Shown here: piece after piece, positions 1-64,000 of the stretch
Position numbering within the stretch: position 1 is the first letter of the stretch
Layout: the number at the start of each line of letters is the position of its first letter
NCBI GenBank assembly: GCA_903835075.1
Contig: CAILLM010000004.1
Coordinates: 80,532-144,531 of the forward strand
DNA length: 64,000 nucleotides
Direction of reading: 5' to 3'
From: Candidatus Staskawiczbacteria bacterium
GTDB lineage: Bacteria; Patescibacteriota; Minisyncoccia; Minisyncoccales; Staskawiczbacteraceae
The notes under the pieces: generated by a model
Seen by the model: only the letters and a program-made list of their open reading frames with translations
Database searches by the model: none
What the model was told of the DNA's origin: nothing
Program-made: the position numbers and the translations under genes

Positions 1-87
1 GGTGGAAAAGACGCCACGCCTTATCCTGTTGACACAGAAACTTACGACCAAACTATAGAAGGTCTTAAAAAGTTTATAAAACCTTGA
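1..87 (+). CDS. 3' end of an unidentified CDS (partial, enters from window start)
   Basis: Frame 1 is open from base 1 to TGA at 85-87 (GGKDATPYPVDTETYDQTIEGLKKFIKP*). No recognisable motif. Confidence 0.3.
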   Translation, partial: GGKDATPYPVDTETYDQTIEGLKKFIKP

Positions 88-111
88 CACATATAAAATT
101 AGAGATAATGT
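84..111 (+). promoter_or_regulatory. Candidate sigma70-type promoter for the 141..1034 gene
   Basis: TTGACA at 84-89, a 16-nt spacer, then TAATGT at 106-111, about 30 nt upstream of the ATG at 141. Confidence 0.4.
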
Positions 112-140
112 TAAGCTAAATAGTAAATAATTATAAAAAT

Positions 141-1034
141 ATGATAAACGTTAAAAAGTTAAGTTTTGTATTAATATTAACAGCAATATTGTTTGTAACT
201 TCGGGCGTGGCGGTTTTTGCTCAATGGGTTGGCGGGGTTACTGTGCAAACAAATTTGCCAACAAATGTTTCTAATTATCAGACAACGCTTAATGGTAATT
301 TATCTATCCCGTACATAAGCAATTCGAATTATGTATATTTTCAATGGGGTACAACTAATGGATATGGTAATCAAACAAATCAACAATATTTAAACAATGG
401 TTCTTTTAGCCAAGTTATTTCTGGATTAAATTATAATACATCCTATCATTATAGGGCCGTGGCGCAGGGTAGTTTCGGAACTGTTTATGGCCAAGATGTG
501 GTTTTCTATATGGGGCAACAAGAGGTTAGCGGATCAAATTATGTGCAAACAAATTTACCAACAAACATCTTTGATACGGGTGCTACTTTTAATGGTTATT
601 TGTATGGAAGTTCTCAGTCAACAAATTATGCATATTTTCAGTGGGGCACAACTCAAGGTTATGGATATGAAACGCCCAAAACCACAATTGGTTATTCTGG
701 ATCATTCTCGCAAACTATGGGGAATTTGACGCCCAATACAATATATCACTACAGAGCTGTATCACAAAGTGGATATTATGGGACTACAATCTATGGCCCA
801 GATGTTGTGTTTACAACTTATGGCGGTACGGTCTATGTACCACCAATTGTTTATAATTACACTGGCGGTGGGCAGGTGCTTGGAGTTAGTACTGTTGATA
901 CGGGATTAACTAATAATTTTTTTACAGATTCATTTTTTATGCCGTTGCTGATTATTATTTTAAGTCTATGGTTATATTTTTCGGGTAGAGTGGACAAGTT
1001 AGCTAATAGATTAAAATTAAAATTTAGAAAATAA
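141..1034 (+). CDS. Secreted/cell-surface protein with two tandem FN3-like repeats and a conserved C-terminal anchor motif
   Basis: N-terminal hydrophobic signal (LSFVLILTAILFVTSGVAVFA). Two ~91-aa repeats share VQTNLPTN..YFQWGTT.GYG..YHYRAV..G.DVVF. The C-terminus reads TGLTNNFFTDSFFMPLL, then a TM helix, then a basic tail. Confidence 0.75.
   Translation: MINVKKLSFVLILTAILFVTSGVAVFAQWVGGVTVQTNLPTNVSNYQTTLNGNLSIPYISNSNYVYFQWGTTNGYGNQTNQQYLNNGSFSQVISGLNYNTSYHYRAVAQGSFGTVYGQDVVFYMGQQEVSGSNYVQTNLPTNIFDTGATFNGYLYGSSQSTNYAYFQWGTTQGYGYETPKTTIGYSGSFSQTMGNLTPNTIYHYRAVSQSGYYGTTIYGPDVVFTTYGGTVYVPPIVYNYTGGGQVLGVSTVDTGLTNNFFTDSFFMPLLIIILSLWLYFSGRVDKLANRLKLKFRK
243..815 (+). repeat. Internal tandem duplication (two ~273-nt units, 300-nt period) inside the 141..1034 CDS
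   Basis: gtgcaaacaaatttgccaacaaat at 243 recurs as gtgcaaacaaatttaccaacaaac at 543. The encoded repeats align along their full length. Confidence 0.85.
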
Positions 1035-1059
1035 AAAAGGGGGTTTTGCCCCTTTTTTG
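1034..1059 (+). terminator. Rho-independent terminator
   Basis: aaaaaaggggg-tttt-gcccctttttt hairpin plus T-run directly after the stop codon. Confidence 0.8.
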
Positions 1060-1089
1060 TTACTCATAAATTTGTTAATATAGTTAAAT

Positions 1090-1689
1090 ATGGAAATAGA
1101 ATACGAAGCAACATTTACTAACATAAATAAGGACGAGTACAGGAAGAAATTAGAAGGAATTGGCGCAAAATTATTGAAATCAGAATTTTTACAAAAAAGG
1201 GTAGTCTTTGAATTACCAAAAGGTCATGAAATTAAAGGAGGCTGGCTTAGAGTAAGAGACGAAGGTGACAAAATAACAATGAGTTTAAAGATAGTTGATG
1301 GCAATAAAATAGAAAATCAAAAGGAGCTATGTTTGAGAGTAGATAATTTTGAACATGCAACGGAATTTTTAATTAGTATTGGATGTACTAAAAAGGGTTA
1401 CCAGGAAAGTAAACGAGAGTTATGGGTTTTAAATGGAGTGGAAATAACAATTGATGAATGGCCGTTTTTGGAGCCATATTTAGAAATAGAAGGGAAGTCC
1501 GAAAAAGAAGTTAAAAATGTTTCTGAAAAACTTGGGCTAGATTATTCTACTGCGATGTTTTGCGCGGTAGATACTATTTATAGTAAAAAATATAATTTGC
1601 CAGAGAATGTAATTGATAATAATATTTCAAAAATTATTTTTGGTGGAGAAAATCCGTTTATAAATTATAAAGATAAAAATGGCAATTGA
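1090..1689 (+). CDS. CYTH-domain protein (CyaB/thiamine-triphosphatase-like)
   Basis: N-terminal EIEYEATF (ExExK-like strand), WLRVRDEGDKITMSLK, and ITIDEWPFLEPYLEIEG resembling the CYTH C-terminal LD.v.glG.f.EiE strand. Confidence 0.6.
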   Translation: MEIEYEATFTNINKDEYRKKLEGIGAKLLKSEFLQKRVVFELPKGHEIKGGWLRVRDEGDKITMSLKIVDGNKIENQKELCLRVDNFEHATEFLISIGCTKKGYQESKRELWVLNGVEITIDEWPFLEPYLEIEGKSEKEVKNVSEKLGLDYSTAMFCAVDTIYSKKYNLPENVIDNNISKIIFGGENPFINYKDKNGN

Positions 1690-4552
1690 TTTGAATAAAT
1701 TAAATAAAGAGCAAAAAGAAGCTGTGTTGCACGACAAGGGTCCGCTTTTAATTGTAGCAGGAGCTGGCACAGGGAAGACAACAGTTATAACCCAGCGCAT
1801 AGTTAATTTAATTGAGCAAAAGCTAGCTAGGCCAGAAGAAATTTTAGCGGTTACTTTCACTGAAAAAGCCGCACTTGAAATGGAAGAAAGGGTTGATAGG
1901 CTTTTAGATTATGGTTATACGGATCTGTGGATTTCAACCTTTCATGCTTTTTGCGAAAAAGTTTTAAGAGAAAATGCGCTAGATATTGGTTTGGCTCCTA
2001 ACTTTAAAATGTTAGATGGAACAGCCTCTTGGCTTTTAGCTAGGCAAAATTTAGATAAGTTTGATTTAAAATATTATAAATCTTTGGGAAATCCTACGAA
2101 GTTTATTCAAGCTTTAATTTCTCATTTTTCTCATTGCAAAGACCAAGAAGTATATCCAGAAAATTATTTAGAATATGCCAACACCCTAAAAACTACTAAT
2201 GACGACATAGAGGGTCAAGAAACAGAAAGAGTCAAAGAGGTCGCAAACGCTTACCGTGTTTACCAGCAAATTTTGTTAGATAACGGCTCTTTAGACTTTG
2301 GAGACTTAATAAACTATTGTTTAAAACTATTCAAAAAACGACCTTTAATTTTAAAAAAATACAGAGAAAAATTTAAATATATTTTAGTTGATGAATTCCA
2401 AGATACTAATTGGGCTCAATATGAATTAATCAAGATATTAGCGGAGCCAGAAAATAATTTAACTGTTTGCGCTGATGATGACCAGGCAATATACAGATGG
2501 CGCGGAGCTTCTTTTTCCAACATCATAAAATTCAAAGAAGATTTTCCCGAGGCTAAACAAATTTCCCTTATAAATAATTATAGGTCTAGCCAAAACATTT
2601 TAGACCAGTCATATAATTTTATAAAACAAAATGATCCAGATAGACTAGAATTTAGAATTAAAATAAATAAAAAATTAGTTGCTAATATTCCAGAAAAAGG
2701 AACTATAAAACATATTCACTGTAAAACTTTGGAGCAGGAAGTTGGACAAGTTGTAAAGAAAATTTTGGAAATTAAAAAAAGCGATAAAAAGATTTCATAC
2801 AGCGAATTTGCAATTTTAGTTAGGGCAAATGATTCAGCAATTCCATTTATTAGAGCCTTAGAGCGTGCACAATTGCCGTATCAATTTTTAGCTTCAAGGG
2901 GTCTTTATTCTAAGCCAGTAGTTTTAGATATAATTTCTTATTTTAAAATATTAGATAATTATCATGAAGGAATTGCAACATACAGAATTTTAAGTTTGCC
3001 ATTTTTAGAAATTGATAATGCAGACATAGCTACAATAACTCAATATAGCCACAAAAAAACAAAGTCTTTATTTGAGTCGCTACAGGAATTAACTCTTATT
3101 GCCGGTATATCTAAAAATACACACGAGAAAGTGGCTTTTCTATTAAGTTTGATACAAAAACATAGCGAAATGGCGAGAGACAAGGGGGTCTCAGAGGTTT
3201 TAGTCAATTTTTTAGTTGACTCAGGATACTTAGAATATATTAAAGATGACCAAGATAAAATAGATTTAGTAAACCAATTTTTAAAGAAAACAAAACAATT
3301 TGAAGATAATAACTTAGAGCCAACCTTGAAGAGCTTTATGGAGCAAATGACCCTTGAAATTGAATCTGGTGAGGAGGGCAAATTGGAATTTGACCCAGAA
3401 CAGGGCCCTGACATGATTAAAGTAATGACAATCCACGGAGCTAAAGGATTAGAGTTTAAATATGTATTTTTAGTAGGCATGGTAGACAGAAGATTTCCAA
3501 CAGACCAAAGAAAAGACCCAATAGAATTACCAGATGCTCTTATTAAAGACATAAAACCAACTGGAGATGTCCACTTGCAGGAAGAAAGAAGGCTTTGTTA
3601 TGTTGCCATGACTAGGGCTAAAAATGGTCTTTACTTTACTTCAGCAGATGATTACGGTGGACAAAGAAAAAAGAAATTATCTAGATTTTTAACAGAAATG
3701 GGATATAAACAAGAAGATTTATCTTCGGTTGCGGAAAGTGAATTATTAAAAGAAAGAAATAAGGTCATAGCAATAAAGCCAAAATATTCTTATGCTATTC
3801 CAGATCATTTTTCTTTTTCTCAATTAGCTATTTATGAAAAATGTCCGTTACAATATAAATTTCAATATATATTAAAAATTCCTCAAAAAGGAAAAGCAGT
3901 TTTTTCTTTTGGAAGTACAGTGCACAACACTTTCCACCAATTTTTAAAACTAGTTAATGAAAATCCCTCCTCCGCCGAGGCTACGGAAGGGTCGCTCAAA
4001 AATTTAAGAGAAATTTATGAGCGAAATTGGATTGATGAATGGTATGAATCTAAAAAACAAAAACAAGATTATAGAAAAAATGGTGAAAGAATAATAAAAA
4101 ATTTTTATGATAATTTTTTAAAAAATCCGCCCAAACTTTTGGAGATTAATGGTTCACTAGCGCTTGAAACTCCTTTTAATTTAAAAATTGGGGAAGACAC
4201 AATTTATGGAAGAATAGATAGAATTGATAATAATGATGGCGAGATTGAAATTATAGATTACAAAACCGGCAAACCCAAAGAAAAGCTAACCCCAGAAGAA
4301 AAGGAGCAACTTTTAATATACCAAATGGCTGCCCAAGAAGTTTTGGATATAAAACCCCACAAGCTTACTTATCATTATTTAGAAGAAGATAAGAAAATTT
4401 CATTTTTGGGGACAGAGCACGAAATAGAAAATTTGAGAGAAAAAATAAAAGGAATAATTAAAAAAATTAAAAATAACGAGTTTGATGCAAAGCCAGGTTT
4501 TAATTGTGAGTATTGCGACTTTAAAGACTTGTGTGATTTTGCCCAAAGATAG
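1679..4552 (+). CDS. UvrD/PcrA/AddA-type superfamily-1 helicase fused to a C-terminal PD-(D/E)xK nuclease with an Fe-S Cys cluster
   Basis: Walker A AGAGTGKT, DEFQDT, YRWRGA, TIHGAKGLEF and VAMTRAK helicase motifs. The C-terminal RecB/AddB-like nuclease has C...CEYCDFKDLC. Confidence 0.9.
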   Translation: MAIDLNKLNKEQKEAVLHDKGPLLIVAGAGTGKTTVITQRIVNLIEQKLARPEEILAVTFTEKAALEMEERVDRLLDYGYTDLWISTFHAFCEKVLRENALDIGLAPNFKMLDGTASWLLARQNLDKFDLKYYKSLGNPTKFIQALISHFSHCKDQEVYPENYLEYANTLKTTNDDIEGQETERVKEVANAYRVYQQILLDNGSLDFGDLINYCLKLFKKRPLILKKYREKFKYILVDEFQDTNWAQYELIKILAEPENNLTVCADDDQAIYRWRGASFSNIIKFKEDFPEAKQISLINNYRSSQNILDQSYNFIKQNDPDRLEFRIKINKKLVANIPEKGTIKHIHCKTLEQEVGQVVKKILEIKKSDKKISYSEFAILVRANDSAIPFIRALERAQLPYQFLASRGLYSKPVVLDIISYFKILDNYHEGIATYRILSLPFLEIDNADIATITQYSHKKTKSLFESLQELTLIAGISKNTHEKVAFLLSLIQKHSEMARDKGVSEVLVNFLVDSGYLEYIKDDQDKIDLVNQFLKKTKQFEDNNLEPTLKSFMEQMTLEIESGEEGKLEFDPEQGPDMIKVMTIHGAKGLEFKYVFLVGMVDRRFPTDQRKDPIELPDALIKDIKPTGDVHLQEERRLCYVAMTRAKNGLYFTSADDYGGQRKKKLSRFLTEMGYKQEDLSSVAESELLKERNKVIAIKPKYSYAIPDHFSFSQLAIYEKCPLQYKFQYILKIPQKGKAVFSFGSTVHNTFHQFLKLVNENPSSAEATEGSLKNLREIYERNWIDEWYESKKQKQDYRKNGERIIKNFYDNFLKNPPKLLEINGSLALETPFNLKIGEDTIYGRIDRIDNNDGEIEIIDYKTGKPKEKLTPEEKEQLLIYQMAAQEVLDIKPHKLTYHYLEEDKKISFLGTEHEIENLREKIKGIIKKIKNNEFDAKPGFNCEYCDFKDLCDFAQR
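3965..3996 (+). repeat. GC-rich hairpin mini-insert, in frame in the helicase gene (encodes PSSAEATEGSL)
   Basis: ccctcctccgccgaggctacggaagggtcgct sits in AT-rich coding DNA. Stems ccct/aggg and tccg/cgga. Shares CCGCC-gAGGCTacGG with the copies at 29101 and 49103. Confidence 0.5.
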
Positions 4553-4604
4553 GAACTATTTTTGTTATTCCTACGTATTAATATAATAAAAAATAAATAT
4601 TAAA

Positions 4605-5738
4605 ATGAAAGAAATCATAAAAGATGAGTTTGGTCCAGAATATGTAATAAATATTTATGACCCTAAATTAAAAATGGAGGGTTTTTTAGTTATTGACAAC
4701 ACTGTGTTGGGGCCGGGAAAGGGTGGAATAAGAATGACTGAAAATGTAACACCAGAAGAAGTTTTTAGGCTAGCAAGAACAATGACTTTTAAAAATGCTT
4801 TAGCAGACCTGCCTTTTGGTGGAGCTAAAGCGGGGATAGTTTGGAAGGGTGGAAGTGATGAATTAAAAAAGCAGTTTATACAAAGCTTTGCAAAATCAAT
4901 TAAGCTTTTAACGCCTAAAAAATATATTGCCGCTCCAGACGTTTATACAGGAGAGAAGGAAATGCAGTGGTTTGTAGAGGCCACAGGAGATTGGAGGTCT
5001 GCTACGGGAAAGCCAGCCACTTACTGCATGAGAGCATTTGGTAAAAAGGGCGAAAGATGTGGCATCCCTCACGAGTATGGAAGCACGGGATTTGGAGTTG
5101 CAAAAACAGCAGAAGCTGCTGCTGAAATTTTAGGAATAAATATTGAGGGTGCTAAAGTTGCCATACATGGTTTTGGAAATGTTGGAACTTTTGCTTATAA
5201 ATTTTTAACAGAAATGGGAGCAAAGGTTATTGTTTTAGCAGATCATGAAGCTGCTATTTATGAGGAGAATGGTTTTGATCATAAATTAATTTCAGAAATT
5301 ATCAAAGACAGAAAAACTTTAAAACATTATCCCCATGGTCAAAAAATTCCTGCAGAAAAATTTTGGGAAATTGAAACAGACATTTTAATCCCTGCATCAA
5401 TTACAAACGTAATTAATGAAAGTAATAAAAATAAAATTAAAACAAGATTAATTGTTGAGGCGGGCAATATTCCTATGTCTGAAGAAACAGAGAAAGAGTT
5501 TTTTAAAAAAGGAATTCCCGTGGTGCCAGATTTTATTGCTAATGCTGGTGGAGTTATTTCTTCATATGCAGAATACAGGGGTTATAATCCTAAAAGAATG
5601 ATGGAAACAATAGAGAAAAAAATAACGAAAAATGTTAAGATTATAATGAAGAAGAGCATTAAGGAAAAAAAGGATCCGCGCGACGTGGGTTTAGAAATAG
5701 CTATTAATAGAATTACAAAAAAGCATGGAAACAATTAA
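4605..5738 (+). CDS. Glu/Leu/Phe/Val-family amino-acid dehydrogenase
   Basis: GPGKGGIRM and catalytic-Lys context FGGAKAGI. Rossmann GFGNVG dinucleotide-binding motif. Confidence 0.85.
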   Translation: MKEIIKDEFGPEYVINIYDPKLKMEGFLVIDNTVLGPGKGGIRMTENVTPEEVFRLARTMTFKNALADLPFGGAKAGIVWKGGSDELKKQFIQSFAKSIKLLTPKKYIAAPDVYTGEKEMQWFVEATGDWRSATGKPATYCMRAFGKKGERCGIPHEYGSTGFGVAKTAEAAAEILGINIEGAKVAIHGFGNVGTFAYKFLTEMGAKVIVLADHEAAIYEENGFDHKLISEIIKDRKTLKHYPHGQKIPAEKFWEIETDILIPASITNVINESNKNKIKTRLIVEAGNIPMSEETEKEFFKKGIPVVPDFIANAGGVISSYAEYRGYNPKRMMETIEKKITKNVKIIMKKSIKEKKDPRDVGLEIAINRITKKHGNN

Positions 5739-6054
5739 TTTTGATGATTTTAAAAAATTAGACATAAGAATGGGCAAGATTCTCTCGGCTGAAAGAATTG
5801 AAGGGTCTGATAAATTACTAAAATTAGAGGTTGATTTTGGGGAAGACAGGCGTCAAATATTGGCTGGAATAGCCCAATTTTATGCCCCAGAGTCACTTGT
5901 GGGGAAAGAGTGTCCTTTTGCCTATAACCTAGCCCCGCGCGTCATGAAGGGGCTAGAGAGCCAAGGGATGCTTATGTGCCCCTCAGATGAGGCTGGCAGA
6001 CCAGTATTATTACACCCCGATAAAGAGGTGCTTGCGGGTAGTATAATTAAATAG
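5725..6054 (+). CDS. tRNA-binding domain protein (CsaA/Trbp111-like OB fold)
   Basis: FKKLDIRMGKILSAERIEGSDKLLKLEVDFG...RQILAGI...LVGKEC..NLAPRVMKGLESQGMLM matches the EMAP/Trbp111 tRNA-binding domain pattern. Confidence 0.8.
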   Translation: METINFDDFKKLDIRMGKILSAERIEGSDKLLKLEVDFGEDRRQILAGIAQFYAPESLVGKECPFAYNLAPRVMKGLESQGMLMCPSDEAGRPVLLHPDKEVLAGSIIK

Positions 6055-6059
6055 TTAAT

Positions 6060-6899
6060 ATGGTACAAGATAAATACAATGCAGTTTGGGTTTCTCATTC
6101 TTCAATTGGTGACTTTTTAAAGTGTCCAAGGCTTTATTTTTTACATAATGTTTATAAAAATGAACTTGGAAGAAAAATAAATCTAACTAGCCCAGCTCTT
6201 TCTTTGGGAATTGCTGTTCACGAAACAATTGAGGGGTTGTCAAAATATAAAGTTGAGGAAAGATTTTTTAAATCCCTAGAAGAAACATTTGAGGAGGAAT
6301 GGGTAAAAGTTTCTGGTAGAAAAGGTGGTTTTAAAACAGAACAAGAAGAAGCCGAGGCCAAAGAACGTGGCAGAAAAATGGTTTTAAGAGTTGAAAAAAA
6401 CCCAGGGCCACTTGCAAATAAAACAATAAAACTTGCACCTGCTCATAACAATATGCCACCAAATTTCTTTTTGTCTGAAGAAGAAAATATTATTTTAAAT
6501 GGTAAAATTGATTGGATAGAATATGTTCCAGAAGATGATAGTATTAGAGTTATTGATTTTAAAACTGGGAAAAATGAAGAAAAAGCAGATTCTTTACAAC
6601 TTCCAATTTATTTGTTGCTTTTAAATAATCTACAAAAAAGAAAAGTGTCTGGAGCTGCATATTGGTATTTAGATATGGCTGATAAACCAGTTGCAGTTAA
6701 TTTACCAAATGCTGACAAGGCTCACGCACAAGTTTTAGAAATTGCCAGAAGAATTAAAACAGCCAGAGAAAACCAAGAATTTAGTTGTCCAAGGGGGCCA
6801 CAAGGATGTTTCGCCTGTAAGCCATTTGAAAAGATTTTAAAAGGTGAAGCAGAATATATTGGTGTTGGAGGTTATGGCCAAGATATGTATATAATTTAA
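6060..6899 (+). CDS. PD-(D/E)xK nuclease, Cas4/RecB-like, with a four-Cys cluster
   Basis: N-terminal Cys (DFLKCPRLYF), IDWIEY...VIDFKTGK core (D...D/ExK), and C-terminal CPRGPQGCFAC. Confidence 0.65.
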   Translation: MVQDKYNAVWVSHSSIGDFLKCPRLYFLHNVYKNELGRKINLTSPALSLGIAVHETIEGLSKYKVEERFFKSLEETFEEEWVKVSGRKGGFKTEQEEAEAKERGRKMVLRVEKNPGPLANKTIKLAPAHNNMPPNFFLSEEENIILNGKIDWIEYVPEDDSIRVIDFKTGKNEEKADSLQLPIYLLLLNNLQKRKVSGAAYWYLDMADKPVAVNLPNADKAHAQVLEIARRIKTARENQEFSCPRGPQGCFACKPFEKILKGEAEYIGVGGYGQDMYII

Positions 6900-6921
6900 A
6901 AATATTAATTGTCCCAAAAAT

Positions 6922-7401
6922 ATGAGTAAAAAAATTTTATTAGTTTCTGGTTTGGCGGTTTTATTAGGTGGATTTTTTGTATATGAAAAATTTGTTGTAA
7001 CTCCATCAAACCAAACTCCAATTATAAATAATGATCAGACTCAGGTGTCAGGGAATAATCCGCCACCACAAAATACAACACCAGTTGTCCCCACAACCCC
7101 TGTTGCGCCAGTTGCTTCTGGGTTTAAAAATGGGACTTACACTGGAGGCGTAGCCCAATCAATGTATGGGCCGGTCCAAGCACAAATTGTTGTTAGCTCT
7201 GGCAAAATTGTGAATGTTAATTTTTTACAATATCCTAATGATAGGCCTGCTAGCTTAAGAAAAAGCCAAATGGCTATGCCAGTAATTAAACAAGAGGTGA
7301 TTCAAAGCCAAAGTGCAAACGTAAACACAGTGTCAGGGGCAACAGAAACAAGTTATTATTTTATTCAATCAATATCATCAGCGCTGAGCCAAGCGTCATA
7401 A
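6922..7401 (+). CDS. Membrane-anchored extracytosolic FMN-binding domain protein (flavinylation substrate)
   Basis: N-terminal TM helix, Pro-rich linker, then an FMN_bind-like domain with NTVSGATETS (the [S/T]GA[S/T] flavinylation motif; Thr codon at 7342-7344). Confidence 0.7.
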   Translation: MSKKILLVSGLAVLLGGFFVYEKFVVTPSNQTPIINNDQTQVSGNNPPPQNTTPVVPTTPVAPVASGFKNGTYTGGVAQSMYGPVQAQIVVSSGKIVNVNFLQYPNDRPASLRKSQMAMPVIKQEVIQSQSANVNTVSGATETSYYFIQSISSALSQAS

Positions 7402-8156
7402 TGAAAGAAACAAGATTATTAATGGGCATGCCCATAACAATAGAAATTGTTGATGAAGCAGTAAACAAAGAAATATTTGAAAAGGCTTTTGAATATTTTG
7501 GATATATAGATAAAACTTTTAGTCCATTTAAGCCAGATAGCGAAATTTCAAAAATAAATCGCAAAGAAATTATAGAAAGTGATTGGAACAAAGATATAAA
7601 AGAAGTTTTTTTGCTTGCTGAAAAAACCAAACAAGAAACAAAAGGATATTTTGATATTGTAGATAATAATGGGAAGTACAATCCTTCTGGCATTGTAAAG
7701 GGTTGGGCGATATTAAAAGCATCACAACTAATAAAAGACCTGGGGTTCAACAATTTTTATGTTAATGCTGGCGGAGATGTACAATTTTTTGGAAAAAATA
7801 ATGATGGCAAAACCTGGAGTATTGGGATAAAAAATCCGTTTAATCAAAAAGAAATAGTTAAGGTAGTTTATTTAAAAGACGGCAATGGGATTGCCACGTC
7901 TGGAAATTATATTAGGGGAGATCATATTTATAATCCTAATGATAGAAAAGAAAAAATTGAAGATATTGTTAGTTTTACTGTAATAGGCCCAGACGTTTGT
8001 GAAGCTGATAGGTTTGCAACAGCAGTTTTTGCAATGGGGAGAGATGGAATAAATTTTTTAAATGAAATGCCAGAATATGCTGGATACATGATAAACAAAA
8101 ATGGCATAGCTTATATGACTAATAATTTTGATAAATACACAAATGAAAATTTTTAA
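7401..8156 (+). CDS. apbE: FAD:protein FMN transferase (ApbE family)
   Basis: MGMPITIEI, FSPFKPDSEISKIN, PSGIVKGWA, NAGGD, ATSGNYIRG and EADRFATAVF are typical ApbE motifs. The start overlaps the upstream stop codon. Confidence 0.85.
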   Translation: MKETRLLMGMPITIEIVDEAVNKEIFEKAFEYFGYIDKTFSPFKPDSEISKINRKEIIESDWNKDIKEVFLLAEKTKQETKGYFDIVDNNGKYNPSGIVKGWAILKASQLIKDLGFNNFYVNAGGDVQFFGKNNDGKTWSIGIKNPFNQKEIVKVVYLKDGNGIATSGNYIRGDHIYNPNDRKEKIEDIVSFTVIGPDVCEADRFATAVFAMGRDGINFLNEMPEYAGYMINKNGIAYMTNNFDKYTNENF

Positions 8157-9669
8157 AATAATTGATGATTTTCTAAATAAAACAACAATGTACAGGCTTA
8201 CCCTGTATGGCGTTGTTTCTTTGTGGTTTTTAGCATTATTTTTTAGCGTGGTTGGAATTTTACACTACAACCCCATTGATTTGGTGGTTACCCTAGCACT
8301 GGCATTTGGGATTTGCGTGTTGGTTAATGAAGTTTTTGCTAGAACTTTTGGCGCACCATCAAATAATGAATCTGTATATATAACAGCCTTTATTCTAGCT
8401 TCTATAATTTCTCCAATAAGTTCTTTGCCAGATTTCTATTTTTTACTTTGGGCTTGCATTCTAGCAATGGCTACAAAATATATTTTAGCTATTGGTAAAA
8501 AACATATTTTTAACCCCGCTGCTGCGGGAGTTGTTTTGGCGTCTCTAGTTTCTGGGGGCGCCGCAACGTGGTGGATGGGAACCATTTATATGGCTCCGTT
8601 TGTTTTAATTGTAGGAATACTTATATGTAAAAAAATTAAAAGGTTTGATTTATTTTTAAGTTTTATAGTATCTTCGTTTGTTTTCATTATTGGTTATGAT
8701 ATTTTTGTAGGTCAAAATTTTATCTCGGCAATTGGTAGTACCTTATTTAATTCACCAATTATTTATTTAGGATCTGTTATGTTAACAGAACCCATGACAA
8801 CTCCGCCAATCAAAAAATCAAGAATAATTTATGGGGCATTGATTGGATTTTTAGGGGATCCATTTATAAATATAGCAGGATTTTATTCTACACCAGAGAT
8901 TGCATTGGTTTTAGGAAACATTTATTCCTATGCTGTAAGTTCAAAACGAAAACTTATATTAAAATTAAAAAAAAAGAATAAAATTGCAAACGAAACATAT
9001 GACTTTGTATTCTTGTCAAATCAAAAATTCAATTATAAGCCAGGGCAATATTTGGAATGGACTTTACCGCACGAGAAAATAGATAATAGGGGAATGAGGA
9101 GGTATTTTACTGTTGCCTCTTCGCCAACAGAAAAAGAAATTATAATGGGTGTTAAGTTTTACGATAACCCTAGTTCTTACAAGCAATCGCTAATTTCTTT
9201 GGGCGAACAGGGTACAATTGTTGCTTCGCAATTGGCAGGAGATTTCACTTTACCAGAAGATAAAAATAAAAAATTAGTTTTTATTGCTGGAGGCATAGGG
9301 GTTACTCCTTTTAGAAGTATGATAAAATATCTTATTGATAAGAATGAGAAAAGAGATATCACAATTTTTTATTCTAATAAAGGCATATCAGATATCACTT
9401 ATAAAGATATTTTTGATGAAGCTTTTTTAAATCTTGGGATTAAAACAATTTATTGTTTGAGTGACTCGGAAAGCACGCCGAAAGATTGGAGTGGAGAAAA
9501 AGGCTTTATAACGCCAGAAATGATCAGAAAATATGTTCCTGATTTTGCACAAAGAACTTTTTATATGTCTGGACCAAGGTCTATGATACTTGCTTTCCAG
9601 GATTCTCTTGGTAAGATGGGCATTCCTAAGAATCGCATAAAAACAGACTTCTTTCCGGGGTTTGTATAA
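8128..9669 (+). CDS. Polytopic membrane domain (tentatively RnfD/NqrB-like) fused to an FNR-type FAD/NAD(P)H oxidoreductase
   Basis: About 270 aa with multiple TM helices, including KHIFNPAAAGVVL. The C-terminal half has RRYFTVASSP (RxYS FAD motif) and FIAGGIGVTPFRSM (NAD(P)H motif). Confidence 0.7.
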   Translation: MINTQMKIFKIIDDFLNKTTMYRLTLYGVVSLWFLALFFSVVGILHYNPIDLVVTLALAFGICVLVNEVFARTFGAPSNNESVYITAFILASIISPISSLPDFYFLLWACILAMATKYILAIGKKHIFNPAAAGVVLASLVSGGAATWWMGTIYMAPFVLIVGILICKKIKRFDLFLSFIVSSFVFIIGYDIFVGQNFISAIGSTLFNSPIIYLGSVMLTEPMTTPPIKKSRIIYGALIGFLGDPFINIAGFYSTPEIALVLGNIYSYAVSSKRKLILKLKKKNKIANETYDFVFLSNQKFNYKPGQYLEWTLPHEKIDNRGMRRYFTVASSPTEKEIIMGVKFYDNPSSYKQSLISLGEQGTIVASQLAGDFTLPEDKNKKLVFIAGGIGVTPFRSMIKYLIDKNEKRDITIFYSNKGISDITYKDIFDEAFLNLGIKTIYCLSDSESTPKDWSGEKGFITPEMIRKYVPDFAQRTFYMSGPRSMILAFQDSLGKMGIPKNRIKTDFFPGFV

Positions 9670-10228
9670 TCCTATGTTAGAAACTCTTGAAGACAAAGAA
9701 TTAATAAAAAAATATTTGAAAGGCGAAGCACGAGCCTTTGATTTTTTGGTTGAAAAGAATTTAAAATTAATTTATAATTTTGTATATAAAAATGTTGGCA
9801 ATGAAGCTAGCGCAGAAGATATAACTCAAGAAGTTTTTATTAAAGTTTGGAAGAATATCAAAAAATTTGACCAAACTAAAAGCTTTAAGCCGTGGATTTT
9901 CCAAATAGCCAAAAATACTTCGATTGATTTTTTAAGAAAAAAGAAGAGCATACCATTTTCTAAATTTGAAAATGAAAAAGGGCAAAATGTGTTGGTTGAG
10001 AACACACCAGCTAAGCCTACCAATTTATTAGAAAATTTAAGTGATAAAAAAACATTGGCAACCGCAATGCACAATTTGTCTGAGAAGGAGCAAAAACTTA
10101 TTAATCTCCGGCATGCAGAGGGGCTTAGTTTTAAAGAAATTGCAGGACGGCTTAAGGAATCAGTGAACACAATAAAGAGCAGGTATCGTAGAAGTCTTTC
10201 TAATTTAAGGAAAAATATACACAAATAA
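9662..10228 (+). CDS. ECF-type RNA polymerase sigma-70 family factor
   Basis: Region 2 (DITQEVFIKVWKNIKKFD...FKPWIFQIAKN) and region 4 HTH (LSFKEIAGRLKESVNTIKSRYRRSL). Confidence 0.85.
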   Translation: MYNPMLETLEDKELIKKYLKGEARAFDFLVEKNLKLIYNFVYKNVGNEASAEDITQEVFIKVWKNIKKFDQTKSFKPWIFQIAKNTSIDFLRKKKSIPFSKFENEKGQNVLVENTPAKPTNLLENLSDKKTLATAMHNLSEKEQKLINLRHAEGLSFKEIAGRLKESVNTIKSRYRRSLSNLRKNIHK

Positions 10229-10269
10229 GCACCAAAATACCATATTCAAGCGTAATAATAATATAAAAC

Positions 10270-10662
10270 ATGGAAAACTCCTACATAGAGCCTCCCCAAG
10301 AATTATTAGGAAGAATATTAAAACGCATTCATAACGAAGAGCGTCTTTTAGTTTTAAGAAGAATTTTTATATTTTCAGCCATGTTGCTGACTTCTTTAGC
10401 GGCATTTATTCCAACACTTAAAATACTTTTTTCTGATTTTAACAAATCAGGATTTATCAGCTTCTCTTCTTTGGCTTTCTCGGATTTTTCTTCAGTTGTA
10501 GCCAATTGGCAAAGCTTTACAATGATTTTGTTGGAATCTTTGCCAGCGGTAAGTTTGGCATTATTTTTGGCAGTTTTATTAACATTTTTGCAATCAGCAA
10601 AGTCTTTAACAAAAAATATTAAAACAATATCTGGCATAAGCCATTTAAAAATTGCTGGATAA
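10270..10662 (+). CDS. Putative anti-sigma factor-like membrane protein
   Basis: Lies immediately downstream of the ECF sigma gene. Short cytoplasmic N-terminus followed by 3 TM helices. Assigned by position only. Confidence 0.4.
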   Translation: MENSYIEPPQELLGRILKRIHNEERLLVLRRIFIFSAMLLTSLAAFIPTLKILFSDFNKSGFISFSSLAFSDFSSVVANWQSFTMILLESLPAVSLALFLAVLLTFLQSAKSLTKNIKTISGISHLKIAG

Positions 10663-10668
10663 AAATAA

Positions 10669-11136
10669 ATGGACACAGACAAATTTTTTCAATCTAAATT
10701 ATTCAAGGGAATAATAATAGGAATGTTGGGGGTAATAATATTAACCTTTGTTTTTGGCTTAGGAGTTTTTGTTGGCGAAAAGCGCGCAGAGTTTTCTTTT
10801 AAGTGGGCTGATGAATATCATAATAATTTTGGTGGTCCAAAGGGTGGTTTTTTGGGTGGAATGATGAGTCAAGAGTTTACTGAAGCAAACGGAGTGTTTG
10901 GGCAAATTATAAAAGTTAATTCACAATCTCTAACTATAAAAGGAAAAGATAATGTTGAAAAAATAATTTTAGTAACTGATAAAACAATAATTGTTTATCA
11001 AAGGAAAAATATAAAATTACTCGAACTCAAAGTTGGGGATAGTGCAGTTGTTGTAGGAGAACCCAACAACTCTGGACAAATAGAAGCAGAGCTTATTAGG
11101 GTTATGCCTGCGCCCGTTATAACGCCCAAATTATAA
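10669..11136 (+). CDS. Membrane-anchored small beta-rich protein, paralogous to 14850..15275
   Basis: N-terminal TM helix. The C-terminal pattern G.I..V...SLTIKGKD...I..T..T.I......L..GD...V.G..N..G.I.A..IRV.P is shared with the 14850 gene. Confidence 0.55.
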   Translation: MDTDKFFQSKLFKGIIIGMLGVIILTFVFGLGVFVGEKRAEFSFKWADEYHNNFGGPKGGFLGGMMSQEFTEANGVFGQIIKVNSQSLTIKGKDNVEKIILVTDKTIIVYQRKNIKLLELKVGDSAVVVGEPNNSGQIEAELIRVMPAPVITPKL

Positions 11137-11172
11137 GCATTCTTATTCTTAATAAAATTAAATTTTTTTAAA

Positions 11173-12894
11173 ATGAATTTTTTAGTAAAAATAAAAGAAA
11201 TTGTTTTTAAATATAAAAAAACAAGTATAATTATAATTTTATTTTTATTAGGTGGTGGATATTTCTGGTACCAACCAATAGCCAGTAATAGTGGAACAAA
11301 TAAATATGTTTTAGCTGAGGTCGCAAAAGCAACTATAGTTTCTTCAATATCAGGCACTGGACAAGTTTCGGCCTCTAGTCAACTTGATATTAAGCCCCAA
11401 GTCTCAGGAAACCTTGTTTACGTTAATATTACGAAAAATATGTCTGTTAAAGCAGGTACGCTTTTGGCGCAAGTAGAATCAAGGGATGCTCAGATGGTTA
11501 TGCAAAGTGCACAAAATGATTTAGCAAGCGCTCAATTATCTTCTCAAGACATAAGCGGAACAGCTAGGGATGCGCTTGACGCCTCATACAGTAGTGGCCT
11601 TGATAGCTTAACAAACACCTTTAATGATTTAACATCTATGAAAGCTAGTTTGGACGCAATTTTTTTGCAGAGCAGTTATAAGGGAAGCGACAGTGATATG
11701 AGTTATTATTTGAATTTTGTAAAATATTATGATAGCAGTAGTTCGAGCGAGTTGAGTTATTGGACAACCGATGCAAAACAGAAATATAATGACTTGCAGA
11801 GTAAGCTAGATTCGATTGAGGAGGTAGCATGGACTTTAAATAAAAATTCTCCGTCCTCTCAAATAGAAAATGCTATTAATCAAAGCTATACAGCCAATAA
11901 TAATTTTTTAGATTTGATAAGGCAAGCTTCAAATCTCATACAAAGATATCAAAAGATTCTTTTAACACAAAGTCTAACAACGCCAATTTCAGTTAGTACA
12001 ACTACTTCGCAGGCAACTCAGTTGAGTAGTGCCTTGGCATTGCTTGTTAAAGACGTCACCGCACTTTCAACTGCTAAAACAAATATAACTACTCAAAAAC
12101 AAACATACTCTAAGGTAGGAGTTAATACGCAGGCGCAAAATCTTAATATATTGCAATATCAAAATGCGTTGGCTGATGCTAAAGATGCTTTGGCTAAATA
12201 TTATGTGTATGCACCCATGGACGGAATTATATCTTCAACTGATTCAACAACAAAAGTTGGAGATGCGGTTTCTTCTGGTACTGTTTTAGGTTCTATGATT
12301 GCTAATCAAAATATTATCCAGCTTTCTTTGAATGAAGTTGATGTTGTAAAAGTAAAAACAGGAGAAAAGGTAGCAATAACTTTTGATGCTTTGCCAGATA
12401 TTACTGCAACGGGGTATGTTGCAGATGTAGACACAGTGGGAACTGTGAGTCAAGGGGTGGTAAGTTATGGCGTAAAAATTGCTCTAGATATTACAGATAG
12501 TAAAATAAAGCCTGGCATGAGTGCGAGTGTAAATATTATAACAGATACTAGACAAAATGTTTTAACTGTCCCAAATAGCGCCGTAAAATCAAAAAATGGA
12601 AATTATTATGTTTTTGTTCTAAACCAAAAGCAAGATTTAACTAGTCCAACTGCTAGTCAGGGTTTTGCTTCGCCCATAGCACCAACTCAAAAAACAGTAG
12701 AAATAGGGCTAGCAGACGAATCTAATACAGAAATAATTAGTGGTTTGGCTGAAGGAGACCAGGTTGTACTGAGAACTATTTCTAGCACAACCACGGCAAC
12801 TTCTACGGGTAGAGCAGGTACAACATCGGCAACAAGATTAATCACGGGGGGAGGTGCAGGTGGCGGATTTACCGGTGGGAGGCCTGGAAACTAA
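11173..12894 (+). CDS. Efflux periplasmic adaptor (HlyD/MacA family) with a long coiled-coil and a Gly-rich tail
   Basis: N-terminal TM helix, SGTGQV.A....DIKPQVSG barrel-sandwich start, a long alpha-helical insert, then APMDGIIS and LTVPNSAV membrane-proximal motifs. Confidence 0.75.
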   Translation: MNFLVKIKEIVFKYKKTSIIIILFLLGGGYFWYQPIASNSGTNKYVLAEVAKATIVSSISGTGQVSASSQLDIKPQVSGNLVYVNITKNMSVKAGTLLAQVESRDAQMVMQSAQNDLASAQLSSQDISGTARDALDASYSSGLDSLTNTFNDLTSMKASLDAIFLQSSYKGSDSDMSYYLNFVKYYDSSSSSELSYWTTDAKQKYNDLQSKLDSIEEVAWTLNKNSPSSQIENAINQSYTANNNFLDLIRQASNLIQRYQKILLTQSLTTPISVSTTTSQATQLSSALALLVKDVTALSTAKTNITTQKQTYSKVGVNTQAQNLNILQYQNALADAKDALAKYYVYAPMDGIISSTDSTTKVGDAVSSGTVLGSMIANQNIIQLSLNEVDVVKVKTGEKVAITFDALPDITATGYVADVDTVGTVSQGVVSYGVKIALDITDSKIKPGMSASVNIITDTRQNVLTVPNSAVKSKNGNYYVFVLNQKQDLTSPTASQGFASPIAPTQKTVEIGLADESNTEIISGLAEGDQVVLRTISSTTTATSTGRAGTTSATRLITGGGAGGGFTGGRPGN

Positions 12895-12903
12895 ATTAAT
12901 AGA

Positions 12904-13584
12904 ATGATTGAAATAAAAAACATAGAAAAAATTTATCAAACAGGAACAGTTGGATTTCAAGCACTGTCAGGAGTTAGTTTTTCAATAAAAGAAGGAGAGT
13001 TTGTGGCAATAATGGGGCCATCGGGTTCGGGAAAATCAACGCTAATGCATATTTTGGGATGCCTAGATACTCCAACAACCGGAAAGTATTTTTTAGATGG
13101 TAAAGATGTTTCTAAATTAAATGAAGATGAGCTAGCTGAAATAAGAAAAAATAAAATTGGTTTTGTTTTTCAGGCATTTAATCTTTTGCCAAGAACAACG
13201 GCCTTGCGGAATGTTTTATTGCCTTTAGTTTATGCAGAAGTAGAACCAATGGAAAGAGAAAAACGTGCAAAAGAATCTTTAAAATCTGCTGGCTTAGACG
13301 AAGAATTTTTTGATCATTTGTCTAATCAATTATCAGGCGGGCAAATTCAAAGAGTGGCAATTGCCAGGGCACTGGTTAATGATCCTGCTTTAATTTTGGC
13401 TGACGAACCAACCGGTAACTTAGATTCTAAAACAGGAGAAATAGTTTTAGAAACATTTAGAAAGTTAAATAAAGAACATGGAAGAACAATTATTTTAATT
13501 ACTCATGAACACGATGTTGCCGAACATGCAGACAGAATTATTTCGTTGAAAGATGGACTCATTATAAATGATACAAAAAAATGA
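12904..13584 (+). CDS. ABC transporter ATP-binding protein (MacB/LolD type)
   Basis: Walker A GPSGSGKST, signature LSGGQIQRVAIARAL, Walker B ILADEPTGNLD. ATGA overlap with the permease gene. Confidence 0.92.
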   Translation: MIEIKNIEKIYQTGTVGFQALSGVSFSIKEGEFVAIMGPSGSGKSTLMHILGCLDTPTTGKYFLDGKDVSKLNEDELAEIRKNKIGFVFQAFNLLPRTTALRNVLLPLVYAEVEPMEREKRAKESLKSAGLDEEFFDHLSNQLSGGQIQRVAIARALVNDPALILADEPTGNLDSKTGEIVLETFRKLNKEHGRTIILITHEHDVAEHADRIISLKDGLIINDTKK

Positions 13585-14813
13585 AACTTTCAGATACATT
13601 AGAAGAAACATTTTTAGCACTTTCATCAAATAAAGCCCGAACTGGCTTAACTATTTTAGGTATTGTTATTGGAATTAGTTCAGTAATTGTTATGGTGTCT
13701 GTGGGACAGGGAGCAACAAGTTCAATTCAATCTAGCATTGAAGCAACGGGGTCTAACCTTTTGATGGTAATGCCTGGGGCAGCAAGAACCGTGGGCTCTC
13801 CTGTCCGTTCGGCTGGTGGAACAGCACAATCTTTAACCATTGAAGATGCAAATTCTATTGTAAGCCAGGTCCCATCTGTGCAATATATGACCCCTGAAGT
13901 TACGGGGAGATATCAGGTTGTTTATAAAGGGAACAATACAAACACATCAGTTGTAGGAACTAGTGATACTTACTCCATGGTTAGAAATTTGAATATAGAC
14001 CAGGGAGTTTTTATTACAGCTCAAGATGTTGTTAGCACTTCTCGCGTGGCAGTATTGGGGCCTACGGTGGTTACAGATTTATTTGGAGCAGACGCTGTTG
14101 CAAGTGACGCAATTGGTCAAACAATAAAAATTAATAAAATGCAATTTCAGGTTGTAGGAGTAACAGTTGCAAAGGGTGGTAGTGGATTTCAAAATCAGGA
14201 TGACAGAATTTATATTCCATATACTGTTTCACAAAAATATCTTTCGGGGAACAAATATTTATCAGAAATTGATTTACAAATTAGTAGTTCTAATTTAATG
14301 ACCTCAGCTCAAAGTGATGTAACAAGTTTGTTGTTAGCTAATCATAATATTTCGGATTCTACATTAGCTGATTTTAATGTTCAAAATCAAGCAGACATAT
14401 TGTCATCAATTTCAAGTGTAAGTCAAACTCTCACAATTTTGTTAGGAGCAATTGCAGGAATTTCTTTATTAGTAGGAGGAATTGGAATTATGAATATGAT
14501 GCTTACAACAGTAACCGAAAGAACAAGAGAAATTGGGCTCCGCAAGGCAATTGGAGCAAAAGCAAAAGACATTACTTTTCAGTTTTTAACAGAAGCAGTT
14601 ATGTTAACTTTTACTGGTGGCATATTAGGAGTTTTTTTGGGATGGGGAATATCTTGGGGAATCAAATATTTTAATTTTTATCAAACCCAAGTTTCATTAT
14701 TATCAATAATTTTAGCAGTAGTTGTTTCTGGTGCCATAGGAATTATTTTTGGATATTATCCAGCAAAGCGTGCTGCAAAATTAAATCCAATAGAAGCATT
14801 AAGATACGAATAA
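13581..14813 (+). CDS. ABC transporter permease (MacB/FtsX-like)
   Basis: TM1, a large periplasmic domain, then three C-terminal TM helices with the FtsX-type EIGLRKAIGA motif. Confidence 0.9.
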   Translation: MKLSDTLEETFLALSSNKARTGLTILGIVIGISSVIVMVSVGQGATSSIQSSIEATGSNLLMVMPGAARTVGSPVRSAGGTAQSLTIEDANSIVSQVPSVQYMTPEVTGRYQVVYKGNNTNTSVVGTSDTYSMVRNLNIDQGVFITAQDVVSTSRVAVLGPTVVTDLFGADAVASDAIGQTIKINKMQFQVVGVTVAKGGSGFQNQDDRIYIPYTVSQKYLSGNKYLSEIDLQISSSNLMTSAQSDVTSLLLANHNISDSTLADFNVQNQADILSSISSVSQTLTILLGAIAGISLLVGGIGIMNMMLTTVTERTREIGLRKAIGAKAKDITFQFLTEAVMLTFTGGILGVFLGWGISWGIKYFNFYQTQVSLLSIILAVVVSGAIGIIFGYYPAKRAAKLNPIEALRYE

Positions 14814-14849
14814 AATTAAAAATAATTATTAAAAAATAATATAAATCAT

Positions 14850-15275
14850 ATGAACAAAACAAATAAAATAATTTATGGGGTAGTTGTATTATTGATTATT
14901 GCGGGAGGTTCATTTTATGGAGGTATGCTTTATGGTAAAACTCAAAGTCCAAAATTAGGCGCTGGTAACGGAAATTTTCAAACAAGAATTAATAGGGGAG
15001 GGGGCGGAGGTTTTATTTCCGGGGATATTATTTCTAAAGATGCCAGTAGCATAACATTGAAACTCCAAAATAGCAGTAGCTCAAAAATAATATTTTATTC
15101 AGACACAACACAAATTAATAAATATGCTGCAGGAACTTCTAATGATTTGTCAGCAGGGACATCAATTAGTGTAGCGGGCACGGCAAATTCTGATGGAAGC
15201 GTAACAGCACAAAGTATACAAATTAGACCAGCAAAACCTGCAACAGCACCTTCGGGGAACTCTCCTGTACAATAA
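14850..15275 (+). CDS. Membrane-anchored small beta-rich protein, paralog of 10669..11136
   Basis: N-terminal TM helix, Gly-rich linker, then the same C-terminal pattern (GDIISKDASSITLKL...GTSISVAGTANSDGSVTAQSIQIRP). Confidence 0.55.
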   Translation: MNKTNKIIYGVVVLLIIAGGSFYGGMLYGKTQSPKLGAGNGNFQTRINRGGGGGFISGDIISKDASSITLKLQNSSSSKIIFYSDTTQINKYAAGTSNDLSAGTSISVAGTANSDGSVTAQSIQIRPAKPATAPSGNSPVQ

Positions 15276-15314
15276 AGTCTTTGTTGAAATTATAAAAAGT
15301 GGTAAAATAGAAAT

Positions 15315-15785
15315 ATGAAAACATCAACAATAATAATTTCAATAATAGTTTCTGTAATAATATTAATTGTGTTGGTTGTGGGTGCTTATAATTTAATGCA
15401 ACCAAGTAAAAATACCAATCAAAAAAATACGCAACAGCAAACTCCTGCAAATTTTGACATTAGGGGAATGAAAGTTGAAGTTTTGAAGCAGGGAACTGGA
15501 GAAGGAGCAAAAGTTGGAGATAGAATAGTTGTAAATTATGTTGGAACACTAACCAACGGCACAAAGTTTGATTCTTCAATAGATAGAAAGCATCCGTTTC
15601 CATATACTTTAGGAAAAAATCAGGTGATACGGGGTTGGGAGTTGGGAATTTTGGGAATGAAAATTGGCGAAAAAAGAAAACTAACAATTCCGCCATCGCT
15701 GGCTTATGGCGATGCAGGAAGGCCACCAATTATTCCAAAAAGTGCTACTTTAATTTTTGAAATTGATATGTTGAGCATAAATTAA
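15315..15785 (+). CDS. FKBP-type peptidyl-prolyl cis-trans isomerase, membrane-anchored
   Basis: VNYVGTLTNGTKFDSS...PF.YTLG.NQVIRGWELGILGMKIGEKRKLTIPPSLAYG is the classic FKBP_C signature. Confidence 0.9.
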   Translation: MKTSTIIISIIVSVIILIVLVVGAYNLMQPSKNTNQKNTQQQTPANFDIRGMKVEVLKQGTGEGAKVGDRIVVNYVGTLTNGTKFDSSIDRKHPFPYTLGKNQVIRGWELGILGMKIGEKRKLTIPPSLAYGDAGRPPIIPKSATLIFEIDMLSIN

Positions 15786-15793
15786 AATTACTT

Positions 15794-15822
15794 AAAAGCC
15801 CTAGATATTGTTGGGGCTTTTT
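15794..15822 (+). terminator. Rho-independent terminator after the FKBP gene
   Basis: aaaagccc...ggggcttttt hairpin plus T-run. Confidence 0.65.
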
Positions 15823-15918
15823 GCTTGCATTTTAAAAATTTTGTTGTAATGTATTAGTATGCAGTCGGGACAGCAATTTGAAAATCCGACAATCAAACCA
15901 ACCAACCATATTATCGCA

Positions 15919-17493
15919 ATGAGCACACAAAGTACACAGACTACAAGAGCACTGTTTAGTGTTTCAGACAAAACCGGCTTAGCGAAATTCGCCGAGGAAC
16001 TAGGTCTTTTCGGCATTCAAATTCTGTCGACCGGCGGAACTGCCAAGGAATTGAGAAAAGCCGGAATTCCTGTTACTGATGTCTCCGAATATACCGGCGC
16101 ACCGGAGTTGTTTGACGGCAGGCTTAAGACGTTGCACCCGAAAGTGCATGGTGGTTTGCTCCAGCGTCGTCGTAACAAAAAAGATATCGAGGAGGCTGCG
16201 GCAAACAATATACCACAAATCGATTTCGTTGTGGTGAACCTTTATCCCTTCGAACAAACCGTCGCTAAACCCGATACGACATTTGACGACGCCATTGAAA
16301 ACATCGACATTGGTGGCCCCTCGATGCTTCGTAGCGCCGCAAAGAACTTTGCCGATGTCACCGTTGTGATTGACCCGGCCGATTATCCCCGCGTTATTGG
16401 ATGCATGCGCGAGAACGACGGCAAAACGACACTCGCATTGCGGCGGGAATTGGCTCTGAAGGTTTTTGAGCGGACCAGCCGTTACGACGCCGCCATTCTT
16501 ACGTATCTTGAGAGCCAAGATACTGACAATGCCTCGGTTATGCCCTCAACGCTTCGTCTTTGTTTGCCAAAAGCACAGGACCTCCGTTACGGCGAAAATC
16601 CACACCAAAAGAGTGCGCTTTATGGCGACTTTTGGAAGTATTACAGTCAGCATGGTGGCAAAGAACTTTCCTACACCAATATTCTGGACATTGCCTCGGC
16701 CTCGACGTTGATAGACGACCTTGGTGATGATTCAATCGCGATACTGAAACATACGACACCATGCGGCGTTGCCATTGACGGCACATCGCCAGTTGAAGCG
16801 TGGAATCTTGCTTTTGCCACAGACAAAGATTCTCCCTTTGGTGGCGTGATTGTTTTGCCTTGGAAAACGGAAGTAGACACTGACCTTGTGGATGTTCTCA
16901 AGGACATTTTTGTGGAAATAGTCATTGCTTCAAGTTTCACGCCTGGAGCGCTGGCGGCTCTTCAAAGAAGGAAGAATCTGAGAATCATCCAACGCACCGG
17001 TATCCCGCCTTTCGATTTGGATTTGAAATCAATTCCGGGTGGAATGTTGGTGCAAGAGCGGGATGTTCTTCGGGAAGCGTGGAGCGACTTCAAGGTCGTG
17101 ACTAAACGGCTACCTACCGAAGAAGAAAAGTTTGCCATGATGTTTGCTTGGAAGGTTGTCAAAAACGCCAAGTCAAATGCCATGGTTTACGCCAAATACC
17201 AAGGTGGAACTTATCGTACCTTGTGCATTGGCGCCGGTCAGACCAGCAGAGTGGATGCATCCAAAATTGCGATTTGGAAGTCTGAACAAGCCGACCTATC
17301 GCTGGTTGGCAGTGTCCTTGCTAGTGAAGCATTCATCCCATTTGCAGACGGTGCGGAAGCAGCATTCAAGGCGGGCGCAACTGCCATAATACAGACCGGA
17401 GGTAGTATCCGAGACAAAGAGGTGATTGCTGCCGCAGATGCAGCTGGGGCAGCAATGGTGATGACCGGTTATCGCCATTTCAGACATGGTTAG
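15919..17493 (+). CDS. purH: Bifunctional AICAR formyltransferase / IMP cyclohydrolase
   Basis: RALFSVSDKTGL...LSTGGTAK...GRLKTLHPKVHGGLL (MGS-like IMPCH domain), followed by an AICARFT domain through to the YRHFRHG C-terminus. I prefer the ATG at 15919 (MSTQSTQ); the ORF track start at 15859 adds 20 non-conserved residues. Confidence 0.9.
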   Translation: MSTQSTQTTRALFSVSDKTGLAKFAEELGLFGIQILSTGGTAKELRKAGIPVTDVSEYTGAPELFDGRLKTLHPKVHGGLLQRRRNKKDIEEAAANNIPQIDFVVVNLYPFEQTVAKPDTTFDDAIENIDIGGPSMLRSAAKNFADVTVVIDPADYPRVIGCMRENDGKTTLALRRELALKVFERTSRYDAAILTYLESQDTDNASVMPSTLRLCLPKAQDLRYGENPHQKSALYGDFWKYYSQHGGKELSYTNILDIASASTLIDDLGDDSIAILKHTTPCGVAIDGTSPVEAWNLAFATDKDSPFGGVIVLPWKTEVDTDLVDVLKDIFVEIVIASSFTPGALAALQRRKNLRIIQRTGIPPFDLDLKSIPGGMLVQERDVLREAWSDFKVVTKRLPTEEEKFAMMFAWKVVKNAKSNAMVYAKYQGGTYRTLCIGAGQTSRVDASKIAIWKSEQADLSLVGSVLASEAFIPFADGAEAAFKAGATAIIQTGGSIRDKEVIAAADAAGAAMVMTGYRHFRHG

Positions 17494-17516
17494 CAGAGGC
17501 TAACAAATTTTACAGA

Positions 17517-17547
17517 CCCGCAACAGAAATGTTGCGGGATTTTTTTT
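17517..17547. terminator. Bidirectional rho-independent terminator between the convergent purH and OCD genes
   Basis: cccgcaaca-gaaa-tgttgcggg (9-bp stem) followed by a T8 run. Confidence 0.85.
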
Positions 17548-18523
17548 AGAAAATTTTTATTTCTTGGCCAATTCCTTTTTCTACAGCTTCCCTGTAAACC
17601 ATTGAGGCAGTAAATAAATCTTGCAGAGCAAGTCCAGTTGAATCAAAAACAGTAATTTCATTATCATTTTCTCTGCCTACTTTTAGTCCAGCAACAATTT
17701 CGCCTAAAGAGCCATAAATATCTTCTTTTTTTATAATTCCTTTAGTCACAGGAACATTTATTTCTCCAGAGTGTGAGGCTTGTGTCCAATCATCAACAAC
17801 TATTTTTGCACGTTTTAAAATTTCTGGCTCTAGCTCTTCTTTGCTTTCAGCGTCAGCGCCAACTGCATTTATGTGAGCCCCAGGGACAACCCATTCATTT
17901 TTAACAATTGGTTGTCGTGAGGGTGTGGTTGTAGTTACAATGTCTTGTTTACAAACTTCTTCCAGCTCAGCACTTTTTATTTCAATGCCAATTTTTTTTA
18001 ACTCAGCAGAAAGTTTTTCAATATTTTTTTCATTAACATCATAAACAAGGATTTCTTGCAGTTTAATTGTGTGGGCAGTAGCAGCTATTTGAAATAAGGC
18101 TTGTTGGCCAGCGCCCACAACTCCCATTGTGCGGGCATATTTTTTAGCAAGATACTTTGCTGCCACAGCTCCCGCAGCTCCTGTTCTCATGCCCGTAATA
18201 TATGTGCCATCCATCAAAGCAATAGGCGAGCCTGTTTCTGCATCATTTAAAACTATAACTGCTCCCACAGTAGGTAAGTTATTTTGGGGGTTGTCGGGGT
18301 GTACGTTAACAATTTTTGTACCTGCCATTTTTAGTTCTTCTGAAAAACTTGGCATAACTCGTAGGTCCCCATTATTTTTTTTAAAATATAAATAAGTTTT
18401 TGGTGGCATATCAACTTCACCTTTTCCATATTTTAAAAACGCTAGCTCAATTTGTCTAACCACCTTATCAATTTGTGATAAGGGAATTAATTGTTTTACT
18501 TCTTCTTGAGTTAAAATAAGCAT
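17546..18523 (-). CDS. Ornithine cyclodeaminase / mu-crystallin family protein (archaeal-type alanine dehydrogenase-like)
   Basis: Length and motifs match the family: GTKIVNVHP.N, ITGMRTGAAGAVAAKYLA, Rossmann GVVGAGQQA, VGADAESKEEL. Confidence 0.8.
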   Translation of the reverse strand: MLILTQEEVKQLIPLSQIDKVVRQIELAFLKYGKGEVDMPPKTYLYFKKNNGDLRVMPSFSEELKMAGTKIVNVHPDNPQNNLPTVGAVIVLNDAETGSPIALMDGTYITGMRTGAAGAVAAKYLAKKYARTMGVVGAGQQALFQIAATAHTIKLQEILVYDVNEKNIEKLSAELKKIGIEIKSAELEEVCKQDIVTTTTPSRQPIVKNEWVVPGAHINAVGADAESKEELEPEILKRAKIVVDDWTQASHSGEINVPVTKGIIKKEDIYGSLGEIVAGLKVGRENDNEITVFDSTGLALQDLFTASMVYREAVEKGIGQEIKIF

Positions 18524-18593
18524 GTTTTTTAATTTAATTATAATATGCTTTTATTATACTCTTTCGGGTTGGGGCAAGGAATAGGCAAAAGTC

Positions 18594-18622
18594 TTGACAT
18601 TGATACGTTAGTAAGATATAAT
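18594..18622 (+). promoter_or_regulatory. Consensus sigma70 promoter of the marR-efflux operon, with a downstream palindrome (candidate MarR operator)
   Basis: TTGACA 18594-18599, exactly 17 nt, then TATAAT 18617-18622. Immediately downstream is actat-cta-atagt (5-3-5 palindrome). Confidence 0.65.
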
Positions 18623-18683
18623 AGACTATCTAATAGTTAGGTAATCAAACTATATTATAAATATCGCTACGCTACGTAAACTT

Positions 18684-19103
18684 ATGGAAAAAAATGAAAA
18701 ATTGTTATCTGCCATATTTAATGTTGGCAGGCTTATAAGAGAAGAAATCCATGCTAGCAATTGCTTGGCTGATTTTACGCATACAGAAGTGGAAGTGTTA
18801 AAATTCTTGCATAATAAAAAAAATGTAACCATGAAGGCTATAGCAGATTATTTATATATAAAACCATCTTCTGCTACTCCCGTAATAGATAAATTAGCTG
18901 AAAATGGAAATATAAAAAGAGTTGAAAACAAAGATGATAGAAGGGTTGTATATATTGAATTAACCGTAAAAGGAAAAAAAACCTTGGAAAAAAAATATAA
19001 AACCATACACAAAACAATTGATAAAATTTTTGGGAAGTTAAATGAAAAAGATAAAAAAATATTAATAAATATATTTGAAAAAATAAACAATGAAAATATC
19101 TAA
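18684..19103 (+). CDS. MarR-family transcriptional regulator
   Basis: Winged-HTH: EVEVLKFL....VTMKAIADYLYIKPSSATPVIDKLAENGNIKRVENKDDRRVVYIELTVKGKK. Confidence 0.85.
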   Translation: MEKNEKLLSAIFNVGRLIREEIHASNCLADFTHTEVEVLKFLHNKKNVTMKAIADYLYIKPSSATPVIDKLAENGNIKRVENKDDRRVVYIELTVKGKKTLEKKYKTIHKTIDKIFGKLNEKDKKILINIFEKINNENI

Positions 19104-20535
19104 AAATAATATAATTATATTAGCTTCTGCAGTAGTTTTAATTGGAATTATTGTTTTGTTGTACTTTATTTTTGGTAATAATACGCCAGCTCACTTAACT
19201 TCTGTTGAAGTCAAAACCAGCAATATTACTGAAACTGTTAATTTAAATGGAGGGGTTAAGGCTTCTCAGGGAGTTGATTTGTCTTTTGAGTCGCAAGGAA
19301 AAATTGTAGCAAATTATGTTAAGGTTGGTGATAAAATTTACGCAGGCCAACCCCTTGTAGCAATTGATAGCTCTATTTTAAGGTCTCAGTTAAAACAAGC
19401 TCAGGCTCAGCTTGATATTTTGAATGTTGATACGGTTGAGAGTAAAACAAACTCCAACTTGCAAGTTGCTTACCAAAATGGTCTAAGCGCGGCACAAAAA
19501 TCAGTTGGAATAGCAAAAAATATATTGCTTACTATAACGGATATCCAAAATACGCATTTTCAAACACAAAGCATGCAAAATGTGCCTCTTTTTAATGCTA
19601 AACAAGAGGCAATATTATCTTTATTGGGTCAATCTAGTACCAGCTTGGCCAATTCGGAAGTTTTAGGAGCACTAAATGGTGGTACTTTTGGTTTGGTACA
19701 AAACGCCATCCAAAATCCAACTCAGGGTAACATTGATTCGGTGCTTCTAGCATTAAAGGCTTCCTTACAAGATGTAAATAATATGATTGATGCCATGCCT
19801 ATTACAGATACTGTCACTCCTGCAGAAAGGGCTGTTATAAGCTCAGCAAAAACAAGCATTGATGCGGAAATTATGACAACAACAGCTAATATGCAGGCAA
19901 TAGCAAATTTAAAGGTGAATAATACAGCAACTATATCAACTGCCAATGCGCAGGTTGAAGCAGCAAAGGCAAATGTGGACGCAATTAAAGCACAACTTGC
20001 CAAAACAGTTATAACTGCTTTGTTTGACGGGCAAGTTGATAAAGACAATGTGGTTGTAGGTCAGCTAGTTTCATCTAACGTGCCAGTTGTGACAATTTCA
20101 AATGATAATTTAGAAATAGATACAACTGTATCTGAAATTGATTTACCAAATGCAAAAATTGGAGCAAAAGCAAATGTATCATTAGATGCTTATGGTAATA
20201 ATGTTAATTTTCCAGCAACAATTTTTTCTGTAGATTCTGCTCCAACAATTATAAATGGCATTTCAGCTTATGGAGCTAGGTTAAAATTTGATAATTTAGA
20301 CGCAAGAATAAAATCTGGTATGACAGCGAATATAAGCATGATCTCTGACACTCATGCAAATGTTTTAGCAATTCCAAAATCTGCTGTTATACAAAATAAT
20401 GGTAATTATTTTGTGTTGATAGATAATGGAAATTCTAAAAAAGAAACAAGGCAAGTGACAGTTGGTTTGCATGACAATAAAAATATAGAAATAATTTCTG
20501 GTTTGCAATTAGGGGAAAAAGTATTTACGTATTAA
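19090..20535 (+). CDS. HlyD-family efflux periplasmic adaptor (long coiled-coil)
   Basis: TM anchor, biotinyl-lipoyl-like V.VGDKIYAGQPLVAID, a long Ala/Gln-rich helical hairpin, a beta-barrel, and the LAIPKSAV membrane-proximal motif. Confidence 0.75.
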   Translation: MKISKNNIIILASAVVLIGIIVLLYFIFGNNTPAHLTSVEVKTSNITETVNLNGGVKASQGVDLSFESQGKIVANYVKVGDKIYAGQPLVAIDSSILRSQLKQAQAQLDILNVDTVESKTNSNLQVAYQNGLSAAQKSVGIAKNILLTITDIQNTHFQTQSMQNVPLFNAKQEAILSLLGQSSTSLANSEVLGALNGGTFGLVQNAIQNPTQGNIDSVLLALKASLQDVNNMIDAMPITDTVTPAERAVISSAKTSIDAEIMTTTANMQAIANLKVNNTATISTANAQVEAAKANVDAIKAQLAKTVITALFDGQVDKDNVVVGQLVSSNVPVVTISNDNLEIDTTVSEIDLPNAKIGAKANVSLDAYGNNVNFPATIFSVDSAPTIINGISAYGARLKFDNLDARIKSGMTANISMISDTHANVLAIPKSAVIQNNGNYFVLIDNGNSKKETRQVTVGLHDNKNIEIISGLQLGEKVFTY

Positions 20536-20545
20536 TTTAAAAAAC

Positions 20546-21163
20546 ATGGAAAATAACAAAAGAAATAAAATAATTTTATTAATTGCTATTGCGGTAATAG
20601 TTTTAGGAAGTATCGCAGGATATATTTATTGGGCTGTTTCTTCTAGTAATGTTTATGTAGAAAATTCTACTGTATCAGCACCTGTAATCAATGAAGTCCC
20701 TGCTGTTGGTGGAATTCTTCAAGAAGTTTTTGTAAATACAGGAGATATTGTACAAATGTCTGCTCCAATTGCAAGAGTAGGAAATGAATTATTAAAAGCT
20801 CAATCAGCTGGGCAAATTATGTCTATAAGCACAGACGTGGGCGCTTCCTATGGCCCAGGAAAAACTGTAGCCACAATGATTAATCCAGAAGACTTAAGGG
20901 TAGTTGGGCAAGTTCAAGAAGATAAAGGTTTGAAATTTATAAAAGTTGGGCAAACTGCTGTTTTTACTGTTGATGCATTTGGTTCGAAAAAATATTCAGG
21001 AATTGTTGATGAAATTTCTCCAACATCTAATGCGGGTGATATTGTTTTTAATATTTCTAACGCAAGGCAAGAAAATGATTTTGATGTTAAGGTGAGGTTT
21101 GATGCAACGCAATATCCAGAATTAAAAAATGGAATGTCAGCTAAACTTTGGATATACAAATAA
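20546..21163 (+). CDS. Short HlyD/EmrA-like membrane fusion protein
   Basis: TM anchor, V.TGDIVQMSAPIARV lipoyl-like hairpin, and a beta-barrel ending MSAKLWIY. Lies directly upstream of the MFS pump. Confidence 0.7.
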   Translation: MENNKRNKIILLIAIAVIVLGSIAGYIYWAVSSSNVYVENSTVSAPVINEVPAVGGILQEVFVNTGDIVQMSAPIARVGNELLKAQSAGQIMSISTDVGASYGPGKTVATMINPEDLRVVGQVQEDKGLKFIKVGQTAVFTVDAFGSKKYSGIVDEISPTSNAGDIVFNISNARQENDFDVKVRFDATQYPELKNGMSAKLWIYK

Positions 21164-21172
21164 TTATATTTA

Positions 21173-22669
21173 ATGGACGAAGACCACAAAAATTTTAAAT
21201 GGCTGGTATTGCTGACGGTAGTTATTGGAACTTTTTTAGGTAGGCTAGATCAAACAATTGTTAATTTAGCTTTACCAAAAATAATAACTGATTTTAGAAT
21301 TACTGTTACTTCTGCTAGTTGGATTGCAACCGCGTACATTTTAGCTAACGCGGTTTTTGTTCCTATTTGGGGAAAGCTTGGCGACACCATTGGTAGGAAA
21401 AAAGTTTATATTTGGGGTTTTGGAATTTTTATTTTTGGTTCAGCTTTAGCTGGGTTTGCATGGGATTTAAATTCCATGATTGTTTTTAGAATTATTCAGG
21501 CAATTGCCAGTTCAGCCGACTACCCAACAGCAATGGCAATTTTGGCGGTAACTTTTAGTCACGGGAAAGAAAGGGCGCAGGCACTTGGTTTGTGGTCTGT
21601 ATCGTTTGCAGCAGCTTCTGTTTTTGGGCCATTAATTGGAGGGCCCATGATTGATATTTTTGGCTGGAGGTCTATCTTTTTATTAAACATTCCAATTGGT
21701 ATTGTAGGAATTGTTATGGCTTTAATTTTCATAAGAGAATCTGTCTCAGAGCACAAAACAGTTCATTTTGATTGGTGGGGTGCTATCACCTTGGGATCGG
21801 CACTTTCTTCTTTGGTTTTGGTTTTAGATCAGGGAAGTATTTGGGGTTGGGTTTCGCTTTCTAGCGTAATTTGTTATATTGCCACAATTATTTTTACTAC
21901 AATATTTATACTTATTGAAGCAGGTGCTGACGAACCAATTGTTGATTTAAAGTTTTTCAAAAATAGTGTTTTTGTAAATACTATTGTAAATAATTTTGTT
22001 GTTTTTATGGCTTTAATGGGCGCGGTATTTTTAATCCCTATTTTTTGCCAAACTTATTTGGGTTATGACGCCACAAAAACCGGTTACATATTTATTCCAA
22101 TGGCATTTTTTATGGTAATTTCTTCGGCAATAGGTGGAAGTTTAACCGGGAAGTTAAAACCAAAATATATTATTTTTGCCAGCACACTTATTGCATCCAT
22201 AGGAGTTTTTATGTTTTCATTTTTAGATCCAAGGTCAACAATGTGGAGTGTTATTATCCCGCTTTCTGTTATGGCATTTGGTTTGGGCTTTGGAATGTCG
22301 CAACGTACAAATGTAATTACAGTTGTTGTTCCTGTTGAAGAAATGGGAATGGCTTCTTCGGTTTTAGCACTTGGAAGAAATATTGCCGGTTCATTTGGAA
22401 TTGCTATTTTTGGAACAATTTTAACAGACGCCACAAAAACAAATGTTTTAAATACTGCTTATCATAGTATTATTAATGTCACCAATTCAACGGTTTACCA
22501 AGAGGCAGTACAGTTGATTATTTTAAAATCTCAAATAGATGCTTATAAACCTGTTTTTTGGACAGCTTCAGCAGTTTTATTGGTTGGTGCATTTTTATCT
22601 TTGTTGATAAATGTTTCTAAAGATCAAATGACGCATGGCCATAAGGCAGAGGATTTTGTTGAAATTTAA
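21173..22669 (+). CDS. MFS drug:H+ antiporter, DHA2 (EmrB/QacA) family, about 14 TM helices
   Basis: Motif A GKLGDTIGRKKVY, motif C-like GPLIGGPMID, and about 14 hydrophobic segments. Confidence 0.9.
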   Translation: MDEDHKNFKWLVLLTVVIGTFLGRLDQTIVNLALPKIITDFRITVTSASWIATAYILANAVFVPIWGKLGDTIGRKKVYIWGFGIFIFGSALAGFAWDLNSMIVFRIIQAIASSADYPTAMAILAVTFSHGKERAQALGLWSVSFAAASVFGPLIGGPMIDIFGWRSIFLLNIPIGIVGIVMALIFIRESVSEHKTVHFDWWGAITLGSALSSLVLVLDQGSIWGWVSLSSVICYIATIIFTTIFILIEAGADEPIVDLKFFKNSVFVNTIVNNFVVFMALMGAVFLIPIFCQTYLGYDATKTGYIFIPMAFFMVISSAIGGSLTGKLKPKYIIFASTLIASIGVFMFSFLDPRSTMWSVIIPLSVMAFGLGFGMSQRTNVITVVVPVEEMGMASSVLALGRNIAGSFGIAIFGTILTDATKTNVLNTAYHSIINVTNSTVYQEAVQLIILKSQIDAYKPVFWTASAVLLVGAFLSLLINVSKDQMTHGHKAEDFVEI

Positions 22670-22734
22670 AAAAGGAGTATAATTAAGTTAATATAATTAG
22701 ACGAGTTAGGTGTTCAGCGAAATTTATAGCAGTA

Positions 22735-23052
22735 ATGTATAAATATATCTTGCTAAAATTTCGAAGCAATCGTGTTCGCCTCGCTCACACGACCGTGTTT
22801 TTTGCAATAATATTTATAGCAATAGGTTTAGCATTATTACTTAATTCTTTGGGGTGGTTTGTTGGAATGTGGCAAATTTTTTGGGGAATAATCTTTTTAG
22901 CAGTTGGAATTAGAATGTGCATGAAGCAAGGAGGTTGCCCTATGTGCGAAGGTCATATATGGAAAAATAAAATGGTAGGAAAGATGCATGATCACGGATG
23001 TGATTGTGAGCACGAATGTGAAGAAAAACCACGTGCTAATAAAAAGAAATAA
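22735..23052 (+). CDS. Small two-TM protein with a Cys/His-rich cytoplasmic tail
   Basis: TM helices FFAIIFIAIGLALLL and IFWGIIFLAVGI, then CPMCEGH...HDHGCDCEHECEE. Start codon uncertain. Confidence 0.45.
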   Translation: MYKYILLKFRSNRVRLAHTTVFFAIIFIAIGLALLLNSLGWFVGMWQIFWGIIFLAVGIRMCMKQGGCPMCEGHIWKNKMVGKMHDHGCDCEHECEEKPRANKKK

Positions 23053-23053
23053 A

Positions 23054-23479
23054 ATGGCACTTTGGATTATATATTCAATTTTGTCAGCGGTATTTGCCGC
23101 AATGGTTGCAATATTTGGGAAGATAGGTTTGCAAAATATTGATTCTACGCTAGCAACTACAGTTAGAGCCATTGTTATGGCTCTATTTCTGTTTATAATT
23201 TCTTTGTCTTTGGGTAAATTTAGTATGCTGCATACAATAAAAAATAAAACATTATTTTTTATTGTTTTATCTGGGGTGGCTGGAGCAATGTCGTGGCTGT
23301 TTTATTTTTTGGCTCTGAAAACAGGAATTGTTACTGGCGTGGCGGCAATAGATAGATTATCTGTTGTATTCGTAGTTATTTTTGCAGCATTATTCCTAAG
23401 CGAAAGCTTAACTTGGTACACAGCTATTGGTGCACTATTCATGGTAATAGGCGCTATTCTAATGGTAATCAAAAAGTAA
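23054..23479 (+). CDS. Single-EamA-domain (DMT superfamily) small membrane transporter
   Basis: 141 aa with 5 TM helices and an EamA-like pattern (ILSAVFAAMVAIFGKIGL..ID...AT.VRA). I chose the ATG at 23054; the track start at 22988 overlaps the upstream gene. Confidence 0.65.
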   Translation: MALWIIYSILSAVFAAMVAIFGKIGLQNIDSTLATTVRAIVMALFLFIISLSLGKFSMLHTIKNKTLFFIVLSGVAGAMSWLFYFLALKTGIVTGVAAIDRLSVVFVVIFAALFLSESLTWYTAIGALFMVIGAILMVIKK

Positions 23480-23480
23480 A

Positions 23481-23507
23481 TTAGCACTCTTGACACGAGA
23501 TTGCTAA
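23481..23507. promoter_or_regulatory. CIRCE operator (HrcA binding site)
   Basis: TTAGCACTC-N9-GATTGCTAA versus the consensus TTAGCACTC-N9-GAGTGCTAA (one mismatch). Confidence 0.85.
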
Positions 23508-23518
23508 TTTTGTAATAT
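23490..23518 (+). promoter_or_regulatory. Sigma70-type promoter of the hrcA-grpE operon, embedded in CIRCE
   Basis: TTGACA 23490-23495, a 17-nt spacer, then TAATAT 23513-23518. The ATG is at 23527. Confidence 0.7.
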
Positions 23519-23526
23519 AGGTATAT

Positions 23527-23931
23527 ATGATTACCGAGAGACAAGAAAAACTTCTAGACTTTCTTATTAGAGAGTATATAAGCACAGCAGAACCTGTGGG
23601 TTCTTTGGCTTTAAAAAAAGTTTGTGATTTAGAGGTTTGTGGAGCAACCATAAGAAACGATTTGCAGGCACTAACAAAAGAAGGTTATATTGAACAGCCA
23701 CATACTTCGGCAGGTAGAATCCCAACAAGAAAAGCCTATAAGCATTTTTCTGAGCAACTTGAGCAGAAAAGACAAAAGGAGTTTGATGATTTCATAGTGC
23801 GACAAGTTCGTTTTGCTCATGAAGAAATGGCCCGTGAGATGCGAAGAATGGAAGAATTAATGCAATCACTTGAACAAGATAATTTTTTTGAAATATTAAT
23901 TACAATAGAACAATGGCACAAGAAGATATAA
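23527..23931 (+). CDS. hrcA: Truncated-format HrcA (N-terminal winged-helix only, 134 aa)
   Basis: ERQEKLLDFLIREYISTAEPVGSLAL......GATIRNDLQALTKEGYIEQPHTSAGRIPT is the HrcA N-terminal DNA-binding domain. The rest is a short charged helix. Confidence 0.7.
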   Translation: MITERQEKLLDFLIREYISTAEPVGSLALKKVCDLEVCGATIRNDLQALTKEGYIEQPHTSAGRIPTRKAYKHFSEQLEQKRQKEFDDFIVRQVRFAHEEMAREMRRMEELMQSLEQDNFFEILITIEQWHKKI

Positions 23932-24398
23932 AAATTGACGAAGTCGAGGAAATAAAAAAACAACTCGAAGAAGCGAAAGTTAAGTGCGAAGAATATTTAA
24001 ACGGTTGGAAGCGTGAGCGTGCAGATTTTTTGAACTACAAAAAAGATGAAATGGAGCGCATTGGCCAGTTAGTAAAATATTCTAATGAGGAGTTAATTTT
24101 AAAAATTATTCCAATTTTAGATAATATCTATTTAGCTGAAGCTCATGTGCCCGAAAAACTGAAAGGTAATGCTTGGATTAACGGCTTTAATTTAATAAAG
24201 AATCAATTGTCTGAATTTTTAACAAAAGAGGGAATTGAACCCATAGAAGTTTTAGGCAAAACTTTTGACGCAAATTTAATGGAAATTATTGGCGAGACCG
24301 AGGGTGACCAACCCAACGTAGTAACAGAAGAAGCCCAACGCGGCTATACAATGAATGAAAAATTAATTAGAGTAGCTAAAGTTAAAATATCTAAATAA
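23913..24398 (+). CDS. grpE: Nucleotide exchange factor GrpE
   Basis: The RERADFLNYKKD helix, ILPILDN, and a C-terminal beta domain (V..E.Q.GY..NEKLIRVAKV). Confidence 0.9.
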   Translation: MAQEDIKIDEVEEIKKQLEEAKVKCEEYLNGWKRERADFLNYKKDEMERIGQLVKYSNEELILKIIPILDNIYLAEAHVPEKLKGNAWINGFNLIKNQLSEFLTKEGIEPIEVLGKTFDANLMEIIGETEGDQPNVVTEEAQRGYTMNEKLIRVAKVKISK

Positions 24399-24402
24399 AA
24401 AT

Positions 24403-24876
24403 ATGGCAGAAATTTATCAAACAAAAAACTTTATAGTTGAATCAGCAGAAGCTCCCCACGTAACAAGAGCAGATGGCGGGCATATTAGAATTCTTCCAAA
24501 AGAAAAAGTTTCCGATAGAACTAAGCTTTCACCGCAACTTGCAATTGAATTGATGCGTTTAACGATGGTGGCGGGAGAGGCAATGACAACTGTCATGAAC
24601 AAAAGAGGCGTTGATATTGGAAGAATAAATTACCAAGACAATGGAAACTGGACGGTGTTTTTTCCTGAAGGACCAGTTTTGCACATACACCTTTATGGAA
24701 GAGCTAAAAGTGCAAAAATTAATAAATATGGAGATGCTTGTCATTTTCCTAATAGAGATACAGGTTTTTACGATAATTTTGAACCGCTTAATAAAGATGA
24801 TGTTTTGGGAATAAAAGAAGAAATGGAAAAAATATTTACAGAAGATAAATATTCTGACAAAACCTGGGGAATATAA
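24403..24876 (+). CDS. HIT-like fold protein (tentative)
   Basis: VLHIHLYGR resembles the HxHxH HIT histidine triad; the size fits. No further motif confirmed. Confidence 0.4.
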   Translation: MAEIYQTKNFIVESAEAPHVTRADGGHIRILPKEKVSDRTKLSPQLAIELMRLTMVAGEAMTTVMNKRGVDIGRINYQDNGNWTVFFPEGPVLHIHLYGRAKSAKINKYGDACHFPNRDTGFYDNFEPLNKDDVLGIKEEMEKIFTEDKYSDKTWGI

Positions 24877-24893
24877 TATTTAAGTCAGATAAT

Positions 24894-25352
24894 ATGAATG
24901 AAAATGGAGAAATAAAATTAAGGCGGGCTACTTTGGAAGATGTTGATAACGTATTAGAAATTGAGAAGACGGCTGATGGGGTTAAAACTTATTCTGCGCT
25001 GACAGATAGAAGTGATGTTATAAAATATATTGCAAATGATATTTTTTATATAATTGAAAAAAATAATGAAATTGCTGGCAATGTGTCGTACGAATTGAAG
25101 GACAATAACCATGCATACTTGAGCGGACTAGTAATATTGCCAAAATATCAGGGGCAGGGAATAGCAAGGCGGGCGATTGGCATGATTTTGGAAGAGTTAA
25201 AAGATGTTAAGCAAATTGAGCTTTTTACACATCCCGAAAATAAAAAATCGATTGGATTATATATATCTTTTGGTTTTAAAAAAACAGGAGAGCAAATAGA
25301 AAATTATTTTGGTGACGGCGAACCAAGAATTAAAATGATTTTAGAAAAATAA
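24894..25352 (+). CDS. GNAT-family N-acetyltransferase
   Basis: Motif A: VILPKYQGQGIARRAIGMIL (Q/RxxGxG/A), followed by N..SIGLYISFGFK. Confidence 0.8.
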   Translation: MNENGEIKLRRATLEDVDNVLEIEKTADGVKTYSALTDRSDVIKYIANDIFYIIEKNNEIAGNVSYELKDNNHAYLSGLVILPKYQGQGIARRAIGMILEELKDVKQIELFTHPENKKSIGLYISFGFKKTGEQIENYFGDGEPRIKMILEK

Positions 25353-25362
25353 AAATTAGTAA

Positions 25363-25785
25363 ATGAAACAAGAAAGAAGTACGATAATAAAATCGATTAC
25401 GACGCCATTGGGATTTTTTGCTTTAGCCTTATTGATCGCAGAAGGCTTCCTAGGGATAGTCCTAATTTTTTCGAAAGGAAATTTAAGTGAAAGTTTTTAT
25501 TTTTGGGGGATGATTATTGGTGCCGTCTTGTTTGTTATAGTTATCGTTTTAGTTTTTATTTTAGTTTGGTATCGTACAGATAAGATTGTCTCTAGCGGGA
25601 AAGATTGGTTAGACCGAGAGAAATTAAATGCAAAAATAAATAAAAATGCGCCATTAAAGGAGGACCTAAAGAGTACCAATGAAACTACAGAGGAAAAACC
25701 GAGTTATTATTATCCCGAGCTAACTGAGGAAGAAAAAGAAGAAATAATTAGAGAAATGGAATTAGAAAAGAAAATAGGTGAATAA
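25363..25785 (+). CDS. Two-TM membrane protein with an acidic C-terminal tail
   Basis: Two long hydrophobic helices, then an EEEKEE-rich tail. No known motif. Confidence 0.5.
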   Translation: MKQERSTIIKSITTPLGFFALALLIAEGFLGIVLIFSKGNLSESFYFWGMIIGAVLFVIVIVLVFILVWYRTDKIVSSGKDWLDREKLNAKINKNAPLKEDLKSTNETTEEKPSYYYPELTEEEKEEIIREMELEKKIGE

Positions 25786-25809
25786 TAAAAAATAAATAAA
25801 AATATTATT

Positions 25810-26520
25810 ATGGCAGAAAAATTGCAGGAAAAAATAAAAGATATAAAAAAATCTATAGTTGCGATAGGATTTAGCCCTAATCCGGAACAAATCACGATAA
25901 TAGGAAGTGGCTTTATCGTCTCCGAAGAAGGGGTGGTGGTCACTGTTGCACATTTGTTTAATAGTCTTAACGACGAGCAAATAAAAAATTTAAAAGCCAA
26001 TGTGATGCTAAGCGAGCAGAGTAAAGATTCAGAAGTTTATAAATGGATACCGTTGACCATGGATAAGAACAAAATGAGTGTCAAGGACGATATAGCTGTT
26101 TTAAAATTGGATTTAAATCAAGAAAAAGATATTAAATTAACAAAACTAGAATTGGAGGATTCTGATAGCGTGGAAATAGGACAAGAAGCATATTTCATAG
26201 GTTTCCCATACGCTGCACAATTAATGAATAGTGGATTCGGTGTAACGTTGATAGTCAACAGAGGAATTGTTAGCAATATAAAGAGGGATGGAGTTGACCC
26301 AAAACATCCTAGAAATTGGTTTATTATTGATGCAATTAGTAACCCTGGCAATAGCGGTTGTCCAATAATTGATGTAGAAAGCAATAAAGTGATTGGAGTG
26401 ATGAGTATTTCTTTCAGAACTCCTTCTGTAAATCCAAAATATAGCGATTTAGAAATTCGGGAGCCGATGCATATTGCCGGAGCAAAGCCAATAAATTTAG
26501 TGAAAGAATTATTAAAATGA
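25810..26520 (+). CDS. Cytoplasmic trypsin-like (S1/Trypsin_2) serine protease
   Basis: Triad contexts: GSGFIVSEEGVVVTVAHL (His), DDIAVLKL (Asp), NPGNSGCPIID (Ser). No signal peptide. Confidence 0.7.
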   Translation: MAEKLQEKIKDIKKSIVAIGFSPNPEQITIIGSGFIVSEEGVVVTVAHLFNSLNDEQIKNLKANVMLSEQSKDSEVYKWIPLTMDKNKMSVKDDIAVLKLDLNQEKDIKLTKLELEDSDSVEIGQEAYFIGFPYAAQLMNSGFGVTLIVNRGIVSNIKRDGVDPKHPRNWFIIDAISNPGNSGCPIIDVESNKVIGVMSISFRTPSVNPKYSDLEIREPMHIAGAKPINLVKELLK

Positions 26521-26538
26521 TAATTAAAAGATAAAATC

Positions 26539-27003
26539 ATGCCATTATTTAATTTATATAAAAAGTTGACGGAAGATCCTAAAAAAGTGTTAGAGGACAA
26601 AATCAAGAAACAGGAAGATAGGATTGATTTATTTTCAAATAGTCTGAAAGAAACAATTGAACGTGAGAGAGAATCGAGCAGGCACATGATGGAAAAAAAT
26701 CCTAAATATTGGGAAAATAGTTTTGCACATATAATAGAAGCACGGACAGAAAAAATCAAAATAAAATATTTCATTTTAGCGGAAAAATTTAGATATGAAA
26801 CGGAGAAAAAATTAAATATTACAGAAGACTGGGCTAATTATCTGAAAAAAGCAGATATGTCGATTGATAATGTGGAACATCCCGAAGCACAAGGGCAGGA
26901 GGCGACTAAGGAAGATATAGAAGAGTGGAAAGAAAATAACGAACGGCTTTATGTCGAAATAAATGAGATAGAAGATAGATTCGATAAATTATTAAAAGAT
27001 TAA
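26539..27003 (+). CDS. Hypothetical charged/helical protein
   Basis: A long ORF in operon orientation with Lys/Glu-rich helical composition. No motif. Confidence 0.5.
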   Translation: MPLFNLYKKLTEDPKKVLEDKIKKQEDRIDLFSNSLKETIERERESSRHMMEKNPKYWENSFAHIIEARTEKIKIKYFILAEKFRYETEKKLNITEDWANYLKKADMSIDNVEHPEAQGQEATKEDIEEWKENNERLYVEINEIEDRFDKLLKD

Positions 27004-27013
27004 AATTATATCT

Positions 27014-27187
27014 ATGATAGATTTTAAAAAATTGCACGAATTACAGCAAGAATATCTTATGCTTTTGGAGGCGGATCCTTTGAATAGTATTGCGGCCGTA
27101 ACTTATAGAAGCAAGGGTATCTCCATTGATGAAAGTGAAAATGAAATTAAAAGATTGGAAGCATTAATCAGGGAATTAAAAAAATAA
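27014..27187 (+). CDS. Possible small protein (57 aa), not in the ORF track
   Basis: ATG at 27014, TAA at 27185-27187. Reads MIDFKKLHELQQEYLMLLEADPLNSIAAVTYRSKGISIDESENEIKRLEALIRELKK and fills the gap before dnaK. Confidence 0.3.
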   Translation: MIDFKKLHELQQEYLMLLEADPLNSIAAVTYRSKGISIDESENEIKRLEALIRELKK

Positions 27188-27225
27188 TAAAAAAAACAAA
27201 TTAATTAATAAATAAAAAAAACATT

Positions 27226-29178
27226 ATGTCAAAAATATTAGGAATTGATTTAGGTACAACTAATTCGGCTATGGCCATTGTAGAAGGTGGTGATGCAAAA
27301 ATAATTGAAAATAAAGAAGGCGCAAGAACTACGCCTTCGATTGTGGCTGTTACAAAATTTGGGGAAAGAACAGTTGGTGTTTTGGCAAAAAGACAAGCTG
27401 TCACAAACCCGCAAAATACAATTTTTTCAGTTAAGAGATTAATTGGAAGAAAATTTTCTGACCCAGAAGTTCAGAAAGATAAAAAAACATTACCTTACGA
27501 GATTAAAGAATCAGCTGACGGTGGAGTCGATGTTAAAATGGGTGACAAATGGTTAAATCCAGCAGAAATTTCAGCAATGATTTTGCAAAAGTTAAAAGCT
27601 GATGCGGAAGCAAAAATTGGTGAAACAATTACAGATGCAATTATAACTTGCCCAGCATATTTTGATGACTCACAAAGAAAAGCTACAAAAATTGCCGGAG
27701 AAATTGCAGGCTTTAATGTAAGAAGAGTTATAAACGAACCAACTGCAGCAGCTTTGGCCTATGGATTAAATAAAAAGAAAGATGAGAAAATTGTAGTTTA
27801 TGACTTTGGTGGTGGAACTTTTGATGTAACAGCAATGGAAATTGTAGCCTCAGAAGGTGAAGATAAAGAGCAACAGGGAAGTATTGAAGTAAAATCAACT
27901 GGTGGTGACACTCACTTGGGTGGAGATGATTTTGACCAAAAAATTATGCATTGGATTGTTGCCGAATTCAAAAAAAATAGTGGAGTTGATCTTTCAAAAG
28001 ACAATTCAGCTTTGCAAAGAATCAAAGAAGCGGCTGAAAAAGCAAAAATTGAATTGTCTAGCAGTATAGAAGCTCAAATTAATTTGCCATTTATCACTTC
28101 AGATCAAGAAGGTCCAAAACACTTGGATTTAAAATTGAAACGCGCTGAGTTTGAAAATATGGTACAGGAAGACATTGATAGATCTATTAGCTTGTTAAAA
28201 CAAACATTGAAGGAATCTGGCTGGGAAGTAAAAGACATTAATGAAATTGTGTTGGTGGGCGGGCAAACAAGAATGCCAAAAATTCAAGAAGAAATTAAAA
28301 AACTTTTTGGCAAAGAACCAAACAAAGAAGTTAACCCCGATGAAGTTGTTGCAATTGGAGCTGCTATTCAGGGTGGAATTATGCAAGGAACAGCTGGAAA
28401 AGATGTTTTATTGCTTGATGTAACTCCATTATCTTTAGGAATTGAAACATTTGGTGGAGTAGATACAATTTTAATTGCAAAAAATACAACTGTGCCAACT
28501 TCAAAAAACCAAACTTTCTCAACAGCTGCTGACAGCCAGCCAAGTGTTGAAATCCATGTTTTGCAGGGTGAGCGTCCAATGGCTGCAGACAATAAAACAT
28601 TAGGTAGGTTTATGCTTGATGGAATTCCGCCAGCACCACGAGGCGTGCCACAAATTGAAGTTTCTTTTGACATTGATGCAAATGGAATTTTAAATGTTTC
28701 AGCAAAAGATAAGGCAACAGGAAAATCACAATCAATTAAAATTGAAGGTTCTTCAGGAATTTCGAAGGACGAAGTTGAAAGAATGAAAAAAGATGCAGAA
28801 ATGCACGCAACTGATGACAAAAAGAAACAAGAAGAAATTGAAGTTAAAAATACTGCAGATGCTTTGGTTTATACTTGTGAAAAAACTCTAAAAGATGCTG
28901 GTGACAAAGTAAAACCAGAAGATAAAAAAGACGTTGAGGACAAAATAACTGCCTTGAAAGAAGCACAAAAGGGTGATAATATGGAAGAAATTAAAGTAAA
29001 AACTAAAGAACTTTCCGAATTAATGCAAAAAGTTGGGGGAGAACTATATAAACAAGAGCAAACCCAAACTAACCCAGATGAAAAAGATATCCCACCCGCC
29101 TCCGCCGAAGGCTCTGGCGAGGCAAAGAAAGAAAATCAGCCAGAAGCTGAAGAAGGGAAGTTTAAAGAAGAGAAATAA
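27226..29178 (+). CDS. dnaK: Chaperone DnaK (Hsp70)
   Basis: [27 protein letters not shown], and the full substrate-binding and lid domains. Confidence 0.98.
29101..29134 (+). repeat. GC-rich hairpin mini-insert, in frame in the dnaK C-terminal tail (encodes [11 protein letters not shown])
   Basis: cccacccgcctccgccgaaggctctggcgaggca. The stem is cctc(c)gcc/ggcgagg with a 9-nt loop. Confidence 0.5.
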
Positions 29179-29315
29179 TAGCGCTCGGGAAATGGTTTTA
29201 CGCTAGCGTTCGTTGCGCCAGCGCGCAACTCACTCAGGCTTCGGCAATTTTTCGCCTTCGGCGAACCATGCAAAATTGCCTGCAGGGTACGCTACAAATC
29301 ATTTCCCTCGCTACA
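29179..29315 (+). other. GC-rich, highly structured intergenic element between dnaK and dnaJ
   Basis: The outer helix pairs tagcg..gggaaatg.ttt (29179-29198) with aaa.catttccc.cgcta (29296-29314). Inner hairpins are gttgcgc-cagc-gcgcaac (29212-29229), and ggcaatttt/aaaattgcc (29243-51/29272-80) enclosing tcgcc-ttc-ggcga. Confidence 0.6.
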
Positions 29316-29322
29316 ATCATTT

Positions 29323-30438
29323 ATGGATTATTACGAACTTCTTGGGGTGCAGAAGACTGCATCTGAGGATGAGATAAAAAAAGCATTTCATAAACTAGCC
29401 CACAAATATCACCCAGATAAAGGTGGTGATGAAAAAAAGTTTAAAGAAATAAACGAGGCCTATCAAGTGCTTTCAGATAAACAAAAAAGAGCTCAGTACG
29501 ATCAGTACGGAAGAGTTTTTGATCAAGGCGCTGGTGATGCAGGGCAAGGTTTTAATTGGGCTTGGGGAAACGGAGCACAAGGCGAAGGCGTTGAATTTGA
29601 TATGGGTGATATTGGCGATGTATTTGAAGAATTTTTTGGAGCAGGTGCTTTTGGTGGAGGAAGACGAGCAACAAAAAAAGATGCTAGAAAAGGAAAAGAT
29701 ATACAAGTTGATATTGAAATTAATTTAGAAAGAACTTTGAAAGAATCTGTTGAAAAAATAAACTTAGCAAAACAAGTTGTTTGTAACAGGTGTGCAGGTG
29801 TAGGGGCTGAGCCAGGCACAAAAGTAAAAGAATGTTTTTCTTGCAGGGGTTCAGGGCAAGTTCAACAAGTTAAGAAAACAATTTTTGGAAGTTTTACTTC
29901 TTTGGGTGTTTGCCCTGAATGTAAGGGTGAGGGAACAATTCCCGAAAAGCCATGTAATGTTTGTAAAGGTGAAGGCCGAACAAAGGGTCAAGAAACAATA
30001 GATGTTACAATTCCCGCAGGCATTGATACTAATCAAGTTATAAGAATTGATGGAAAAGGTGAGGCAGGAAGAAAAGGCGCTAAAGCAGGGAATTTGTTTG
30101 TGCGAATTTTTGTTAAAAAACATAATGTATTTGATAGAAGGGGGGATGACTTGTTTAGTTTTGTAGATATTAATTTTTCACAGGCTGCAATGGGAGATAA
30201 TGTTGAAATGAAAATATTGGATGGGGACCTGCCAACCGGCAGGCAGGCAAACATTTTACTGGAAGTTCCCGCAGGCACGGAAACAGGTAAAGTTTTAAGG
30301 ATTTCTGGGAAGGGAATTCCGCATTTTGGAGGATATGGCAGGGGAAACTTGTATGTTGAATTTAAGGTAAAAACACCTAAAAAATTGTCTAAAAAACAGA
30401 AAGAATTGTTTGAGAGATTGAAAGAAGAAGGATTTTAG
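29323..30438 (+). CDS. dnaJ: Co-chaperone DnaJ (type I)
   Basis: J domain with YHPDK, a Gly-rich linker, and four CxxCxGxG repeats ([32 protein letters not shown]). Confidence 0.96.
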
Positions 30439-30467
30439 TGTAATATGGGTAACATATGCTCCCGTAG

Positions 30468-30539
30468 CTCAATGGTAGAGCAGTAGCCTTTTAAGCTATT
30501 GGTTCCGCGTTCGAGTCGCGGCGGGAGCACATGCGAAAA
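30468..30539 (+). tRNA. tRNA-Lys (anticodon UUU)
   Basis: Hand-folded cloverleaf. Acceptor GCTCCCG/CGGGAGC, D arm GCTC-AATGGTA-GAGC, anticodon loop CT-TTT-AA, T arm CCGCG-TTCGAGT-CGCGG. No encoded CCA. Confidence 0.9.
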
Positions 30540-30545
30540 GCCGTC

Positions 30546-30572
30546 TTAATAGGGCGGTTTTTGTTTGTGTTG
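30546..30572 (+). terminator. Rho-independent terminator after tRNA-Lys
   Basis: aaaagccgtc-ttaatag-ggcggttttt hairpin (one G-U pair) plus T-run. Confidence 0.7.
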
Positions 30573-30590
30573 GTTTATGTCCGCCAACTA

Positions 30591-30619
30591 TTGACATCTT
30601 TATTATATTATGGTAAGAT
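30591..30619 (+). promoter_or_regulatory. Promoter of the surface-protein cluster (extended -10)
   Basis: TTGACA 30591-30596, a 17-nt spacer ending in TGG, then TAAGAT 30614-30619. Confidence 0.55.
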
Positions 30620-30655
30620 TATTAATTAATCAAATATTAATTATTTATCTATATT

Positions 30656-31858
30656 ATGAACACAATGAATAAATTAATTGTTTCAGCTATATTATTATCA
30701 TTAACAGTGGTTGTTTTATATGCAACAGCTCCCGTGGTTTTAGCATGTAATTCTAGTGGCAACCAAAACGCCATAGACTACACTGATTGTTCTGGCAATG
30801 ATATTTATTGGTTTAACCAATGCAATGAAAGACTAGAACTTTACAAGCATTGTGGTGTGAATCAAATTTGTCAAAATGCATTGTGCGTAGACCAAAACAT
30901 AGGTTGTCGTACAAATTTAGATTGTGGCACAGATGCAGTTTATGGAAGTGCTTTTTGCCAAGGAAATAATGTTTATCAAAATTATAAAACATATACCTGC
31001 AATAACCCGGGGACTTCTTCAAGTACTTGTTCAAGCTCTATAACCGCAAGATTGCAAACAACTTGTTATGGAAGCCAAGCTTGTACAAACGGAAGTTGCA
31101 CCAGTTCTTGCACGCAAAATTATCAACAAAGATGTATTGGTACTAGTATGTACTGGTATGATTCATGTGGAACTCAAGGAAATTATGTAGGAACTTGTGG
31201 TCAAACAAATTCTACATTAACTGTAACAAAAACAGTTAAAGACATTACAACCAATACAGCATTTTCAACTTCAACATATGCCAGCCCATCAGATATGTTG
31301 TTGTATATGATAACATTGCAAGCAAATGGAACAGATGCTCAAAATGTTTATGTTAGAGACATATTGCCTGTCAATTTAATTTATAATAACCAACTTGTTG
31401 TTGCTAGATCTAATAATTCTTACAACAGTTATTCTGGAGATGTAATGTCTGGGTTAAATTTAAATACAATTTCTTCTGGTCAAACAGTTACAATAACTTA
31501 CCAAGTTCAAGTGGCTAGTTCAACAAATTTTATTTATGGTACTACAACATTAAATAATACAGTTACAACTACCAGCTCAAATGTTAGTTATGTGCCAAAT
31601 GCCACGGCCTCAGTTATTGTTACAAAGTCAGGAGTGTTGGGAGCTTCGTATGTTTCAACTGGTTTAACAAATAATTTTTGGGTGGACTCATTTTTCTTGC
31701 CGTTACTAATAACAGTAATTGGGCTTTGGATGTGGAAATTGGGAATGTTTTTTGGAATTGAGAAATGGTTAGATAGTAAAAGAAAAGTAAGAAGAGGTTA
31801 CCACGCGCAAAAAGAGCTTTTAAACAGAATTGAGAAAATACAAAAAGTAGGAAAATAA
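30656..31858 (+). CDS. Secreted surface protein: Cys-rich N-terminal region, a DUF11-like repeat domain, and a conserved C-terminal anchor motif
   Basis: Signal peptide and about 24 Cys in the first 180 aa. TVTKTVKD...NVYVRDILPVNLIY is DUF11-like. The C-terminus reads STGLTNNFWVDSFFLPLL, then a TM helix, then a basic tail. Confidence 0.75.
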   Translation: MNTMNKLIVSAILLSLTVVVLYATAPVVLACNSSGNQNAIDYTDCSGNDIYWFNQCNERLELYKHCGVNQICQNALCVDQNIGCRTNLDCGTDAVYGSAFCQGNNVYQNYKTYTCNNPGTSSSTCSSSITARLQTTCYGSQACTNGSCTSSCTQNYQQRCIGTSMYWYDSCGTQGNYVGTCGQTNSTLTVTKTVKDITTNTAFSTSTYASPSDMLLYMITLQANGTDAQNVYVRDILPVNLIYNNQLVVARSNNSYNSYSGDVMSGLNLNTISSGQTVTITYQVQVASSTNFIYGTTTLNNTVTTTSSNVSYVPNATASVIVTKSGVLGASYVSTGLTNNFWVDSFFLPLLITVIGLWMWKLGMFFGIEKWLDSKRKVRRGYHAQKELLNRIEKIQKVGK

Positions 31859-31867
31859 CATAAAAAT

Positions 31868-31906
31868 AAAAAAGCCGTCCGCGACGAAAGTCGGGACGGC
31901 TTTTTT
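31868..31906 (+). terminator. Strong rho-independent terminator
   Basis: gccgtcc-g-cgac-gaaa-gtcg-ggacggc followed by T6. Confidence 0.9.
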
Positions 31907-31909
31907 ATG

Positions 31910-31928
31910 TCCTGAGTTCGTCGAAGGA
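31910..31928 (+). repeat. Intergenic copy of the CCTGAG-N5-CGAAGG hairpin motif
   Basis: tcctgagttcgtcgaagga has the same core as 40406-40426 and 41017-41037. Confidence 0.45.
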
Positions 31929-31993
31929 TTGTGTATATTGACTACTTGTTTTATTATTTTAATAAGTTTAAAATAATATAATATATTCTTTTT

Positions 31994-33376
31994 ATGAAAA
32001 TAAATAAGTTTTTAATTTTTGGCAGTATTATTTTAACATCAGCTTGTTTTATTTTACAGGCACAGGCAGCTACAACAGTATCGCAGGCAGATTTGGCTCC
32101 TTTAATACAATTACCAGAAGCTCATATTACTAAAATAAGTGGCAATACAATAGAAGGAGAGTTTTCTGTTATAAATGGTGAAAAATATTATTTGAGTGAT
32201 TTAAATTATGAAATAAAATTACTGCAAGGGACTTCTTTTGATAATTACAAATTAATTGATGTTGTGGTTCCAAGTGGAACATTTTTTGTAGCTCCTGATG
32301 ATACTATTTCAAAAAATTTTACATATACTTACCCTAAAAATATTACCAATGGAAATTATGCTGTAAGAATTGAGGCCATGACTTCACGTGGCACAGAATT
32401 GGGTTGGTATGATTTAGTAACTCCATTAACTGGTGAAAACAAATTTTTAAATATTATTGTAGATAGTTCTAAAGTTGCGGTTGATAACAATGCAAATGTT
32501 TTTAATAAAACTGGTAGCACGTCAACAAATGCCACTAGCACATCTGTTGATGGAAAAATAAAACCACCAGTCAACCCGCCAGTAATTTCTTCTGTTGTTC
32601 ATAAAATTGCTACTCCACTGGAAGGGATAAATGTTAGCTCAACAGATGACGTGTCAGCATATTTGCAAATTAAAAATACAGGTAAGGCAATTACTGTTGT
32701 TCCACAAATAAAAATTTACAAAAGGCAAATTAATATGCCTGTGGTAAAAGAATATAATGATACGGCAATAACTTTTGCCAAAGGTGAAACAAAAACAATA
32801 ACTTTAAAAATGCCAAAATTAGATATACCAGAATCATATTTGGCTGAAGTTAAATTTTTTGAAAACAACCAGCAAGTTTCAGGTTTACAATATTTCAGGT
32901 GGGTAGTAGAAGGTGACAGCGGGAAAATAATTTACATAAAAGCAGATAAAGATTTTTATAAAGCAGGGGATACCATTAATTTAACAGTTCAACCTATCGG
33001 CCCAGCTGATGGTAGTAATGGTGGTCAAGGACAATTAGAAATTACTGTTTCTGATAAAAATGGAAAATTAATTTCTAAAACTTCAGAAGCAGTTTCATTG
33101 GGTGACGGATTGGTAACTTCATTAATTTCAATTCCTGTTAAAGCTGATTTAGTTTCTCCAATAATTGATGTTAAGTTGACCAAGGCAAGCAAAATTTTAG
33201 ATGAGCAAAAAATTACTTTGCCAGTGTTTTCTGCACAAGCCAAGCAAATAGAAAAACAAGCAAATCAAAAAACTTTTCAATTTTACTTAATTGTTGGTTT
33301 GTTGGCTTTGGCAATAATTGTTGTAGCGTGGTTTGTGTTTTACAAATTAAAAAAATTAGCAAATAAAAATAAATGA
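31994..33376 (+). CDS. Secreted protein with a C-terminal TM anchor (beta-sandwich-like repeats)
   Basis: Signal peptide (ILTSACFILQAQA) and a C-terminal helix LIVGLLALAIIVVAWFVF followed by KLKKLANKNK. ATGA overlap with the next gene. Confidence 0.6.
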   Translation: MKINKFLIFGSIILTSACFILQAQAATTVSQADLAPLIQLPEAHITKISGNTIEGEFSVINGEKYYLSDLNYEIKLLQGTSFDNYKLIDVVVPSGTFFVAPDDTISKNFTYTYPKNITNGNYAVRIEAMTSRGTELGWYDLVTPLTGENKFLNIIVDSSKVAVDNNANVFNKTGSTSTNATSTSVDGKIKPPVNPPVISSVVHKIATPLEGINVSSTDDVSAYLQIKNTGKAITVVPQIKIYKRQINMPVVKEYNDTAITFAKGETKTITLKMPKLDIPESYLAEVKFFENNQQVSGLQYFRWVVEGDSGKIIYIKADKDFYKAGDTINLTVQPIGPADGSNGGQGQLEITVSDKNGKLISKTSEAVSLGDGLVTSLISIPVKADLVSPIIDVKLTKASKILDEQKITLPVFSAQAKQIEKQANQKTFQFYLIVGLLALAIIVVAWFVFYKLKKLANKNK

Positions 33377-34245
33377 AAAAAATAATTGGCATTCAACTAA
33401 TTTTTCTATTTTTATTTTTTGGTTTATTTTTAGCACCACAGGCAGTTAATGCTTCTGTTGGTGTAACTTTTTCTGTGTCATCTCCAACTGCCAATACGGT
33501 ATATTATCCGGGAGAAACTATGTGTATGAATGGGACTATCACAACCACGACCTGCGGGAATACAGTAATAAGTGATGTATCATATACACTTAATTTGGCA
33601 GGACAGCAGTTTTCTGGACATCTTAATTATCTTAAAAATGCAACTACTACTTGGAACAAATGTGTGATTGTCCCCCCTACAACGCCTTGCGGTCCTACAA
33701 ACATGAATTTGGTTTTAAGCGTTGTGTCTTATCATGGAGGTTCAGCCGATACTATTAATAATGCTAATAATAGTACAGACACTTCTACCTATAATGTACC
33801 TGTTATAATTGGACAAAAGGGAGTTTGTGGCTCAGCAGTAAACACGCCTACGGCAACAAGGCCAAGCAGTGGGCTTTGTAACACGGGCAATCCTTCAAAC
33901 GTTTCAAGAAAGGAAAGTGATGGCACTTGGGATTGGTCATGTGATACAAATTATAATTACCCCAGCAATGCTGACGCAAGTTGTGTCCCAAGTAATACAC
34001 CATGCAAAGTTGCCAACACTGGAATTGTTGGAGCTTGTGGCACAAATGGTGCATCTTACCCACCTGGAAAAACATACCCCGCAGGAGCTACTTCTTTTAC
34101 TGGTACTTTTTGCATTAACAACCTAACTCCAACTCCTTCGCGACCAGTTTTCCCAACAACATCTACACCAACAACTTGGACATGCCCCAATGGTGCCTCA
34201 TATGTAACCTGTGGTGCTATTTTTACGCCAGGTGTTTGTAATTAA
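33373..34245 (+). CDS. Secreted protein carrying two copies of the four-Cys CG...LC..G...W.C...C module
   Basis: Signal peptide ending AVNA. The two modules are GVCGSAVNTP...GLCNTGNPS...WDWSC...SC and GACGTNGASY...FC...WTCPNGASYVTC. Confidence 0.65.
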   Translation: MKKIIGIQLIFLFLFFGLFLAPQAVNASVGVTFSVSSPTANTVYYPGETMCMNGTITTTTCGNTVISDVSYTLNLAGQQFSGHLNYLKNATTTWNKCVIVPPTTPCGPTNMNLVLSVVSYHGGSADTINNANNSTDTSTYNVPVIIGQKGVCGSAVNTPTATRPSSGLCNTGNPSNVSRKESDGTWDWSCDTNYNYPSNADASCVPSNTPCKVANTGIVGACGTNGASYPPGKTYPAGATSFTGTFCINNLTPTPSRPVFPTTSTPTTWTCPNGASYVTCGAIFTPGVCN

Positions 34246-34273
34246 TTGGCACGCATAATTTAAAAAATAAAAA

Positions 34274-35893
34274 GTGAAAAATATTAAATTATCATTATTA
34301 TTTATTTTTATATTGTCCTTTGGGCTGTTTTTGGTGGCTGGCACAGTTTATGCAGATTCTTATGCCAGTAATATAAACATGACTTTGCATGGCCAAACAA
34401 GCACTTACGGAAGTAATTCTTCTCATTATTACCCACCTGTTTGGGGAACTCCTGTTTTGAATTCTACATATTCTTGGGGTGGGAACAATTATACTGTTCT
34501 TGCCCCATACGGTAAAGATACGAGTTTGGACTCAAGATTTCCTTATCAATGGGATTTGTATAATATAGATAACACGGGCGGTTATTATGACCCTGGTTAT
34601 TATGAGTTTTGTGCAGTGTATCCAACATCAACAAGAACGTGGTGGGCTAATGCTAGTACAAGTTCTTCTTATGGCGACATTGCTTACAATTGCATCCCTA
34701 TTTTATTAACAGATGACCCTGTTCAACGAACTTTTTATCTTTGGTCTGGCTCAACGGGTAGTTATAGCTATGATTATGGTTTTTATACAGGCGGTGACCC
34801 AGCCCCATCAACGTGGTATTTGCCCTATCTTTACCCAGTAGCATATGATGGTTTGTGTGGAACAAATGCCAAAGCATGGGATCCAGGATCTACTCGTTTT
34901 GATACTTCTGCGGGTGCTTTCTGTGCTAGCTATCCATATGCTTCACCTAGCGTAGCTTTTCCTGCTAATGGTGGAACAACAGCACAATGGACTTGTGCAG
35001 GGTCAAACGGGGGTGCAACTGCAACATGTTACGCTGGTTTGAAGGTTAACGGAGTACCCAATACATCTCCAGCAGTTACTTCTTCTTATCACAAGCCTAA
35101 CGTGGATGATCTTTGTATTTCTGGTATTCCAACAGAAGTTTCTGGTACTGGACCTTGGTCATGGAAGTGCTTGGGAGAAAACGGTGGGACTGATAGCGTA
35201 ACTGTTACTTCGCAATTGAAAATTGATGGTGCTGTTAGTGTAAGTGTTGATAATCAACAATTATCAACACAACCAAATGTAAATAGTAGTAGTGACCCAA
35301 ATACAAATGGCAGTTATGACCTTTGCGACTTTGGTACGGTGGCATCATTTAGTGGTTCGGGTACTACGGCAAATCCTTGGAGGTGGACATGTCTTTCCCC
35401 TAACACAGGAAATTCTGACACAGGCATAGCATATCTTAAAACATTTGGAGTTTGCGGTGACTCAGCAACAACATTTACAGATTCAGATAGCTTTTATAAT
35501 TATTCAAGTGAACTTTGCAACGCAGGAACTGCTGTTGCACTTAGCCCTTCAACAGATTTAAGTTATCCAACAATATCTAATCCAACAAAAACATGGAAAT
35601 GCTTGGGCTCAAGCAGTGAGTATGACAGCCCAACTTGTACGGCAGTTCTTTCTACAACTATTACTAGCTCTGACTTGCAATGCGGAAATGCTGAAGGTGA
35701 TTATTCTGCTGGAGAAGATTTTCCACGAGAACCATGGGATTACCCTTATAACTATTGTGCGACAGGAACCTATACATCCTCAGCCTCAACTTACACCTAT
35801 AGGGTGCGTGCAATAAATAAAAATAACCAAACAGGCGCTGACCAAACTGGGAATTGGTCAAATGTTGTTAATGCTACACCGCCTTCACAATAA
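34274..35893 (+). CDS. Secreted protein with about five copies of the four-Cys module (GTG start)
   Basis: Signal peptide ending VYA. Example modules: GLCGTNAKAW...FCAS...WTCAGSNGGATATCYA, LCISGIP...WSWKCLGENGG, and FGVCGDSATT...LCNAGTA...WKCLGSS...TCTA. Confidence 0.65.
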   Translation: MKNIKLSLLFIFILSFGLFLVAGTVYADSYASNINMTLHGQTSTYGSNSSHYYPPVWGTPVLNSTYSWGGNNYTVLAPYGKDTSLDSRFPYQWDLYNIDNTGGYYDPGYYEFCAVYPTSTRTWWANASTSSSYGDIAYNCIPILLTDDPVQRTFYLWSGSTGSYSYDYGFYTGGDPAPSTWYLPYLYPVAYDGLCGTNAKAWDPGSTRFDTSAGAFCASYPYASPSVAFPANGGTTAQWTCAGSNGGATATCYAGLKVNGVPNTSPAVTSSYHKPNVDDLCISGIPTEVSGTGPWSWKCLGENGGTDSVTVTSQLKIDGAVSVSVDNQQLSTQPNVNSSSDPNTNGSYDLCDFGTVASFSGSGTTANPWRWTCLSPNTGNSDTGIAYLKTFGVCGDSATTFTDSDSFYNYSSELCNAGTAVALSPSTDLSYPTISNPTKTWKCLGSSSEYDSPTCTAVLSTTITSSDLQCGNAEGDYSAGEDFPREPWDYPYNYCATGTYTSSASTYTYRVRAINKNNQTGADQTGNWSNVVNATPPSQ

Positions 35894-35911
35894 AAATATT
35901 ATTTTAAGATA

Positions 35912-38900
35912 ATGGAAAAAATAATAACAAAACATCAAAAAATAATTTTTCTAATTTTACCAATTTTTATTGCTTTGTCTTTTTTTATTGTCCCGCAAAA
36001 AGCTTACGCTGCTAATGTGTCCTCAGTTTATGTGTCATCTGCAACAAAAACTGACGGCACAACTTACAATGCTACTATATCTAATACTGGTGTGCCTGCG
36101 AATGATAGAGCCACATATTCTGGTTTAGATGTTAATATACATCCGTACGGAGTTGGCACAATAATATATATTAATGTTTTACTTTCTTCTTCGGTGGTAA
36201 CCTCTGTTTCCGGTACGCCAACGCTTACACTTGAAACCGGAACTGTGGATAGGGCTGCTAGCTATTATTCTCTTAGTTCGGATGGAAGAACTCTAACATT
36301 TAAATACATTGTTCAAGCAGGAGACAATTCTTCTGATTTAAATTATGTTTCTAGTACTTCTTTGAGTGGTGGTACCATAAAAGTTGGCACAACAACCCTC
36401 ACAATAACATTAGTGAATCCCACAAGTAATTATTCCTTGGGTTATAATAATTCAGTTGTAATTGATACAACACCACCAACCAACTTTAGTATTACAAATC
36501 CAACGCCACCAACCACACAAGCATCAAGTAAAACAGTATCGGCAATTTCTCTCAATACGGACACGGTATCAATGTATATGGCTAAAACTCAAAATACTAC
36601 TTGTAATGGAAGTGGAAGTTTATCTTTTTTGGCTTATGTTCCCAGTACATCAATAATATTTAACAATGAATCAGACAATGGTACATATGTTTGTTTTGCG
36701 GCAGAGGATGCAGCTGGAAACTGGGCTTACGCTTTGTCTAATATTGTTTCTGGGATTGATGCAACTCCGCCATCTGTTACTTCAATAACTAGTGTTGCGG
36801 GGAGTACGGCCCCACCATATTTTGATATTACAAATGATAACAACACAGCGGTAGTATATGTAGCTTCTTCAGATGCAGTTACATGTAAGTGGGGTACTGC
36901 AGATACTAGCTATGATACCATGACGGCATGCACGTCCCTTTCAAGTTGCAATTTAACTTTTGCTGGCCTAGGAGTACATACAGCTTATATGCGATGTCTA
37001 GACGCTGCTGGAAATAAATCAACATCATCTAAAGTAGTAACTTACACAATTGACACAACGTTGCCAGCTGTTAGCTCTATAACTAGCGTTGCAGGAGATA
37101 ATAGTTCTCCATACTATGACGCCACAGATGACGGCAGTACAATAGTCAATTATGTTGCTACTTCACATGTTGCAGATTGCCATTGGAACACTTCAAACGT
37201 GCTTTATAATGCCATGGCTCATGATTGCGGGTCCTCCACAAGTTGTACGTTAAATCTTACTGGCCAAGGCTCAAAAACGGTTTTTATGCGATGTATTGAT
37301 AGCGCAGGTAATAAGGGGGACGGAGTAGCATCAGTTTATTCTTTTTTATATACGATTGATTCAATTGCCCCAGTAGCTCCAGGCACACCAGTTTTAACAA
37401 CTGGGGGTAGCACTACAACTAGCACAACGCCAAGTTTTACGGTTTCTTGCGAAACAGGAGATACTGTTTATCTTTATGATAATGGTATTGTTGCTAGTTC
37501 ATATTATACTTGTTCTAGTGGATCTGTCACGGCTGCTGTTTCCCCCGCTATTAGTAATGGCACGCACCCTATTACAGCAAAACAGCAAGATACAGCTGGT
37601 AATTGGTCTTCTGCCTCTGGGGTTGCTTCAATAGTTGTAAGCGTATTAGATACAACAGGCCCCTTTAACGTATCAGTTAGCTATGACACAACAACTACTG
37701 CAACGTCATCAGTTGTAATTACATATAATTATGGCTATGACTCTGGTTCTGGGCTAAATCTTGCTACTGGCGAGATTAGGCGCATGGTGGCTACTTATTC
37801 GGGAGGTGTTTGCGGAAGTTATTCTTATTTTACAGATTTACATTTTGGATATAATGATTCACCTTACACAGACAGCACCGTACAAACTGGGCATTGTTAT
37901 AGGTACCAATATTTAATTTATGATAATGCTGGTAATCCAGCTACAACAACGGGAGGCGTTGTTATTATCACCAATACGCCCAGCGTTCCAGGAGCACCAG
38001 GGGCACCAACTTTGTTTGTTGATAGTGTTACAGATTCAGAAATTGATTTGTCTGCAACGGCAAGCAACAATGGTAGTGCAATTACAAAGTATGAGGTTCA
38101 AAGAAGTTTAGATGGCGGAAATACTTGGGAAAATTCAACAACAGTAAGTGGTTCAACATTTATTTATCAAGATACAGACATCTCTCCATTGTTACTTGGA
38201 TTAAATAATACAGATGAAATTTCGTGGCTTTGTACTGGTACTTGTGGAGGAAGTAAAACTTGCACAGCGACAAGAACCGGCGGTACTCCTGCATATTGCG
38301 GAACTGCTGATGGTCAAATATATGACGCTGATGTAACTGGATATGGTGATGACACGCAGTGTGAGCCAGGCTCACCATCTTCAACCGCATTTCCAACTGC
38401 TGGCAACTCAGTAACATGGCATTGTAATAGCACAGATGGAGGAGAAGCTAGTGGAGATTGTACTGCCTCAAGATCAGAATCAAGCCCTGGCACTTGTAAC
38501 GCCACATATGATGGTAAGAATTTTTATGAACTTTCTTGGTCATCAAATTTATGTTCGGCAGGTGATGTGCAAAATTTCTCGGAAAATGACACTGGCTGGA
38601 CTTGGGATTGTGAAGGCACAAATAATGGAAGCACTGATAGTTGCTCGGCAAATCTTAAAGTTGACGGTGATTGTGGTTTGGCAGCGCAATCAATGTATGT
38701 GTACGAATATACTGGCACGCACCCTGGAAATTATATAACAGATTATGATTTGTGTTATGCAGGTACAGTGCCTACTGGTGACGTTTTATTGCCTTGGCAA
38801 GGAGGCTCAACTGTTTCTTGGCATTGTGGAGGGTTGAATGGAGGGTCGGCTTCTATAGAATGTAGCGCTTACAGGGAAATGCCATTACCTGAAGCTTCCT

Positions 38901-40135
38901 GTAAAGCAGTTTCTGGAGGAGAGGACGTTCCCCCAATATCACCACCATTATCTGGCAGTTGGCTAGCAAAGGGCACAGGAGGGACAGGGGTTTATTCTTA
39001 CACATGGGGTGGAGATGCCTCAGGTAATTCAATAACCTCTTCATTTAATTACACAACAGGCGTTGGTTTAAAAACAGCAACTATTGTTGTCCACTCGGGC
39101 GGATTTGATAGTTTACCAGCTACTTGCTCAATAACTGTTACAGACGGCCCTATTGATGGTATTTGTGGCAGTGCCGCAACTACATACAGAACAGGGGATT
39201 CCTTTCCTGGTGATAACCAATATTGCACGTCGGGGACTGTTTGTAAGGCAGGGTCTACCTGCCCGCCAGAAAAAGACCCAGCGTCGCTTGGGACAACAAC
39301 CACATCTTGGATATGCAAGGGTATAAATGATGGTGCAAAAGACAGTGGTACTTGCACGGCAACAAGGTTAAAAGCTCCAACAATTGGCACATTATCTTTT
39401 AACATTAACAATTGTCCTAGTGCTAGCACATCTATTTCTGGGGCTAGTATAATGGGATTTGATTGGGGCGATTATCAAGATACAAATAATGCTGGACTTT
39501 TGCAAACAGGTTTCAAATTGCAAGTTTCTGAAGACCCAAATTTCAACACAATAATATTTGAATCTACCAGTTATCACCAATTATATATTTTGCCTTCAGG
39601 CGTTCAATCAGATAATCCAAAAATTTCTTTTGCAAACCCAGCAGTGCCACGTTATTGGAGAGTCAAAATAACCAATGTTGCAGGTGATTCAGCGTGGTAT
39701 TATGGAAATAAAAATACAGAGTTAATAGATGGTAGCGGAAACCATATTTATAACGTTACAACCAACCAAGATTTAGCAGCTTCATTTACAACTCCAATTC
39801 ATCCTTATCCAAATCCTAAAATTACATTTTCAGCTTCTCCTGTAATAGTTAAAAATGCAGTGTATTTTTCAGGAAGAGATTCAGCTTGTTATGCTGATAA
39901 TGGGGCTGCTATTGATTGTTTAGATAATTGGGCTAGCTGGGCGCTAGATGGTAGTAATACTTATACTGTTTCCAAGTTAAACCCGCCAGCTCCTTATACT
40001 TACAACACAATAGGAACATATAACCAAAAACTAAAAATTACAGATGCTCAGGGATATAGTTGTACGGCACAAGAACCTTTAACTGTGAAGGCTTCGTCTA
40101 ATATTCCATTGTGGAAAGAAATATCACCATTCTAG
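35912..40135 (+). CDS. Giant (1407 aa) secreted multi-domain surface protein: Ig-like tandem repeats, FN3, four four-Cys modules, and a C-terminal PKD-like domain
   Basis: Signal peptide ending AYA. Repeated IDTTPP/IDATPP/IDTTLP/IDSIAP domain boundaries. FN3-like PGAPTLFVDSVTDSEIDLS...YEVQRSLDGGNTW. Cys modules such as YCGTADGQ...WHCNSTDGGEASGDCTA. PKD-like YTYNTIGTYNQKLKITDAQG. Confidence 0.8.
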   Translation: MEKIITKHQKIIFLILPIFIALSFFIVPQKAYAANVSSVYVSSATKTDGTTYNATISNTGVPANDRATYSGLDVNIHPYGVGTIIYINVLLSSSVVTSVSGTPTLTLETGTVDRAASYYSLSSDGRTLTFKYIVQAGDNSSDLNYVSSTSLSGGTIKVGTTTLTITLVNPTSNYSLGYNNSVVIDTTPPTNFSITNPTPPTTQASSKTVSAISLNTDTVSMYMAKTQNTTCNGSGSLSFLAYVPSTSIIFNNESDNGTYVCFAAEDAAGNWAYALSNIVSGIDATPPSVTSITSVAGSTAPPYFDITNDNNTAVVYVASSDAVTCKWGTADTSYDTMTACTSLSSCNLTFAGLGVHTAYMRCLDAAGNKSTSSKVVTYTIDTTLPAVSSITSVAGDNSSPYYDATDDGSTIVNYVATSHVADCHWNTSNVLYNAMAHDCGSSTSCTLNLTGQGSKTVFMRCIDSAGNKGDGVASVYSFLYTIDSIAPVAPGTPVLTTGGSTTTSTTPSFTVSCETGDTVYLYDNGIVASSYYTCSSGSVTAAVSPAISNGTHPITAKQQDTAGNWSSASGVASIVVSVLDTTGPFNVSVSYDTTTTATSSVVITYNYGYDSGSGLNLATGEIRRMVATYSGGVCGSYSYFTDLHFGYNDSPYTDSTVQTGHCYRYQYLIYDNAGNPATTTGGVVIITNTPSVPGAPGAPTLFVDSVTDSEIDLSATASNNGSAITKYEVQRSLDGGNTWENSTTVSGSTFIYQDTDISPLLLGLNNTDEISWLCTGTCGGSKTCTATRTGGTPAYCGTADGQIYDADVTGYGDDTQCEPGSPSSTAFPTAGNSVTWHCNSTDGGEASGDCTASRSESSPGTCNATYDGKNFYELSWSSNLCSAGDVQNFSENDTGWTWDCEGTNNGSTDSCSANLKVDGDCGLAAQSMYVYEYTGTHPGNYITDYDLCYAGTVPTGDVLLPWQGGSTVSWHCGGLNGGSASIECSAYREMPLPEASCKAVSGGEDVPPISPPLSGSWLAKGTGGTGVYSYTWGGDASGNSITSSFNYTTGVGLKTATIVVHSGGFDSLPATCSITVTDGPIDGICGSAATTYRTGDSFPGDNQYCTSGTVCKAGSTCPPEKDPASLGTTTTSWICKGINDGAKDSGTCTATRLKAPTIGTLSFNINNCPSASTSISGASIMGFDWGDYQDTNNAGLLQTGFKLQVSEDPNFNTIIFESTSYHQLYILPSGVQSDNPKISFANPAVPRYWRVKITNVAGDSAWYYGNKNTELIDGSGNHIYNVTTNQDLAASFTTPIHPYPNPKITFSASPVIVKNAVYFSGRDSACYADNGAAIDCLDNWASWALDGSNTYTVSKLNPPAPYTYNTIGTYNQKLKITDAQGYSCTAQEPLTVKASSNIPLWKEISPF
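36764..37372 (+). repeat. Tandem duplication of a ~100-aa Ig-like domain inside the giant surface gene
   Basis: PPSVTSITSVAGSTAPPYFDITNDNNTAVVYVA...AYMRCLDAAGNKS...YTIDTT aligns with LPAVSSITSVAGDNSSPYYDATDDGSTIVNYVA...VFMRCIDSAGNKG...YTIDSI. Confidence 0.8.
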
Positions 40136-40152
40136 AATTGTAAATAAAATAT

Positions 40153-40548
40153 ATGATACAGGAAGAATTCGAAAAATTAGTTGAGCAGGGAATTGATGCA
40201 ATTGACGAAAAGTTTTTATCTGCGTTGAAAAATGTTGAAATTGTTATTGAAGACGACCCCACGCCAGCTCAAATAGAAAAATTAAAACTTCACGGGGCAA
40301 TGCTTTTTGGTTTGTATGAAGGTGTGCCGTTAACAAAAAGACAATCTTACGGACAAGTTTTACCCGATAAAATTACAATTTTTAAAAATCAAATTGAGAG
40401 GGCCTGCCCTGAGCCTGCCGAAGGGTCTATGTCTCATAGAGAGTGTATTAAAAAAATAGTTACCAATACTGTTTGGCACGAAATAGCTCATCATTTTGGA
40501 ATGGATGAAGAGCAAGTACGTTCGGCAGAACGTAAACGAAGCAGCTAA
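40153..40548 (+). CDS. DUF1025-type putative zinc metallopeptidase (zincin-like)
   Basis: N-terminal EFEKLVEQGIDAIDEKFL..L.NVEIVIEDDP, then LFGLYEGVPLTKR and the HEIAHHFG zinc motif. Confidence 0.75.
   Translation: MIQEEFEKLVEQGIDAIDEKFLSALKNVEIVIEDDPTPAQIEKLKLHGAMLFGLYEGVPLTKRQSYGQVLPDKITIFKNQIERACPEPAEGSMSHRECIKKIVTNTVWHEIAHHFGMDEEQVRSAERKRSS
40400..40427 (+). repeat. GC-rich hairpin mini-insert, in frame (encodes ACPEPAEGS)
   Basis: gggcctgccctgagcctgccgaagggtc. Stem ccct/aggg around an 11-nt loop, with the core CCTGAG-N5-CGAAGG. Confidence 0.5.
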
Positions 40549-40550
40549 GC

Positions 40551-40576
40551 AAAAAAATCTCCTTTCGGAGATTTTT
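40551..40576. terminator. Bidirectional rho-independent terminator between convergent genes
   Basis: aaaaaatctcc-tttc-ggagatttttt: a perfect hairpin flanked by an A-run and a T-run. Confidence 0.85.
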
Positions 40577-40583
40577 TATTGTT

Positions 40584-41222
40584 TTATTTTCTGCCCTCTA
40601 GCGCGGATTTTAATGTTTCGTCGTCGGCGTATTCAAGTTCTCCGCCAACAGGAATTCCTCTGGCCAAGTGAGTGATCTTCCAGCCCGAGGCTGGTCCGCC
40701 TTGGGCGGATGAGATTTCTTTAATTACTTGCTCTATCAATACAGAAGTTGTTCGGCCCTCGGGCGTTGGATTTAAGGCAACAATAATTTCCGAAAAGTTA
40801 TTTTGTAAAATACGTTTTTTTAATTCTTCAACGCGCAAGTGACCAGTATCTTCTTTTCTCATTGTGGCAACTGTTCCGCCTAAAATAAAATATAGACCGT
40901 TAAATTTTTTTGTGTTTTCAATTGAAATTAAATCAGTTTCTTTTTCTATAATGCAAAGCAAATTTTTATTTCGTGCTGGATTTCTGCAGATAAAACAGAT
41001 GCCATCATCTATTTTACCCTGAGCGGAGTCGAAGGGTTCGTAGGGGTTAAAACAAAATTCGCAAAGTTTTATTTTATTTTTTAATTCTAAAATTGCATTA
41101 ATTAATTCATCAGTTTTTTCTTTTGGTAATTTCATCAAGTAGTAAGCAAAACGGCCAGCTGTTCGTGAGCCAACCGTTGGAAATTTTCTAAAAATATTTA
41201 TAAGTTTGTTTACAGTATCCAT
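40584..41222 (-). CDS. recR: Recombination protein RecR (carries two short insertions)
   Basis: HhH N-terminus (FPTVGSRTAGRFAYYL), a Cys4 zinc finger (CEFC...CFIC), Toprim (LCIIEKETDLISIE), and a C-terminal HLARGIPVGGELEYADDETL. Confidence 0.9.
   Translation of the reverse strand: MDTVNKLINIFRKFPTVGSRTAGRFAYYLMKLPKEKTDELINAILELKNKIKLCEFCFNPYEPFDSAQGKIDDGICFICRNPARNKNLLCIIEKETDLISIENTKKFNGLYFILGGTVATMRKEDTGHLRVEELKKRILQNNFSEIIVALNPTPEGRTTSVLIEQVIKEISSAQGGPASGWKITHLARGIPVGGELEYADDETLKSALEGRK
40679..40708. repeat. Twin perfect 6-bp GC hairpins, in frame in recR (encode SAQGGPASGW on the minus strand)
   Basis: ccagcc-cga-ggctgg (40679-40693) is immediately followed by tccgcc-ttg-ggcgga (40694-40708). 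Confidence 0.55.
41016..41047. repeat. GC-rich hairpin mini-insert inside the recR zinc-finger loop (encodes PFDSAQGK on the minus strand)
   Basis: accctgagcggagtcgaagggt has the core CCTGAG-N6-CGAAGG with stem accct/agggt. It widens the finger to C-x2-C-x18-C-x2-C. Confidence 0.55.
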
Positions 41223-41230
41223 AACTGAAA

Positions 41231-41251
41231 ATTTCTAATTTCTAATTTCTA
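41231..41251. repeat. 7-nt microsatellite (atttcta)x3 at the dnaB stop / recR upstream junction
   Basis: Three perfect tandem copies plus a partial fourth. The third copy contains the dnaB TAG stop (complement of 41249-41251). Confidence 0.8.
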
Positions 41252-42607
41252 ATTTTCTCCAGTTTCGGGAGTGTAGGCATTTTTATCTAGGTTTCTAAAG
41301 CTTACTCTGTGGTCATCAAAGTATAAATCAACCGAACCAACCGGTCCATTTCTATGTTTTTCAATCATAACTTTTGCAATATTGGGGTTCAAGCTATTTT
41401 CTGAATATTTATCTTCTCTGTAAATCATTAATACAACATCTGCATCTTGCTCAATAGCTCCAGATTCTCTTAAATCTGAAAGTTTAGGTATTGAAGGTGT
41501 TCTCTGTTCAACAGCACGAGATAACTGTGAAAGCACTAGTACCGGAATATTCAGCTCTTTTGCTAACATTTTTAAAGCACGCGAGTTTTCTGTTACTTGT
41601 TGAACCGGTGAGGCAAAGCGGTTCATAGGTTCCATTAACTGCAAATAATCAATAACAATCAAAGACAATCCTTTTGTTGCCTGCAATCTTCTAGCCATGG
41701 CTCTAATTTGTAGAATGTTAACAGAACCAGCGTCATCTATATATAAAGGTGCATCAGATAAACTTCCCATAGCATGCTGTAACCGTGAGTAATCATCTTG
41801 TGCAAGCCTTCCATTTCGTAGGTTCCACAAATTTATGTTTGCTAAGCTGGCCAAAAGTCTGTCAGCCAATTGATCTTTAGACATTTCAAGACTGAAAAGA
41901 CCAACTGGTTGATTCCCTAAAACAGCCGCGTTTCTGGCAATATCTAAAGCCAAGGAGGTTTTTCCCATAGAAGGTCTGGCTGCTAAAATAACTAAATCAG
42001 ATTTTTGTAAACCACCTAAAATTTTATCTAAATCAACAAATCCGGTTGAAACTCCACGTAATTGTCCTGTGTTTTTAGAAAGTTCATCAATTCTTTCAAA
42101 AGTGTTTGCAAGAATATCTTTTATTGGCACAAAAGATTGGCTTAACGATCTTTGTCCAATGCCAAAAACAATTTTTTCAGCCTTATCAAGTAAAATATCA
42201 ACTTCTTCTGTTTCATCAAAAGCAGAAAGTCCAATTTCTTCAGAAGCTGAAATTAAGTCGCGTAGAATCTTTTTTTGTCTTACAATTTTGGCATAATTAT
42301 AAACGTGAGTGGCCGTTGGTACAGTATTTATTAAAGAAGTTAAATAGGCTGAACCTCCAATGTCTTCTAATCTATTTCTTTCTTTCAATTTTGCTGAAAC
42401 AGACAGTATGTCAATTGGTTCTGATTTCTCATACAAATTAACCATTACTTGATAAATGTCTTGGTGGATGCTTCTGTAAAAATCTTCAGATCTAATAAAA
42501 TCAACAACTTTTACAATTGCCTCTTTATCCAACATCAAACAGCCAAGCAAAGATTGCTCAGCATCATTATTTTGTGGTGGTAATTTGTCTACGCCTTCTT
42601 TAGCCAT
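41249..42607 (-). CDS. dnaB: Replicative DNA helicase DnaB
   Basis: N-terminal PPQNNDAEQSLLGC, Walker A AARPSMGKTS, Walker B LIVIDYLQLM, and a RecA-like C-terminal domain. No intein. Confidence 0.96.
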   Translation of the reverse strand: MAKEGVDKLPPQNNDAEQSLLGCLMLDKEAIVKVVDFIRSEDFYRSIHQDIYQVMVNLYEKSEPIDILSVSAKLKERNRLEDIGGSAYLTSLINTVPTATHVYNYAKIVRQKKILRDLISASEEIGLSAFDETEEVDILLDKAEKIVFGIGQRSLSQSFVPIKDILANTFERIDELSKNTGQLRGVSTGFVDLDKILGGLQKSDLVILAARPSMGKTSLALDIARNAAVLGNQPVGLFSLEMSKDQLADRLLASLANINLWNLRNGRLAQDDYSRLQHAMGSLSDAPLYIDDAGSVNILQIRAMARRLQATKGLSLIVIDYLQLMEPMNRFASPVQQVTENSRALKMLAKELNIPVLVLSQLSRAVEQRTPSIPKLSDLRESGAIEQDADVVLMIYREDKYSENSLNPNIAKVMIEKHRNGPVGSVDLYFDDHRVSFRNLDKNAYTPETGEN

Positions 42608-42657
42608 AATAATATATCTTATACACCGGCGATTTTAAAAGCAAGAGGATAAAGTGT

Positions 42658-44055
42658 TTATAAACTTTTTATGTCAGAACCGTTTTTTGTGTCTTCTACG
42701 GCGAAGCCTTGCTTTTCAATTTGAGCTCTAACTTCATCAGCTTTTTGCCACTCTTTATTTTCGCGATGAACTTCACGCAACTTTGCTAATTTTTTTATTT
42801 CAGCAGGAATTGTTTTATTCACTTTTTCAAAATTTATAATTCCAAAAACTTTATTAATTTGTTGGAAAAATTTATAAATTTCGCCAGCATCTTTTTTGGA
42901 AATTAAATCTTTTTCCATTAAAATATTTATTTTGCCAATAAATCCAAACATTACGGCAAAAGCTTTCGGAGTGTTAAAATCATCATCAAGCTCTTTGTAA
43001 AAACTATTCGAAAAATCTTTTATAATTTTTGAAGATGAGGTTTTTATTTTTGAGTTATTATTTTTTAATTTTCTTAGGAATTCTTCTATTTTTTCAACAG
43101 CTGATTTTACCTCTATCATTGCAGATTCAGAATAATCAAAAGGTGAGCTCCATAAGTTTTTAACAATAAAGAATCTTAAATAGTTTGCCGGGCATCTTTT
43201 CAAAAAGTCTCCTATTGTTATAAAGTTCCCAATGGATTTACCCATTTTTTGCTCGTTTACCGTTAAAAACCCTGTATGCATCCAATATTTTGCCATAGGT
43301 CTTTTACCGGAAATTGCTTCCATTAAGCTTATTTCGGCCTCGTGGTGAGGAAATATCAAATCGCGCGAGCCTCCATGAATGTCATATTGTGCGCCAAATA
43401 ATTTTTCGGTAATGGCCGTGTCTTCAATGTGCCAGCCTGGCCTTCCAGCTCCAAATGGGGCTGGCCAGGAAGGTTCTGACTCGTCAGATGTCTCAGTAAA
43501 TTTCCAAATGCAGAAGTCGCCTCTATTTTTTTTATCTTTGCTATAATCTATTCGCGTTACGGCATCTTCTGCGCCAAGGGCGGTTCTGCCCGCTAATTTA
43601 CCATAATTTTTAAACTTTGCAATATTATAATAAATTCCGTCACCTTCAATTTTATAGGCGTATCCTTTTTCTTCTAACCTTTGTATTTGGCTGATTATCT
43701 GTTTTATGTAATCAGTGGCTCTGGCATATTTTGAAATACCGTCAACCCCTAAGGTTTTCATGTCTTTCAAGTGCTCTTTTTCAAAGGCAATTGCCAAGTC
43801 TTTTGGGGTGACGCCTTTTTCTCGGGCGCGCGCAATAATTTTATCATCTAAATCGGTTATGTTTTGCAAATAAAAAACAGTAAACCCTTGCAACCTTAAA
43901 TATTTTACAAATGCGTCAAAAATAACATAAGTTCTGGCGTGCCCAATATGAGAATAATCATAAACAGTTGGGCCACAAACAAATAAATTTATTTTTTTAC
44001 CACTTGCTGGTTTCAAAGTATCTTTTTTCCCAGATAATGTATTATATATTTTCAT
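42658..44055 (-). CDS. cysS: Cysteine--tRNA ligase
   Basis: CGPTVYDYSHIGHAR (HIGH), KMGKSIGN (KMSKS), and the WHIEDTA zinc-site context. Confidence 0.96.
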   Translation of the reverse strand: MKIYNTLSGKKDTLKPASGKKINLFVCGPTVYDYSHIGHARTYVIFDAFVKYLRLQGFTVFYLQNITDLDDKIIARAREKGVTPKDLAIAFEKEHLKDMKTLGVDGISKYARATDYIKQIISQIQRLEEKGYAYKIEGDGIYYNIAKFKNYGKLAGRTALGAEDAVTRIDYSKDKKNRGDFCIWKFTETSDESEPSWPAPFGAGRPGWHIEDTAITEKLFGAQYDIHGGSRDLIFPHHEAEISLMEAISGKRPMAKYWMHTGFLTVNEQKMGKSIGNFITIGDFLKRCPANYLRFFIVKNLWSSPFDYSESAMIEVKSAVEKIEEFLRKLKNNNSKIKTSSSKIIKDFSNSFYKELDDDFNTPKAFAVMFGFIGKINILMEKDLISKKDAGEIYKFFQQINKVFGIINFEKVNKTIPAEIKKLAKLREVHRENKEWQKADEVRAQIEKQGFAVEDTKNGSDIKSL

Positions 44056-44056
44056 T

Positions 44057-44716
44057 TTATTTTATTTTTTTGAATTCTTTTGTGACAATTTTATTTTTTA
44101 TATACCCCTTGCTGTTTAGTTCTAGTATTCTTGCAAGAATACTCAGGAAAGAAAAGATTAAAGAAAGCCAAATTATATCAATGAAAAATATTGATGGCTC
44201 ATGTGGCCAAGCTATTAATATGGCAATAAATACAAGCAATAACAAGGCCATTTTAACTTTTCCAAAAATATTTGCTTTAACGTCAGATTCTTTTGATTTA
44301 TGAAATAACGAGACTAAAGCCCCTATAATTTCTACTGAAAGCAACAACAAAAGCAACCATCTGTGATGTGCATCTAAGCTGTAAATTGCAATTGGAAGTA
44401 TCAATATTCTATCAGCTAGTGGGTCTAACATTGTACCAAATTCAGTTATCTTGTCTAGGCCCCTTGCTACAGAACCATCAAATAAGTCAGTTAAAACCCC
44501 CACACAAAATAAAGAAACAATTAGAGCTTTGTTTTCTATCCCAAAATAAAAAAGCAAAACAAATAATAATAATCCTATGGCAAGCCTTATGTATGTTAGT
44601 TGGTTTGGGGTTATTTTTCTAGGCCAGTAGGGCTTTATAAAAACAAAGAGAATTTCATCTCTATAATAGTCTAATTTTTCCAAGAAATCTTTAAATTTTT
44701 CTATAAGATTGTTCAT
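44057..44716 (-). CDS. CDP-alcohol phosphatidyltransferase family protein
   Basis: DLFDGSVARGLDKITEFGTMLDPLADR matches D-G-x2-A-R-x8-G-x3-D-x3-D. Multi-TM protein. Confidence 0.85.
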   Translation of the reverse strand: MNNLIEKFKDFLEKLDYYRDEILFVFIKPYWPRKITPNQLTYIRLAIGLLLFVLLFYFGIENKALIVSLFCVGVLTDLFDGSVARGLDKITEFGTMLDPLADRILILPIAIYSLDAHHRWLLLLLLSVEIIGALVSLFHKSKESDVKANIFGKVKMALLLLVFIAILIAWPHEPSIFFIDIIWLSLIFSFLSILARILELNSKGYIKNKIVTKEFKKIK

Positions 44717-44803
44717 AAGTAAGATTATGTCATATTAACAGATTTTTTGCTACTTGTTAATAGCAATTTGTTTGTGGTAATATGACCTAATAAAAATAAA
44801 CAT

Positions 44804-45355
44804 ATGAATAAAAAAGATATATTGTTTGCATTTTTGTGTGGGTTGGCAGTGGCTTGGATAGCCTCAGACTTCATAACTAAATATGGCTGGTTATTTTATA
44901 TTGTTTTACCCCTACTTTCTATACTTGGTTTGTGGGTAGTTGAATTAATTGGGCGAAAATTTTTGTTTGCTCACCAAGCAGGTAAGTTTGCTTTGGCGGG
45001 CGCATTTGCTGATGTTGTTGATATAAAGGTTTATCAGCTAGTAATTTTGGCTTTGCCATTTTCTATTGTTATAAAAGCATTTTCATTTTTAGTGGCAACT
45101 GCTATAAAATATTGGGCAAACAAAACGTGGTCATTTTCTGCTCAAAATAATCCAGCCAAGGGCTGGGAAATACTAAAATTTTTTAGCGTAACAATTGTTG
45201 GGTTAATAATAGATATTGCTGCTTTTTATTATTTAGAAAAAGTTCACATTGGAATTTCAGCAACTCTTTGGTTGGAATTATGCATAATAATTGCAGCTCT
45301 AATTACTGCAATTTGGAACTTTCTTGGTTACAAGTTTTTAGTATTTAAAAAATAA
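44804..45355 (+). CDS. GtrA-like membrane protein
   Basis: Four to five TM helices and the C-terminal WNFLGYKFLVFKK typical of the GtrA family. Confidence 0.6.
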   Translation: MNKKDILFAFLCGLAVAWIASDFITKYGWLFYIVLPLLSILGLWVVELIGRKFLFAHQAGKFALAGAFADVVDIKVYQLVILALPFSIVIKAFSFLVATAIKYWANKTWSFSAQNNPAKGWEILKFFSVTIVGLIIDIAAFYYLEKVHIGISATLWLELCIIIAALITAIWNFLGYKFLVFKK

Positions 45356-45372
45356 AATTATTTTTTAATATT

Positions 45373-47091
45373 ATGGAACAAGAAACCAAAATTTGTCAGA
45401 ACTGTAAGTCTCCTTTTGTCATAGAGCCTGATGATTTTGATTTCTACGAAAAAATGAAGGTGCCCGCTCCAACATTTTGTCCGCAATGCAGATTACAACG
45501 CAGATTTATGTGGAGGAATGAATGGAAATTGCTTAGAAAAAAAGATATTCATGGAAAAGAAATTTTCTCTATTTTCCATGAAGATTCACCAATCAAAATA
45601 ATGGATGTAGCTGAATGGTACTCTGATTCTTGGGATCCTCTAAGTTATGGCAAAGATTATGATTTTTCTAAACCATTTTTTGAACAATTTAGAGACCTAC
45701 TTCACCAGGTGCCAGCTATGTCTAGGTCCCTTAACAGGCCAGTAAATAGTGATTATTGCGCTAATGCAACTCAGCCAAAAGATTGTTATTTAACATTTGG
45801 TTTGTCATACGTAGAAAACTCAGCATATTCTATTTGGGGAAGTAGGGCTAAAGACATTTTTGATTGTCACATTTACAATGGGTCTGAGCTTTGCTATGAC
45901 AGTGTTAACATTACTAAATGTTACAGAACGTTGTATTCCATAGATTGTGAAGACTGCAATGATATAATGTTTTGCAAAAACTGTGTGGGTTGTAATAATT
46001 GTTTTGGTTGCATTAATTTAAAAAATAAATCTTACTATGTATTTAATCAGGCATATACTAAAGAAGAATATATAAAAAAAATAGAAGAATTGGGAACCAC
46101 TTCAAGAAATAATGTAGAAGAGCTCCGAGAAAAATGTGCAGAAAGTTGGATGAAATATCCAAATAAATTTATTCATGGCAGGCACAATGCAGAAGTTTCA
46201 GGAGATTATATTACTAATTCAAAAAATGCTAAAAATTGTTGGAGAATTGTTGAGGGTGAGAACCTTAAATACTGTCAAAATTTTACATTGGGGCCAGCTA
46301 AAGATTCTTATGACCATAGTAATTTTGGAGACAAAACAGAATTAGTTTATGATTCTCTTGTTGTGGGTGACGGGGCTTATAATATTGCATTTTCTTCGCA
46401 ATGTTACCCATCTAACTCTAATTTGCAGTATTGCTTTTTTTGTCAAAATTCTTCATATTTATTTGGATGTATTAGCTTACGTAATAAACAATACTGTATT
46501 TTCAATAAACAATACACCAAAGAAGAATATGAAGCATTGGTTCCTAAAATTATTGTACACATGAATGAAATGCCTTATGTTGATAAAAAAGGGTTGGTTT
46601 ATAAGTACGGCGAATTTTTCCCAATGGAAATAAGCCCATTAGCTTATAATGAAACTTCTGCTCATGAACATTTTCCATTAACAAAAGAAGAAGTAGAAAA
46701 AATGGGATTAGTTTGGAGAGATGTTTCAGAAAAGAATTTTAACGCAACTATTTTTGGTAATGATTTGCCCGATGACATAAAAAATGTTGACGAAAGTATT
46801 ACAAAAGAAGTTGTAGGTTGTGCCCATGAAGGAAAGTGTAACCATGAATGTGCGGGTGTTTTTAAAATTACTAAACAAGAATTGCAATTTTATAAATTGT
46901 TGAATATCCCATTGCCAAGAATATGTCAAAATTGCAGACATTATGCAAGATTTGCATGGCGTAACCCTGCCAAGCTTTGGCACAGAAGCTGTATGAAGGA
47001 AGGGTGCACCAATGAATTTGAAACTAGTTATTCTCCAGATCGCAAGGAAATAGTATATTGCGAGCAATGTTATCAGGAAGAAGTCGCATAA
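45373..47091 (+). CDS. Cys-rich protein of unknown function with terminal zinc ribbons (paralog A)
   Basis: N-terminal CQNC..F.I...DFDFYEKM.VPAP.FCPQCR and C-terminal F.ITKQELQFYKLLNIPLPRICQNCRH. The core holds about eight ~22-aa Cys-containing units arranged as two half-repeats. Confidence 0.7.
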   Translation: MEQETKICQNCKSPFVIEPDDFDFYEKMKVPAPTFCPQCRLQRRFMWRNEWKLLRKKDIHGKEIFSIFHEDSPIKIMDVAEWYSDSWDPLSYGKDYDFSKPFFEQFRDLLHQVPAMSRSLNRPVNSDYCANATQPKDCYLTFGLSYVENSAYSIWGSRAKDIFDCHIYNGSELCYDSVNITKCYRTLYSIDCEDCNDIMFCKNCVGCNNCFGCINLKNKSYYVFNQAYTKEEYIKKIEELGTTSRNNVEELREKCAESWMKYPNKFIHGRHNAEVSGDYITNSKNAKNCWRIVEGENLKYCQNFTLGPAKDSYDHSNFGDKTELVYDSLVVGDGAYNIAFSSQCYPSNSNLQYCFFCQNSSYLFGCISLRNKQYCIFNKQYTKEEYEALVPKIIVHMNEMPYVDKKGLVYKYGEFFPMEISPLAYNETSAHEHFPLTKEEVEKMGLVWRDVSEKNFNATIFGNDLPDDIKNVDESITKEVVGCAHEGKCNHECAGVFKITKQELQFYKLLNIPLPRICQNCRHYARFAWRNPAKLWHRSCMKEGCTNEFETSYSPDRKEIVYCEQCYQEEVA

Positions 47092-47101
47092 CGTAAGCCA
47101 C

Positions 47102-47154
47102 AACTTTTTTGCCACGTGGCAAAAAAGTTATCAGGTTGCCATATGGTAACCTGA
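47102..47154. repeat. Two adjacent long palindromes between the tandem paralogs
   Basis: aacttttttgccac|gtggcaaaaaagtt (47102-47129) is a perfect 14+14 palindrome with a CACGTG centre. tcaggttgccat|atggtaacctga (47131-47154) is 12+12 with one mismatch. Confidence 0.85.
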
Positions 47155-47170
47155 AGAAAATGAAATTTTT

Positions 47171-48892
47171 ATGAATCAAGAAACAAAACAATGTCAGAAT
47201 TGTAAACAAGGCTTTGTAATTGAGCTAGAAGATTTTGATTTTTATGAAAAAATGACGGTACCTGCTCCAACATGGTGTCCGTCTTGTAGAGCTAAACGGA
47301 GGTTGGCGGCGAGAGATTTTCGTGTGCTATATAAAAGAAAGAGCGACTGGTCGGGTAATGAGATTTTTTCTATTTTTTCTGAGGAATCACCTTACAAGGT
47401 CTATGAGGTGGAGGTGTGGCAATCAGACAAGTGGGATCCTATGGAATATGGACAAGAATATGATTTTAAAAAAACATTTTTTGAACAATATAGGGAATTG
47501 ACGCTTAAAGTCCCTCAGCCAAGCACAACAAATTGGGATTCAGTGAATAGCGATTATTGCACCGGTGCGGCTGGGCTTAAAAATTGTTATCTTACTTTTG
47601 TAGCCACGCACAATGAGGATTGTATGTATTGTGCGCTAATTAATGATACTAAAAATTCAATTGACACTACGCGAACAGAGTCTTCAGAATTTTGTTATGA
47701 ATCGTTTGGCGTTATTAAGTCATCTAAGGTTTTTTTCTCTTCTGATTGTGAGGAATGTGTTGATGTTTGGTTTTCAAAAAATCTTCAAGGATGCATGAAT
47801 TGCATTGGTTGTGTAAACTTACGAAATAAGCAATATTATATTTTTAATCAATCTTATTCTAAAGAGGAATATAAAAAGAAATTTCTGGAGTTTGATTTCG
47901 GTTCAGTCAAAAATTTAGAAAATTTTAAAACAAAAACTGAAGAATTATTTGCTAAAAATATTGTTCGATATGCGCACGGAAAGCATAATTTTAATGTCTC
48001 GGGAGAATATATTAATAATTCTAAAAATGTTCGTAATTCTTTTTATGTTAATAACGGCGAAGATTGCAAATATGTTCAATATTTATTTACTCCTTCGAGT
48101 AAAGATTGTATGGATTTCTCTCTTTGGGGCGATAACGCCGAACTTATTTATGAGGTATCAAGTTGCGGAGAAAATTCTTCACAAATTAAGTTAAGTTATA
48201 GAACATATCGTGGTTCTCATAATTGTACGTATTGTATGCAGTGCGCATCGTCGTCATATCTTTTCGGTTGCGTTGGTTTGCAAAAAAAGCAATATTGTAT
48301 TTTTAACAAACAATATACCAAAGAAGAATATGAAGCCTTGGTGCCTAAAATCATTGAGCATATGGATGAAATGCCTTATGTTGATAAAAAAGGAAGAGTC
48401 TATAAATATGGCGAATTTTTTCCACCCGAGCATTCTCTTTTTTCTTATAATGAAACACTGGTTTTCAGCGATTTTCCAATGACAAAAGAAGAAGCGTTGT
48501 CAGAGGGATATACATGGAAAGAGCCAGATCAAAAAAAATATAAAATTACAATTGAATCTAAATTAATTCCAGATCATATCAAAGATGTAGGGGACGAAAT
48601 CATTAGTGAAACAGTTGAATGTGCACATAAAGGGCAGTGCCATTGTAAATGCACAAGTGCTTTTAAAATAACAAAACAAGAACTTGATTTTTATAGAGCA
48701 AATAATATTCCTATACCAAGATTGTGCCATAATTGTAGGCACGTGTTGCGTGTAAAAAATCAAAGCCCAATGAAATTGTGGCACAGGCATTGTATGAAAG
48801 ATGGGTGTAATAATGAATTTGAGACTAGTTATTCCCCAGACCGTAAAGAAATAGTTTATTGCGAAAGTTGTTACAATAACGAAGTTGCATAA
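47171..48892 (+). CDS. Cys-rich protein of unknown function with terminal zinc ribbons (paralog B)
   Basis: Collinear with 45373..47091 over its full length. The block KQYCIFNKQYTKEEYEALVPKII.HM.EMPYVDKKG.VYKYGEFFP and the tail FETSYSPDRKEIVYCE.CY are near-identical. Confidence 0.7.
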   Translation: MNQETKQCQNCKQGFVIELEDFDFYEKMTVPAPTWCPSCRAKRRLAARDFRVLYKRKSDWSGNEIFSIFSEESPYKVYEVEVWQSDKWDPMEYGQEYDFKKTFFEQYRELTLKVPQPSTTNWDSVNSDYCTGAAGLKNCYLTFVATHNEDCMYCALINDTKNSIDTTRTESSEFCYESFGVIKSSKVFFSSDCEECVDVWFSKNLQGCMNCIGCVNLRNKQYYIFNQSYSKEEYKKKFLEFDFGSVKNLENFKTKTEELFAKNIVRYAHGKHNFNVSGEYINNSKNVRNSFYVNNGEDCKYVQYLFTPSSKDCMDFSLWGDNAELIYEVSSCGENSSQIKLSYRTYRGSHNCTYCMQCASSSYLFGCVGLQKKQYCIFNKQYTKEEYEALVPKIIEHMDEMPYVDKKGRVYKYGEFFPPEHSLFSYNETLVFSDFPMTKEEALSEGYTWKEPDQKKYKITIESKLIPDHIKDVGDEIISETVECAHKGQCHCKCTSAFKITKQELDFYRANNIPIPRLCHNCRHVLRVKNQSPMKLWHRHCMKDGCNNEFETSYSPDRKEIVYCESCYNNEVA

Positions 48893-48909
48893 AATAATTT
48901 AAAAATAAT

Positions 48910-50040
48910 ATGGCAAACAATTTAGTATTATACAGAAAATATAGACCGCAGACATTTGAAGAAGTGGTTGGGCAAGAGCATGTTGTCCAAACTTTAACCA
49001 ATTCAATAAAAGCAAATAATATTTCACATGCATATTTGCTTTGTGGGCCAAGGGGAAGCGGAAAAACAACTATTGCTAGGTTATTTGCCAAAGCAATTAA
49101 TTGCCTCGCCCGCAAGGCTACGGCCGAGGGTGAAAAACCGCAAAGCTTTGAACCATGTAATAAGTGTGACTCATGCTTAGAAATTATGGCTTCAAGGTCT
49201 ATGGATTTAGTTGAAATTGATGCTGCATCTCACACAGGAGTGGATGACGTAAGGCAATTAATTGAAGGCATAAAATTTGCTCCAGTAAAATCAAAATATA
49301 AAATATTTATTATTGACGAATGTCACCAGCTTTCTAAATCAGCATCTAATGCTTTGCTAAAAACGTTAGAAGAGCCACCAGCTCACGCAATTTTTATTTT
49401 GGCCACAACAGAAGTTCACAAAATGTTGCCTACAATTTTATCTAGGTGTCAAAAGTTTGATTTTAAAAGATTGCAAGTTCCTGAAATTATAAAAAAGTTG
49501 CAGTTTATTTCAAAAAAAGAAAACGTGAAGTTTGATGAATCTGCTTTGTCTTTGATTGCTTTGAATTCGCGAGGCTCGTTTCGTGACGCAGAATCTTTAA
49601 TGGATGAATGCTTAAGTTTTTCTGGCAATAACGGCACAATAAAAACAGAAGACATAAAAGAATTATTGGGAATTGTTGAGGTTGCTGAAATTTCAAAATT
49701 TGTAGATTTCTTGGTTTCTAAAAATACAAAAAATGCAATTGAGTTTTTGAATTCTATTATAGATGCAGGGGTTGATTTACAGGAATTTACAAAAACTTTA
49801 GTTTTTTATTTAAGGCAGGAATTACTTTTAAAAATTGATTCAAACTTTTTAAACTTACAAAATTCTGGTCTTTCTAATCAGGAATTGGAAAAAATGAAAG
49901 AGCAAATAGCCAGCTTATCTCAAAAAGATTTGCAAAATATGTTGGAATTATTTATTGAAGCGGAGAATAAAATAAAATATTCAGCTATTGCTCAACTGCC
50001 ATTAGAGTTGGCGGTTGTCACCCTAACTCAAAAAGATTAG
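48910..50040 (+). CDS. dnaX: DNA polymerase III subunit gamma/tau (short form, domains I-III)
   Basis: YRPQTFEEVVGQEHV, Walker A GPRGSGKTT, zinc module C...C..C..C, DECHQLS, and SRCQKFDF. Confidence 0.92.
   Translation: MANNLVLYRKYRPQTFEEVVGQEHVVQTLTNSIKANNISHAYLLCGPRGSGKTTIARLFAKAINCLARKATAEGEKPQSFEPCNKCDSCLEIMASRSMDLVEIDAASHTGVDDVRQLIEGIKFAPVKSKYKIFIIDECHQLSKSASNALLKTLEEPPAHAIFILATTEVHKMLPTILSRCQKFDFKRLQVPEIIKKLQFISKKENVKFDESALSLIALNSRGSFRDAESLMDECLSFSGNNGTIKTEDIKELLGIVEVAEISKFVDFLVSKNTKNAIEFLNSIIDAGVDLQEFTKTLVFYLRQELLLKIDSNFLNLQNSGLSNQELEKMKEQIASLSQKDLQNMLELFIEAENKIKYSAIAQLPLELAVVTLTQKD
49103..49130 (+). repeat. GC-rich hairpin mini-insert inside the dnaX zinc-module loop (encodes LARKATAEGE)
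   Basis: gcctcgcccgcaaggctacggccgaggg. Stem cctcg.ccg/cgg.cgagg (one mismatch) with loop caaggcta. Confidence 0.5.
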
Positions 50041-50106
50041 TTATCCACATACTTGCGTGCTGTAAAAAGGTTATAATAATAGAATAGTATTTATCTATTC
50101 AAAACT

Positions 50107-51810
50107 ATGCCCGAACAACAATTATTAGATTACATAAAAAAAGCAAAAGATGCTGGTCAATCAGATGAGCAAACGCGTAGTTTGTTGTATAAAAATGGCT
50201 GGACAGAGGTCGAAGTTAGAGAGGCATTTTTGGCGTTAACTCCAGCTCAACCTCAACCTGAGCCACAACCACAAATTCAATCTCAAAATCAAACAGAAAT
50301 TCAGCCCCAGCCCGCTCAGCAGAAAAAGGATGATTTAAGCGTGATTTCAGATACTATCAAAGAAATAGATAAATTAGATAGTAAGCCACAACCAGAATCT
50401 CAGCCCGAGCCTGTATCTCAAATACAATCACAAAAATTTCAGGCACAACCTATTGCAACTGTTTCTATGCCCAATGCTATGCCTGAAATGAGAAAAAAGT
50501 CTCATGCAATTTTAAAAACATTAATAGTTTTGATTATTTTGGTTGTGCTTGGTGGTGCGGGGTATTTTGTAGCAGGTCAATATGTTAATCTTCCATGGAA
50601 CCCTTTTACGCCAAATCCTCAGACAGTTGTTGCTAAAATGTTAACAAATATGGGAAAAGTTAAGACTTCTCATGTAGTGACTCAGCTAGAGGTTAGTTCT
50701 ACAGATAACTCTAACAAAACTCCTCAAGGAAAAATGAATTTAAGTGCAGATAGCTCAATAGATATGTCTGATGCTAGAAATCAAAAATCTAACATAAGTA
50801 TTAAATTTGATTTAACATCACAAGCGTCAGCTTCTTCTATCGCTTCAATAGACGCGAATGCAACATCAGTTGGGGAAACAACTTATTTAAAAATGAATAG
50901 TGTGTCTCTCCCAAATAATGTTTCTTATTCTGGGTTTGATATTTCACAAATTAATGGAAGGTGGTTCAAGGCCGATCAAGATTCCTATAATGCAATTTAT
51001 CAAGCTGAAAACGGTCAGTCTGCGTTGGCAATAACAGATATTTCGTCTAAAAATAATTCAGATTTAGTAAAAAAATTTAGTGATTTATTTTTAGCAGATA
51101 AATTATTTTCTAATATAAAACAATTAAATATAGAAACCATAGGTGGCCAAGACACATATCATTATTCTGCAACAATTGCAAAAGATAAATTAAAAGATTT
51201 GTTATTAAAAATAACAACGTTAAGTACATCACAAGATATTCTACAGTCTATGGTTGGCTCTATTGCAGATTCTATTGGAGACGTGAATGTGGAAATGTGG
51301 ATTGGAAAAAAAGATTATTTGCTTTATCAATATAAAGTTAATAAGACAATTAATCTAAATGATTCATTGTTAAGCAACACATCCTTAGGCTTGGCTATAA
51401 AATTAAATGTCACTAACTCTAATTTTAACCAACCAATAACAGTGCATGCACCAGAAGGAGCACAAAAAATAGAAGAAGTTATTTTGCCAATGATAAAGAC
51501 CCAAAAAGTAGCTTCCAATTTAAGCCGAGTATCAATTGAAGCAGAATCGCTGTTTGATGTTAATAAAAATTATTATCTATTGTGTAAAAACGGATTTTTA
51601 AATGGTTCTAAAATAACGCCCTATGGTCAAACATTTATAAGTGTTGCAAATGGTGTTTTGAAATTAGGTGCAAAAAATCCAAAATGTTTTGCTAATAACA
51701 CTGGTTATTGTGTATCAACCCAATTATCTGACGGAACATATTTGTGCGTGGGCAGTGGGGCAACTGTTGGAACAGTGAATTGCATTTCTGCGCAAACTAT
51801 TTGTAAGTAA
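50107..51810 (+). CDS. Single-pass membrane protein with a large extracytosolic domain, unknown function
   Basis: Cytoplasmic helical N-terminus (QQLLDYIKKAKDAGQSDEQTRSLLYKNGW), a PQPE low-complexity linker, one TM helix, then about 410 aa outside with C-terminal Cys pairs. Confidence 0.6.
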   Translation: MPEQQLLDYIKKAKDAGQSDEQTRSLLYKNGWTEVEVREAFLALTPAQPQPEPQPQIQSQNQTEIQPQPAQQKKDDLSVISDTIKEIDKLDSKPQPESQPEPVSQIQSQKFQAQPIATVSMPNAMPEMRKKSHAILKTLIVLIILVVLGGAGYFVAGQYVNLPWNPFTPNPQTVVAKMLTNMGKVKTSHVVTQLEVSSTDNSNKTPQGKMNLSADSSIDMSDARNQKSNISIKFDLTSQASASSIASIDANATSVGETTYLKMNSVSLPNNVSYSGFDISQINGRWFKADQDSYNAIYQAENGQSALAITDISSKNNSDLVKKFSDLFLADKLFSNIKQLNIETIGGQDTYHYSATIAKDKLKDLLLKITTLSTSQDILQSMVGSIADSIGDVNVEMWIGKKDYLLYQYKVNKTINLNDSLLSNTSLGLAIKLNVTNSNFNQPITVHAPEGAQKIEEVILPMIKTQKVASNLSRVSIEAESLFDVNKNYYLLCKNGFLNGSKITPYGQTFISVANGVLKLGAKNPKCFANNTGYCVSTQLSDGTYLCVGSGATVGTVNCISAQTICK

Positions 51811-51820
51811 AATTTATATT

Positions 51821-51848
51821 AAAAGCCCTTCGCGTAAAGAGGGCTTTT
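51821..51848 (+). terminator. Rho-independent terminator
   Basis: aaaagccct-tcgcgtaaag-agggctttt. Confidence 0.7.
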
Positions 51849-51916
51849 ATTGTGCGACAGTTTTGATATTGAAAAAAATTGCAAAAAGTGTTATTATTTT
51901 AAAATATTGTAGTCAT

Positions 51917-51987
51917 TGCGGGATCGTCTAATGGTAGGACACGGCCCTTTGAAGGCTGGTATCTAGGTTCGAGTCCTAGTCCCGCAG
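51917..51987 (+). tRNA. tRNA-Gln (anticodon UUG)
   Basis: Hand-folded. Acceptor TGCGGGA/TCCCGCA (the U1-A72 pair is typical of bacterial tRNA-Gln), D arm GTCT-AATGGTA-GGAC, anticodon loop CT-TTG-AA, T arm CTAGG-TTCGAGT-CCTAG. Confidence 0.9.
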
Positions 51988-52092
51988 CAGTGATATTACA
52001 CGCCGAGTAACTGAGTCGTCCCGACTATTTTAGTAAAAAGTTCGAAATATAATTCCCGTATGGGAATGAGTCTCGAACAATACCAAGCAGAT

Positions 52093-52119
52093 AAAAAATC
52101 GCCAAACAGGCGATTTTTT
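52093..52119. terminator. Bidirectional terminator-like hairpin between tRNA-Gln and the SIR2 gene
   Basis: aaaaaatcgcc-aaaca-ggcgatttttt. Confidence 0.7.
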
Positions 52120-52155
52120 GGTAAAATGCATTATTGTAAAATAATTTATTAATAT

Positions 52156-53172
52156 ATGCCATTAATTACCAAAAAGAATATTTTATTAACTGGCGCTGGT
52201 TTCAGTGCTAACTTCGGCGGTTTATTATCTAGGGAAATGTGGTCAAAAATACTAAGCAATCCAAAAATGGATCAGTTGCCACAAATAAGAGAAATACTAA
52301 GAAAGGATTTCGATTTTGAGTCAGTGTACTCAAATGTCAAAAAAAATGTATCAATCAGTAAGGACGATAAGAATTTATTTCAAAAGATTGTTTTTGAAAG
52401 CTATTCTAGCATGGACGATGCTTTAAAAAATTATCGCATTGGTGGTTTCCCAAAATCAGGTTTTTATATAGGTAATGTTACCAAATTGTTGGGTGAATTT
52501 TCTGGATTGGGAGGAGAGGTTGGTGCTCATTTTACACTTAATCAAGATTTATTAGTTGAAAGAGAAACACAAATAATACCCCTTGGTCTCTCTACGCCAC
52601 AAAATTCAACTTATCGGAATGACATAAATTCAAAGCAGATTGATTTTACTAAGCAGGTGGTATTGCCCGATGATCAGTCGCTAGAAGAATTTAAATCTAA
52701 ATACCTACCTTCTAACGGTAGCTATTGTTATATAAAATTGCACGGCTCGCTTGGATGGTTATCACACTATGGGCACCAGCAATTAATCTTAGGCACAAAT
52801 AAAATAGAAGACATTAAAAAAGAGCCTTTGCTTAATTGGTATTTCGATATTTTCAAAGACGCCCTTTCGCAGAATGGAGTCAAACTATTTGTGCTCGGTT
52901 ATAGTTTCCGTGATGAGCATGTAAACGAGATAATTATAGATGCAATAGAAAAAAATCATATACAAATTTATATAATTTCACCAGAAGATCCCGAGGGATT
53001 TAAAGACAGAATGGAGGGCAAAATTTTATATGGATCTTACGAGATAAAAAATACAATAAAAATATGGAATGCCGTAGATGGTTATTTCCCATATCGGTTA
53101 AGTGAGATTTTTCCTTCTAATCAAATGGATACAGCCGTAGCTCAAGATATAAAAAAAGCTATGAATAAATAA
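52156..53172 (+). CDS. SIR2-like (SIR2_2 type) NAD-binding domain protein
   Basis: N-terminal NILLTGAGFSANFGG (GAGxS NAD loop) and YIKLHGSLGW (catalytic-His context). 338 aa with no other domain. Confidence 0.7.
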   Translation: MPLITKKNILLTGAGFSANFGGLLSREMWSKILSNPKMDQLPQIREILRKDFDFESVYSNVKKNVSISKDDKNLFQKIVFESYSSMDDALKNYRIGGFPKSGFYIGNVTKLLGEFSGLGGEVGAHFTLNQDLLVERETQIIPLGLSTPQNSTYRNDINSKQIDFTKQVVLPDDQSLEEFKSKYLPSNGSYCYIKLHGSLGWLSHYGHQQLILGTNKIEDIKKEPLLNWYFDIFKDALSQNGVKLFVLGYSFRDEHVNEIIIDAIEKNHIQIYIISPEDPEGFKDRMEGKILYGSYEIKNTIKIWNAVDGYFPYRLSEIFPSNQMDTAVAQDIKKAMNK

Positions 53173-54789
53173 ATGAAACTTTTGGATAATGGCACATATG
53201 CAATAGAAATTGATAATAGACTTTTAGAGCTAACAACCAAAGATAAAGAGCTAAAAGTATCAGAAGAGGAATTTAAGGCGGCATTAAAGGGCTATAAGCT
53301 CGACGAATTTTTGATTGTTTTAGCAGAAATATCAGAAAAATTGTTTGATCCTAATTTTAAAGAAAATCCTATTTGGAAAAAAGAAAAAGTTGGTTTTATT
53401 ATACATAAACCAAGCGAGCAGTTTGTGACTGATTTTGCGGTTGAATACATTGCAAATATATTATTAATTTCTGGTTCAAATGATTTTAAAAATGAAAGTA
53501 TCAAAAATAAAGATAATGTTGTGGCAATATTCAGTATTTATCATAACTCTATAATTCATCCAAGAATTCAATCGGGCAACATAGCATCGTTGTTAGTGCC
53601 AATGTTTTATCAACAGATGACAAGCCAGCAAGATATAAAAGATACTTTTATTCGGCAATGGTTGATATTTCAAGGTGCGCAAGAGCTAGTCGACCCAAAA
53701 AATAAACTTGATTTGGATAAAATATTGCTAGAAGAAAATGGAATGACCGTTATTGAGTACATAAAATTGTGTTTTTTAATTTTAGCAACAATATTAACCA
53801 AACCAAGGTTTAATTTTGGGACCTTTGATAAGCCTACAATTCCCGGATTGGACGATGTTCTAAATAGCGAGAAAATTTCTGCGATATTAAAACAATTGTC
53901 TGTGTCTAAGAATGAATTTGTTAAACTAGATAAAGAATTGAATGCCGGCTTAAGTCCAGAACATACAAAAAGTAGATATAACCCTTTATGGGAAAAGCCT
54001 ATCGTAATATTAGGAGATAATGACTATGTAGTGCCGAGTATAAGTGCTTATGCCAAGGGGGCTTTGAGAGGGCTCTATTGGATATTTGAAAATGTAAAGG
54101 CTAAAATATTTAGAGACTATTTCGGATTATTATTTGAAAAATATTGTGGCACAGTGATTCAAGACATTTTTGGTAGGGAAAACGTAAGGCCAGGGATAAG
54201 ATTTGGCAAAGATAACCAAGAATTTTTTGATTGGATAGCCAACAGGGAAAAGGAAATAATTTTATTCGAAACTAAGGGGTATCAGTTTCCTTTGAAAACT
54301 CTACAAACGGGTAGTCCCGATCTTGTTAGAAAGGAGGTGTTTAATAAATTAGTAGAAACAATCAGGCAAACTTATCGGCGCTTTCAAGATATTCAAAGTC
54401 ACGATGAATTGAAAGAATTTAGGAATAAAAAAATAACTGTTGTTGCTGTATTTTACGACATACCGTTTGTATCTACAAACGTGTATGACCCCGATATAAA
54501 ATCAGCATTAAACGGGCTAAATGCTAGATACCCAGGAATTAAAGATTTTGAATATGTTTTTTTATCAATTGAGGAGCTGGAAAATTATTACTATGTGAAA
54601 GATTATATTTCTATAGAGGATCTGGTAAATAAAGTAAAAGGTACACCTGGCGCCGGCGTTATTGATCAAATAAGTAAGGTCTTCAAAGAAAATAATTTAA
54701 CGGCCGAGGATCATAAAAATTTGTTAGATAGAAAGTTTAGAGATTTTTACGAAAACGAATTAGGCGTCCCATATTCGGAAGAAGAGTAA
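53173..54789 (+). CDS. Uncharacterised 538-aa partner of the SIR2 gene, with a C-terminal PD-(D/E)xK-like motif
   Basis: Its ATG directly follows the SIR2 TAA. FFDWIANREKEIILFETKGYQF (about 54222-54290) has D-x12-E-x-K spacing. No Walker motif and no TM helix. Confidence 0.6.
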   Translation: MKLLDNGTYAIEIDNRLLELTTKDKELKVSEEEFKAALKGYKLDEFLIVLAEISEKLFDPNFKENPIWKKEKVGFIIHKPSEQFVTDFAVEYIANILLISGSNDFKNESIKNKDNVVAIFSIYHNSIIHPRIQSGNIASLLVPMFYQQMTSQQDIKDTFIRQWLIFQGAQELVDPKNKLDLDKILLEENGMTVIEYIKLCFLILATILTKPRFNFGTFDKPTIPGLDDVLNSEKISAILKQLSVSKNEFVKLDKELNAGLSPEHTKSRYNPLWEKPIVILGDNDYVVPSISAYAKGALRGLYWIFENVKAKIFRDYFGLLFEKYCGTVIQDIFGRENVRPGIRFGKDNQEFFDWIANREKEIILFETKGYQFPLKTLQTGSPDLVRKEVFNKLVETIRQTYRRFQDIQSHDELKEFRNKKITVVAVFYDIPFVSTNVYDPDIKSALNGLNARYPGIKDFEYVFLSIEELENYYYVKDYISIEDLVNKVKGTPGAGVIDQISKVFKENNLTAEDHKNLLDRKFRDFYENELGVPYSEEE

Positions 54790-54820
54790 GCCTAAATATA
54801 TATACAGACATCAAATTTAG

Positions 54821-56164
54821 TTATTCTAATATAATTTTTTTATCTTTTAGAATTAGTTTACTTTTTAGGAAAAATAATAGTTCTCGTTTTTCAATTAGGG
54901 TTCCTTCGTTGAGTAAATATTTCGCATAATTCCTAACATCGATATCTGAATTATGGGTTTCTTTATTATGGCCCAGCACTCCAATTCTAAATTTATTGAA
55001 TCTCGCTAATTCTTTTTCAACTGTAGCCTTTACCCCGAGTTCGTCTAAGTTGATTTTATCCATCAACTCAATAAGTTCAGCTATCAAGCTCTGCTCATTC
55101 AGGGCTGGATTTTTACAGGCTATATCTCTGGCCTTGTTGCAGAAATAATAGACGTGCCTATTTACTCCGCCATTTAGTAGTTTTTTAAATTTCTCATCGG
55201 CTGATATTCCTGATCCGCAATACCCGCATTTAATCAATTTGGTGAAGGCGAATTCTTTTGATTCTGATTTTGGTATATACCTGTCATTTAATGTGGTTTG
55301 AACTTTATCAAACAACTCTTTAGATATTATCGGTGTATGTTTTCCATTGTACCAATTGCCACTGCCAACAGGGTATTCAAACTCACCATAGTAAAAAGTA
55401 TTTCTCAGTATTAGGTAAATGTTACCAAGCACCAAAGCTTTGCCTGTTCTCGTTTTGAATCCTGTATCACGTAGCCACATATATACTTTTCTGCCAGACC
55501 AATTTTCATTAGCCAATTTCTCAAATATCTGTTTAATTACCGGAGCACGTTTTGGGTCTAGTCTACATTGGCATTTTTTATCAACATGTTTTTCGTTTAG
55601 ATATCCTGTCGGCGCTACGCCGGGGCGATATCCCATTTCACATCGCGTTCTTAATCCACGCTTTACATTTACCGCCTTGTTATCATTTTCCAGTTTTGCT
55701 TGACTGCCGAGAATCATCAGTAAGAATTTTTCGTTTGGATTATTAGTGAACCTTTGTCCATGAGTTCTTATCTCAATTAGCAGTTTTTGATCCATTAAAT
55801 CTACTACAGATCCCAAATCTCCGGCATTTCTTGATAACCTGTCTGGAGCCCATGTTAAAATGGCATTGTATTTGCCTTCACGAATTTCAGTAATCATTTG
55901 GTTAAATACAGCTCTTTGTCCAACCTCTTTGGAAGAGTGCGCCTCGCGTTTAATATCGATGATATTCAAATTATCACGTTGTGCCAGACTCAGCATTTCT
56001 TTTACCTGCGATTCTATGGATAGAGCTTGTTTGTCCTCAGCTTCTGTGGATTTCCTCGCATAGAGGCAGTATTTGAGTATTGGAGCGACTATGACCGGGG
56101 ATTGCCGACTGTTTTGCGTTGTTGCTATTTGTTGCATAATTTTTGTTTTAGTTATTAATAGCAC
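54821..56164 (-). CDS. Large serine recombinase (resolvase domain, recombinase domain, zinc ribbon, coiled-coil)
   Basis: YARKSTEAEDKQALSIESQ (catalytic Ser), LTWAPDRLSRN, recombinase-domain GY.PG.AP.GY, and zinc ribbon CGYCGSG...YYFC. An alternative start is the ATG at 56137 (MQQIATT). Confidence 0.9.
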   Translation of the reverse strand: MLLITKTKIMQQIATTQNSRQSPVIVAPILKYCLYARKSTEAEDKQALSIESQVKEMLSLAQRDNLNIIDIKREAHSSKEVGQRAVFNQMITEIREGKYNAILTWAPDRLSRNAGDLGSVVDLMDQKLLIEIRTHGQRFTNNPNEKFLLMILGSQAKLENDNKAVNVKRGLRTRCEMGYRPGVAPTGYLNEKHVDKKCQCRLDPKRAPVIKQIFEKLANENWSGRKVYMWLRDTGFKTRTGKALVLGNIYLILRNTFYYGEFEYPVGSGNWYNGKHTPIISKELFDKVQTTLNDRYIPKSESKEFAFTKLIKCGYCGSGISADEKFKKLLNGGVNRHVYYFCNKARDIACKNPALNEQSLIAELIELMDKINLDELGVKATVEKELARFNKFRIGVLGHNKETHNSDIDVRNYAKYLLNEGTLIEKRELLFFLKSKLILKDKKIILE

Positions 56165-56293
56165 ATATTCGACCTTTGCAAGGACAAGGATGACGCAACG
56201 GTGCTAAGGAGTCCAGACCCCATCAGTTGAAAACTCCCAGCTTTACGAAGAGCTGTTTTAGGTATAAACTTAAATAAATTATAAGATATATTT

Positions 56294-57106
56294 ATGATTA
56301 AACCGTATTATAAAAAAGGTGATTTCACCTTATACAATGCTGATAGTCTGAATTTTTTAGAGTCATTGCCTGAAAATTCTGTTGATATGATTTTCGCAGA
56401 TCCACCATATTTTCTTTCAAATGGTGGTTTTAGTGTCCATTCTGGAAAAATGGTAAGTGTTGATAAGGGACAATGGGATGTTAGCAATGGATTAAAAAAA
56501 GATTTTGAGTTTCATCTTGCATGGACAAAAGCTTGTCATAGAGTTTTAAAACCAGGGGGAACTATTTGGATAAGTGGTACATACCATTCTATATATTCAT
56601 GCGGTTTTGCTTTACAGGTTAACAAATTTCACATGTTAAATGATATTACGTGGTTTAAGCCCAATGCTTCACCTAATTTAAGTTGTCGCTTTTTTACTGC
56701 TAGCCATGAAACCTTGCTTTGGGCACGTAAAGAAAAAAAAGCAAAACATACATTTAATTATGATTTAATGAAAAATGGTGATTGGCCGGAAGATCAATTG
56801 AAGAAACCTGGCCTACAAATGCGGTCAGTTTGGGCCATAGGAACACCAAAACCCATTGAAAAGAAGTTTGGCAAGCATCCAACCCAAAAGCCCGAAGATT
56901 TGCTAAGAAGAGTCGTACTTGCGAGTACCAATAAGGGAGATCTTGTGTTAGATCCATTTACTGGTAGCTCTACGACGGGAATTGCTAGCCATTTATTAGG
57001 AAGAAAGTTTGTAGGCATTGATACCGAAAAAATTTTTTTAGATGTATCGATAAAAAGGTTTGAAGAGCTAGATAAAAATTTAATAAATAAGCATTTAAAA
57101 TCATGA
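56294..57106 (+). CDS. Beta-class N6-adenine DNA methyltransferase, M.DpnIIB (DpnA)-like (GATC)
   Basis: Motif IV DMIFADPPYFLSNGG lies before motif I LDPFTGSSTTG. Long collinear matches to my recollection of DpnA (VSVDKG.WD, NDITW.K.N..PNLSCR.FT.S.ETLLWARK, GKHPTQKPE.LL). Confidence 0.88.
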   Translation: MIKPYYKKGDFTLYNADSLNFLESLPENSVDMIFADPPYFLSNGGFSVHSGKMVSVDKGQWDVSNGLKKDFEFHLAWTKACHRVLKPGGTIWISGTYHSIYSCGFALQVNKFHMLNDITWFKPNASPNLSCRFFTASHETLLWARKEKKAKHTFNYDLMKNGDWPEDQLKKPGLQMRSVWAIGTPKPIEKKFGKHPTQKPEDLLRRVVLASTNKGDLVLDPFTGSSTTGIASHLLGRKFVGIDTEKIFLDVSIKRFEELDKNLINKHLKS

Positions 57107-58023
57107 AGTTGTTACCATTTTATAAAGAAAAATTAGGATGTGAAAGTGAGAATGATGTTTTCGAATATTTCATAAAAAATTTGAAGCCGAGTATTTTGCT
57201 TTGGTCATATTTTGTAAATTGGGATAAGGTTTTTGAGAATACTAGAAAGATTGAAATTGCTTTAAATAATCTCAATTATTTAATTGGCAAAGATGATTTC
57301 GATAAAGAATTTAAATTTTTAATCAAGCAATATCCTGAAGTTGTTAAGGTCGTCCCAGCTTTAGTCGTTAGAGACGGGGGCAACACGGACAAATTTAATA
57401 TTTTAGTCGATTATAAAAATAAAAAATTTGTTTACGAAAATTATGACTTTACTAAGGTTAATCTAAGCGATGAAGATGTTGAGAAGTATTTAATGTTTGT
57501 TAAAAAAACCGGGTTAAAGGATCTAATAACTTCGCAAAAAATAAAAAATTTAGTTGATTATATGATAGGGGTGGAGGCTGGTTTAGATAGTAACGGACGC
57601 AAGAATAGAAGCGGTCACTCTATGGAAGATATCGTAGAATTTTTCATTGATGATTTTTGTAAGAGCAAAGGATTTAAATACTTAAAAGAAGCTACTGCTG
57701 AAAAAATTAAGCAAGAATGGGACTTTGACGTTCCGTTTGATAAGTCCTCTCGCCGTTATGATTATGTAGTTAGCAATGGCAGTGAATTATTTATTTTTGA
57801 AACTAATTTCTATGGAGGGGGCGGTTCTAAGCTGAAATCTACAGCTGGAGAATATCGAAATTTATTCGATGTTTTTGGCGGGAAATATAAATTTATTTGG
57901 ATTACAGATGGTTTTGGTTGGAAGAACCTACAAAGACCCTTAAGAGAAACTTTTGATCATAATGATTATTTGATTAGTCTAGATATGATTGAAAATGGTA
58001 TTTTAGGTGATATTCTAAGGTAG
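57103..58023 (+). CDS. Type II restriction endonuclease, DpnII/MboI family (GATC)
   Basis: LVDYMIGVEAGLDSNGRKNRSG, FIFETNFYGGGGSKLKSTAGEY and FIWITDGFGW match conserved DpnII blocks as I recall them. ATGA overlap with the methylase gene. Confidence 0.85.
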   Translation: MKLLPFYKEKLGCESENDVFEYFIKNLKPSILLWSYFVNWDKVFENTRKIEIALNNLNYLIGKDDFDKEFKFLIKQYPEVVKVVPALVVRDGGNTDKFNILVDYKNKKFVYENYDFTKVNLSDEDVEKYLMFVKKTGLKDLITSQKIKNLVDYMIGVEAGLDSNGRKNRSGHSMEDIVEFFIDDFCKSKGFKYLKEATAEKIKQEWDFDVPFDKSSRRYDYVVSNGSELFIFETNFYGGGGSKLKSTAGEYRNLFDVFGGKYKFIWITDGFGWKNLQRPLRETFDHNDYLISLDMIENGILGDILR

Positions 58024-58045
58024 GAAGTCATCAATATGGTAATTT

Positions 58046-59773
58046 ATGTTTATTAAACAATTCTCAATTAGATACTTTAGAAATATTAAGACACTAGATT
58101 TGCTATTGGAGAAAGGTCTAAATATTTTTATTGGAGAAAATAATTCTGGTAAAAGCACAACCATGGATGCACTAAGGGTATGCTTAGGTTGGGGCGATCA
58201 AGATAAAGGTGTTTTTATTAAACCAGATGATTTATATATAGAAAGATCGAATTACCAGATTGGTCCTAAGCCGATTGAATTTGATTTAATATTTAGAATT
58301 GAGGACGAGATAGAGCAGTCAATTTTTTATGATTTGCTATCTAAAAAGGGCGAAGAATTAGAATTACAAATTCATTATAGATTTTTCTTTGAAGAAAAAA
58401 ATGATAGAAAATTATTTCGTTGTTCTATATGGGGAGGAGATAACGAAGGTCAGAACATTCCAGCAGAAATTCTTGATTTAATCCGGCATATATATCTCGG
58501 AGCACTGAGAGATGCGTCAAGAGATTTGCAACTTAGTAAGGGCAACAAATTAGGAAGTTTGTTGGAAAAGATTGAACCAAATAAAATACGCCAACTGGAG
58601 CTATCGCAAAAGTTAGATGACTTATTACATAAAGATGTAGACTGGAAAATCATCAGGGAAGCTGCAAAGAATAAAATTAATGAGCACCTTAATAATTCTT
58701 CTATAAAAGGCAAGGAAATTGAGATCGACTTAAGATTTATAGATTCTGAATTTAAAAAAATAGTAGGTGATTTGAGGGCTAGATTGCCAGTTTACCCTTC
58801 TTTAGCAGAAAACGATAAAAATCAAAAGTGGTTTCAAATAAATCAAAATGGCCTTGGAGATAACAACCGGATATATATCGCTTCTGTTTTAGGAGATTTG
58901 TTGGGCATACGAGAACTAGAAAGTGAAACTTATGTCGCACTGTTGATTGAGGAACCGGAAGCTCATTTACATCCACAGCTACAGAATATTCTATTTTCAT
59001 ATTTTGAACAATTATCTAACAAAATTCAGGTATTTATTACTTCGCATTCTCCAACAATTACCGCTAAAACGCTACTCAATACCGTCACGGTGTTCCAAAA
59101 TGTTAACGATGAAATTCATGTTTTGGCTATGAAAAATTCTGACTTAGATATAGAAGACAAGGCATACTTGCATAGGTTCCTCGATGTGACAAAGGCGCAG
59201 TTATTCTTTGCAAATGGGGTGATTCTTGTAGAAGGCATATCGGAGGCGTTGCTTTTCCCGGTTTTTGCCGAGATCATGGGCAAAAATGAAGGCGATGAAA
59301 ATAAATATAATCTTACGAAATGGGGAGTAGAGATAGTTAACGTCGGCGGAGTATCTTTTAGTTATTTCGCAAAAATATTTAATTCAATCGATAGTAAAAA
59401 AAGATTAAACAGTAGGTGTGTTTTGGTAACAGACTCTGATCCAAAGGAGAATGAAGTTATGTTATCTGGAAGAGCGCAAAGAGCGGCAGAAATGAAATCT
59501 GGTCTTCTTGATGTACAACTTTCTAAAAAGACTTTCGAGCATGATTTATTCAATGACTCAGATAAGAACTCAGTGACAATAAAAGAAGTTTATAAAGAAA
59601 TGCATCCTCAGACATCAATAAAAAATGTCAACGATTTCATGGAAAGATTAAAATCAAATAAGGATAAAGGAGAGTTTGCTCAAAAATTAGCTGAAAAGAT
59701 CAATAATGATAATTTTACGATTCCAGAGTATATTAGTAATACTATAAAGTGGGTAACCAAAAGTGTTGAATAA
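58046..59773 (+). CDS. gajA: Gabija GajA: OLD-family ATPase plus Toprim nuclease
   Basis: IRYFRNI..L, Walker A GENNSGKST, LLIEEPEAHLHPQLQ and ITSHSP (ABC-type ATPase), then Toprim VILVEGISEALLFP...VNVGG...VLVTDSDP. 575 aa. Confidence 0.8.
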   Translation: MFIKQFSIRYFRNIKTLDLLLEKGLNIFIGENNSGKSTTMDALRVCLGWGDQDKGVFIKPDDLYIERSNYQIGPKPIEFDLIFRIEDEIEQSIFYDLLSKKGEELELQIHYRFFFEEKNDRKLFRCSIWGGDNEGQNIPAEILDLIRHIYLGALRDASRDLQLSKGNKLGSLLEKIEPNKIRQLELSQKLDDLLHKDVDWKIIREAAKNKINEHLNNSSIKGKEIEIDLRFIDSEFKKIVGDLRARLPVYPSLAENDKNQKWFQINQNGLGDNNRIYIASVLGDLLGIRELESETYVALLIEEPEAHLHPQLQNILFSYFEQLSNKIQVFITSHSPTITAKTLLNTVTVFQNVNDEIHVLAMKNSDLDIEDKAYLHRFLDVTKAQLFFANGVILVEGISEALLFPVFAEIMGKNEGDENKYNLTKWGVEIVNVGGVSFSYFAKIFNSIDSKKRLNSRCVLVTDSDPKENEVMLSGRAQRAAEMKSGLLDVQLSKKTFEHDLFNDSDKNSVTIKEVYKEMHPQTSIKNVNDFMERLKSNKDKGEFAQKLAEKINNDNFTIPEYISNTIKWVTKSVE

Positions 59774-59775
59774 AA

Positions 59776-61494
59776 ATGTTTAATTCTTTATCAGATGAGC
59801 AAAAAAAGATTGTTTTTGCTGACTTAGAAAAAATAGTTGTTAGGGCTTGTCCGGGAAGCGGCAAGACTTTTACAGTAACAGCTAGACTGGCAAATAAAAT
59901 TTCAAAGTGGGAAGATAGATATATCGGCATAGCTGCTTTGTCTTTTACAAATACTGCTTGGCAAGAAATAGAAAAAAATTTACCAAAATTTGAATGTGGA
60001 CCAATAAAGAGGCCGCATTTTTTAGGTACGATTGATAGTTTTATAAATAATTATATATTTCTTCCGTTTGGTCATTTGGTTATGGGCTGTGAAAAAAGAC
60101 CGAAGCTAGTTGGTGAACCGCACAGTAAATGGTCTGGGCGTTTTTATAGCGAGCAATGGTTCGATAAATCTTCGTTCAATATAAACGATGAGTTTATCTT
60201 TACTCAGAAATATCCTATACCTCCAACCGCTAAAGCGGCCGTGGTTAAGGCTATCAAGAATAAAAAGATGGAATTGATAAGTCTTGGCTATGCGAACCAA
60301 CATGATGCAAATTACTTTGCTTTAAAAATTTTAAAAAAATATCCTGAAATTGCAGAATCATTAGTCGCAAGGTTTCCAATATTGTTAATTGACGAAGCAC
60401 AAGATACAACAGAAATACAAATGGCGATTATAGATGAATTAGTAGGAGCTGGATTAAAAGAAATTCTTATTGTTGGAGATCCAGATCAGGCTATATTTGA
60501 ATGGAATGATGCTAATCCAGATCTCTTTGTAAAAAAATGTAGTGAGTGGGAACTAAAACAGTTAGAAGAATGCAGGAGGAGCTCTCAAGATATTTGCAAT
60601 TTCGTTCATAAATTATCGACATTAAGTGCACCAGCGCGCTCTGTATCTACTGAAGTTGCAACCCTAGGCATAAAGCCAGATATTATAGAATATGACAACC
60701 TGTTATCTATAAAAAATACATTTATAAAAAGATGTGAATCTGAAGATATTCCTATAAAAAAAGAGGATGTCTCTATCTTATGTAGAACAAAAGGCGCTGT
60801 TAATGAAGTTGTAAATGTGTTTGAAGGAGCACCCATCGTAACAGGCCCTACATTTTTTAATGACTCTGATATTTGGGAAGAGAGATTTATATGGTGCAGA
60901 GACATCTGTGAAGGTCTCTATCTAATAAGTAAGGGAGAATTTAAAAATGGCTATAGGATATTAGAAAGGGGGTGCTTTAAGATTTTAAATGAAAATCATT
61001 ATTCAAAGGAAAACTTGAGGTTGCATATTAAAAATATTGGACTAGTAAACTGGCGAAAATTTATTAATGATATAATAGTCTCTGCGCCCGATATATCCGG
61101 CGATTTATCTGCTTATCTATCTTCTTTCTCCCCGATGGCAGAAAGCTTTTTCAATGAAATGAATATATTAACTGCCGTTAAGAATAATAAAAAAAGTCTA
61201 TTAATTAAAGATATTTTTGGAATTTCTGACGCTGATTCTAAATTTTCACATTTACCTATTCGACTCGGAACAATTCATTCGGTGAAGGGGGAAACGTTTG
61301 ATGCGACTCTTCTAATTTTGAAAAATAGAATAATGAATACAAAATATCAGACAATATTAAGCAGGTGTAAAAAAGACAAGTTATTAGAGGAGGAGTTGAG
61401 GACATTATACGTAGCGATGACAAGGCCTAGAAAAATATTAATAATAGGTGTGCCTCAGGGAGATGGTAATATGTGGAACGCTTTTTTAAATTAA
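59776..61494 (+). CDS. gajB: Gabija GajB: UvrD-like superfamily-1 helicase
   Basis: Walker A CPGSGKTF, LLIDEAQDT, IVGDPDQAIFEW, IHSVKGETFDA and LYVAMTRPRK. It starts 2 nt after the gajA stop. Confidence 0.8.
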   Translation: MFNSLSDEQKKIVFADLEKIVVRACPGSGKTFTVTARLANKISKWEDRYIGIAALSFTNTAWQEIEKNLPKFECGPIKRPHFLGTIDSFINNYIFLPFGHLVMGCEKRPKLVGEPHSKWSGRFYSEQWFDKSSFNINDEFIFTQKYPIPPTAKAAVVKAIKNKKMELISLGYANQHDANYFALKILKKYPEIAESLVARFPILLIDEAQDTTEIQMAIIDELVGAGLKEILIVGDPDQAIFEWNDANPDLFVKKCSEWELKQLEECRRSSQDICNFVHKLSTLSAPARSVSTEVATLGIKPDIIEYDNLLSIKNTFIKRCESEDIPIKKEDVSILCRTKGAVNEVVNVFEGAPIVTGPTFFNDSDIWEERFIWCRDICEGLYLISKGEFKNGYRILERGCFKILNENHYSKENLRLHIKNIGLVNWRKFINDIIVSAPDISGDLSAYLSSFSPMAESFFNEMNILTAVKNNKKSLLIKDIFGISDADSKFSHLPIRLGTIHSVKGETFDATLLILKNRIMNTKYQTILSRCKKDKLLEEELRTLYVAMTRPRKILIIGVPQGDGNMWNAFLN

Positions 61495-61596
61495 CGATCG
61501 TACAGATTTAGGATTTTTTCATATTTGTGATATAATAATTTAACAATTTAATAATTCGCCTAAACTCATATATTTCTATGGGCATGGCACTAAAGT

Positions 61597-61693
61597 CTAA
61601 ACAAGCATAAAGATCCCATCATGGGGTTGCTTGTTTAGCCATATCGGGAAACTGGTATGAGAGGTTTCGGCCTCTACCCGTGGTGGGTTTTTT
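61597..61693 (+). ncRNA. Candidate structured leader / small RNA upstream of the zinc-ribbon gene
   Basis: Perfect 11-bp stem ctaaacaagca/tgcttgtttag (61597-61638) with a nested ccca-tca-tggg. Then agagg-tttcgg-cctct (61660-61675), then accc-gtggt-gggt plus T6 (61676-61693). An extended -10 TGaTATAAT lies at 61528-61536. Confidence 0.3.
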
Positions 61694-61733
61694 GTTAAAG
61701 CGAAATCCTTCCCTGGGTGAAAAAATAATAAAT

Positions 61734-62447
61734 ATGGAAAATAACGGCGAAACAAAAAAGTGTTTGCATTGCCAAACGGATATTCCGTTAAAAGCCAAGA
61801 AATGTCCACATTGTCAAAGCGATTTAAGAAGTTTCTGGGCTCGACATATAATATTTACGGGCTTTTTACTTATGATATTGCTTGTAATATTTATGGGTAT
61901 GATCAGTGATCTTATCTCTGGGTTTAGCACCAGTACAACAAATAATCAGCCACAAACAAAGGTAAAAACGCAGTTAAGTCCGGAACTTACCCAAAAAAGC
62001 AAGGAGGCCTTGGCAAGCATGAAAAAGGATCGTGATGATATAGGACAAGTTACTTTTTATCTAGACCCTTCGTCACCATTATCACACAACACAAATAATG
62101 TTGAGGTCTATATCTCTAAACCAGATGATGAAAGTGCTATTCTCCGTTTCGCTGTTTCGTATGCTGGTGAAGAGTGGTTGTTTATAAACAAATATATATT
62201 TAACATTGATGGAAAAAATGTTGAGGTGAATCCTTACAAAGTAGAAAGAGACAATTCAAACACTATCTGGGAATGGTCTGATGACCCTATAACAACAGAC
62301 TGGTCTGCATTAGCGTTTGCCATCGCACACTCTAAGGTAGCCAAAATAAGATATGTTGGAACAAAATATTATGATGACAGAGTAATAACTGAAACTGAAA
62401 AAAAAGCTATTAATAATGTCTTGAATGCCTATTTAGTAGTTAAATAA
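61734..62447 (+). CDS. Zinc-ribbon, single-TM protein with an extracytosolic domain, unknown function
   Basis: CLHCQTDIPLKAKKCPHCQSDL zinc ribbon, a TM helix (IIFTGFLLMILLVIFMGMI), then about 170 aa. I prefer the ATG at 61734 over the track start at 61680. Confidence 0.5.
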   Translation: MENNGETKKCLHCQTDIPLKAKKCPHCQSDLRSFWARHIIFTGFLLMILLVIFMGMISDLISGFSTSTTNNQPQTKVKTQLSPELTQKSKEALASMKKDRDDIGQVTFYLDPSSPLSHNTNNVEVYISKPDDESAILRFAVSYAGEEWLFINKYIFNIDGKNVEVNPYKVERDNSNTIWEWSDDPITTDWSALAFAIAHSKVAKIRYVGTKYYDDRVITETEKKAINNVLNAYLVVK

Positions 62448-62514
62448 TAATCACACAGGATGTTCTCCCTACATAGATTGATTTTCCTAAGAAAAAGAGT
62501 ATAAATGGTATAGC

Positions 62515-63228
62515 ATGAAGAAACCAATTTTATTACTTACAATCCTATTGTCGGCTAGCATTGCTGGGCCCGTTTTTGCTACTTATGGCATTCAAACTAA
62601 AACAAAAAATTGTACCGCAAATCAAATTCTCCAAGACTCCGCCTGCACGCCGGGTGCAGTTTTAACAACCAATACGGCTGTTATTTGTAAAACCGGCTAT
62701 ACAAAAACTGTAAGGAGCGTTTCTGATTCAACAAAGAAGAAAGTGTTTGCAGAATATGGAATACCATATAGCCAACATAGCAACTATGAAGTAGATCATT
62801 TGATTAGTCTTGAACTCGGAGGTGGTAACGATATTTCAAACCTCTGGCCAGAGAATTCCAAAATCAAAAACGGTTCACTTTCAAAAGATAATTTTGAGAA
62901 TTATTTACATAACCAAGTTTGTAAAGGAAAAATGACGTTGGTAGAAGCTCAAAAAGAAATCTCATCGAATTGGGTCACATACTACCAAGCAGTTTCAGCG
63001 GGCAAGCCAATAACTCCTACAACGGTAACACCAACTCAAACTCCGAATCCAGTTCCAACTCCAGTTGTAACGCCGACACCTGTCCAGACCATTATTCCCG
63101 TTGTAACGCCGAGCACAACAGGCCATCCAGCAGGAGTAACCGGAAAATGCAATGACGGAACTTATACTTCTGCGATTAATCATAGCGGAGCTTGCTCTCA
63201 TCACGGTGGAGTCTCCGTATGGTATTAA
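62515..63228 (+). CDS. Secreted HNH-motif nuclease with a Pro/Thr linker and a DUF3761-like Cys tail
   Basis: Signal peptide, YEVDHLISLELGGGNDISNLWPE (HNH core), a PTPV-repeat linker, and a C-terminal GKCNDGTYTSAINHSGACSHHGGV. Confidence 0.65.
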   Translation: MKKPILLLTILLSASIAGPVFATYGIQTKTKNCTANQILQDSACTPGAVLTTNTAVICKTGYTKTVRSVSDSTKKKVFAEYGIPYSQHSNYEVDHLISLELGGGNDISNLWPENSKIKNGSLSKDNFENYLHNQVCKGKMTLVEAQKEISSNWVTYYQAVSAGKPITPTTVTPTQTPNPVPTPVVTPTPVQTIIPVVTPSTTGHPAGVTGKCNDGTYTSAINHSGACSHHGGVSVWY

Positions 63229-63241
63229 TTGCAGTTGATAT

Positions 63242-64000
63242 TTAGAATTTCTTTTTTAACAATCCGTAAGTAATTGGCCTGCTATTATCATCGTCTCCTG
63301 ATTCTGGATCATCCGGTCCATGAATATCGGGGAATGGGCAATATGTCGAACCCTCGGCCATAACCTCTGATACTAGCATGGATAAAGCATCTGCAAGATC
63401 CATGTAATTTTCGCTGCCGAAATTAACTATTTGCATTACCACTTCTTCATTGCCTCGTGGTGCAAATTGCACAGTACCATTTTTGATGTGATGGCTGATT
63501 AAGGCTAAACGTGCACGTTTATCTCCTTGTGGCCTTACGCCTAACGCTGGATATCTTTTTTCTTGCAGAACTTGTACTAATCCTTTTTGGAAACCAACAT
63601 CTTCAACGTAAATTGTTTTTACGTTATAGTTACTATAAAGATATTTTGCCCGTTCAATGATTGTTGGCAAGCCAATGCGTTCGTTGATTGGATAAGGTTG
63701 AATATATATCTTTGTATCTTTGCCCCAACCGAATACTTTAGCAACAATCATAGCCGTGCAAGCAGACTTTTTTTCTTCAGAAATTGCAGGGTCAACTCCA
63801 ATAAATGCTCCTCTGTATCGATTAGCAGTTGTTGGCATCGGGCATTCTCCGTATTGTATCCATTCAGGATGAATAACGCGTTCGTGGTCTGAAACAATGC
63901 GAAGCAAGAATTCTTGGGTGAATGCTTTTTCGTTTCCCACTCTCATCCGTTCGGCTTCTACCGCTGCGAGGTTAGGATATTTTGCTTTCCAGAGAATTTT
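63242..64000 (-). CDS. Phage terminase large subunit, C-terminal nuclease half (partial, continues beyond the window)
   Basis: The frame stays open upstream of the listed Met to base 64000 (KILWKAKYPNLAAVEAER-MRVG...). AFIGVDPAIS...ACTAMIV...IYVEDVGFQ...DLADAL is RNase-H-like TerL nuclease architecture. Confidence 0.6.
   Translation of the reverse strand, partial: KILWKAKYPNLAAVEAERMRVGNEKAFTQEFLLRIVSDHERVIHPEWIQYGECPMPTTANRYRGAFIGVDPAISEEKKSACTAMIVAKVFGWGKDTKIYIQPYPINERIGLPTIIERAKYLYSNYNVKTIYVEDVGFQKGLVQVLQEKRYPALGVRPQGDKRARLALISHHIKNGTVQFAPRGNEEVVMQIVNFGSENYMDLADALSMLVSEVMAEGSTYCPFPDIHGPDDPESGDDDNSRPITYGLLKKKF

Follow-up and report, generated by a model that had tools for sequence, protein, structure and literature searches.

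Short GC-rich palindromic elements that probably proliferate in frame within genes of AT-rich Patescibacteria

The window, a 64,000-nucleotide stretch of an AT-rich Candidatus Staskawiczbacteria genome, carries families of GC-rich repeats inside its genes, which raises the question of what these repeats are and how they come to lie there. The observation itself is confirmed. All seven GC-rich islands listed in an earlier note, which had likened them to Rickettsia palindromic elements (RPE), lie at the coordinates given there, and Pfam agrees with the host genes that it named (UvrD/PD-(D/E)XK helicase, DnaK, Zincin_1, RecR and DnaX). Two copies are additional to that list, one in gtrA and one recovered by a hairpin scan in a gene that Pfam assigns to DnaJ. 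The same element sequences occur in seven independent assemblies of the same species and are therefore not assembly artefacts. The elements are 19-30 nt long, with in-frame hosts that include the essential genes recR, dnaX, dnaK and dnaJ. Eight of the nine window copies are intragenic, and the copies are singletons except for one twin.

3965..3991, plus strand: type-2 copy in the UvrD/PD-(D/E)XK helicase gene (1679-4552), at the linker; sequence TCCGCC-GAGGCTA-CGGA, flanked by CCCT..AGGG; peptide SSAEATEG.
29095..29121, plus strand: type-2 copy in dnaK (27226-29178), at the C-terminal tail; sequence CGCC-GAAGGCTCT-GGCG; peptide PASAEGSGE; net gain 21 nt.
30226..30246, plus strand: GC hairpin CCTGCC-AACC-GGCAGG(CAGG) in dnaJ (29323-30438); reads DLPTGRQ; net gain 21 nt.
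31910..31928, plus strand: type-1 copy, TCCTGAG-TTCGT-CGAAGGA; the sole intergenic copy, covered by no long ORF.
40400..40427, plus strand: type-1 copy in the metallopeptidase gene (Zincin_1, 40153-40548); sequence GGCCTG-CCCTGAGC-CTG-CCGAAGGG; peptide ACPEPAEG; net gain 24 nt.
40680..40709, minus strand: twin hairpin, CCAGCC-CGA-GGCTGG plus TCCGCC-TTG-GGCGGA, in recR (40584-41222, minus strand); reads SAQGGPASGW.
41013..41036, minus strand: type-1 copy in the recR zinc-finger loop, between the CxxC pairs; plus strand CCCTGAGCGGAGTCGAAGGG; net gain 24 nt.
45137..45166, plus strand: decayed twin-hairpin copy in gtrA (44804-45355); reads SAQNNPAKGW.
49105..49131, plus strand: type-2 copy, CTCG-C-CCG-CAAGGCTA-CGG-C-CGAG, in dnaX (48910-50040); reads LARKATAEG; clean insertion of 27 nt.

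The claim that these islands share sequence cores holds. The type-1 motif, CCTGAG-N5/6-CGAAGG, matches the window three times, always on the plus strand (31911, 40408 and 41018), and never in 100 dinucleotide shuffles of it; the type-2 motif, CCGC-N0-3-AGGCTNNGG, also matches three times (3972, 29102 and 49110), against 0.02 expected. Across about 1 Mb of related loci there are some 11 independent type-1 copies. Identical 19-20-mers recur in unrelated genes, on opposite strands or in different frames, so that one may read PEPAEG and another ALRQAQG. The type-1 19-mer CCCTGAGCCTGCCGAAGGG is common to the zincin gene of the window and the DegT aminotransferase gene of a relative, L028, with the coding strands opposite; in the latter, seven codons are replaced and the length is unchanged.

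To determine whether the elements are insertions, the host genes were aligned with orthologues. Net in-frame gains of 15-27 nt were found at both recR sites and in dnaX, the dnaK tail and the zincin gene. By codon alignment, the dnaK and dnaJ elements are each seven-codon insertions relative to L102, and the zincin element is an eight-codon insertion relative to L001, L102 and L104. The dnaX element, in the zinc-module loop between NC and PCNKC, is missing from all 14 aligned orthologues, and other fillers occupy the site in L031 and L001. The closest relatives with DNA available likewise lack the inserts of dnaX, zincin, dnaK and dnaJ. The helicase copy is the exception: on its alignment it reads in frame but is no net insertion. 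The helicase linker is hypervariable among 79 relatives, the window version being shorter than most, and related peptides (FAKASEG, PASAEATAGKK and ALRQAQGK) occur in several of these linkers. Two GtrA relatives have an insertion at the point of the window copy, SAPGGPASGG in P0282 and SARGGSAWGG in P0286, and the native loop is progressively deleted. A palindrome similar to the dnaJ element is also seen in MurD of L028.

The clearest view of gain and loss comes from recR, for which 120 relatives of 67-100% identity were compared. The twin hairpin lies in the loop preceding the KITHLARG strand and is found in 7 of the 120, the others lacking it or carrying other fillers at the site; the copy in L028 differs by a single nucleotide, within a hairpin loop. 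Its peptide also appears, as SAQGGSASGG, in another gene of a distant locus, L089. The site of the type-1 copy (coding strand CCC TTC GAC TCC GCT CAG GGT AAA, PFDSAQGK) is filled in 34 of the 120 and empty in the others, and P0009, P0040 and P0016 carry nested or long forms. The exact 20-mer of the window copy recurs in two viral contigs (L113 and L114). Both sites are filled or empty independently of each other among RecR proteins that are 70-79% identical, and presence is not phylogenetically clustered in a neighbour-joining tree. In an AlphaFold model, both inserts are coil with lowered confidence (low pLDDT). This, together with the codon alignments at both recR sites and in dnaX, the zincin gene and the dnaK tail, bears out placement in frame in loops and tails. 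Independent presence and absence at recR, inserts lacking in the closest relatives and a 19-mer shared by unrelated genes all support the RPE-like reading of the earlier note, namely a dispersed family of short palindromic elements, rich in GC, that enter ORFs in frame and leave them intact.

The description of all islands as hairpins fared less well. Only the recR twin hairpin folds with clear excess stability over shuffled sequence (dG = -12.5 kcal/mol as DNA, z = -4.47). In the decayed gtrA copy the second hairpin, CCAGCC-AAG-GGCTGG, alone is intact (z = -2.77), and the dnaJ element gives z = -1.72. Type-2 values range from -0.3 to -2.0 (helicase -0.34, dnaX -1.02, dnaK -1.97). Type 1 lies near its shuffles: z runs from about 0 to -0.3 when it is folded as DNA and from about -0.4 to -1.2 when it is folded as RNA. 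We reject it as a thermodynamically strong hairpin; a better label is a bipartite core, conserved and bounded by a terminal inverted repeat of 4 bp, in which tandem G.A pairs are possible. The intergenic type-1 copy starts 3 nt past a terminator-like hairpin with a T-run.

Related Paceibacteria have families of their own, reaching at least three genes per 20 kb in some genomes. An orthologue scan recovered about 30 lineage-specific GC-rich in-frame insertions in 17 gene families. L002 carries TCCGCCAGCTGGCGGA at two exact sites within 20 kb (dnaX and DegT), and the scan flagged the palindrome in a third gene family; in L104 a GPAGG[HY]P palindrome occupies at least three genes, in both orientations. 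The same permissive loops are occupied by different elements in different lineages, and nested copies exist. The type-1 core is not lineage-specific, an idea we discard: as CCCTGAGC-N4-5-CGAAGGG it turns up again in over 120 viral contigs, whose GC content spans 31-71%. It belongs to a cosmopolitan element family whose further members lie in contigs of phages and prophages that differ widely in GC. In these contigs the core is constant, the outer stems co-vary and the highly non-random loops are limited to YTGT or G-N-A-G-Y; loops of the second kind form the extraordinarily stable GCGNAGC DNA mini-hairpin (reviewed in PMC13037366). The match to GCGNAGC is exact in the cosmopolitan pentaloop subtype (GAGC-GNAG-C-CGAAG), whereas the recR copy has GCGGAGT, and of the three type-1 copies in the window two are without the mini-hairpin, which is a structural motif and not a genetic element. 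Viral matches to the type-2 pattern are mostly Ala-rich coding sequence.

New copies arise at many places. Those that persist are in frame and stop-free, in parts of the protein that tolerate them: zinc-finger loops, inter-domain linkers and C-terminal tails. Decayed copies (DegT in L104 and L001, recR in L042, and gtrA) show synonymous changes towards AT with the amino acids kept, so the inserts are translated. The elements are transcribed and translated within the host protein as short loop peptides rich in Ala, Gly, Ser, Pro, Glu and Gln. Copies age either by drifting to AT-rich codons with the peptide kept or by restoring loop length through loss of adjacent native residues.

Taken together, we favour the reading that several families of GC-rich, partly palindromic, REP-like selfish repeats are proliferating in AT-rich, gene-dense Paceibacteria genomes. 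Because close relatives lack the elements, they represent a miniature counterpart of the gene-invading palindromes of Rickettsia and of REP elements. RPE were reportedly described by Ogata et al. in 2000 and 2002 and are discussed in PMC3733652. Like the present elements, they are dispersed palindromic repeats, in frame in conserved and often essential genes, translated as extra surface peptides, variable between close relatives and without an associated transposase. RPE are described as Rickettsia-only elements of about 100-150 bp encoding 30-50 residues, whereas the present ones encode 6-10 residues and lie in Patescibacteria, where each genome has several small families unrelated to one another. 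REP elements, of the GTAG- and CGTC-tagged superfamilies, are known within uvrA, recB, dnaE, ligase and helicase genes (Di Nocera et al. 2013, PMC3733652). Since intragenic REPs are thus already documented in replication and repair genes of other phyla, the behaviour seen here is of a known kind. Both sets are GC-rich imperfect palindromes in the 20-40 bp size class, with species-specific families and documented in-frame cases in replication and repair genes, and CGTC REPs also have no associated transposase. REPs, however, end in an unpaired GTAG or CGTC tag, lie mostly between genes, often form head-to-head dimers and number in the hundreds; the present elements are untagged, largely intragenic, single and few, at about one copy per 7-20 kb per genome, and type 1 has a canonical stem of only 4 bp. 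A further likeness is to the optional GC clusters of yeast mitochondrial DNA, for example in var1. Those likewise stand out as short, palindromic, GC-rich islands against an extremely AT-rich genome, are optional between strains and in some cases lie within coding sequence that is not destroyed, but they belong to a eukaryotic organelle, measure 30-50 bp, are mostly intergenic, usually have AT target duplications and have no sequence relationship to the present elements (related reviews, PMC8811140 and PMC4464245). The literature searched gave no description of the present families.

Among the alternatives, we consider it unlikely that the copies arose by template switching without a dedicated enzyme, in which a nascent strand at a GC-rich microhomology (e.g. 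CCCTT) copies 10-30 nt from another copy and returns via a second microhomology (e.g. GGG), giving an insertion or occasionally a same-length overwrite. Target-site duplications and terminal GTAG or CGTC tags were not found at the copies, nor was a transposase (Y1/RAYT or other) among 35 window ORFs searched by Pfam and nine genes with precomputed Pfam hits, a window-only search that left out about 12 ORFs at 20.5-27.0 kb and 63242-63946. Several empty alleles already resemble element ends, an observation that templated synthesis explains no less well than transposition does. At recR site 1 the empty allele is of this kind (CCCTTCGAGGG), and at site 2 just 12 nt were added between pre-existing CCCTT and GGG (CCC TTG GGT empty, CCC TTC GAC ACG GCT CAG GGC filled). 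The same-length DegT replacement in L028 has CTT...CA in common with the ancestral sequence. Repeated re-conversion from other copies would also fit the retention of GC-rich codons. However, the conservation of Pro and Gly codons where loops end may be all that underlies the likeness of empty sites, and microhomology is slight or absent at the dnaX and dnaK insertions. Plain insertions dominate, by about 30 to 1-2, and the same-length gtrA case is accounted for by insertion and then stepwise deletion, with intermediates in relatives. Identical 20-mers in organisms of 31% and 67% GC need horizontal movement or a common agent, so local template switching alone is insufficient.

It is more doubtful still that the elements are selected nucleic-acid signals rather than selfish DNA, that is, compact RNA or single-stranded-DNA hairpins that bind a conserved factor, pause the ribosome or polymerase, make mRNA more stable or flag sites to the proteins of replication or recombination. 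Element nucleotides are more conserved than synonymous sites: the recR type-1 codons are identical at 5 of 6 element positions across four lineages, against 52 of 132 outside, and GC3 is 0.75 in element codons against 0.26 at surrounding synonymous sites. Such conservation and GC3 are not predicted by purely neutral selfish DNA. The constraint on the viral type-1 copies points the same way, as do the terminator-like T-run that follows one of them (L109) and the concentration of window copies in chaperone and genome-maintenance genes. Against a signal, the copies are patchy between very close relatives in essential genes, inconsistent in position, present in both orientations and all frames relative to transcription, and in many cases visibly decaying; unrelated elements replace each other at one loop, type 1 folds no better than shuffles and the elements have no Rfam match.

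DNA uptake signals of naturally competent Patescibacteria, spread by biased uptake and homologous recombination like the DUS/USS of Neisseria and Haemophilus, are very improbable. The distribution is patchy and incongruent with the tree, and the motifs lie in frame in tolerant regions of genome-maintenance genes; genes of this class are enriched in DUS, and competence machinery is encoded by Patescibacteria. The density, about three type-1 copies per 64 kb against about one per kb for DUS/USS, is nevertheless 10-20 times too low, one genome has several unrelated families side by side, the central spacer varies, and most copies are whole-unit insertions rather than a gradual build-up of point mutations. 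Ordinary variation of low-complexity Ala/Gly-rich linkers or conserved protein motifs, incidentally GC-rich, is effectively refuted by the core excess, the recR polymorphism, the lack of the segments in close orthologues and the 19-20-mers that unrelated genes share in different frames and strands, even though viral type-2 matches are largely Ala-rich and GC-rich islands as such are frequent (the window has 79 and its shuffles 39, and many are conserved Gly-rich motifs such as P-loops).

The balance of evidence thus leans towards selfish mini-palindromes of REP/RPE type. The lack of a transposase among the window genes searched and of target duplications or tags at the copies, the same-length DegT copy of L028, the weak fold of type 1 and the low copy number are points against a selfish element. 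The selfish repeats would spread by a copy-and-paste process acting on a folded single-stranded form, likely driven by a trans-acting HUH/Y1-type enzyme, as proposed for REPs, and possibly aided by microhomology of element ends with the target. With intergenic space scarce, selection would leave mainly intragenic, in-frame copies, in tolerant protein loops.

The window has a GC content of 35% and a high coding density. RecR, DnaX, and other proteins encoded in it have their nearest relatives among Staskawiczbacteria- and Nealsonbacteria-like Patescibacteria. At least seven metagenome samples gave independent assemblies of the region, and every element that those contigs cover is identical; assembly artefacts are therefore excluded. 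Seven GC-rich islands lie where the earlier note had placed them, and Pfam confirms the host genes it named, encoding a UvrD/PD-(D/E)XK helicase, DnaK, a Zincin_1 peptidase, RecR, and DnaX. GC-rich islands per se are unremarkable: the window has 79 where shuffles have ~39, and conserved Gly-rich motifs make up many of them. The shared cores, rather than the islands as such, carry the signal. The core proposed for type 1, CCTGAG-N5/6-CGAAGG, occurs three times in the window, always on the plus strand, and in none of 100 dinucleotide shuffles. The type-2 pattern, CCGC-N0-3-AGGCTNNGG, likewise has three copies against 0.02 expected. A hairpin scan combined with orthologue comparison adds two copies that were not on the original list, in dnaJ and gtrA.

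Elements in the window, with net insertion size and reading where determined
3965..3991, type 2, helicase gene
29095..29121, type 2, dnaK tail, +21 nt
30226..30246, dnaJ hairpin, 21-nt insertion, CCTGCC-AACC-GGCAGG
31910..31928, plus strand, type 1, intergenic
40400..40427, plus strand, type 1, zincin gene, +24 nt
40680..40709, minus strand, twin hairpin, recR site 2, +15-21 nt, SAQGGPASGW
41013..41036, minus strand, type 1 with its core on the plus strand, recR site 1 in the zinc-finger loop, +24 nt, PFDSAQGK
45137..45166, decayed twin-hairpin element, gtrA, SAQNNPAKGW
49105..49131, type 2, dnaX, +27 nt with clean junctions, CTC GCC CGC AAG GCT ACG GCC GAG GGT

Eight of the nine copies are intragenic, none is organised as a dimer, and the density is about one per 7 kb. 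All six oriented copies lie on the plus strand, an agreement within families that is not significant (p ~0.06). The finding is real and the first reading of it essentially right, with three corrections that concern the helicase copy, the distribution of type 1, and its folding.

Aligned codon by codon with the nearest relatives whose DNA could be obtained, recR (two sites), dnaX, dnaK, dnaJ, and the zincin gene have net in-frame insertions of 15-27 nt, or 5-9 residues; NPYEPFDSAQGK and INCLARKATAEGEKPQSF are examples of the predicted junction peptides. The helicase copy is in frame, as had been claimed, but it is not a net insertion, since its hypervariable linker is shorter here than in most relatives. 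Related peptides occur in that linker among the relatives (FAKASEG, PASAEATAGKK, ALRQAQGK, and a nested ALRQGYSTELNRSPQGK). Across the 120 RecR proteins nearest to this one (67-100% identity), occupancy varies at both recR sites: site 1 is filled in 34, site 2 carries the twin hairpin in 7, and some of the proteins have one insert without the other. When the insert columns were left out of a neighbour-joining tree, site-1 presence took 28 changes on it, against 29.6 with shuffled tips. This pattern reflects either rampant gain and loss or an unresolved short-protein tree, and a single ancient, vertically inherited insertion is unlikely either way. In an AlphaFold model, both RecR inserts are predicted to be coil segments of lowered confidence. 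In locus L008 (~10180-10270), the RecR zinc-finger loop holds a different, much longer filler of ~20 residues, PDSSTLRSVSNRADRTDLKQAPD. This filler has an inverted repeat, TTTCAAATCG...CAGATTTGAAA, is not rich in GC, and represents a further type of insertion at that permissive position.

Beyond the window, about 1 Mb of related Paceibacteria loci contains ~11 independent type-1 copies, which share the consensus CCCTTCG(R)C-N2-4-GCTCAGGG(Y)AAR when written on the usual coding strand. An exact 19-mer of the window zincin copy recurs on the opposite strand in DegT of one of these loci (L028), where it is read as ALRQAQG. Because type-1 copies are read in every frame of the common orientation and in two frames of the other, the conserved unit is DNA and not peptide. 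Within genes, type-1 copies favour the sense strand by 9 to 2, a bias that falls short of significance when the TGA-containing frame is allowed for (p ~0.12). When 17 orthologous gene families were compared systematically across 18 loci, ~30 GC-rich insertions emerged that were in frame and lineage-specific. Some families are specific to one genome: locus L002 carries two exact sites of TCCGCCAGCTGGCGGA within 20 kb, with a third gene family flagged for it by the orthologue scan, and L104 carries a GPAGG[HY]P palindrome in at least three genes and in both orientations. Different lineages have different elements in the same loops, namely the dnaX zinc loop, a cysS loop, a FemAB loop, DegT, and both recR sites. 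Nested copies are also found, for example in recR of L101 and L102.

The pattern CCCTGAGC-N4-6-CGAAGGG matched at least 120 IMG/VR viral contigs, 13 of which, among the matches listed, have more than one type-1 copy. The reversed control pattern matched 65 contigs across the whole IMG/VR collection, all of them single matches. Viral loops are far from random, with YTGT in 35 and G-N-A-G-Y pentaloops in ~20 of the 94 matches examined, and the outer stems vary between copies yet remain complementary. The core spans phage contigs of 31-71% GC, and some viral copies are inside ORFs of 700-2000 residues. An exact 20-mer of the recR copy was found in viral contigs of 31% and 67% GC. Given the viral-contig matches, the constrained loops, and this 20-mer, the type-1 core is cosmopolitan and not restricted to the lineage. 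A comparable scan for type 2 gave 61 matches, mostly Ala-rich coding sequence in GC-rich contigs and close to a composition-only estimate, and plasmid BLAST with the 51-nt long form gave two marginal matches only. We found no published name for the type-1 core in the literature available to us or in Rfam. Literature searches on the characteristic insert peptides, or on REP and palindromic insertions in Patescibacteria/CPR, returned nothing relevant.

The helicase linkers of two protein relatives (P0128 and P0172) contain peptides such as VIPGLTRNPESAH...LDSRFRGND, and in a viral locus (L131) GTCATTCCCGCG...GCGGGAAT flank a type-1 core; a second viral locus, L180, groups with these. The sequences from P0128, P0172, and L131 look like another widespread palindromic repeat, similar to CGTC/TGTC-tagged REPs. 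In L131, the type-1 unit is nested within the loop of this REP-resembling repeat.

The proposal that the elements fold into hairpins applies unevenly. It is strongly supported for the recR twin hairpin, which has two 6-bp stems (dG = -12.5 kcal/mol, z = -4.5), and moderately for the dnaJ, gtrA, and dnaK copies. Type 1 as a strong hairpin does not stand, as its copies are indistinguishable from shuffled sequence with both DNA and RNA nearest-neighbour parameters. Its layout is a 4-bp CCCT/AGGG stem followed by G.A and A.G oppositions, a G-C pair, and a loop of 5-6 nt, and nearest-neighbour models may underestimate the stability of such motifs. Within the pentaloop subtype lies GCGNAGC, a DNA mini-hairpin whose reported stability is extraordinary (PMC13037366). 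No element matched Rfam 15 at the gathering threshold in the whole window, nor at E <= 10 in 40350-41100. On sequence grounds, none of tRNA T-arm/D-arm mimicry, hammerhead, K-turn, or boxB fits all copies.

The earlier note likened the elements to Rickettsia palindromic elements (RPE), which are ~100-150 bp long and encode ~30-50 extra residues. The behaviour is indeed alike, with in-frame insertion into conserved ORFs whose orthologues lack the insert (recR at two sites, dnaX, dnaK, dnaJ, and zincin). However, the inserts here are just 15-27 nt net, and because size alone excludes membership, they are not RPE. MITEs have terminal inverted repeats and a target-site duplication and measure 50-500 bp, whereas these elements are under 30 nt and show no target-site duplication. 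DUS/USS are fixed 9-12-mers at ~1 copy per kb; here each type has three copies in 64 kb, and the spacer varies.

In behaviour the elements also match REPs located inside uvrA, recB, dnaE, ligase, and helicase genes in several phyla, as described by Di Nocera et al. (PMC3733652). The type-1 core is absent from the main text and supplements of that study. A REP is an imperfect palindrome of 20-40 bp able to form a stem-loop with a 5-13 bp stem. The twin hairpin fits this description and type 2 does so roughly; type 1 has just a 4-bp canonical stem. Tagged REPs carry an unpaired terminal GTAG or CGTC tetranucleotide, are mainly intergenic, often form inverted dimers, and reach tens to hundreds of copies per genome, with a link to RAYT (Y1/IS200-like) in the GTAG class only (PMC3733652). 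The window elements differ in terminal tag, intergenic preference, dimer organisation, and copy number. On inspection they have no terminal GTAG or CGTC; CTAC occurs within the loop of two type-2 copies, and CGTC only inside the intergenic type-1 copy. We file them as short selfish palindromic repeats persisting in frame inside genes, which are known in kind. Their phylum and size have, as far as we could find, not been described before.

As to how they spread, we rank first a selfish REP-like element that would be mobilised in trans by an enzyme. No Y1_Tnp or transposase was found among 35 Pfam-scanned window ORFs and nine genes with precomputed Pfam matches, a set that excludes ~12 ORFs at 20.5-27.0 kb and 63242-63946. 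Nor was a transposase-like ORF seen between inverted type-1 copies in multi-copy viral contigs, where ORF translations read by eye appear to be ordinary phage ORFs. The clean dnaX, dnaK, and dnaJ junctions have no target-site duplications. Ranked second is spread by template switching, independent of any enzyme. In another clade, recR site 2 goes from an empty CCC TTG GGT to CCC TTC GAC ACG GCT CAG GGC, with just 12 nt added and flanked by pre-existing CCCTT and GGG, and the empty recR site 1 (CCC TTC GAG GGA) likewise resembles an element end. Templated synthesis guided by microhomology could explain this likeness, and so could conservation of the Pro and Gly codons that bound the loops. A bolder version, which we consider improbable, is that the type-1 unit CCCTGAGC-N4-5-CGAAGGG (4-bp stem, tandem G.A pairs, YTGT or GNAGY loop) is a cosmopolitan, self-propagating DNA motif of ~20 nt that crosses phyla and phages and enters genes without a transposase by hairpin- or microhomology-templated synthesis, yielding both insertions and in-place overwrites. 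If true, no smaller mobile genetic unit would be known, and protein loops in reduced genomes would have a general source of new sequence.

In DegT of L028, the element fills seven codons, and the length is unchanged from the ancestral KKLEELQKEF that six other lineages have. The gtrA element also matches the native loop length, and its relatives show intermediates in which the element was inserted and native residues were progressively deleted. The orthologue scan counts ~30 insertions against this one clear same-length case. That ratio and the gtrA intermediates lead us to reject templated overwriting as the main mechanism; insertion is the rule, and the DegT case stays outside the explanation.

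Older copies keep their frame and amino acids while their synonymous codons drift AT-rich, which in sequence terms is the signature expected of translated sequence under protein-level constraint. Decayed DegT copies read ESLRQSQAEF in L104 and NLRQAQK in L001, versus the intact GCC CTT CGG CAG GCT CAG GGC of L028. Other decayed copies are PFVKTQDKK in recR of L042 and the window gtrA element. Young copies are better conserved than nearby synonymous sites, with identical codons at 5/6 in the element versus 52/132 outside and a GC3 of 0.75 versus 0.26 (Fisher p = 0.044); for the twin hairpin, codon identity is 8/9 versus 90/153. Recent spread, re-conversion from other copies, or nucleic-acid selection could each account for this.

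Several other features of the window were recorded. What looks like a defence and mobile island extends over 52156-61494 and includes a SIR2_2-domain protein and a 538-aa protein without assigned identity, together with the first three of the features listed below.

54821-56164, minus strand, large serine recombinase
56294-58023, N6/N4 DNA methylase and DpnII-type endonuclease
58046-61494, OLD-family AAA_15/TOPRIM ATPase, then UvrD-like helicase, resembling the Gabija GajA/GajB pair
61557-61675, plus strand, LOOT RNA (Rfam RF03000), a full-length match at 85.3 bits versus a gathering score of 46.4

The LOOT RNA, directly downstream of the helicase that resembles GajB and with a terminator-like hairpin after it, is unrelated to the elements. 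Rfam also finds two tRNA genes, at 30458-30529 and 51917-51987; the T-arm of the first accounts for a GC island at 30505-30521, which is not an element. Further small GC hairpins are GGCAGG-GTCTA-CCTGCC (39247-39263) and CCCAGCG-TC-GCTTGGG (39277-39292), both in a 1407-aa Big_13 protein, and CGGCG-CTA-CGCCG (55610-55622) in the serine recombinase gene. At purH (AICARFT/IMPCHase, 15859-17493), the 2-kb block 16001-18000 has ~47% GC versus 34% in neighbouring blocks, which suggests horizontal acquisition.

Taken together, our results indicate that the surface loops of Patescibacteria proteins for core replication, repair, and chaperone functions are remodelled again and again by very short selfish repeats. 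The genomes of this phylum are usually called streamlined and repeat-poor. What is noteworthy is how small the repeats are, that copies inside essential genes dominate in so streamlined a genome, and the puzzling mobilisation of a 20-mer with a cosmopolitan distribution. In phage contigs covering 31-71% GC the type-1 core recurs and its loops are constrained, which points to a widespread element that matches no described family we found. For annotators and structure predictors there is a caution, as such Ala/Gly/Gln-rich loops are parasitic DNA and not functional motifs. The repeats account for part of the length variation in Patescibacteria orthologues and are a ready marker of recent strain divergence.

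Follow-up and report, generated by a model that had tools for sequence, protein, structure and literature searches.

A CPR/Patescibacteria member of the NQR/RNF-like flavinylation-associated systems with a leaderless ApbE

Introduction

The NQR/RNF-like flavinylation-associated system was described in 2021 (Meheust et al., eLife, PMC8238504) and in 2024 (Huang et al., PMC10979944), with Actinobacteria and CPR named as the groups in which it mainly occurs. The system has a PF03116 + PF00175 fusion protein, an FMN_bind partner of the NqrC/RnfG family, and a clustered ApbE gene, but the canonical Thr of NqrB/RnfD is not retained. The two-subunit complex was modelled, and the loss of the NqrB/RnfD flavinylation site was noted (Huang et al. 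2024, PMC10979944). The proposed electron flow runs one way, out of NAD(P)H and into the extracytosol, and no coupling is stated (PMC8238504; PMC10979944). The survey, in which a predicted signal peptide or lipobox was required, reported 127 clusters (PMC8238504). No biochemical study of any member was found in the literature searched.

Several other systems are related in part. The Na+-NQR (NqrA-F) and Rnf (RnfABCDGE) complexes share homologous subunits with the NQR/RNF-like system. Listeria-type EET (Ndh2, EetA/B, PplA, FmnB) relies on a type-II NADH dehydrogenase together with a quinone pool; its ApbE, FmnB, is a lipoprotein, and FAD leaves the cell through a dedicated exporter. In NOX/FRE, MsrQ-like, and PepSY-like NAD-binding fusions, a cytoplasmic FNR domain is joined to a transmembrane electron conduit.

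Here, I analyzed three genes that form a CPR/Patescibacteria member of the published NQR/RNF-like system. An earlier note on this DNA could place neither the fusion nor its presence in a minimal genome of fermentative type in a described class. This claim does not hold, because the same fusion and cluster, which are common in CPR/Patescibacteria, were published in 2021 and 2024.

Results

As listed in Table 1, genes for an FMN_bind protein, an ApbE, and a fusion of a membrane domain with an FNR domain lie on the same strand of the window, the whole 64-kb stretch of DNA analyzed in this study. The sequence TAATG (7399-7403), as read off directly, is a 1-nt stop/start overlap between the FMN_bind gene and the ApbE gene. 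The third ORF can be read from a TTG (8128-9669, 513 aa). However, the ATG at 8143 (508 aa) is the most likely start, because public gene calls give 508 aa and the homologues begin at the equivalent residue. The fusion gene overlaps the stop codon of the ApbE gene, and 14 nt are shared if the ATG at 8143 is used. Thus, the three packed and overlapping genes of the earlier note stand, including the overlap at 7401 and the joining of a membrane domain to an FNR domain in the fusion (Pfam), but the third gene more likely starts at 8143 than at 8128, which shortens the 513-aa product. The gene identities proposed there were borne out by Pfam matches above the curated cut-offs.

Table 1. Features of the three-gene locus and its downstream neighbors (positions in the window; fusion residues in 508-aa numbering)
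Feature	Position	Strand	Basis or remark
FMN_bind protein with membrane anchor, 159 aa; predicted to be flavinylated by ApbE and to carry electrons in the extracytosol	6922-7401	+	PF04205
Hydrophobic anchor at the N-terminus (residues 5-21), directly after KK	6934-6984	+	hydropathy and flank charges
P/T/N/Q-rich linker, residues 27-67 (~40 aa)	7000-7122	+	after the anchor
Flavinylation motif VSGATETS, residues 137-144; predicted FMN-phosphoester acceptor Thr141 (codon 7342-7344)	7330-7353	+	8P2A alignment
ApbE FAD:protein FMN transferase, compact and without a leader, 251 aa	7401-8156	+	PF02424, 134.7 bits
Membrane domain of the fusion with RnfD/NqrB fold (residues 1-270); about 10 TM segments, both termini inside	8143-8952	+	PF03116
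KHIFNPAAAG, residues 120-129	8500-8529	+	aligns with RsxD NPFNPAM
Short outside loop GGAATWWMGTIYM at the RnfD/NqrB covalent-FMN loop position	8554-8592	+	MAFFT vs E. coli RsxD
FNR-type FAD/NAD(P)H domain on the cytoplasmic side of the fusion (residues 271-508), with stop codon	8953-9669	+	PF00175 + PF00970
RRYFTVASSP, residues 319-328	9097-9126	+	
GGIGVTPFRSM, residues 383-393	9289-9321	+	
ECF-type sigma-70 factor, 184 aa (public gene call)	9674-10228	+	Pfam Sigma70_r2/r4
TM protein	10270-10662		after the sigma-70 factor
DUF5666-like anchored protein	10669-11136		after the TM protein

When all six-frame ORFs of at least 60 aa in the 64-kb window were searched with a regular expression for the flavinylation motif, the single match was VSGATETS. 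No second ApbE, second FMN_bind, or further flavinylation target was found in the window. Because the motif is unique in the window and the gene order recurs among CPR loci, the cluster is not a chance arrangement. A promoter scan stayed at chance level (24 found versus 23.2 expected), no convincing terminator was found between the genes, and Rfam gave no relevant match at the locus. The gene of the sigma-70 factor begins 4 nt past the stop codon of the fusion gene and is probably co-transcribed with it. Its downstream position is conserved only in the closest relatives (loci L003 and L004), outside the conserved core. The surrounding genes are those for a nuclease, a tRNA-binding protein, GDH, the sigma factor, and a MacAB-like protein.

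Is this gene order common in CPR? By tblastn, the FMN_bind-ApbE-fusion order was found in 21 of 29 CPR genome loci, or in about 24 of 29 with divergent or contig-cut cases. The fusion is present in 28 of these loci, ApbE in 24, and FMN_bind in 21, and only these three genes are conserved; neither a conserved acceptor gene nor an extra subunit was found across the 29 loci. At 50% identity and E<=1e-30, the fusion family falls into 603 clusters. The sequence searches put the family at 603 to 1,518 clusters, which suggests that it is far more common in CPR than the 127 reported clusters. In three loci, a membrane-anchored cupredoxin adjoins the fusion. The adjoining cupredoxins point independently to an extracytoplasmic redox partner.

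The FMN_bind protein scored 32.6 bits against PF04205 (cut-off 22), and its residues 72-158 matched PDB 8P2A in a phmmer search (E=5e-12). Its assignment to the NqrC/RnfG family rests on Pfam and 8P2A; BLASTP against E. coli RsxG gave nothing significant. The Thr-FMN bond of SaFMN3-D2 (PDB 8P2A) has been observed crystallographically (PMC10339131). In the alignment, VSGATETS, already recognized in the earlier note as an ApbE target, pairs with VSGATYTS of 8P2A and places Thr141 at the Thr-FMN position. Thus, a flavinylatable Thr is present by alignment. The [ST]GA[TS] core is kept across the FMN_bind homologues. The N-terminal flank of the anchor carries a charge of +2 (KK) and the C-terminal flank a net charge of 0 or less, which favors an N-in/C-out orientation. 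From hydropathy and sequence reading, no AxA cleavage site was seen after the anchor, so it probably serves as a signal anchor that stays uncleaved, with the N-terminus inside. By the positive-inside rule, the orientation is ambiguous in some Saccharibacteria-type homologues, in which the flank following the anchor ('IRHQRPIIAKP') equals or exceeds the N-terminus in positive charge.

The membrane domain of the fusion has the RnfD/NqrB fold, as KHIFNPAAAG had hinted. PF03116 (NQR2_RnfD_RnfE) matched the fusion with 30.0 bits (cut-off 27.7). Since full-length profile and model searches against PDB were swamped by FNR matches, the membrane domain was cropped. The only match of the cropped domain in the PDB profile search was RnfD (8AHX_D), and hhalign gave 92.8% probability against RsxD, only the C-terminal half of the domain being aligned in these two comparisons. 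An AF2 model of the domain (pLDDT 88.3, pTM 0.86) was used for Foldseek, and the best 15 matches were all RnfD or NqrB chains (TMq 0.54-0.71). The N-terminal half and the deletion described below are visible only via the MAFFT --add alignment and the fold search. The MAFFT alignment with E. coli RsxD is collinear, and FNPA pairs with F121-NPA of RsxD. K120, H121, N124, and P125 are invariant across the fusion family, H121 being the only invariant His in the membrane domain. N62, N74, K112, E216, E252, and N259 are invariant polar or charged intramembrane residues.

At the short outside loop, about 79 residues are deleted, and the RsxD segment containing GISQAT187PLD has no counterpart (MAFFT). 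W143 and W144 in this loop are invariant in the family, and the residue preceding WW varies (T, S, N, Y, or V). The predicted topology is backed by the K+R counts of the loops: the FNR domain, the KKH loop, and the KR loop lie inside, and the truncated FMN loop (mean 0.16 K+R) lies outside. A K/R-rich segment (residues 266-285, mean 5.3 K+R) precedes the FNR domain and places it inside.

In the FNR domain, PF00175 (NAD_binding_1) matched residues 385-490 with 58.3 bits, the match to FAD_binding_6 (PF00970) was weak, and DFFPGFV lies at the C-terminus. The best PDB sequence matches are NqrF FAD domains, and the Foldseek matches include FNR, NqrF, flavohaemoglobin, and SpNOX dehydrogenase domains. 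No Fer2 (2Fe-2S) domain was matched; the last TM helix leads directly into the FNR domain, which starts near residue 271.

The conserved FAD/Mg2+ and catalytic motifs of ApbE are intact as judged from the alignment, in which GGD, ATSGNY (TSGxY), GDHIYNP (His), and EADRFAT (EADxxxT) fall at conserved positions of E. coli ApbE (2O18/4XGW). The protein begins with MKETRLLMGMP, with neither an in-frame start upstream nor a hydrophobic segment. A signal peptide, a lipobox, and a TM segment are absent from the ApbE here, in 24 related loci, and in the 120 nearest homologues, among which no lipobox was found and the maximum 19-aa hydropathy was 1.54. The ApbE is therefore cytoplasmic by the usual criterion. 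In the comparison set, which consists of CPR loci, ApbE is uniformly leaderless and about 248 aa long. With respect to the signal peptide or lipobox used in the published survey, the ApbE has neither, and the FMN_bind protein has KK and a hydrophobic N-terminal helix with no obvious cleavage site. Leaderless cytosolic ApbEs are a known minority, and cytosolic substrates have been documented, for example in K. pneumoniae (PMC12052999).

The missing export signal had been overlooked in the earlier note. Export of ApbE by read-through or fusion with FMN_bind was considered and rejected, as the stop codon is TAA, not a recoded TGA, the frames differ, and the upstream ORF extensions in some loci are out-of-frame overlaps with no hydrophobic character.

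Discussion

At the level of the class definition, the locus does not differ from the NQR/RNF-like system. The details that go beyond the two papers (PMC8238504; PMC10979944) are the leaderless CPR ApbE, the loop deletion of about 79 residues, and the cupredoxin pairing in some CPR relatives. The likeness to Na+-NQR and Rnf extends to the RnfD/NqrB fold with its FNPA and LT(E/D)P motifs, an FNR domain closest to the FAD/NADH domain of NqrF, a partner with an NqrC/RnfG FMN_bind domain, and an ApbE maturase. In contrast to these complexes, the locus has only two redox subunits and lacks NqrA/D/E or RnfA/B/C/E. Its FNR module has no N-terminal 2Fe-2S domain as in NqrF and is fused straight onto the RnfD-like domain, which has lost the covalent FMN loop of RnfD/NqrB. 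Electrons have no route back to quinone or ferredoxin, and the FMN_bind protein has no pairwise similarity to E. coli RsxG.

Like Listeria-type EET, the locus belongs to a monoderm and would pass NAD(P)H electrons to a surface-tethered, ApbE-flavinylated FMN_bind protein, with NAD+ regeneration or iron reduction as the presumed role. However, a single RnfD-like/FNR polypeptide would make the transmembrane step, the ApbE carries no signal for export, and the module does not imply a quinone. In the NOX/FRE/MsrQ conduits, conserved His pairs of a helical bundle ligate two haems, whereas the membrane domain here has an RnfD/NqrB fold with one invariant His. The cofactors of this domain are therefore presumably flavins rather than haems. 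The RYFTVASSP FAD motif resembles the NOX-type HPFTLTSAP motif; this is a lead only.

I consider it fairly likely, with a probability of roughly 65%, that the module is a two-subunit derivative of the NqrB/C/F (RnfD/G) core which, together with its maturation enzyme, exports electrons from NAD(P)H. I infer its cofactors, the direction of electron flow, and the acceptor as follows. The FAD in the cytoplasmic FNR domain would be reduced by NAD(P)H, and the electrons would traverse the membrane via non-covalent flavin(s) in the RnfD/NqrB-fold domain, whose own covalent-FMN loop is lost. They would then arrive at the FMN that ApbE links by a phosphoester to Thr141 of the FMN_bind protein, which would be tethered outside the membrane by its N-terminal helix and the flexible linker of about 40 residues. 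The tethered flavodomain may reduce an acceptor in the extracytosol, for which Fe(III), O2, a redox compound that is soluble or comes from a host, and, in some relatives, a cupredoxin are candidates. The likely gain for a fermentative, respiration-poor cell would be NAD(P)+ regeneration and/or reductive iron acquisition. Export from NAD(P)H to an extracytosolic flavoprotein, as suggested in the earlier note, is thus a reasonable reading and equals the model published for the class.

The leaderless ApbE conflicts with a substrate domain predicted to lie outside and counts against this electron export, as do the ambiguous anchor flanks of some homologues and the lack of a conserved acceptor gene in the loci compared. 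If flavinylation and the FMN_bind domain were both intracellular, nothing flavinylated would be exported, and the anchored flavodomain would shuttle electrons from the FNR domain to the cytoplasmic face of the RnfD-like domain, to O2, or to another intracellular or membrane acceptor. Such an arrangement would suit the uniformly leaderless ApbE clade, the cytosolic ApbEs with cytosolic substrates mentioned above, the cytoplasmic location of the co-substrate FAD, and the ambiguous flank charges in a subset of homologues. Nevertheless, it is unlikely, as the flank charges of the window protein favor N-in/C-out, the linker composition appears typical of extracellular tethers, the pocket vacated by the RnfD FMN loop is on the outside face, and the neighboring cupredoxins are carriers of an extracytoplasmic type. 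Moreover, in the AlphaFold-multimer model published for a homologous complex, the NqrC-like flavin is docked at the outside site (Huang et al. 2024, PMC10979944). Quite unlikely, too, is a minimal redox-driven ion pump, in which the RnfD/NqrB-fold domain would couple NAD(P)H oxidation to Na+/H+ export and thereby energize the membrane where a respiratory chain is missing. It would be compatible with electron export as an addition. RnfD and NqrB, to which the domain is related by homology and fold, are subunits of ion-translocating complexes, and the invariant intramembrane residues would be in keeping with this role, but RnfA/E (NqrD/E) and their Fe-S centre are absent from the neighborhood, the covalent FMN loop is deleted, and the published view is of unidirectional flow with coupling not stated (PMC8238504; PMC10979944).

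Inward flow is improbable. In that case, the fusion would reduce NAD(P)+ with electrons that the tethered flavoprotein draws from an extracellular donor, for instance a reduced cupredoxin or a carrier on the host surface. CPR cells are frequently attached to hosts, which would suit such a donor, but the reduction of NAD(P)+ (about -320 mV) via uncoupled flavins needs a donor of very low potential, and the cluster supplies none. Least credible is a membrane domain that has no part in redox chemistry, serves as a channel or transporter for solutes, and lies next to the other genes incidentally. Urea transporters are the next Foldseek matches after RnfD/NqrB (E 0.2-3, TMq ~0.43), but the RnfD/NqrB matches are better by roughly four orders of magnitude. 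In hundreds of 50%-identity clusters, the domain shares one polypeptide with FNR, and the synteny with ApbE and FMN_bind is kept across deep CPR lineages.

The locus is an ordinary NQR/RNF-like member with one wrinkle, namely the leaderless ApbE beside a substrate predicted to face outward. A tentative proposal for the CPR/Patescibacteria module, which I regard as possible but doubtful, is that the cytoplasmic ApbE matures the carrier before or during membrane insertion, or that ApbE exits by an unrecognized route. If so, the FMN carrier would be exported with its flavin already on, or ApbE would take a novel route, and neither maturation mode has been described for ApbE. An FAD exporter would be dispensable in these minimal cells, and surveys based on signal peptides would undercount flavin-based electron export in CPR.

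The usual picture of CPR bacteria is one of fermenters that have hardly any redox machinery in the membrane. A module for NAD(P)H-driven export that is both compact and widespread in CPR is therefore biologically relevant. The module could support redox balance, iron acquisition, or host interaction, as already published for the class. The cupredoxin neighbors are a clue to the acceptor. If the proposed maturation is true, the module may rank among the few membrane redox systems of CPR, apparently wired to cupredoxins in some lineages.

An ordinary member of the NQR/RNF-like class

It was found that the three-gene module is a real, well-formed and ordinary member of a published flavinylation-associated class, the NQR/RNF-like systems (Meheust et al. 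2021, PMC8238504; Huang et al. 2024, PMC10979944). Its domain identities, folds, topology signals, flavinylation site, loop deletion and synteny were all observed. The ORF scan and Pfam confirmed the module proposed in the earlier note, and all motifs cited there were found at the expected residues. ORF1 and ORF2 share one base at their junction (TAATG). A small correction is needed for the start codon of ORF3, which is most likely ATG 8143 rather than TTG 8128; the protein then has 508 aa, and its gene overlaps the end of the ApbE gene, stop codon included, by 14 nt. This ATG is used in public gene calls, and the fusion homologues also begin there.

Features of the window and of the compared CPR loci
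Feature	Position	Remarks
ORF1, FMN_bind protein	6922-7401	same direction as ORF2, ORF3; ORF scan; Pfam FMN_bind 32.6 bits (cut-off 22)
ORF2, ApbE	7401-8156	same direction as ORF1, ORF3; ORF scan; Pfam ApbE 134.7 bits
ORF3, fusion	8128-9669	as read from TTG 8128; same direction as ORF1, ORF2; ORF scan; Pfam NQR2_RnfD_RnfE 30.0 bits (cut-off 27.7), NAD_binding_1 58.3 bits, FAD_binding_6 weak
ECF-type sigma factor	9674 onward	4 nt past fusion stop; first of the 9674-11136 neighbours
TM protein, possible anti-sigma factor	10270-10662	no Pfam match
DUF5666-like anchored protein	within 9674-11136	downstream of TM protein
UvrD/AddB-like helicase-nuclease (957 aa)	1679-4552	a little upstream of module
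Separate PD-(D/E)XK/Cas4-like nuclease (279 aa)	6060-6899	just upstream of module; duplicated in L004
PurH-like ORF (544 aa)	15859-17493	AICAR transformylase/IMP cyclohydrolase, judged by eye only
tRNA genes	30458-30529, 51917-51987	
LOOT RNA (Rfam RF03000)	61557-61675	+ strand; 85.3 bits (gathering score 46.4)
Cupredoxin, L026	4497-4985	
Cupredoxin, L015	6026-6526	
Cupredoxin, L023	3083-3568	
MsrB (SelR, PF01641), L018	6449-6916	directly downstream of fusion; FMN_bind/ApbE not adjacent

The FMN_bind protein consists of an N-terminal KK with a hydrophobic helix (5-21), a P/T/N/Q-rich linker (27-67) and an FMN_bind domain of ~90 residues. This domain matched SaFMN3-D2 (PDB 8P2A; E=5e-12), and its VSGAT141ETS falls on VSGATYTS, whose Thr carries covalently bound FMN in the crystal structure (PMC10339131). 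A pattern search of six-frame ORFs found no second flavinylation-motif match elsewhere in the window.

AlphaFold2 models of the full-length fusion (pLDDT 88.5, pTM 0.83) and of the membrane domain alone (pLDDT 88.3, pTM 0.86) were confident. The best sequence matches of the FNR half are NqrF FAD domains, and its fold matches are FNR, flavohaemoglobin, NqrF and SpNOX dehydrogenase domains. For the membrane half, a PDB profile search returned RnfD only (8AHX_D, E=9e-4), hhalign against E. coli RsxD gave a probability of 92.8%, and the top 15 Foldseek matches were RnfD and NqrB chains (prob 1.00, TMq 0.54-0.71), with urea transporters ranked far below. The MAFFT alignment with RsxD is collinear throughout (FNPA on FNPA, LTEP on LTDP), and a deletion of ~79 residues removes the whole RsxD loop bearing the flavinylated Thr187 (GISQAT187PLD). 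Loop K+R counts in 50 homologues group the KKH loop (115-124) and the KR loop (166-167) with the N-terminus and the very basic FNR junction (266-285; mean 5.3 K+R) on one face, and set the shortened loop 138-150 (mean 0.16) on the opposite one. This charge pattern indicates an N-in, C-in topology with ~10 TM segments, which makes the FNR domain cytoplasmic and turns the former FMN site outward, as in RnfD/NqrB.

In domain architecture, gene clustering, flavinylation motif and loss of the RnfD Thr site, the window module has the defining features of the NQR/RNF-like class. It lacks three hallmarks of canonical Rnf/NQR, namely the complete set of subunits, a covalent FMN carried by subunit D/B and the NqrF 2Fe-2S domain. 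Thus, the functional reading in the earlier note, predicted NAD(P)H-driven electron export to a flavinylated carrier, was probably right, while its statement that the fusion, or its occurrence in a minimal genome, could not be placed in a described class was wrong, and the novelty claim fails. Meheust et al. proposed unidirectional electron transfer from NAD(P)H to an FMN-binding domain outside the cytosol. According to Huang et al. (PMC10979944), NQR/RNF-like clusters have only two apparent subunits, and an AlphaFold-multimer model for Ktedonobacter racemifer packs the NqrC/RnfG-like subunit on the NqrB/RnfD-like one. These clusters have not kept the flavinylation site of NqrB/RnfD, so the flavin held covalently by the partner may visit the vacant non-covalent site (PMC10979944).

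A literature search found no experimental study of any class member. I infer the membrane-domain cofactor content, flow direction and acceptor as follows. NAD(P)H would reduce the FAD of the FNR domain, and electrons would pass to at least one non-covalent flavin within the RnfD-fold domain, then to FMN-Thr141 of the tethered carrier, probably docked at the outer W143/W144 loop, and finally to an acceptor beyond the carrier.

Distribution and neighbouring genes

Database relatives of the fusion number in the thousands. The best 120 are all full-length at 50-71% identity, and their source-given names, where present, are mostly of CPR lineages (Staskawiczbacteria, Parcubacteria, Magasanikbacteria, Taylorbacteria, Pacebacteria and "Patescibacteria group"). 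Among 1.84 billion representatives, the membrane-domain profile matched 603 clusters (50% identity) at E<=1e-30 and 1,518 at E<=1e-10. By tblastn, 21 of 29 CPR genome loci have the FMN_bind-ApbE-fusion order, and three further loci (L012, L023, L020) have divergent or contig-truncated versions. Clustering of neighbouring ORFs in these 29 loci showed conservation of the module genes only (fusion in 28, ApbE in 24, FMN_bind in 21) and no conserved acceptor gene. Only the nearest Staskawiczbacteria relatives (L003, L004) keep the downstream genes for the ECF sigma factor, the TM protein and the DUF5666-like protein; in other lineages (L007, L014, L022, L028, L029) the module instead borders a two-component system of response regulator and histidine kinase. 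Elsewhere in the window, the PurH-like ORF has ~47% GC against ~33% in the rest and may be a recent horizontal acquisition.

I found that a membrane-anchored cupredoxin (~160 aa; PF13473/PF00127) abuts the fusion in three of the 29 loci, two of which (L026, L015) have no FMN_bind or ApbE gene adjacent to the fusion. The type-1 copper pattern H...C-x4-H-x4-M is present in the L026 and L023 proteins (FYCSVGNHRAEGM). The cupredoxins may be extracytoplasmic redox partners, either alternative or additional ones. The window has no such cupredoxin.

A leaderless ApbE

ApbEs are typically secreted lipoproteins. In the module ApbE, GGD, TSGxY, EADxxxT and the His of GDHIYNP line up with conserved positions of the E. 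coli enzyme. The protein is compact, though, its core starts at once (MKETRLLMGMP), and it has neither a signal peptide nor a lipobox nor a TM segment; the window holds no in-frame start upstream. ApbEs of ~245 aa beginning MK.T..IMGMP also occur in related CPR loci. The 120 nearest homologues (P0121-P0240) have a median length of 248 aa. Of the 113 sequences that could be scored, 111 have the MG[MT] core motif no further than 14 residues from the N-terminus; lipoboxes are absent, and 19-aa hydropathy is at most 1.54. The leaderless form (~248 aa) holds for the whole CPR clade, as covered by the window, loci L003-L031 and these homologues, although the substrate domain is predicted to face outward.

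Cytosolic ApbEs with cytosolic substrates exist (PMC12052999). It is possible that the carrier is flavinylated in the cytoplasm and exported afterwards, or that ApbE itself is exported non-classically. The carrier may instead be inward-facing; in some Saccharibacteria-type homologues the segments flanking the anchor give an ambiguous orientation. The leaderless ApbE is not discussed in Meheust et al. or Huang et al. (PMC10979944). The cupredoxin neighbours are a second detail missing from both class papers, and the words "Cupredoxin" and "copper" are absent from the 2021 survey text. Given the family size seen in the present searches, CPR clusters may have been undercounted in that survey, partly through its signal-peptide filter. 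The remaining interest of the module lies in its leaderless ApbE and in the biochemistry of the class.

Follow-up and report, generated by a model that had tools for sequence, protein, structure and literature searches.

In this Candidatus Staskawiczbacteria genome, the interval between dnaK and dnaJ is occupied by a GC-rich, self-complementary sequence, and the question raised by the locus is whether that sequence is a functional RNA structure of the heat-shock operon or a palindrome that the operon tolerates. The host belongs to the Candidate Phyla Radiation (CPR), whose bacteria are uncultured and have minimal genomes. The whole stretch of DNA analyzed (the window; 64 kb, about a tenth of the genome) is 35% GC and the spacer element 51-57% GC, which bears out the foreign composition described in a first-pass annotation. 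The spacer in full comprises 144 nt (29179-29322) and recurs unchanged in four further assemblies of this species, those in which the spacer is included; its sequence is therefore not an assembly artefact. GGAG or GAGG was found at -18 to -4 in 0 of 57 window genes, indicating a host without Shine-Dalgarno (SD) sequences. The surrounding genes and signals are as follows.

23481..23507, + strand: CIRCE operator, TTAGCACTC-N9-GAGATTGCTAA, with 1 mismatch (0 expected by chance)
23527..23931, + strand: hrcA-like ORF of 134 aa, with a weak HrcA-type winged-helix match
23913-24398: grpE, following the hrcA-like 134-aa ORF
27226..29178, + strand: dnaK, 650 aa, Hsp70
29179..29313, + strand: element E, a closed multi-helix fold (P1, a tandem-mismatch loop, P2 and a three-way junction of P3, P4 and P5-P6-P7)
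29323..30438, + strand: dnaJ, 371 aa
30458..30530, + strand: tRNA-Lys(UUU), co-oriented and directly 3' of dnaJ
30536..30562, + strand: terminator-like hairpin with a T-run, from the terminator scan

The operon is of the CIRCE/HrcA heat-shock type (CIRCE - hrcA-like - grpE ... dnaK - element - dnaJ - tRNA-Lys - terminator), and the transcription unit probably ends at the hairpin at 30536..30562. The CIRCE consensus (TTAGCACTC-N9-GAGTGCTAA) has its sole window match at 23481-23507, 5' of the hrcA-like gene, and is absent from the spacer element. A scan of the gene strand of the dnaK-dnaJ spacer returned no terminator-like or promoter-like site, so transcription probably reads through the element.

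Element E directly adjoins the dnaK stop codon, and its last base lies 9 nt 5' of the dnaJ AUG. The first-pass annotation had described a closed multi-helix element of about 135 nt filling the spacer; the fold held up (z = -5.6), whereas its end had to be moved from 29315 to 29313, where the paired part stops. The predicted + strand RNA fold has a free energy of -56.6 kcal/mol, compared with -36.9 +/- 3.6 kcal/mol for 200 dinucleotide shuffles (z = -5.56), none of which was as stable. The structure is essentially strand-specific: the - strand fold has z = -3.9, and a covariance model of the element (R1, see below) scores the window copy at 62.5 bits on the + strand and 9.5 bits on the - strand. 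Its parts are listed here in order.

29179-29183, + strand: P1 5' strand TAGCG, pairing with CGCTA at 29309-29313
29182..29188, + strand: conserved 5' block CGCTCGG, from homologue comparison
29184-29186, + strand: CTC, the 5' side of the mismatch loop, opposite the 3' loop T at 29308; a pyrimidine loop between P1 and P2
29187-29198 with 29296-29307, + strand: P2, 12 bp, GGGAAATGGTTT with AAATCATTTCCC, including one G.U pair
29202..29209, + strand: P3 5' strand (G..TAGCGT), pairing with ACGCTA-C at 29289-29295 in the minimum free energy (MFE) fold, and the same in lineage L200
29212..29229, + strand: P4 hairpin GTTGCGC-CAGC-GCGCAAC, containing the conserved CCAGCG block (29218-29223)
29232..29288, + strand: P5-P6-P7 domain, with ACTC/GGGT and GC/GC pairings and GCCTGC at 29278-29283
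29243-29251 with 29272-29280, + strand: P6, 9 bp, GGCAATTTT with AAAATTGCC, enclosing P7
29252-29256 with 29260-29264, + strand: P7, TCGCC-TTC-GGCGA, with a UUC loop
29265-29271, + strand: 7-nt bulge ACCATGC in the P5-P6-P7 domain
29296..29313, + strand: P1/P2 3' strand, -27 to -10 relative to the dnaJ AUG
29306..29312, + strand: conserved 3' block CCTCGCT, 10 nt 5' of the dnaJ AUG

The helices that had been drawn by hand in the first pass were recovered, namely the long-range helix (TAGCG/CGCTA plus P2), the 7-bp hairpin (P4) and the 9-bp helix enclosing TCGCC-TTC-GGCGA (P6 and P7). P6 has a probability of about 0.33 in the thermodynamic ensemble, yet it is backed by covariation in homologues.

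Homologues were sought with R1, the build of which included a reverse-oriented copy from lineage L009, in about 1.06 Mb of related DNA and in the whole window. Matches with E-values of 4e-7 or below were obtained on the gene strand in 11 lineages (the window, L003, L008, L049, L086, L095, L105, L140, L149, L200 and L209), every one of them in the dnaK-dnaJ spacer. In a MAFFT alignment (A2), 86.5% of the cells of the outer helix are paired, compared with 73.6% in shuffles, and both sides have changed in 8 of its 14 pairs (0/500 shuffles; slid controls, 35-63%); the paired fraction is 90.7% with 11 sequences. Four lineages (the window, L149, L140 and L049) have a long form, in which P2, P4, P6 and P7 occur in the same order and the same topology emerges from independent MFE folds. 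As RNAalifold, run on a MAFFT alignment of these four, mis-registered the interior helices, they were checked by explicit complementarity: 23 of the 24 helix segments are fully complementary despite sequences that all differ, the exception being P4 of L140, with one C.A mismatch.

The comparison with L200, whose DnaJ is 87% identical, separates paired from unpaired positions. Across P3-P7, 30 pairs are the same, four carry compensated changes on both sides (three in P4 and one in P6) and none is broken, while the sequence of P2 has been rewritten with its complementarity kept; only 2 of 33 unpaired bases differ, and the bulge shows an A>G change. P4 is likewise rewritten in L149, L140 and L049, with CCAGCG retained. 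The blocks CGCTCGG, CCAGCG, ACCRTGC and CCTCGCT stand at matching positions although the DnaJ proteins of these lineages are only about 60% identical; CCAGCG and ACCRTGC are absent from the short forms. Element E is a real folded element that is preserved in relatives, its helices being kept by compensatory change, and the homologues and covariation for which the first pass had called were found in these 11 lineages. Homologues at the same genomic position combined with compensatory base changes are what would generally be expected of a cis-regulatory RNA, and on the aligned sequences both are seen here. Conservation of the unpaired blocks points to a partner that recognizes sequence or to a tertiary contact.

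The element matches no Rfam family, riboswitches and self-cleaving ribozymes included. Scanning the whole window against Rfam 15 at the gathering threshold returned LOOT and two tRNAs only, leaving the spacer empty, and a permissive scan (E-value of 10 or below, 29050-29450) added two opposite-strand chance matches (E = 2.1 and 7.4). No tRNA or tmRNA was found in the spacer by a dedicated scan. An integron attC site was rejected, as the ends are TAGCGCTCGG ... CCTCGCTA and not the R''/R' core sites RYYYAAC ... GTTRRRY, and K-turn and tRNA-like readings fail for lack of the sequences or shapes that define them. An intrinsic terminator or attenuator was discarded (no U-tract after the hairpin, no terminator-like site on the gene strand), and so was an internal dnaJ promoter, for which the scan and reading of the sequence gave no -35 element and no conserved geometry. 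The 3' tail of the element is CAATCATTT, without a U-tract adjoining the hairpin; a T-rich tail occurs in just 6 of 61 related spacers. A literature search found no described dnaK-dnaJ RNA motif of CPR bacteria, and the main text of a paper reporting 224 candidate RNA motifs makes no mention of dnaK or dnaJ. Viral contigs scanned for the core of the element and for the 3' end of a related leader (E2, below) gave chance matches only, inside coding regions and mostly in higher-GC phages. Element E is thus a covariation-supported structure of RNA type that lies outside Rfam.

Among known systems, REP sequences and BIMEs (e.g., at malE-malF) are GC-rich imperfect palindromes in untranslated operon spacers, without a U-tract. 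REPs serve as 3' barriers that stabilize the upstream cistron and so lead to unequal expression, and they can be found in either orientation, in nests or in clusters; they are simple hairpins of about 35-40 nt, present in hundreds of near-identical copies. Element E resembles them as a GC-rich spacer palindrome without a U-tract and in the dispersal of units with the same base in related genomes. It differs from them in being a 135-nt three-way junction with conserved unpaired blocks, present once in 64 kb and tied to one junction. In a REP-type test of orientation and nesting, 11 copies were on the gene strand and one (L009) was reversed, nesting was seen in L200, and the smaller units of L109 were on both strands.

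Structured spacers at this junction have precedents. The E. coli tpke11 RNA, an Rfam family, also lies between dnaK and dnaJ on the gene strand, a likeness of position only that is insufficient for membership; in sequence, size and architecture element E is unrelated to it, there is no Rfam match, and its host is a CPR bacterium lacking SD sequences. The dicistronic dnaK-dnaJ message of E. coli is found mainly as dnaK-only RNA, and mutation of RNase III raises dnaJ (PMC3082872). In the B. subtilis dnaK operon, according to PMC5727486 (citing Homuth 1997, 1999), protein ratios are adjusted by stem-loops that precede dnaJ and by mRNA segments of differing stability. The hrcA-grpE-dnaK-dnaJ operons of B. 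subtilis and Clostridium are of the same type and likewise have structure upstream of dnaJ, but there the stem-loops are terminators of the rho-independent kind and dnaJ is preceded by a vegetative promoter, whereas element E has neither a U-tract nor a promoter-like site.

The best reading of these observations is that element E is a REP-like, cis-acting mRNA structure that would tune the dnaK:dnaJ ratio. In its full form, which is put forward tentatively, a conserved structure in the polycistronic heat-shock mRNA would set DnaJ output in cis below that of DnaK. The element would be transcribed with its neighbors and may affect both translation and mRNA stability. Of the first-pass proposal of a cis-acting RNA site at this junction, the conserved structure is borne out by homologues, covariation and position, and the ratio-setting role is retained as a plausible one; its thermosensor variant is not upheld (see below).

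Modelling of ribosome access to dnaJ points in the same direction by one measure and against it by another. Opening energy is the informative measure of accessibility in this case; the mean unpaired probability of the dnaJ initiation region, which is unremarkable (rank 35 of 55, with the AUG 87% unpaired), made dnaJ look ordinary. The cost of opening -20 to -6 is 18.4 kcal/mol, which ranks first among 55 genes (median 5.3), and that of opening -18 to +12 is 19.8 kcal/mol, second only to the gene preceded by the LOOT RNA. When 29164-29191 is held open, as by a ribosome on the dnaK stop codon, the modelled cost for -20 to -6 drops from 18.4 to 4.3 kcal/mol. In the proposed mechanism, initiation in an SD-less host would rely on open, AU-rich leaders; the rod would lock -27 to -10 of the dnaJ landing zone, so that free ribosomes would load poorly on dnaJ. 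A ribosome completing dnaK would unwind the 5' strand of the element, and the freed 3' strand would permit dnaJ initiation, amounting to structure-gated coupling. The element is probably also a 3' barrier that stabilizes the dnaK segment of the message in REP fashion, as its fold is very stable, lies right after the stop codon and has no U-tract.

In RNA phage MS2, the end of the upstream cistron closes the downstream (replicase) initiation region by a long-range pairing with the coat gene, which ribosomes open. The modelled fall in the dnaJ opening cost is similar, although the 5' partner in element E lies just after the stop codon and not inside the upstream ORF, and the effect is not conserved in the family. 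The gating drop is strong in the window (13.6 kcal/mol) and in L091 (12.4 kcal/mol), moderate in L003, L008 and L105, and nil in L086, L095, L149 and L049, whose element stops 17-56 nt before the start codon. Gating was therefore rejected as a family-wide property. The junction offers an explicit model for testing in vitro, in which structure-gated coupling is combined with a 3' barrier, and it bears on how gene output is tuned inside the operons of CPR bacteria, here without SD sequences.

The alternative that survives best is that element E is selfish or neutral palindromic DNA, hairpin cassettes having inserted or duplicated into one another at this site without a regulatory role. Such an insert would persist because, in folding on itself, it leaves the operon undisturbed, and quasi-palindrome (template-switch) correction would maintain the match between its arms, a process that can indeed produce compensated changes in palindromic DNA without selection on RNA. 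In L200, a long form is nested inside a complete short form (GCTCGG-CAATAATTT...AAATTTATTG-TTCGCT), YTCGG...CCTSGC is repeated at each helix base, other loci carry, on both strands, hairpins some 50 nt long that share the CGCTCGGG...CCCTCGCG base (two copies in L109, and in L020 and L076), and the reversed unit of L009 scores 46 bits. The phylogenetic distribution is patchy. The element is also dispensable, which tells against the regulatory reading: 51 of 129 related junctions have a spacer of 30 nt or less, and the sister lineages L001, L199 and L201 do without it. Many dnaK-dnaJ junctions have no spacer, and the spacers of relatives are unrelated rods of short tandem repeats, 79% of which cover at least 70% of the spacer, as expected from insertion into a short spacer. 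Hairpins are common in these genomes, where 39% of the remaining tandem intergenic regions likewise fold with z < -3.

Other observations weigh against this alternative, which on balance is considered unlikely, if far from negligible. No second copy was found in the window by blastn, as the first pass had suggested running, by direct-repeat or hexamer searches, or by R1 even with its filters off, and CGCTCG occurs there once. The long and short forms are confined to one junction in the roughly 1.06 Mb searched, and 11 of 12 copies are on the gene strand. Unpaired blocks are identical across lineages in which the helices have been almost fully rewritten, and few unpaired bases differ from L200, a pattern that argues for purifying selection on sequence beyond palindromy alone. 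The element probably arose from nested palindromic cassettes, in REP-like manner, and it illustrates how such cassettes may build up and possibly be recruited into mRNA function. Natural variants at this one junction range from the lack of a spacer through simple rods to the short, long and nested forms, and even a merely tolerated palindrome would be a clean case of rapid hairpin turnover at a fixed site.

A further possibility is that the element senses a ligand through its fold or serves as a docking platform for a putative specific partner acting in trans, be it a protein, an RNase or a second RNA, and that together with a second leader it constitutes a dedicated layer of post-transcriptional control for chaperone genes.

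22700..22794, + strand: second leader E2, likewise conserved and structured, with GCCTCGCTCACACGACC at its 3' end, immediately 5' of an in-frame GTG at 22795

This possibility would account for conserved unpaired blocks within a three-way junction, and it draws on what the two leaders have in common, in blocks (CCTCGCT and YCAGCG) and in spacing to the start codon. CCTCGCT occurs at two window sites only, in element E and in the E2 leader, each 9-10 nt before a start codon, the latter in the gene cluster just upstream of the heat-shock operon. In E2, YCAGCG lies in an internal loop and GCCTCGCT lies 9 nt 5' of the start codon; E2 precedes GTG starts of dnaK (L009, L099) and of dnaJ (L084, L094) and, in the window, that of the gene heading the upstream unit. 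On reading the sequences, the 3' CUCGCU has its complement, AGCGAG, in the P4 loop of both L149 and L140. However, the short forms lack CCAGCG and ACCRTGC, the family is missing in most relatives, and the likeness of E to E2 comes down to two short motifs, so that the docking role is regarded as distinctly doubtful. The same low standing is given to the broader idea of a CPR-specific system that controls chaperone genes post-transcriptionally in SD-less bacteria, of which E and E2 would be two forms, with leaders that end in CCUCGCU 9-10 nt before the start and present YCAGCG unpaired. If it were true, a common factor or a conserved tertiary fold would read both leaders to set chaperone stoichiometry or stress-dependent translation, and this layer would sit atop CIRCE/HrcA transcriptional control.

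That the element is an RNA thermometer, which melts on heat shock to free dnaJ translation, is very unlikely. Its location in a heat-shock operon, the mismatch loop at the helix base near the start codon and the small 3-4-bp hairpins that can form round the AUG (AAUC...GAUU in the window) or round the GUG in E2 would suit such a device. ROSE and fourU elements are cis-acting mismatched hairpins in the leaders of heat-shock genes, which mask the SD sequence or AUG and melt at 30-42 C. Unlike these, element E masks neither and stays paired in silico: from 10 to 60 C, pair probabilities fall only from 0.99 to 0.92 for P1 and from 1.00 to 0.95 for P2, so that both helices keep more than 90% of their pairing up to 60 C; at 80 C, 65-77% is left. 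The dnaJ AUG is 9 nt outside the fold and 85-89% unpaired at 10-40 C, and the host has no SD sequence to mask (0/57 genes). A thermosensor is disfavored on these three grounds; in addition, Rfam gave no match to ROSE, fourU or any other thermometer, and the distance from element to start codon varies from 6 to 56 nt.

Less likely still is membership, as the full-length or compound form, in a genome-wide family of 'ccttcgg' hairpins that insert in frame, as the first pass had suspected. Rickettsia palindromic elements (RPE) are palindromic inserts found in spacers and in frame in a reduced, AT-rich genome, and the DnaK tail does encode a GC-rich in-frame hairpin (GCCTCCGCCGAAGGCTCTGGCGAGGC, 29099-29124, 'ASAEGSGE'), patchy among relatives, that may be comparable, although no repeated family was detected in the window. 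CCTTCGG is not enriched there (4 occurrences, 2.1 expected), neither a second copy nor a fragment of element E is present, the element and the DnaK-tail hairpin have no alignable similarity, and the family to which the element does belong is confined to dnaK-dnaJ spacers. GCYTCGGC is weakly enriched, its three other matches lying inside genes.

Control of dnaJ by a small upstream ORF, starting at the conserved AUG/GUG of the ACCRUGC bulge (AUG in the window, L149 and L140; GUG in L049 and L200), is almost certainly not the explanation: although an ORF from an internal GTG in L086 ends in an ATGA that overlaps the dnaJ start, such ORFs range from 9 to 32 codons with no conservation of frame, stop or peptide on reading the sequences, and two spacer ORFs had no Pfam match.

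Two minor features of the element may be added. The element opens with TAG, so that the dnaK stop codon is immediately followed by another stop in the same frame, and CTCG flanks every helix on both sides, where it is indistinguishable from a structural motif.

The spacer between dnaK (stop TAA, 29176-29178) and dnaJ (start ATG, 29323) is 144 nt long, with a GC content of 51-57% compared with 35% for the whole window; leaders elsewhere in the window are extremely AT-rich, almost pure A/T. The genes on either side encode Hsp70 and full-length DnaJ, and by its DnaJ relatives the window belongs to Candidatus Staskawiczbacteria (Parcubacteria / CPR). Every helix proposed in the first-pass annotation was found in the sequence of the folded element (29179-29313, plus strand), and two short helices added by RNAfold, P3 and P5, turn its interior into a three-way junction:

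29179-29183 with 29309-29313, plus strand: P1, TAGCG paired with CGCTA, followed by a CTC/T mismatch loop between P1 and P2
29187-29198 with 29296-29307, plus strand: P2, GGGAAATGGTTT paired with AAATCATTTCCC
29202-29209 with 29289-29295: P3, short helix added by RNAfold
29212-29229, plus strand: P4, hairpin with CCAGCG in its loop
P5, short helix added by RNAfold
29243-29251 with 29272-29280, plus strand: P6, GGCAATTTT paired with AAAATTGCC
29252-29264, plus strand: P7, TCGCC-TTC-GGCGA, followed by a bulge containing ACCRTGC

The minimum free energy of the plus strand was -56.6 kcal/mol, compared with -36.9 +/- 3.6 kcal/mol for shuffled sequences (z = -5.6, 0/200); the minus strand gave z = -3.9. 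An identical sequence was found in four further assemblies of this species that cover the spacer, and it is therefore not an assembly artefact.

The spacer had no match in Rfam 15, either at the gathering threshold or at E <= 10, ARAGORN found nothing in it, and its two small ORFs had no Pfam match. Neither a promoter-like nor a terminator-like site was found on its gene strand. No second copy was detected in the 64 kb by blastn, repeat search or unfiltered covariance-model search, and the hexamer CGCTCG occurs there once. CCTTCGG occurs four times in the window against 2.1 expected; together with the lack of a second copy, this leaves unsupported the idea that the element is a compound member of a 'ccttcgg' hairpin family. 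An in-frame GC-rich hairpin in the disordered DnaK tail (GCCTCCGCCGAAGGCTCTGGCGAGGC, 29099-29124, plus strand, encoding 'ASAEGSGE') could not be aligned with the element; it is patchily distributed, being present in L001, L082, L084, L086 and L105 and absent in other relatives.

Related dnaK-dnaJ junctions were gathered from 80 genome loci, 80 metagenome loci and 11 loci reached via DnaJ homologues. The junction is hypervariable: among 129 distinct examples, 51 were <=30 nt, 66 were 31-260 nt and 12 were longer. A subset has ends like those of the window, 5' (C)GCTCGG-stem ... stem-CCTCGCT 3', and a covariance model (R1) was built on these common ends and the outer helix (P1/P2) and used to search ~1.06 Mb of related DNA plus the window. 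Gene-strand matches at E <= 4e-7 fell only in dnaK-dnaJ spacers (the window, L003, L008, L049, L086, L095, L105, L140, L149, L200 and L209), and recognisable variants below this threshold were seen in L091, L093, L202 and L208. A reverse-orientation match in L009 (46 bits), a copy that had been used in model building, can alternatively be read as a truncated E2, the second structured leader of the window. In the DnaJ tree carriers alternate with lineages that lack the element, and a distant clade contains three long forms, i.e., variants with the interior blocks CCAGCG and ACCRTGC. In L049, L140 and L149 a conserved ATTCGTA-repeat tail of ~50 nt (TATTCGTATATTCGTAAAAATTCGTAATTCGTAGGGTT) separates the long form from the dnaJ start. 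Separately, L073 (minus strand, ~5220), L145 (minus, ~4551) and L160 (minus, ~2825) have in common, downstream of dnaJ, a conserved GC-rich stretch, GGGGAACCCCGAAGCAATCCCTCGCTTTCGCTCGGGATGCTACGGGGCAAG, which may be an RNA gene.

The outer helix is maintained by covariation. In a MAFFT alignment made blind to structure, 86.5% of its cells were paired, compared with 73.6% in shuffles, none of 500 of which reached the observed value, and 35-63% in slid controls; both sides had changed in 8 of the 14 pairs. Pairing was 90.7% among the 11 model-aligned sequences. In the four long forms (window, L049, L140 and L149, whose DnaJ proteins are ~60% identical between their two clades), P2, P4, P6 and P7 follow one common order, differ in sequence and are fully complementary, with the sole exception of one C.A mismatch in P4 of L140; independent minimum free energy folds reproduced this topology. 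The long forms retain four blocks, CGCTCGG, CCAGCG, ACCRTGC and CCTCGCT, in both sequence and position. The closest carrier, L200 (DnaJ 87% identical), has 30 identical, four compensated (three in P4, one in P6) and no broken pairs in P3-P7 relative to the window, while 2/33 unpaired bases differ; its P2 is rewritten (GGTAGTGA/TCACTACC) with complementarity kept. Homologues, covariation and excess stability, the three signs by which the first-pass annotation proposed to judge the element, were thus all found.

The element lies in a heat-shock operon of Gram-positive type, in which the 134-aa ORF is followed by grpE, several small genes, dnaK, the element, dnaJ and tRNA-Lys:

23481-23507: CIRCE operator, one mismatch, 0 expected by chance
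23527-23931: 134-aa ORF directly downstream of CIRCE, with a weak HrcA winged-helix match, putatively a miniature HrcA of this CPR genome
30536-30562: terminator-like site after tRNA-Lys

GGAG or GAGG was found at -18..-4 in 0/57 window genes, indicating an organism without Shine-Dalgarno usage. The mean unpaired probability of the dnaJ initiation region was ordinary (rank 35 of 55). The predicted energy needed to open dnaJ -20..-6 was 18.4 kcal/mol, the highest of 55 (median 5.3), and that for -18..+12 was 19.8 kcal/mol, second only to a gene preceded by a LOOT RNA. This LOOT RNA (RF03000, 85 bits; 61557-61675, plus strand) abuts the GTG (61680) of a 255-aa gene, whose initiation region is the costliest in the window at 26.6 kcal/mol. 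When 29164-29191 was held single-stranded, mimicking a ribosome on the dnaK stop, the -20..-6 cost fell to 4.3 kcal/mol, which is less than the window median. This modelled fall supports structure-gated coupling in the window's genome, in which the element would act as a gate that gives ribosomes completing dnaK access to the start region of dnaJ. The window and L091 showed drops of 12-14 kcal/mol, L003, L008 and L105 drops of 4-6, and L049, L086, L095 and L149 drops of ~0; as modelled, gating does not extend to the whole family. Taken over the full set of junctions, it was a modest effect (median opening cost 9.9 vs 6.4 kcal/mol in controls), with drops of >=4 kcal/mol at 23% of junctions vs 6% of controls. 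The 5' end of the element is kept 0-6 nt from the dnaK stop and its 3' end varies from 6 to 56 nt before the start, which suggests a function linked to where dnaK ends, e.g., a 3' barrier or a site of processing.

These observations are tentatively interpreted as a REP-like cis-acting mRNA structure that may hold dnaJ below dnaK; in this genome gating would bring this about, probably together with stabilisation of the dnaK part of the mRNA. REP elements likewise set protein ratios in other operons. In E. coli, where the spacer of the dnaK-dnaJ message carries the putative tpke11 RNA, that message gives rise chiefly to a dnaK-only RNA, and dnaJ is raised when RNase III is mutated (PMC3082872); in B. 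subtilis, protein ratios are set by stem-loops upstream of dnaJ and by differential segmental mRNA stability (PMC5727486). The element works most like these three systems and is a member of none: it has neither an Rfam match nor a U-tract, is larger and branched with conserved unpaired blocks, and is not multi-copy within the sequence searched. Of the ratio-setting RNA element proposed at first pass, the conserved cis structure is upheld by homologues and covariation, and the effect on the dnaK:dnaJ ratio is putative.

The main rival, judged rather improbable, is that the element is a tolerated, self-correcting palindromic insertion. Its helix bases all repeat 5'-GC UC GG ... CC UC GC-3', a tandem U.C/C.U mismatch between G-C pairs, with weaker copies flanking P4 and P6, and in L200 an entire long form is nested in a complete short form. 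Dispersed ~50-nt GC-rich hairpins (CGCTCGGGCGCGGCGGAA...TTCCGCCGCGCCCTCGCGGG) with the same CTCG/CTCG mismatch base (CGCTCGGG...CCCTCGCG) lie at further loci, on either strand (L109 4210-4258, plus, and 5849-5898, minus; L020 2911-2959; L076 6406-6464, minus). Spacers of relatives, sister lineages among them (L001, L006, L012, L013, L015, L021, L040, L082, L088, L099 and L206) are single long rods with arms of short tandem repeats, e.g., GTAGTGA/CCAACTAC, ATTCGTA or TTTAGGG-like, and are unrelated in sequence from lineage to lineage; some arm motifs are common to the element, GTAGTGA occurring in L001, L200, L202 and L206. The widest helix covered >=70% of the spacer in 48/61 distinct 40-260-nt spacers vs 37/108 other tandem intergenic regions (Fisher p = 3e-8, uncorrected for phylogeny), with a median start 4 nt past the stop and a median end 11 nt before the start (n=61); z < -3 was found at 63% of dnaK-dnaJ junctions vs 39% of other tandem intergenic regions, and a T-rich tail in 6/61 spacers. 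This rod-spanning pattern fits a functionally required closed rod and equally fits hairpin insertion into an originally short spacer. An element of palindromic origin may have been recruited into an mRNA function, and so the insertion and the cis-acting mRNA structure are not mutually exclusive.

A thermosensor, as also suggested at first pass, is unlikely, as in silico P1 and P2 are >90% paired up to 60 C, the dnaJ AUG lies outside the fold and is 85-89% unpaired at 10-40 C, and there is no Shine-Dalgarno sequence to mask.

E2 is a better thermometer candidate:

22700-22794, plus strand: E2, conserved structured leader, followed by an in-frame start GTG at 22795

Its consensus contains two helices, one of 9 bp and one of 12 bp in which five pairs are compensated, plus a mini-hairpin of 4 bp (CAC...GUG) that holds the start codon; it has no Rfam family. 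The conserved ending, GCCTCGCTCACAAGACC (GCCTCGCTCACACGACC in the window), lies directly before the GTG, which in the window starts a LiaF-TM-like 85-aa protein at the head of a cluster upstream of the CIRCE operon. Other copies precede the dnaK GTG in L009 (~1900-2008) and L099 (~790-890), and the dnaJ GTG in L084 (2899-3000) and L094 (2864-3000). CCTCGCT stands 9-10 nt before the start codon in both E2 and the dnaK-dnaJ element, its only two occurrences in the window, and both have YCAGCG in an unpaired region; these short motifs hint at a common partner.

A 29-nt promoter-like motif, TTTGTTGAAATT..AAAAAG.GGTA.AAT, occurs at 2762-2790, 15280-15308 and 22655-22683, and two of these copies lie ahead of the E2 leader and of a gene for an FKBP-type PPIase. 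Tandem paralogues of ~572 aa each (45373-47091 and 47171-48892) contain internal ~74-nt repeats (families D1-D4). A perfect palindrome, CAGGTTGCCATATGGTAACCTG, lies at 47132-47153, with close intergenic variants such as GGTTGTCATATGACAACC; palindromes of this type recur between genes ahead of the dnaK cluster in L003, L007, L008 and L021 and may be operators.
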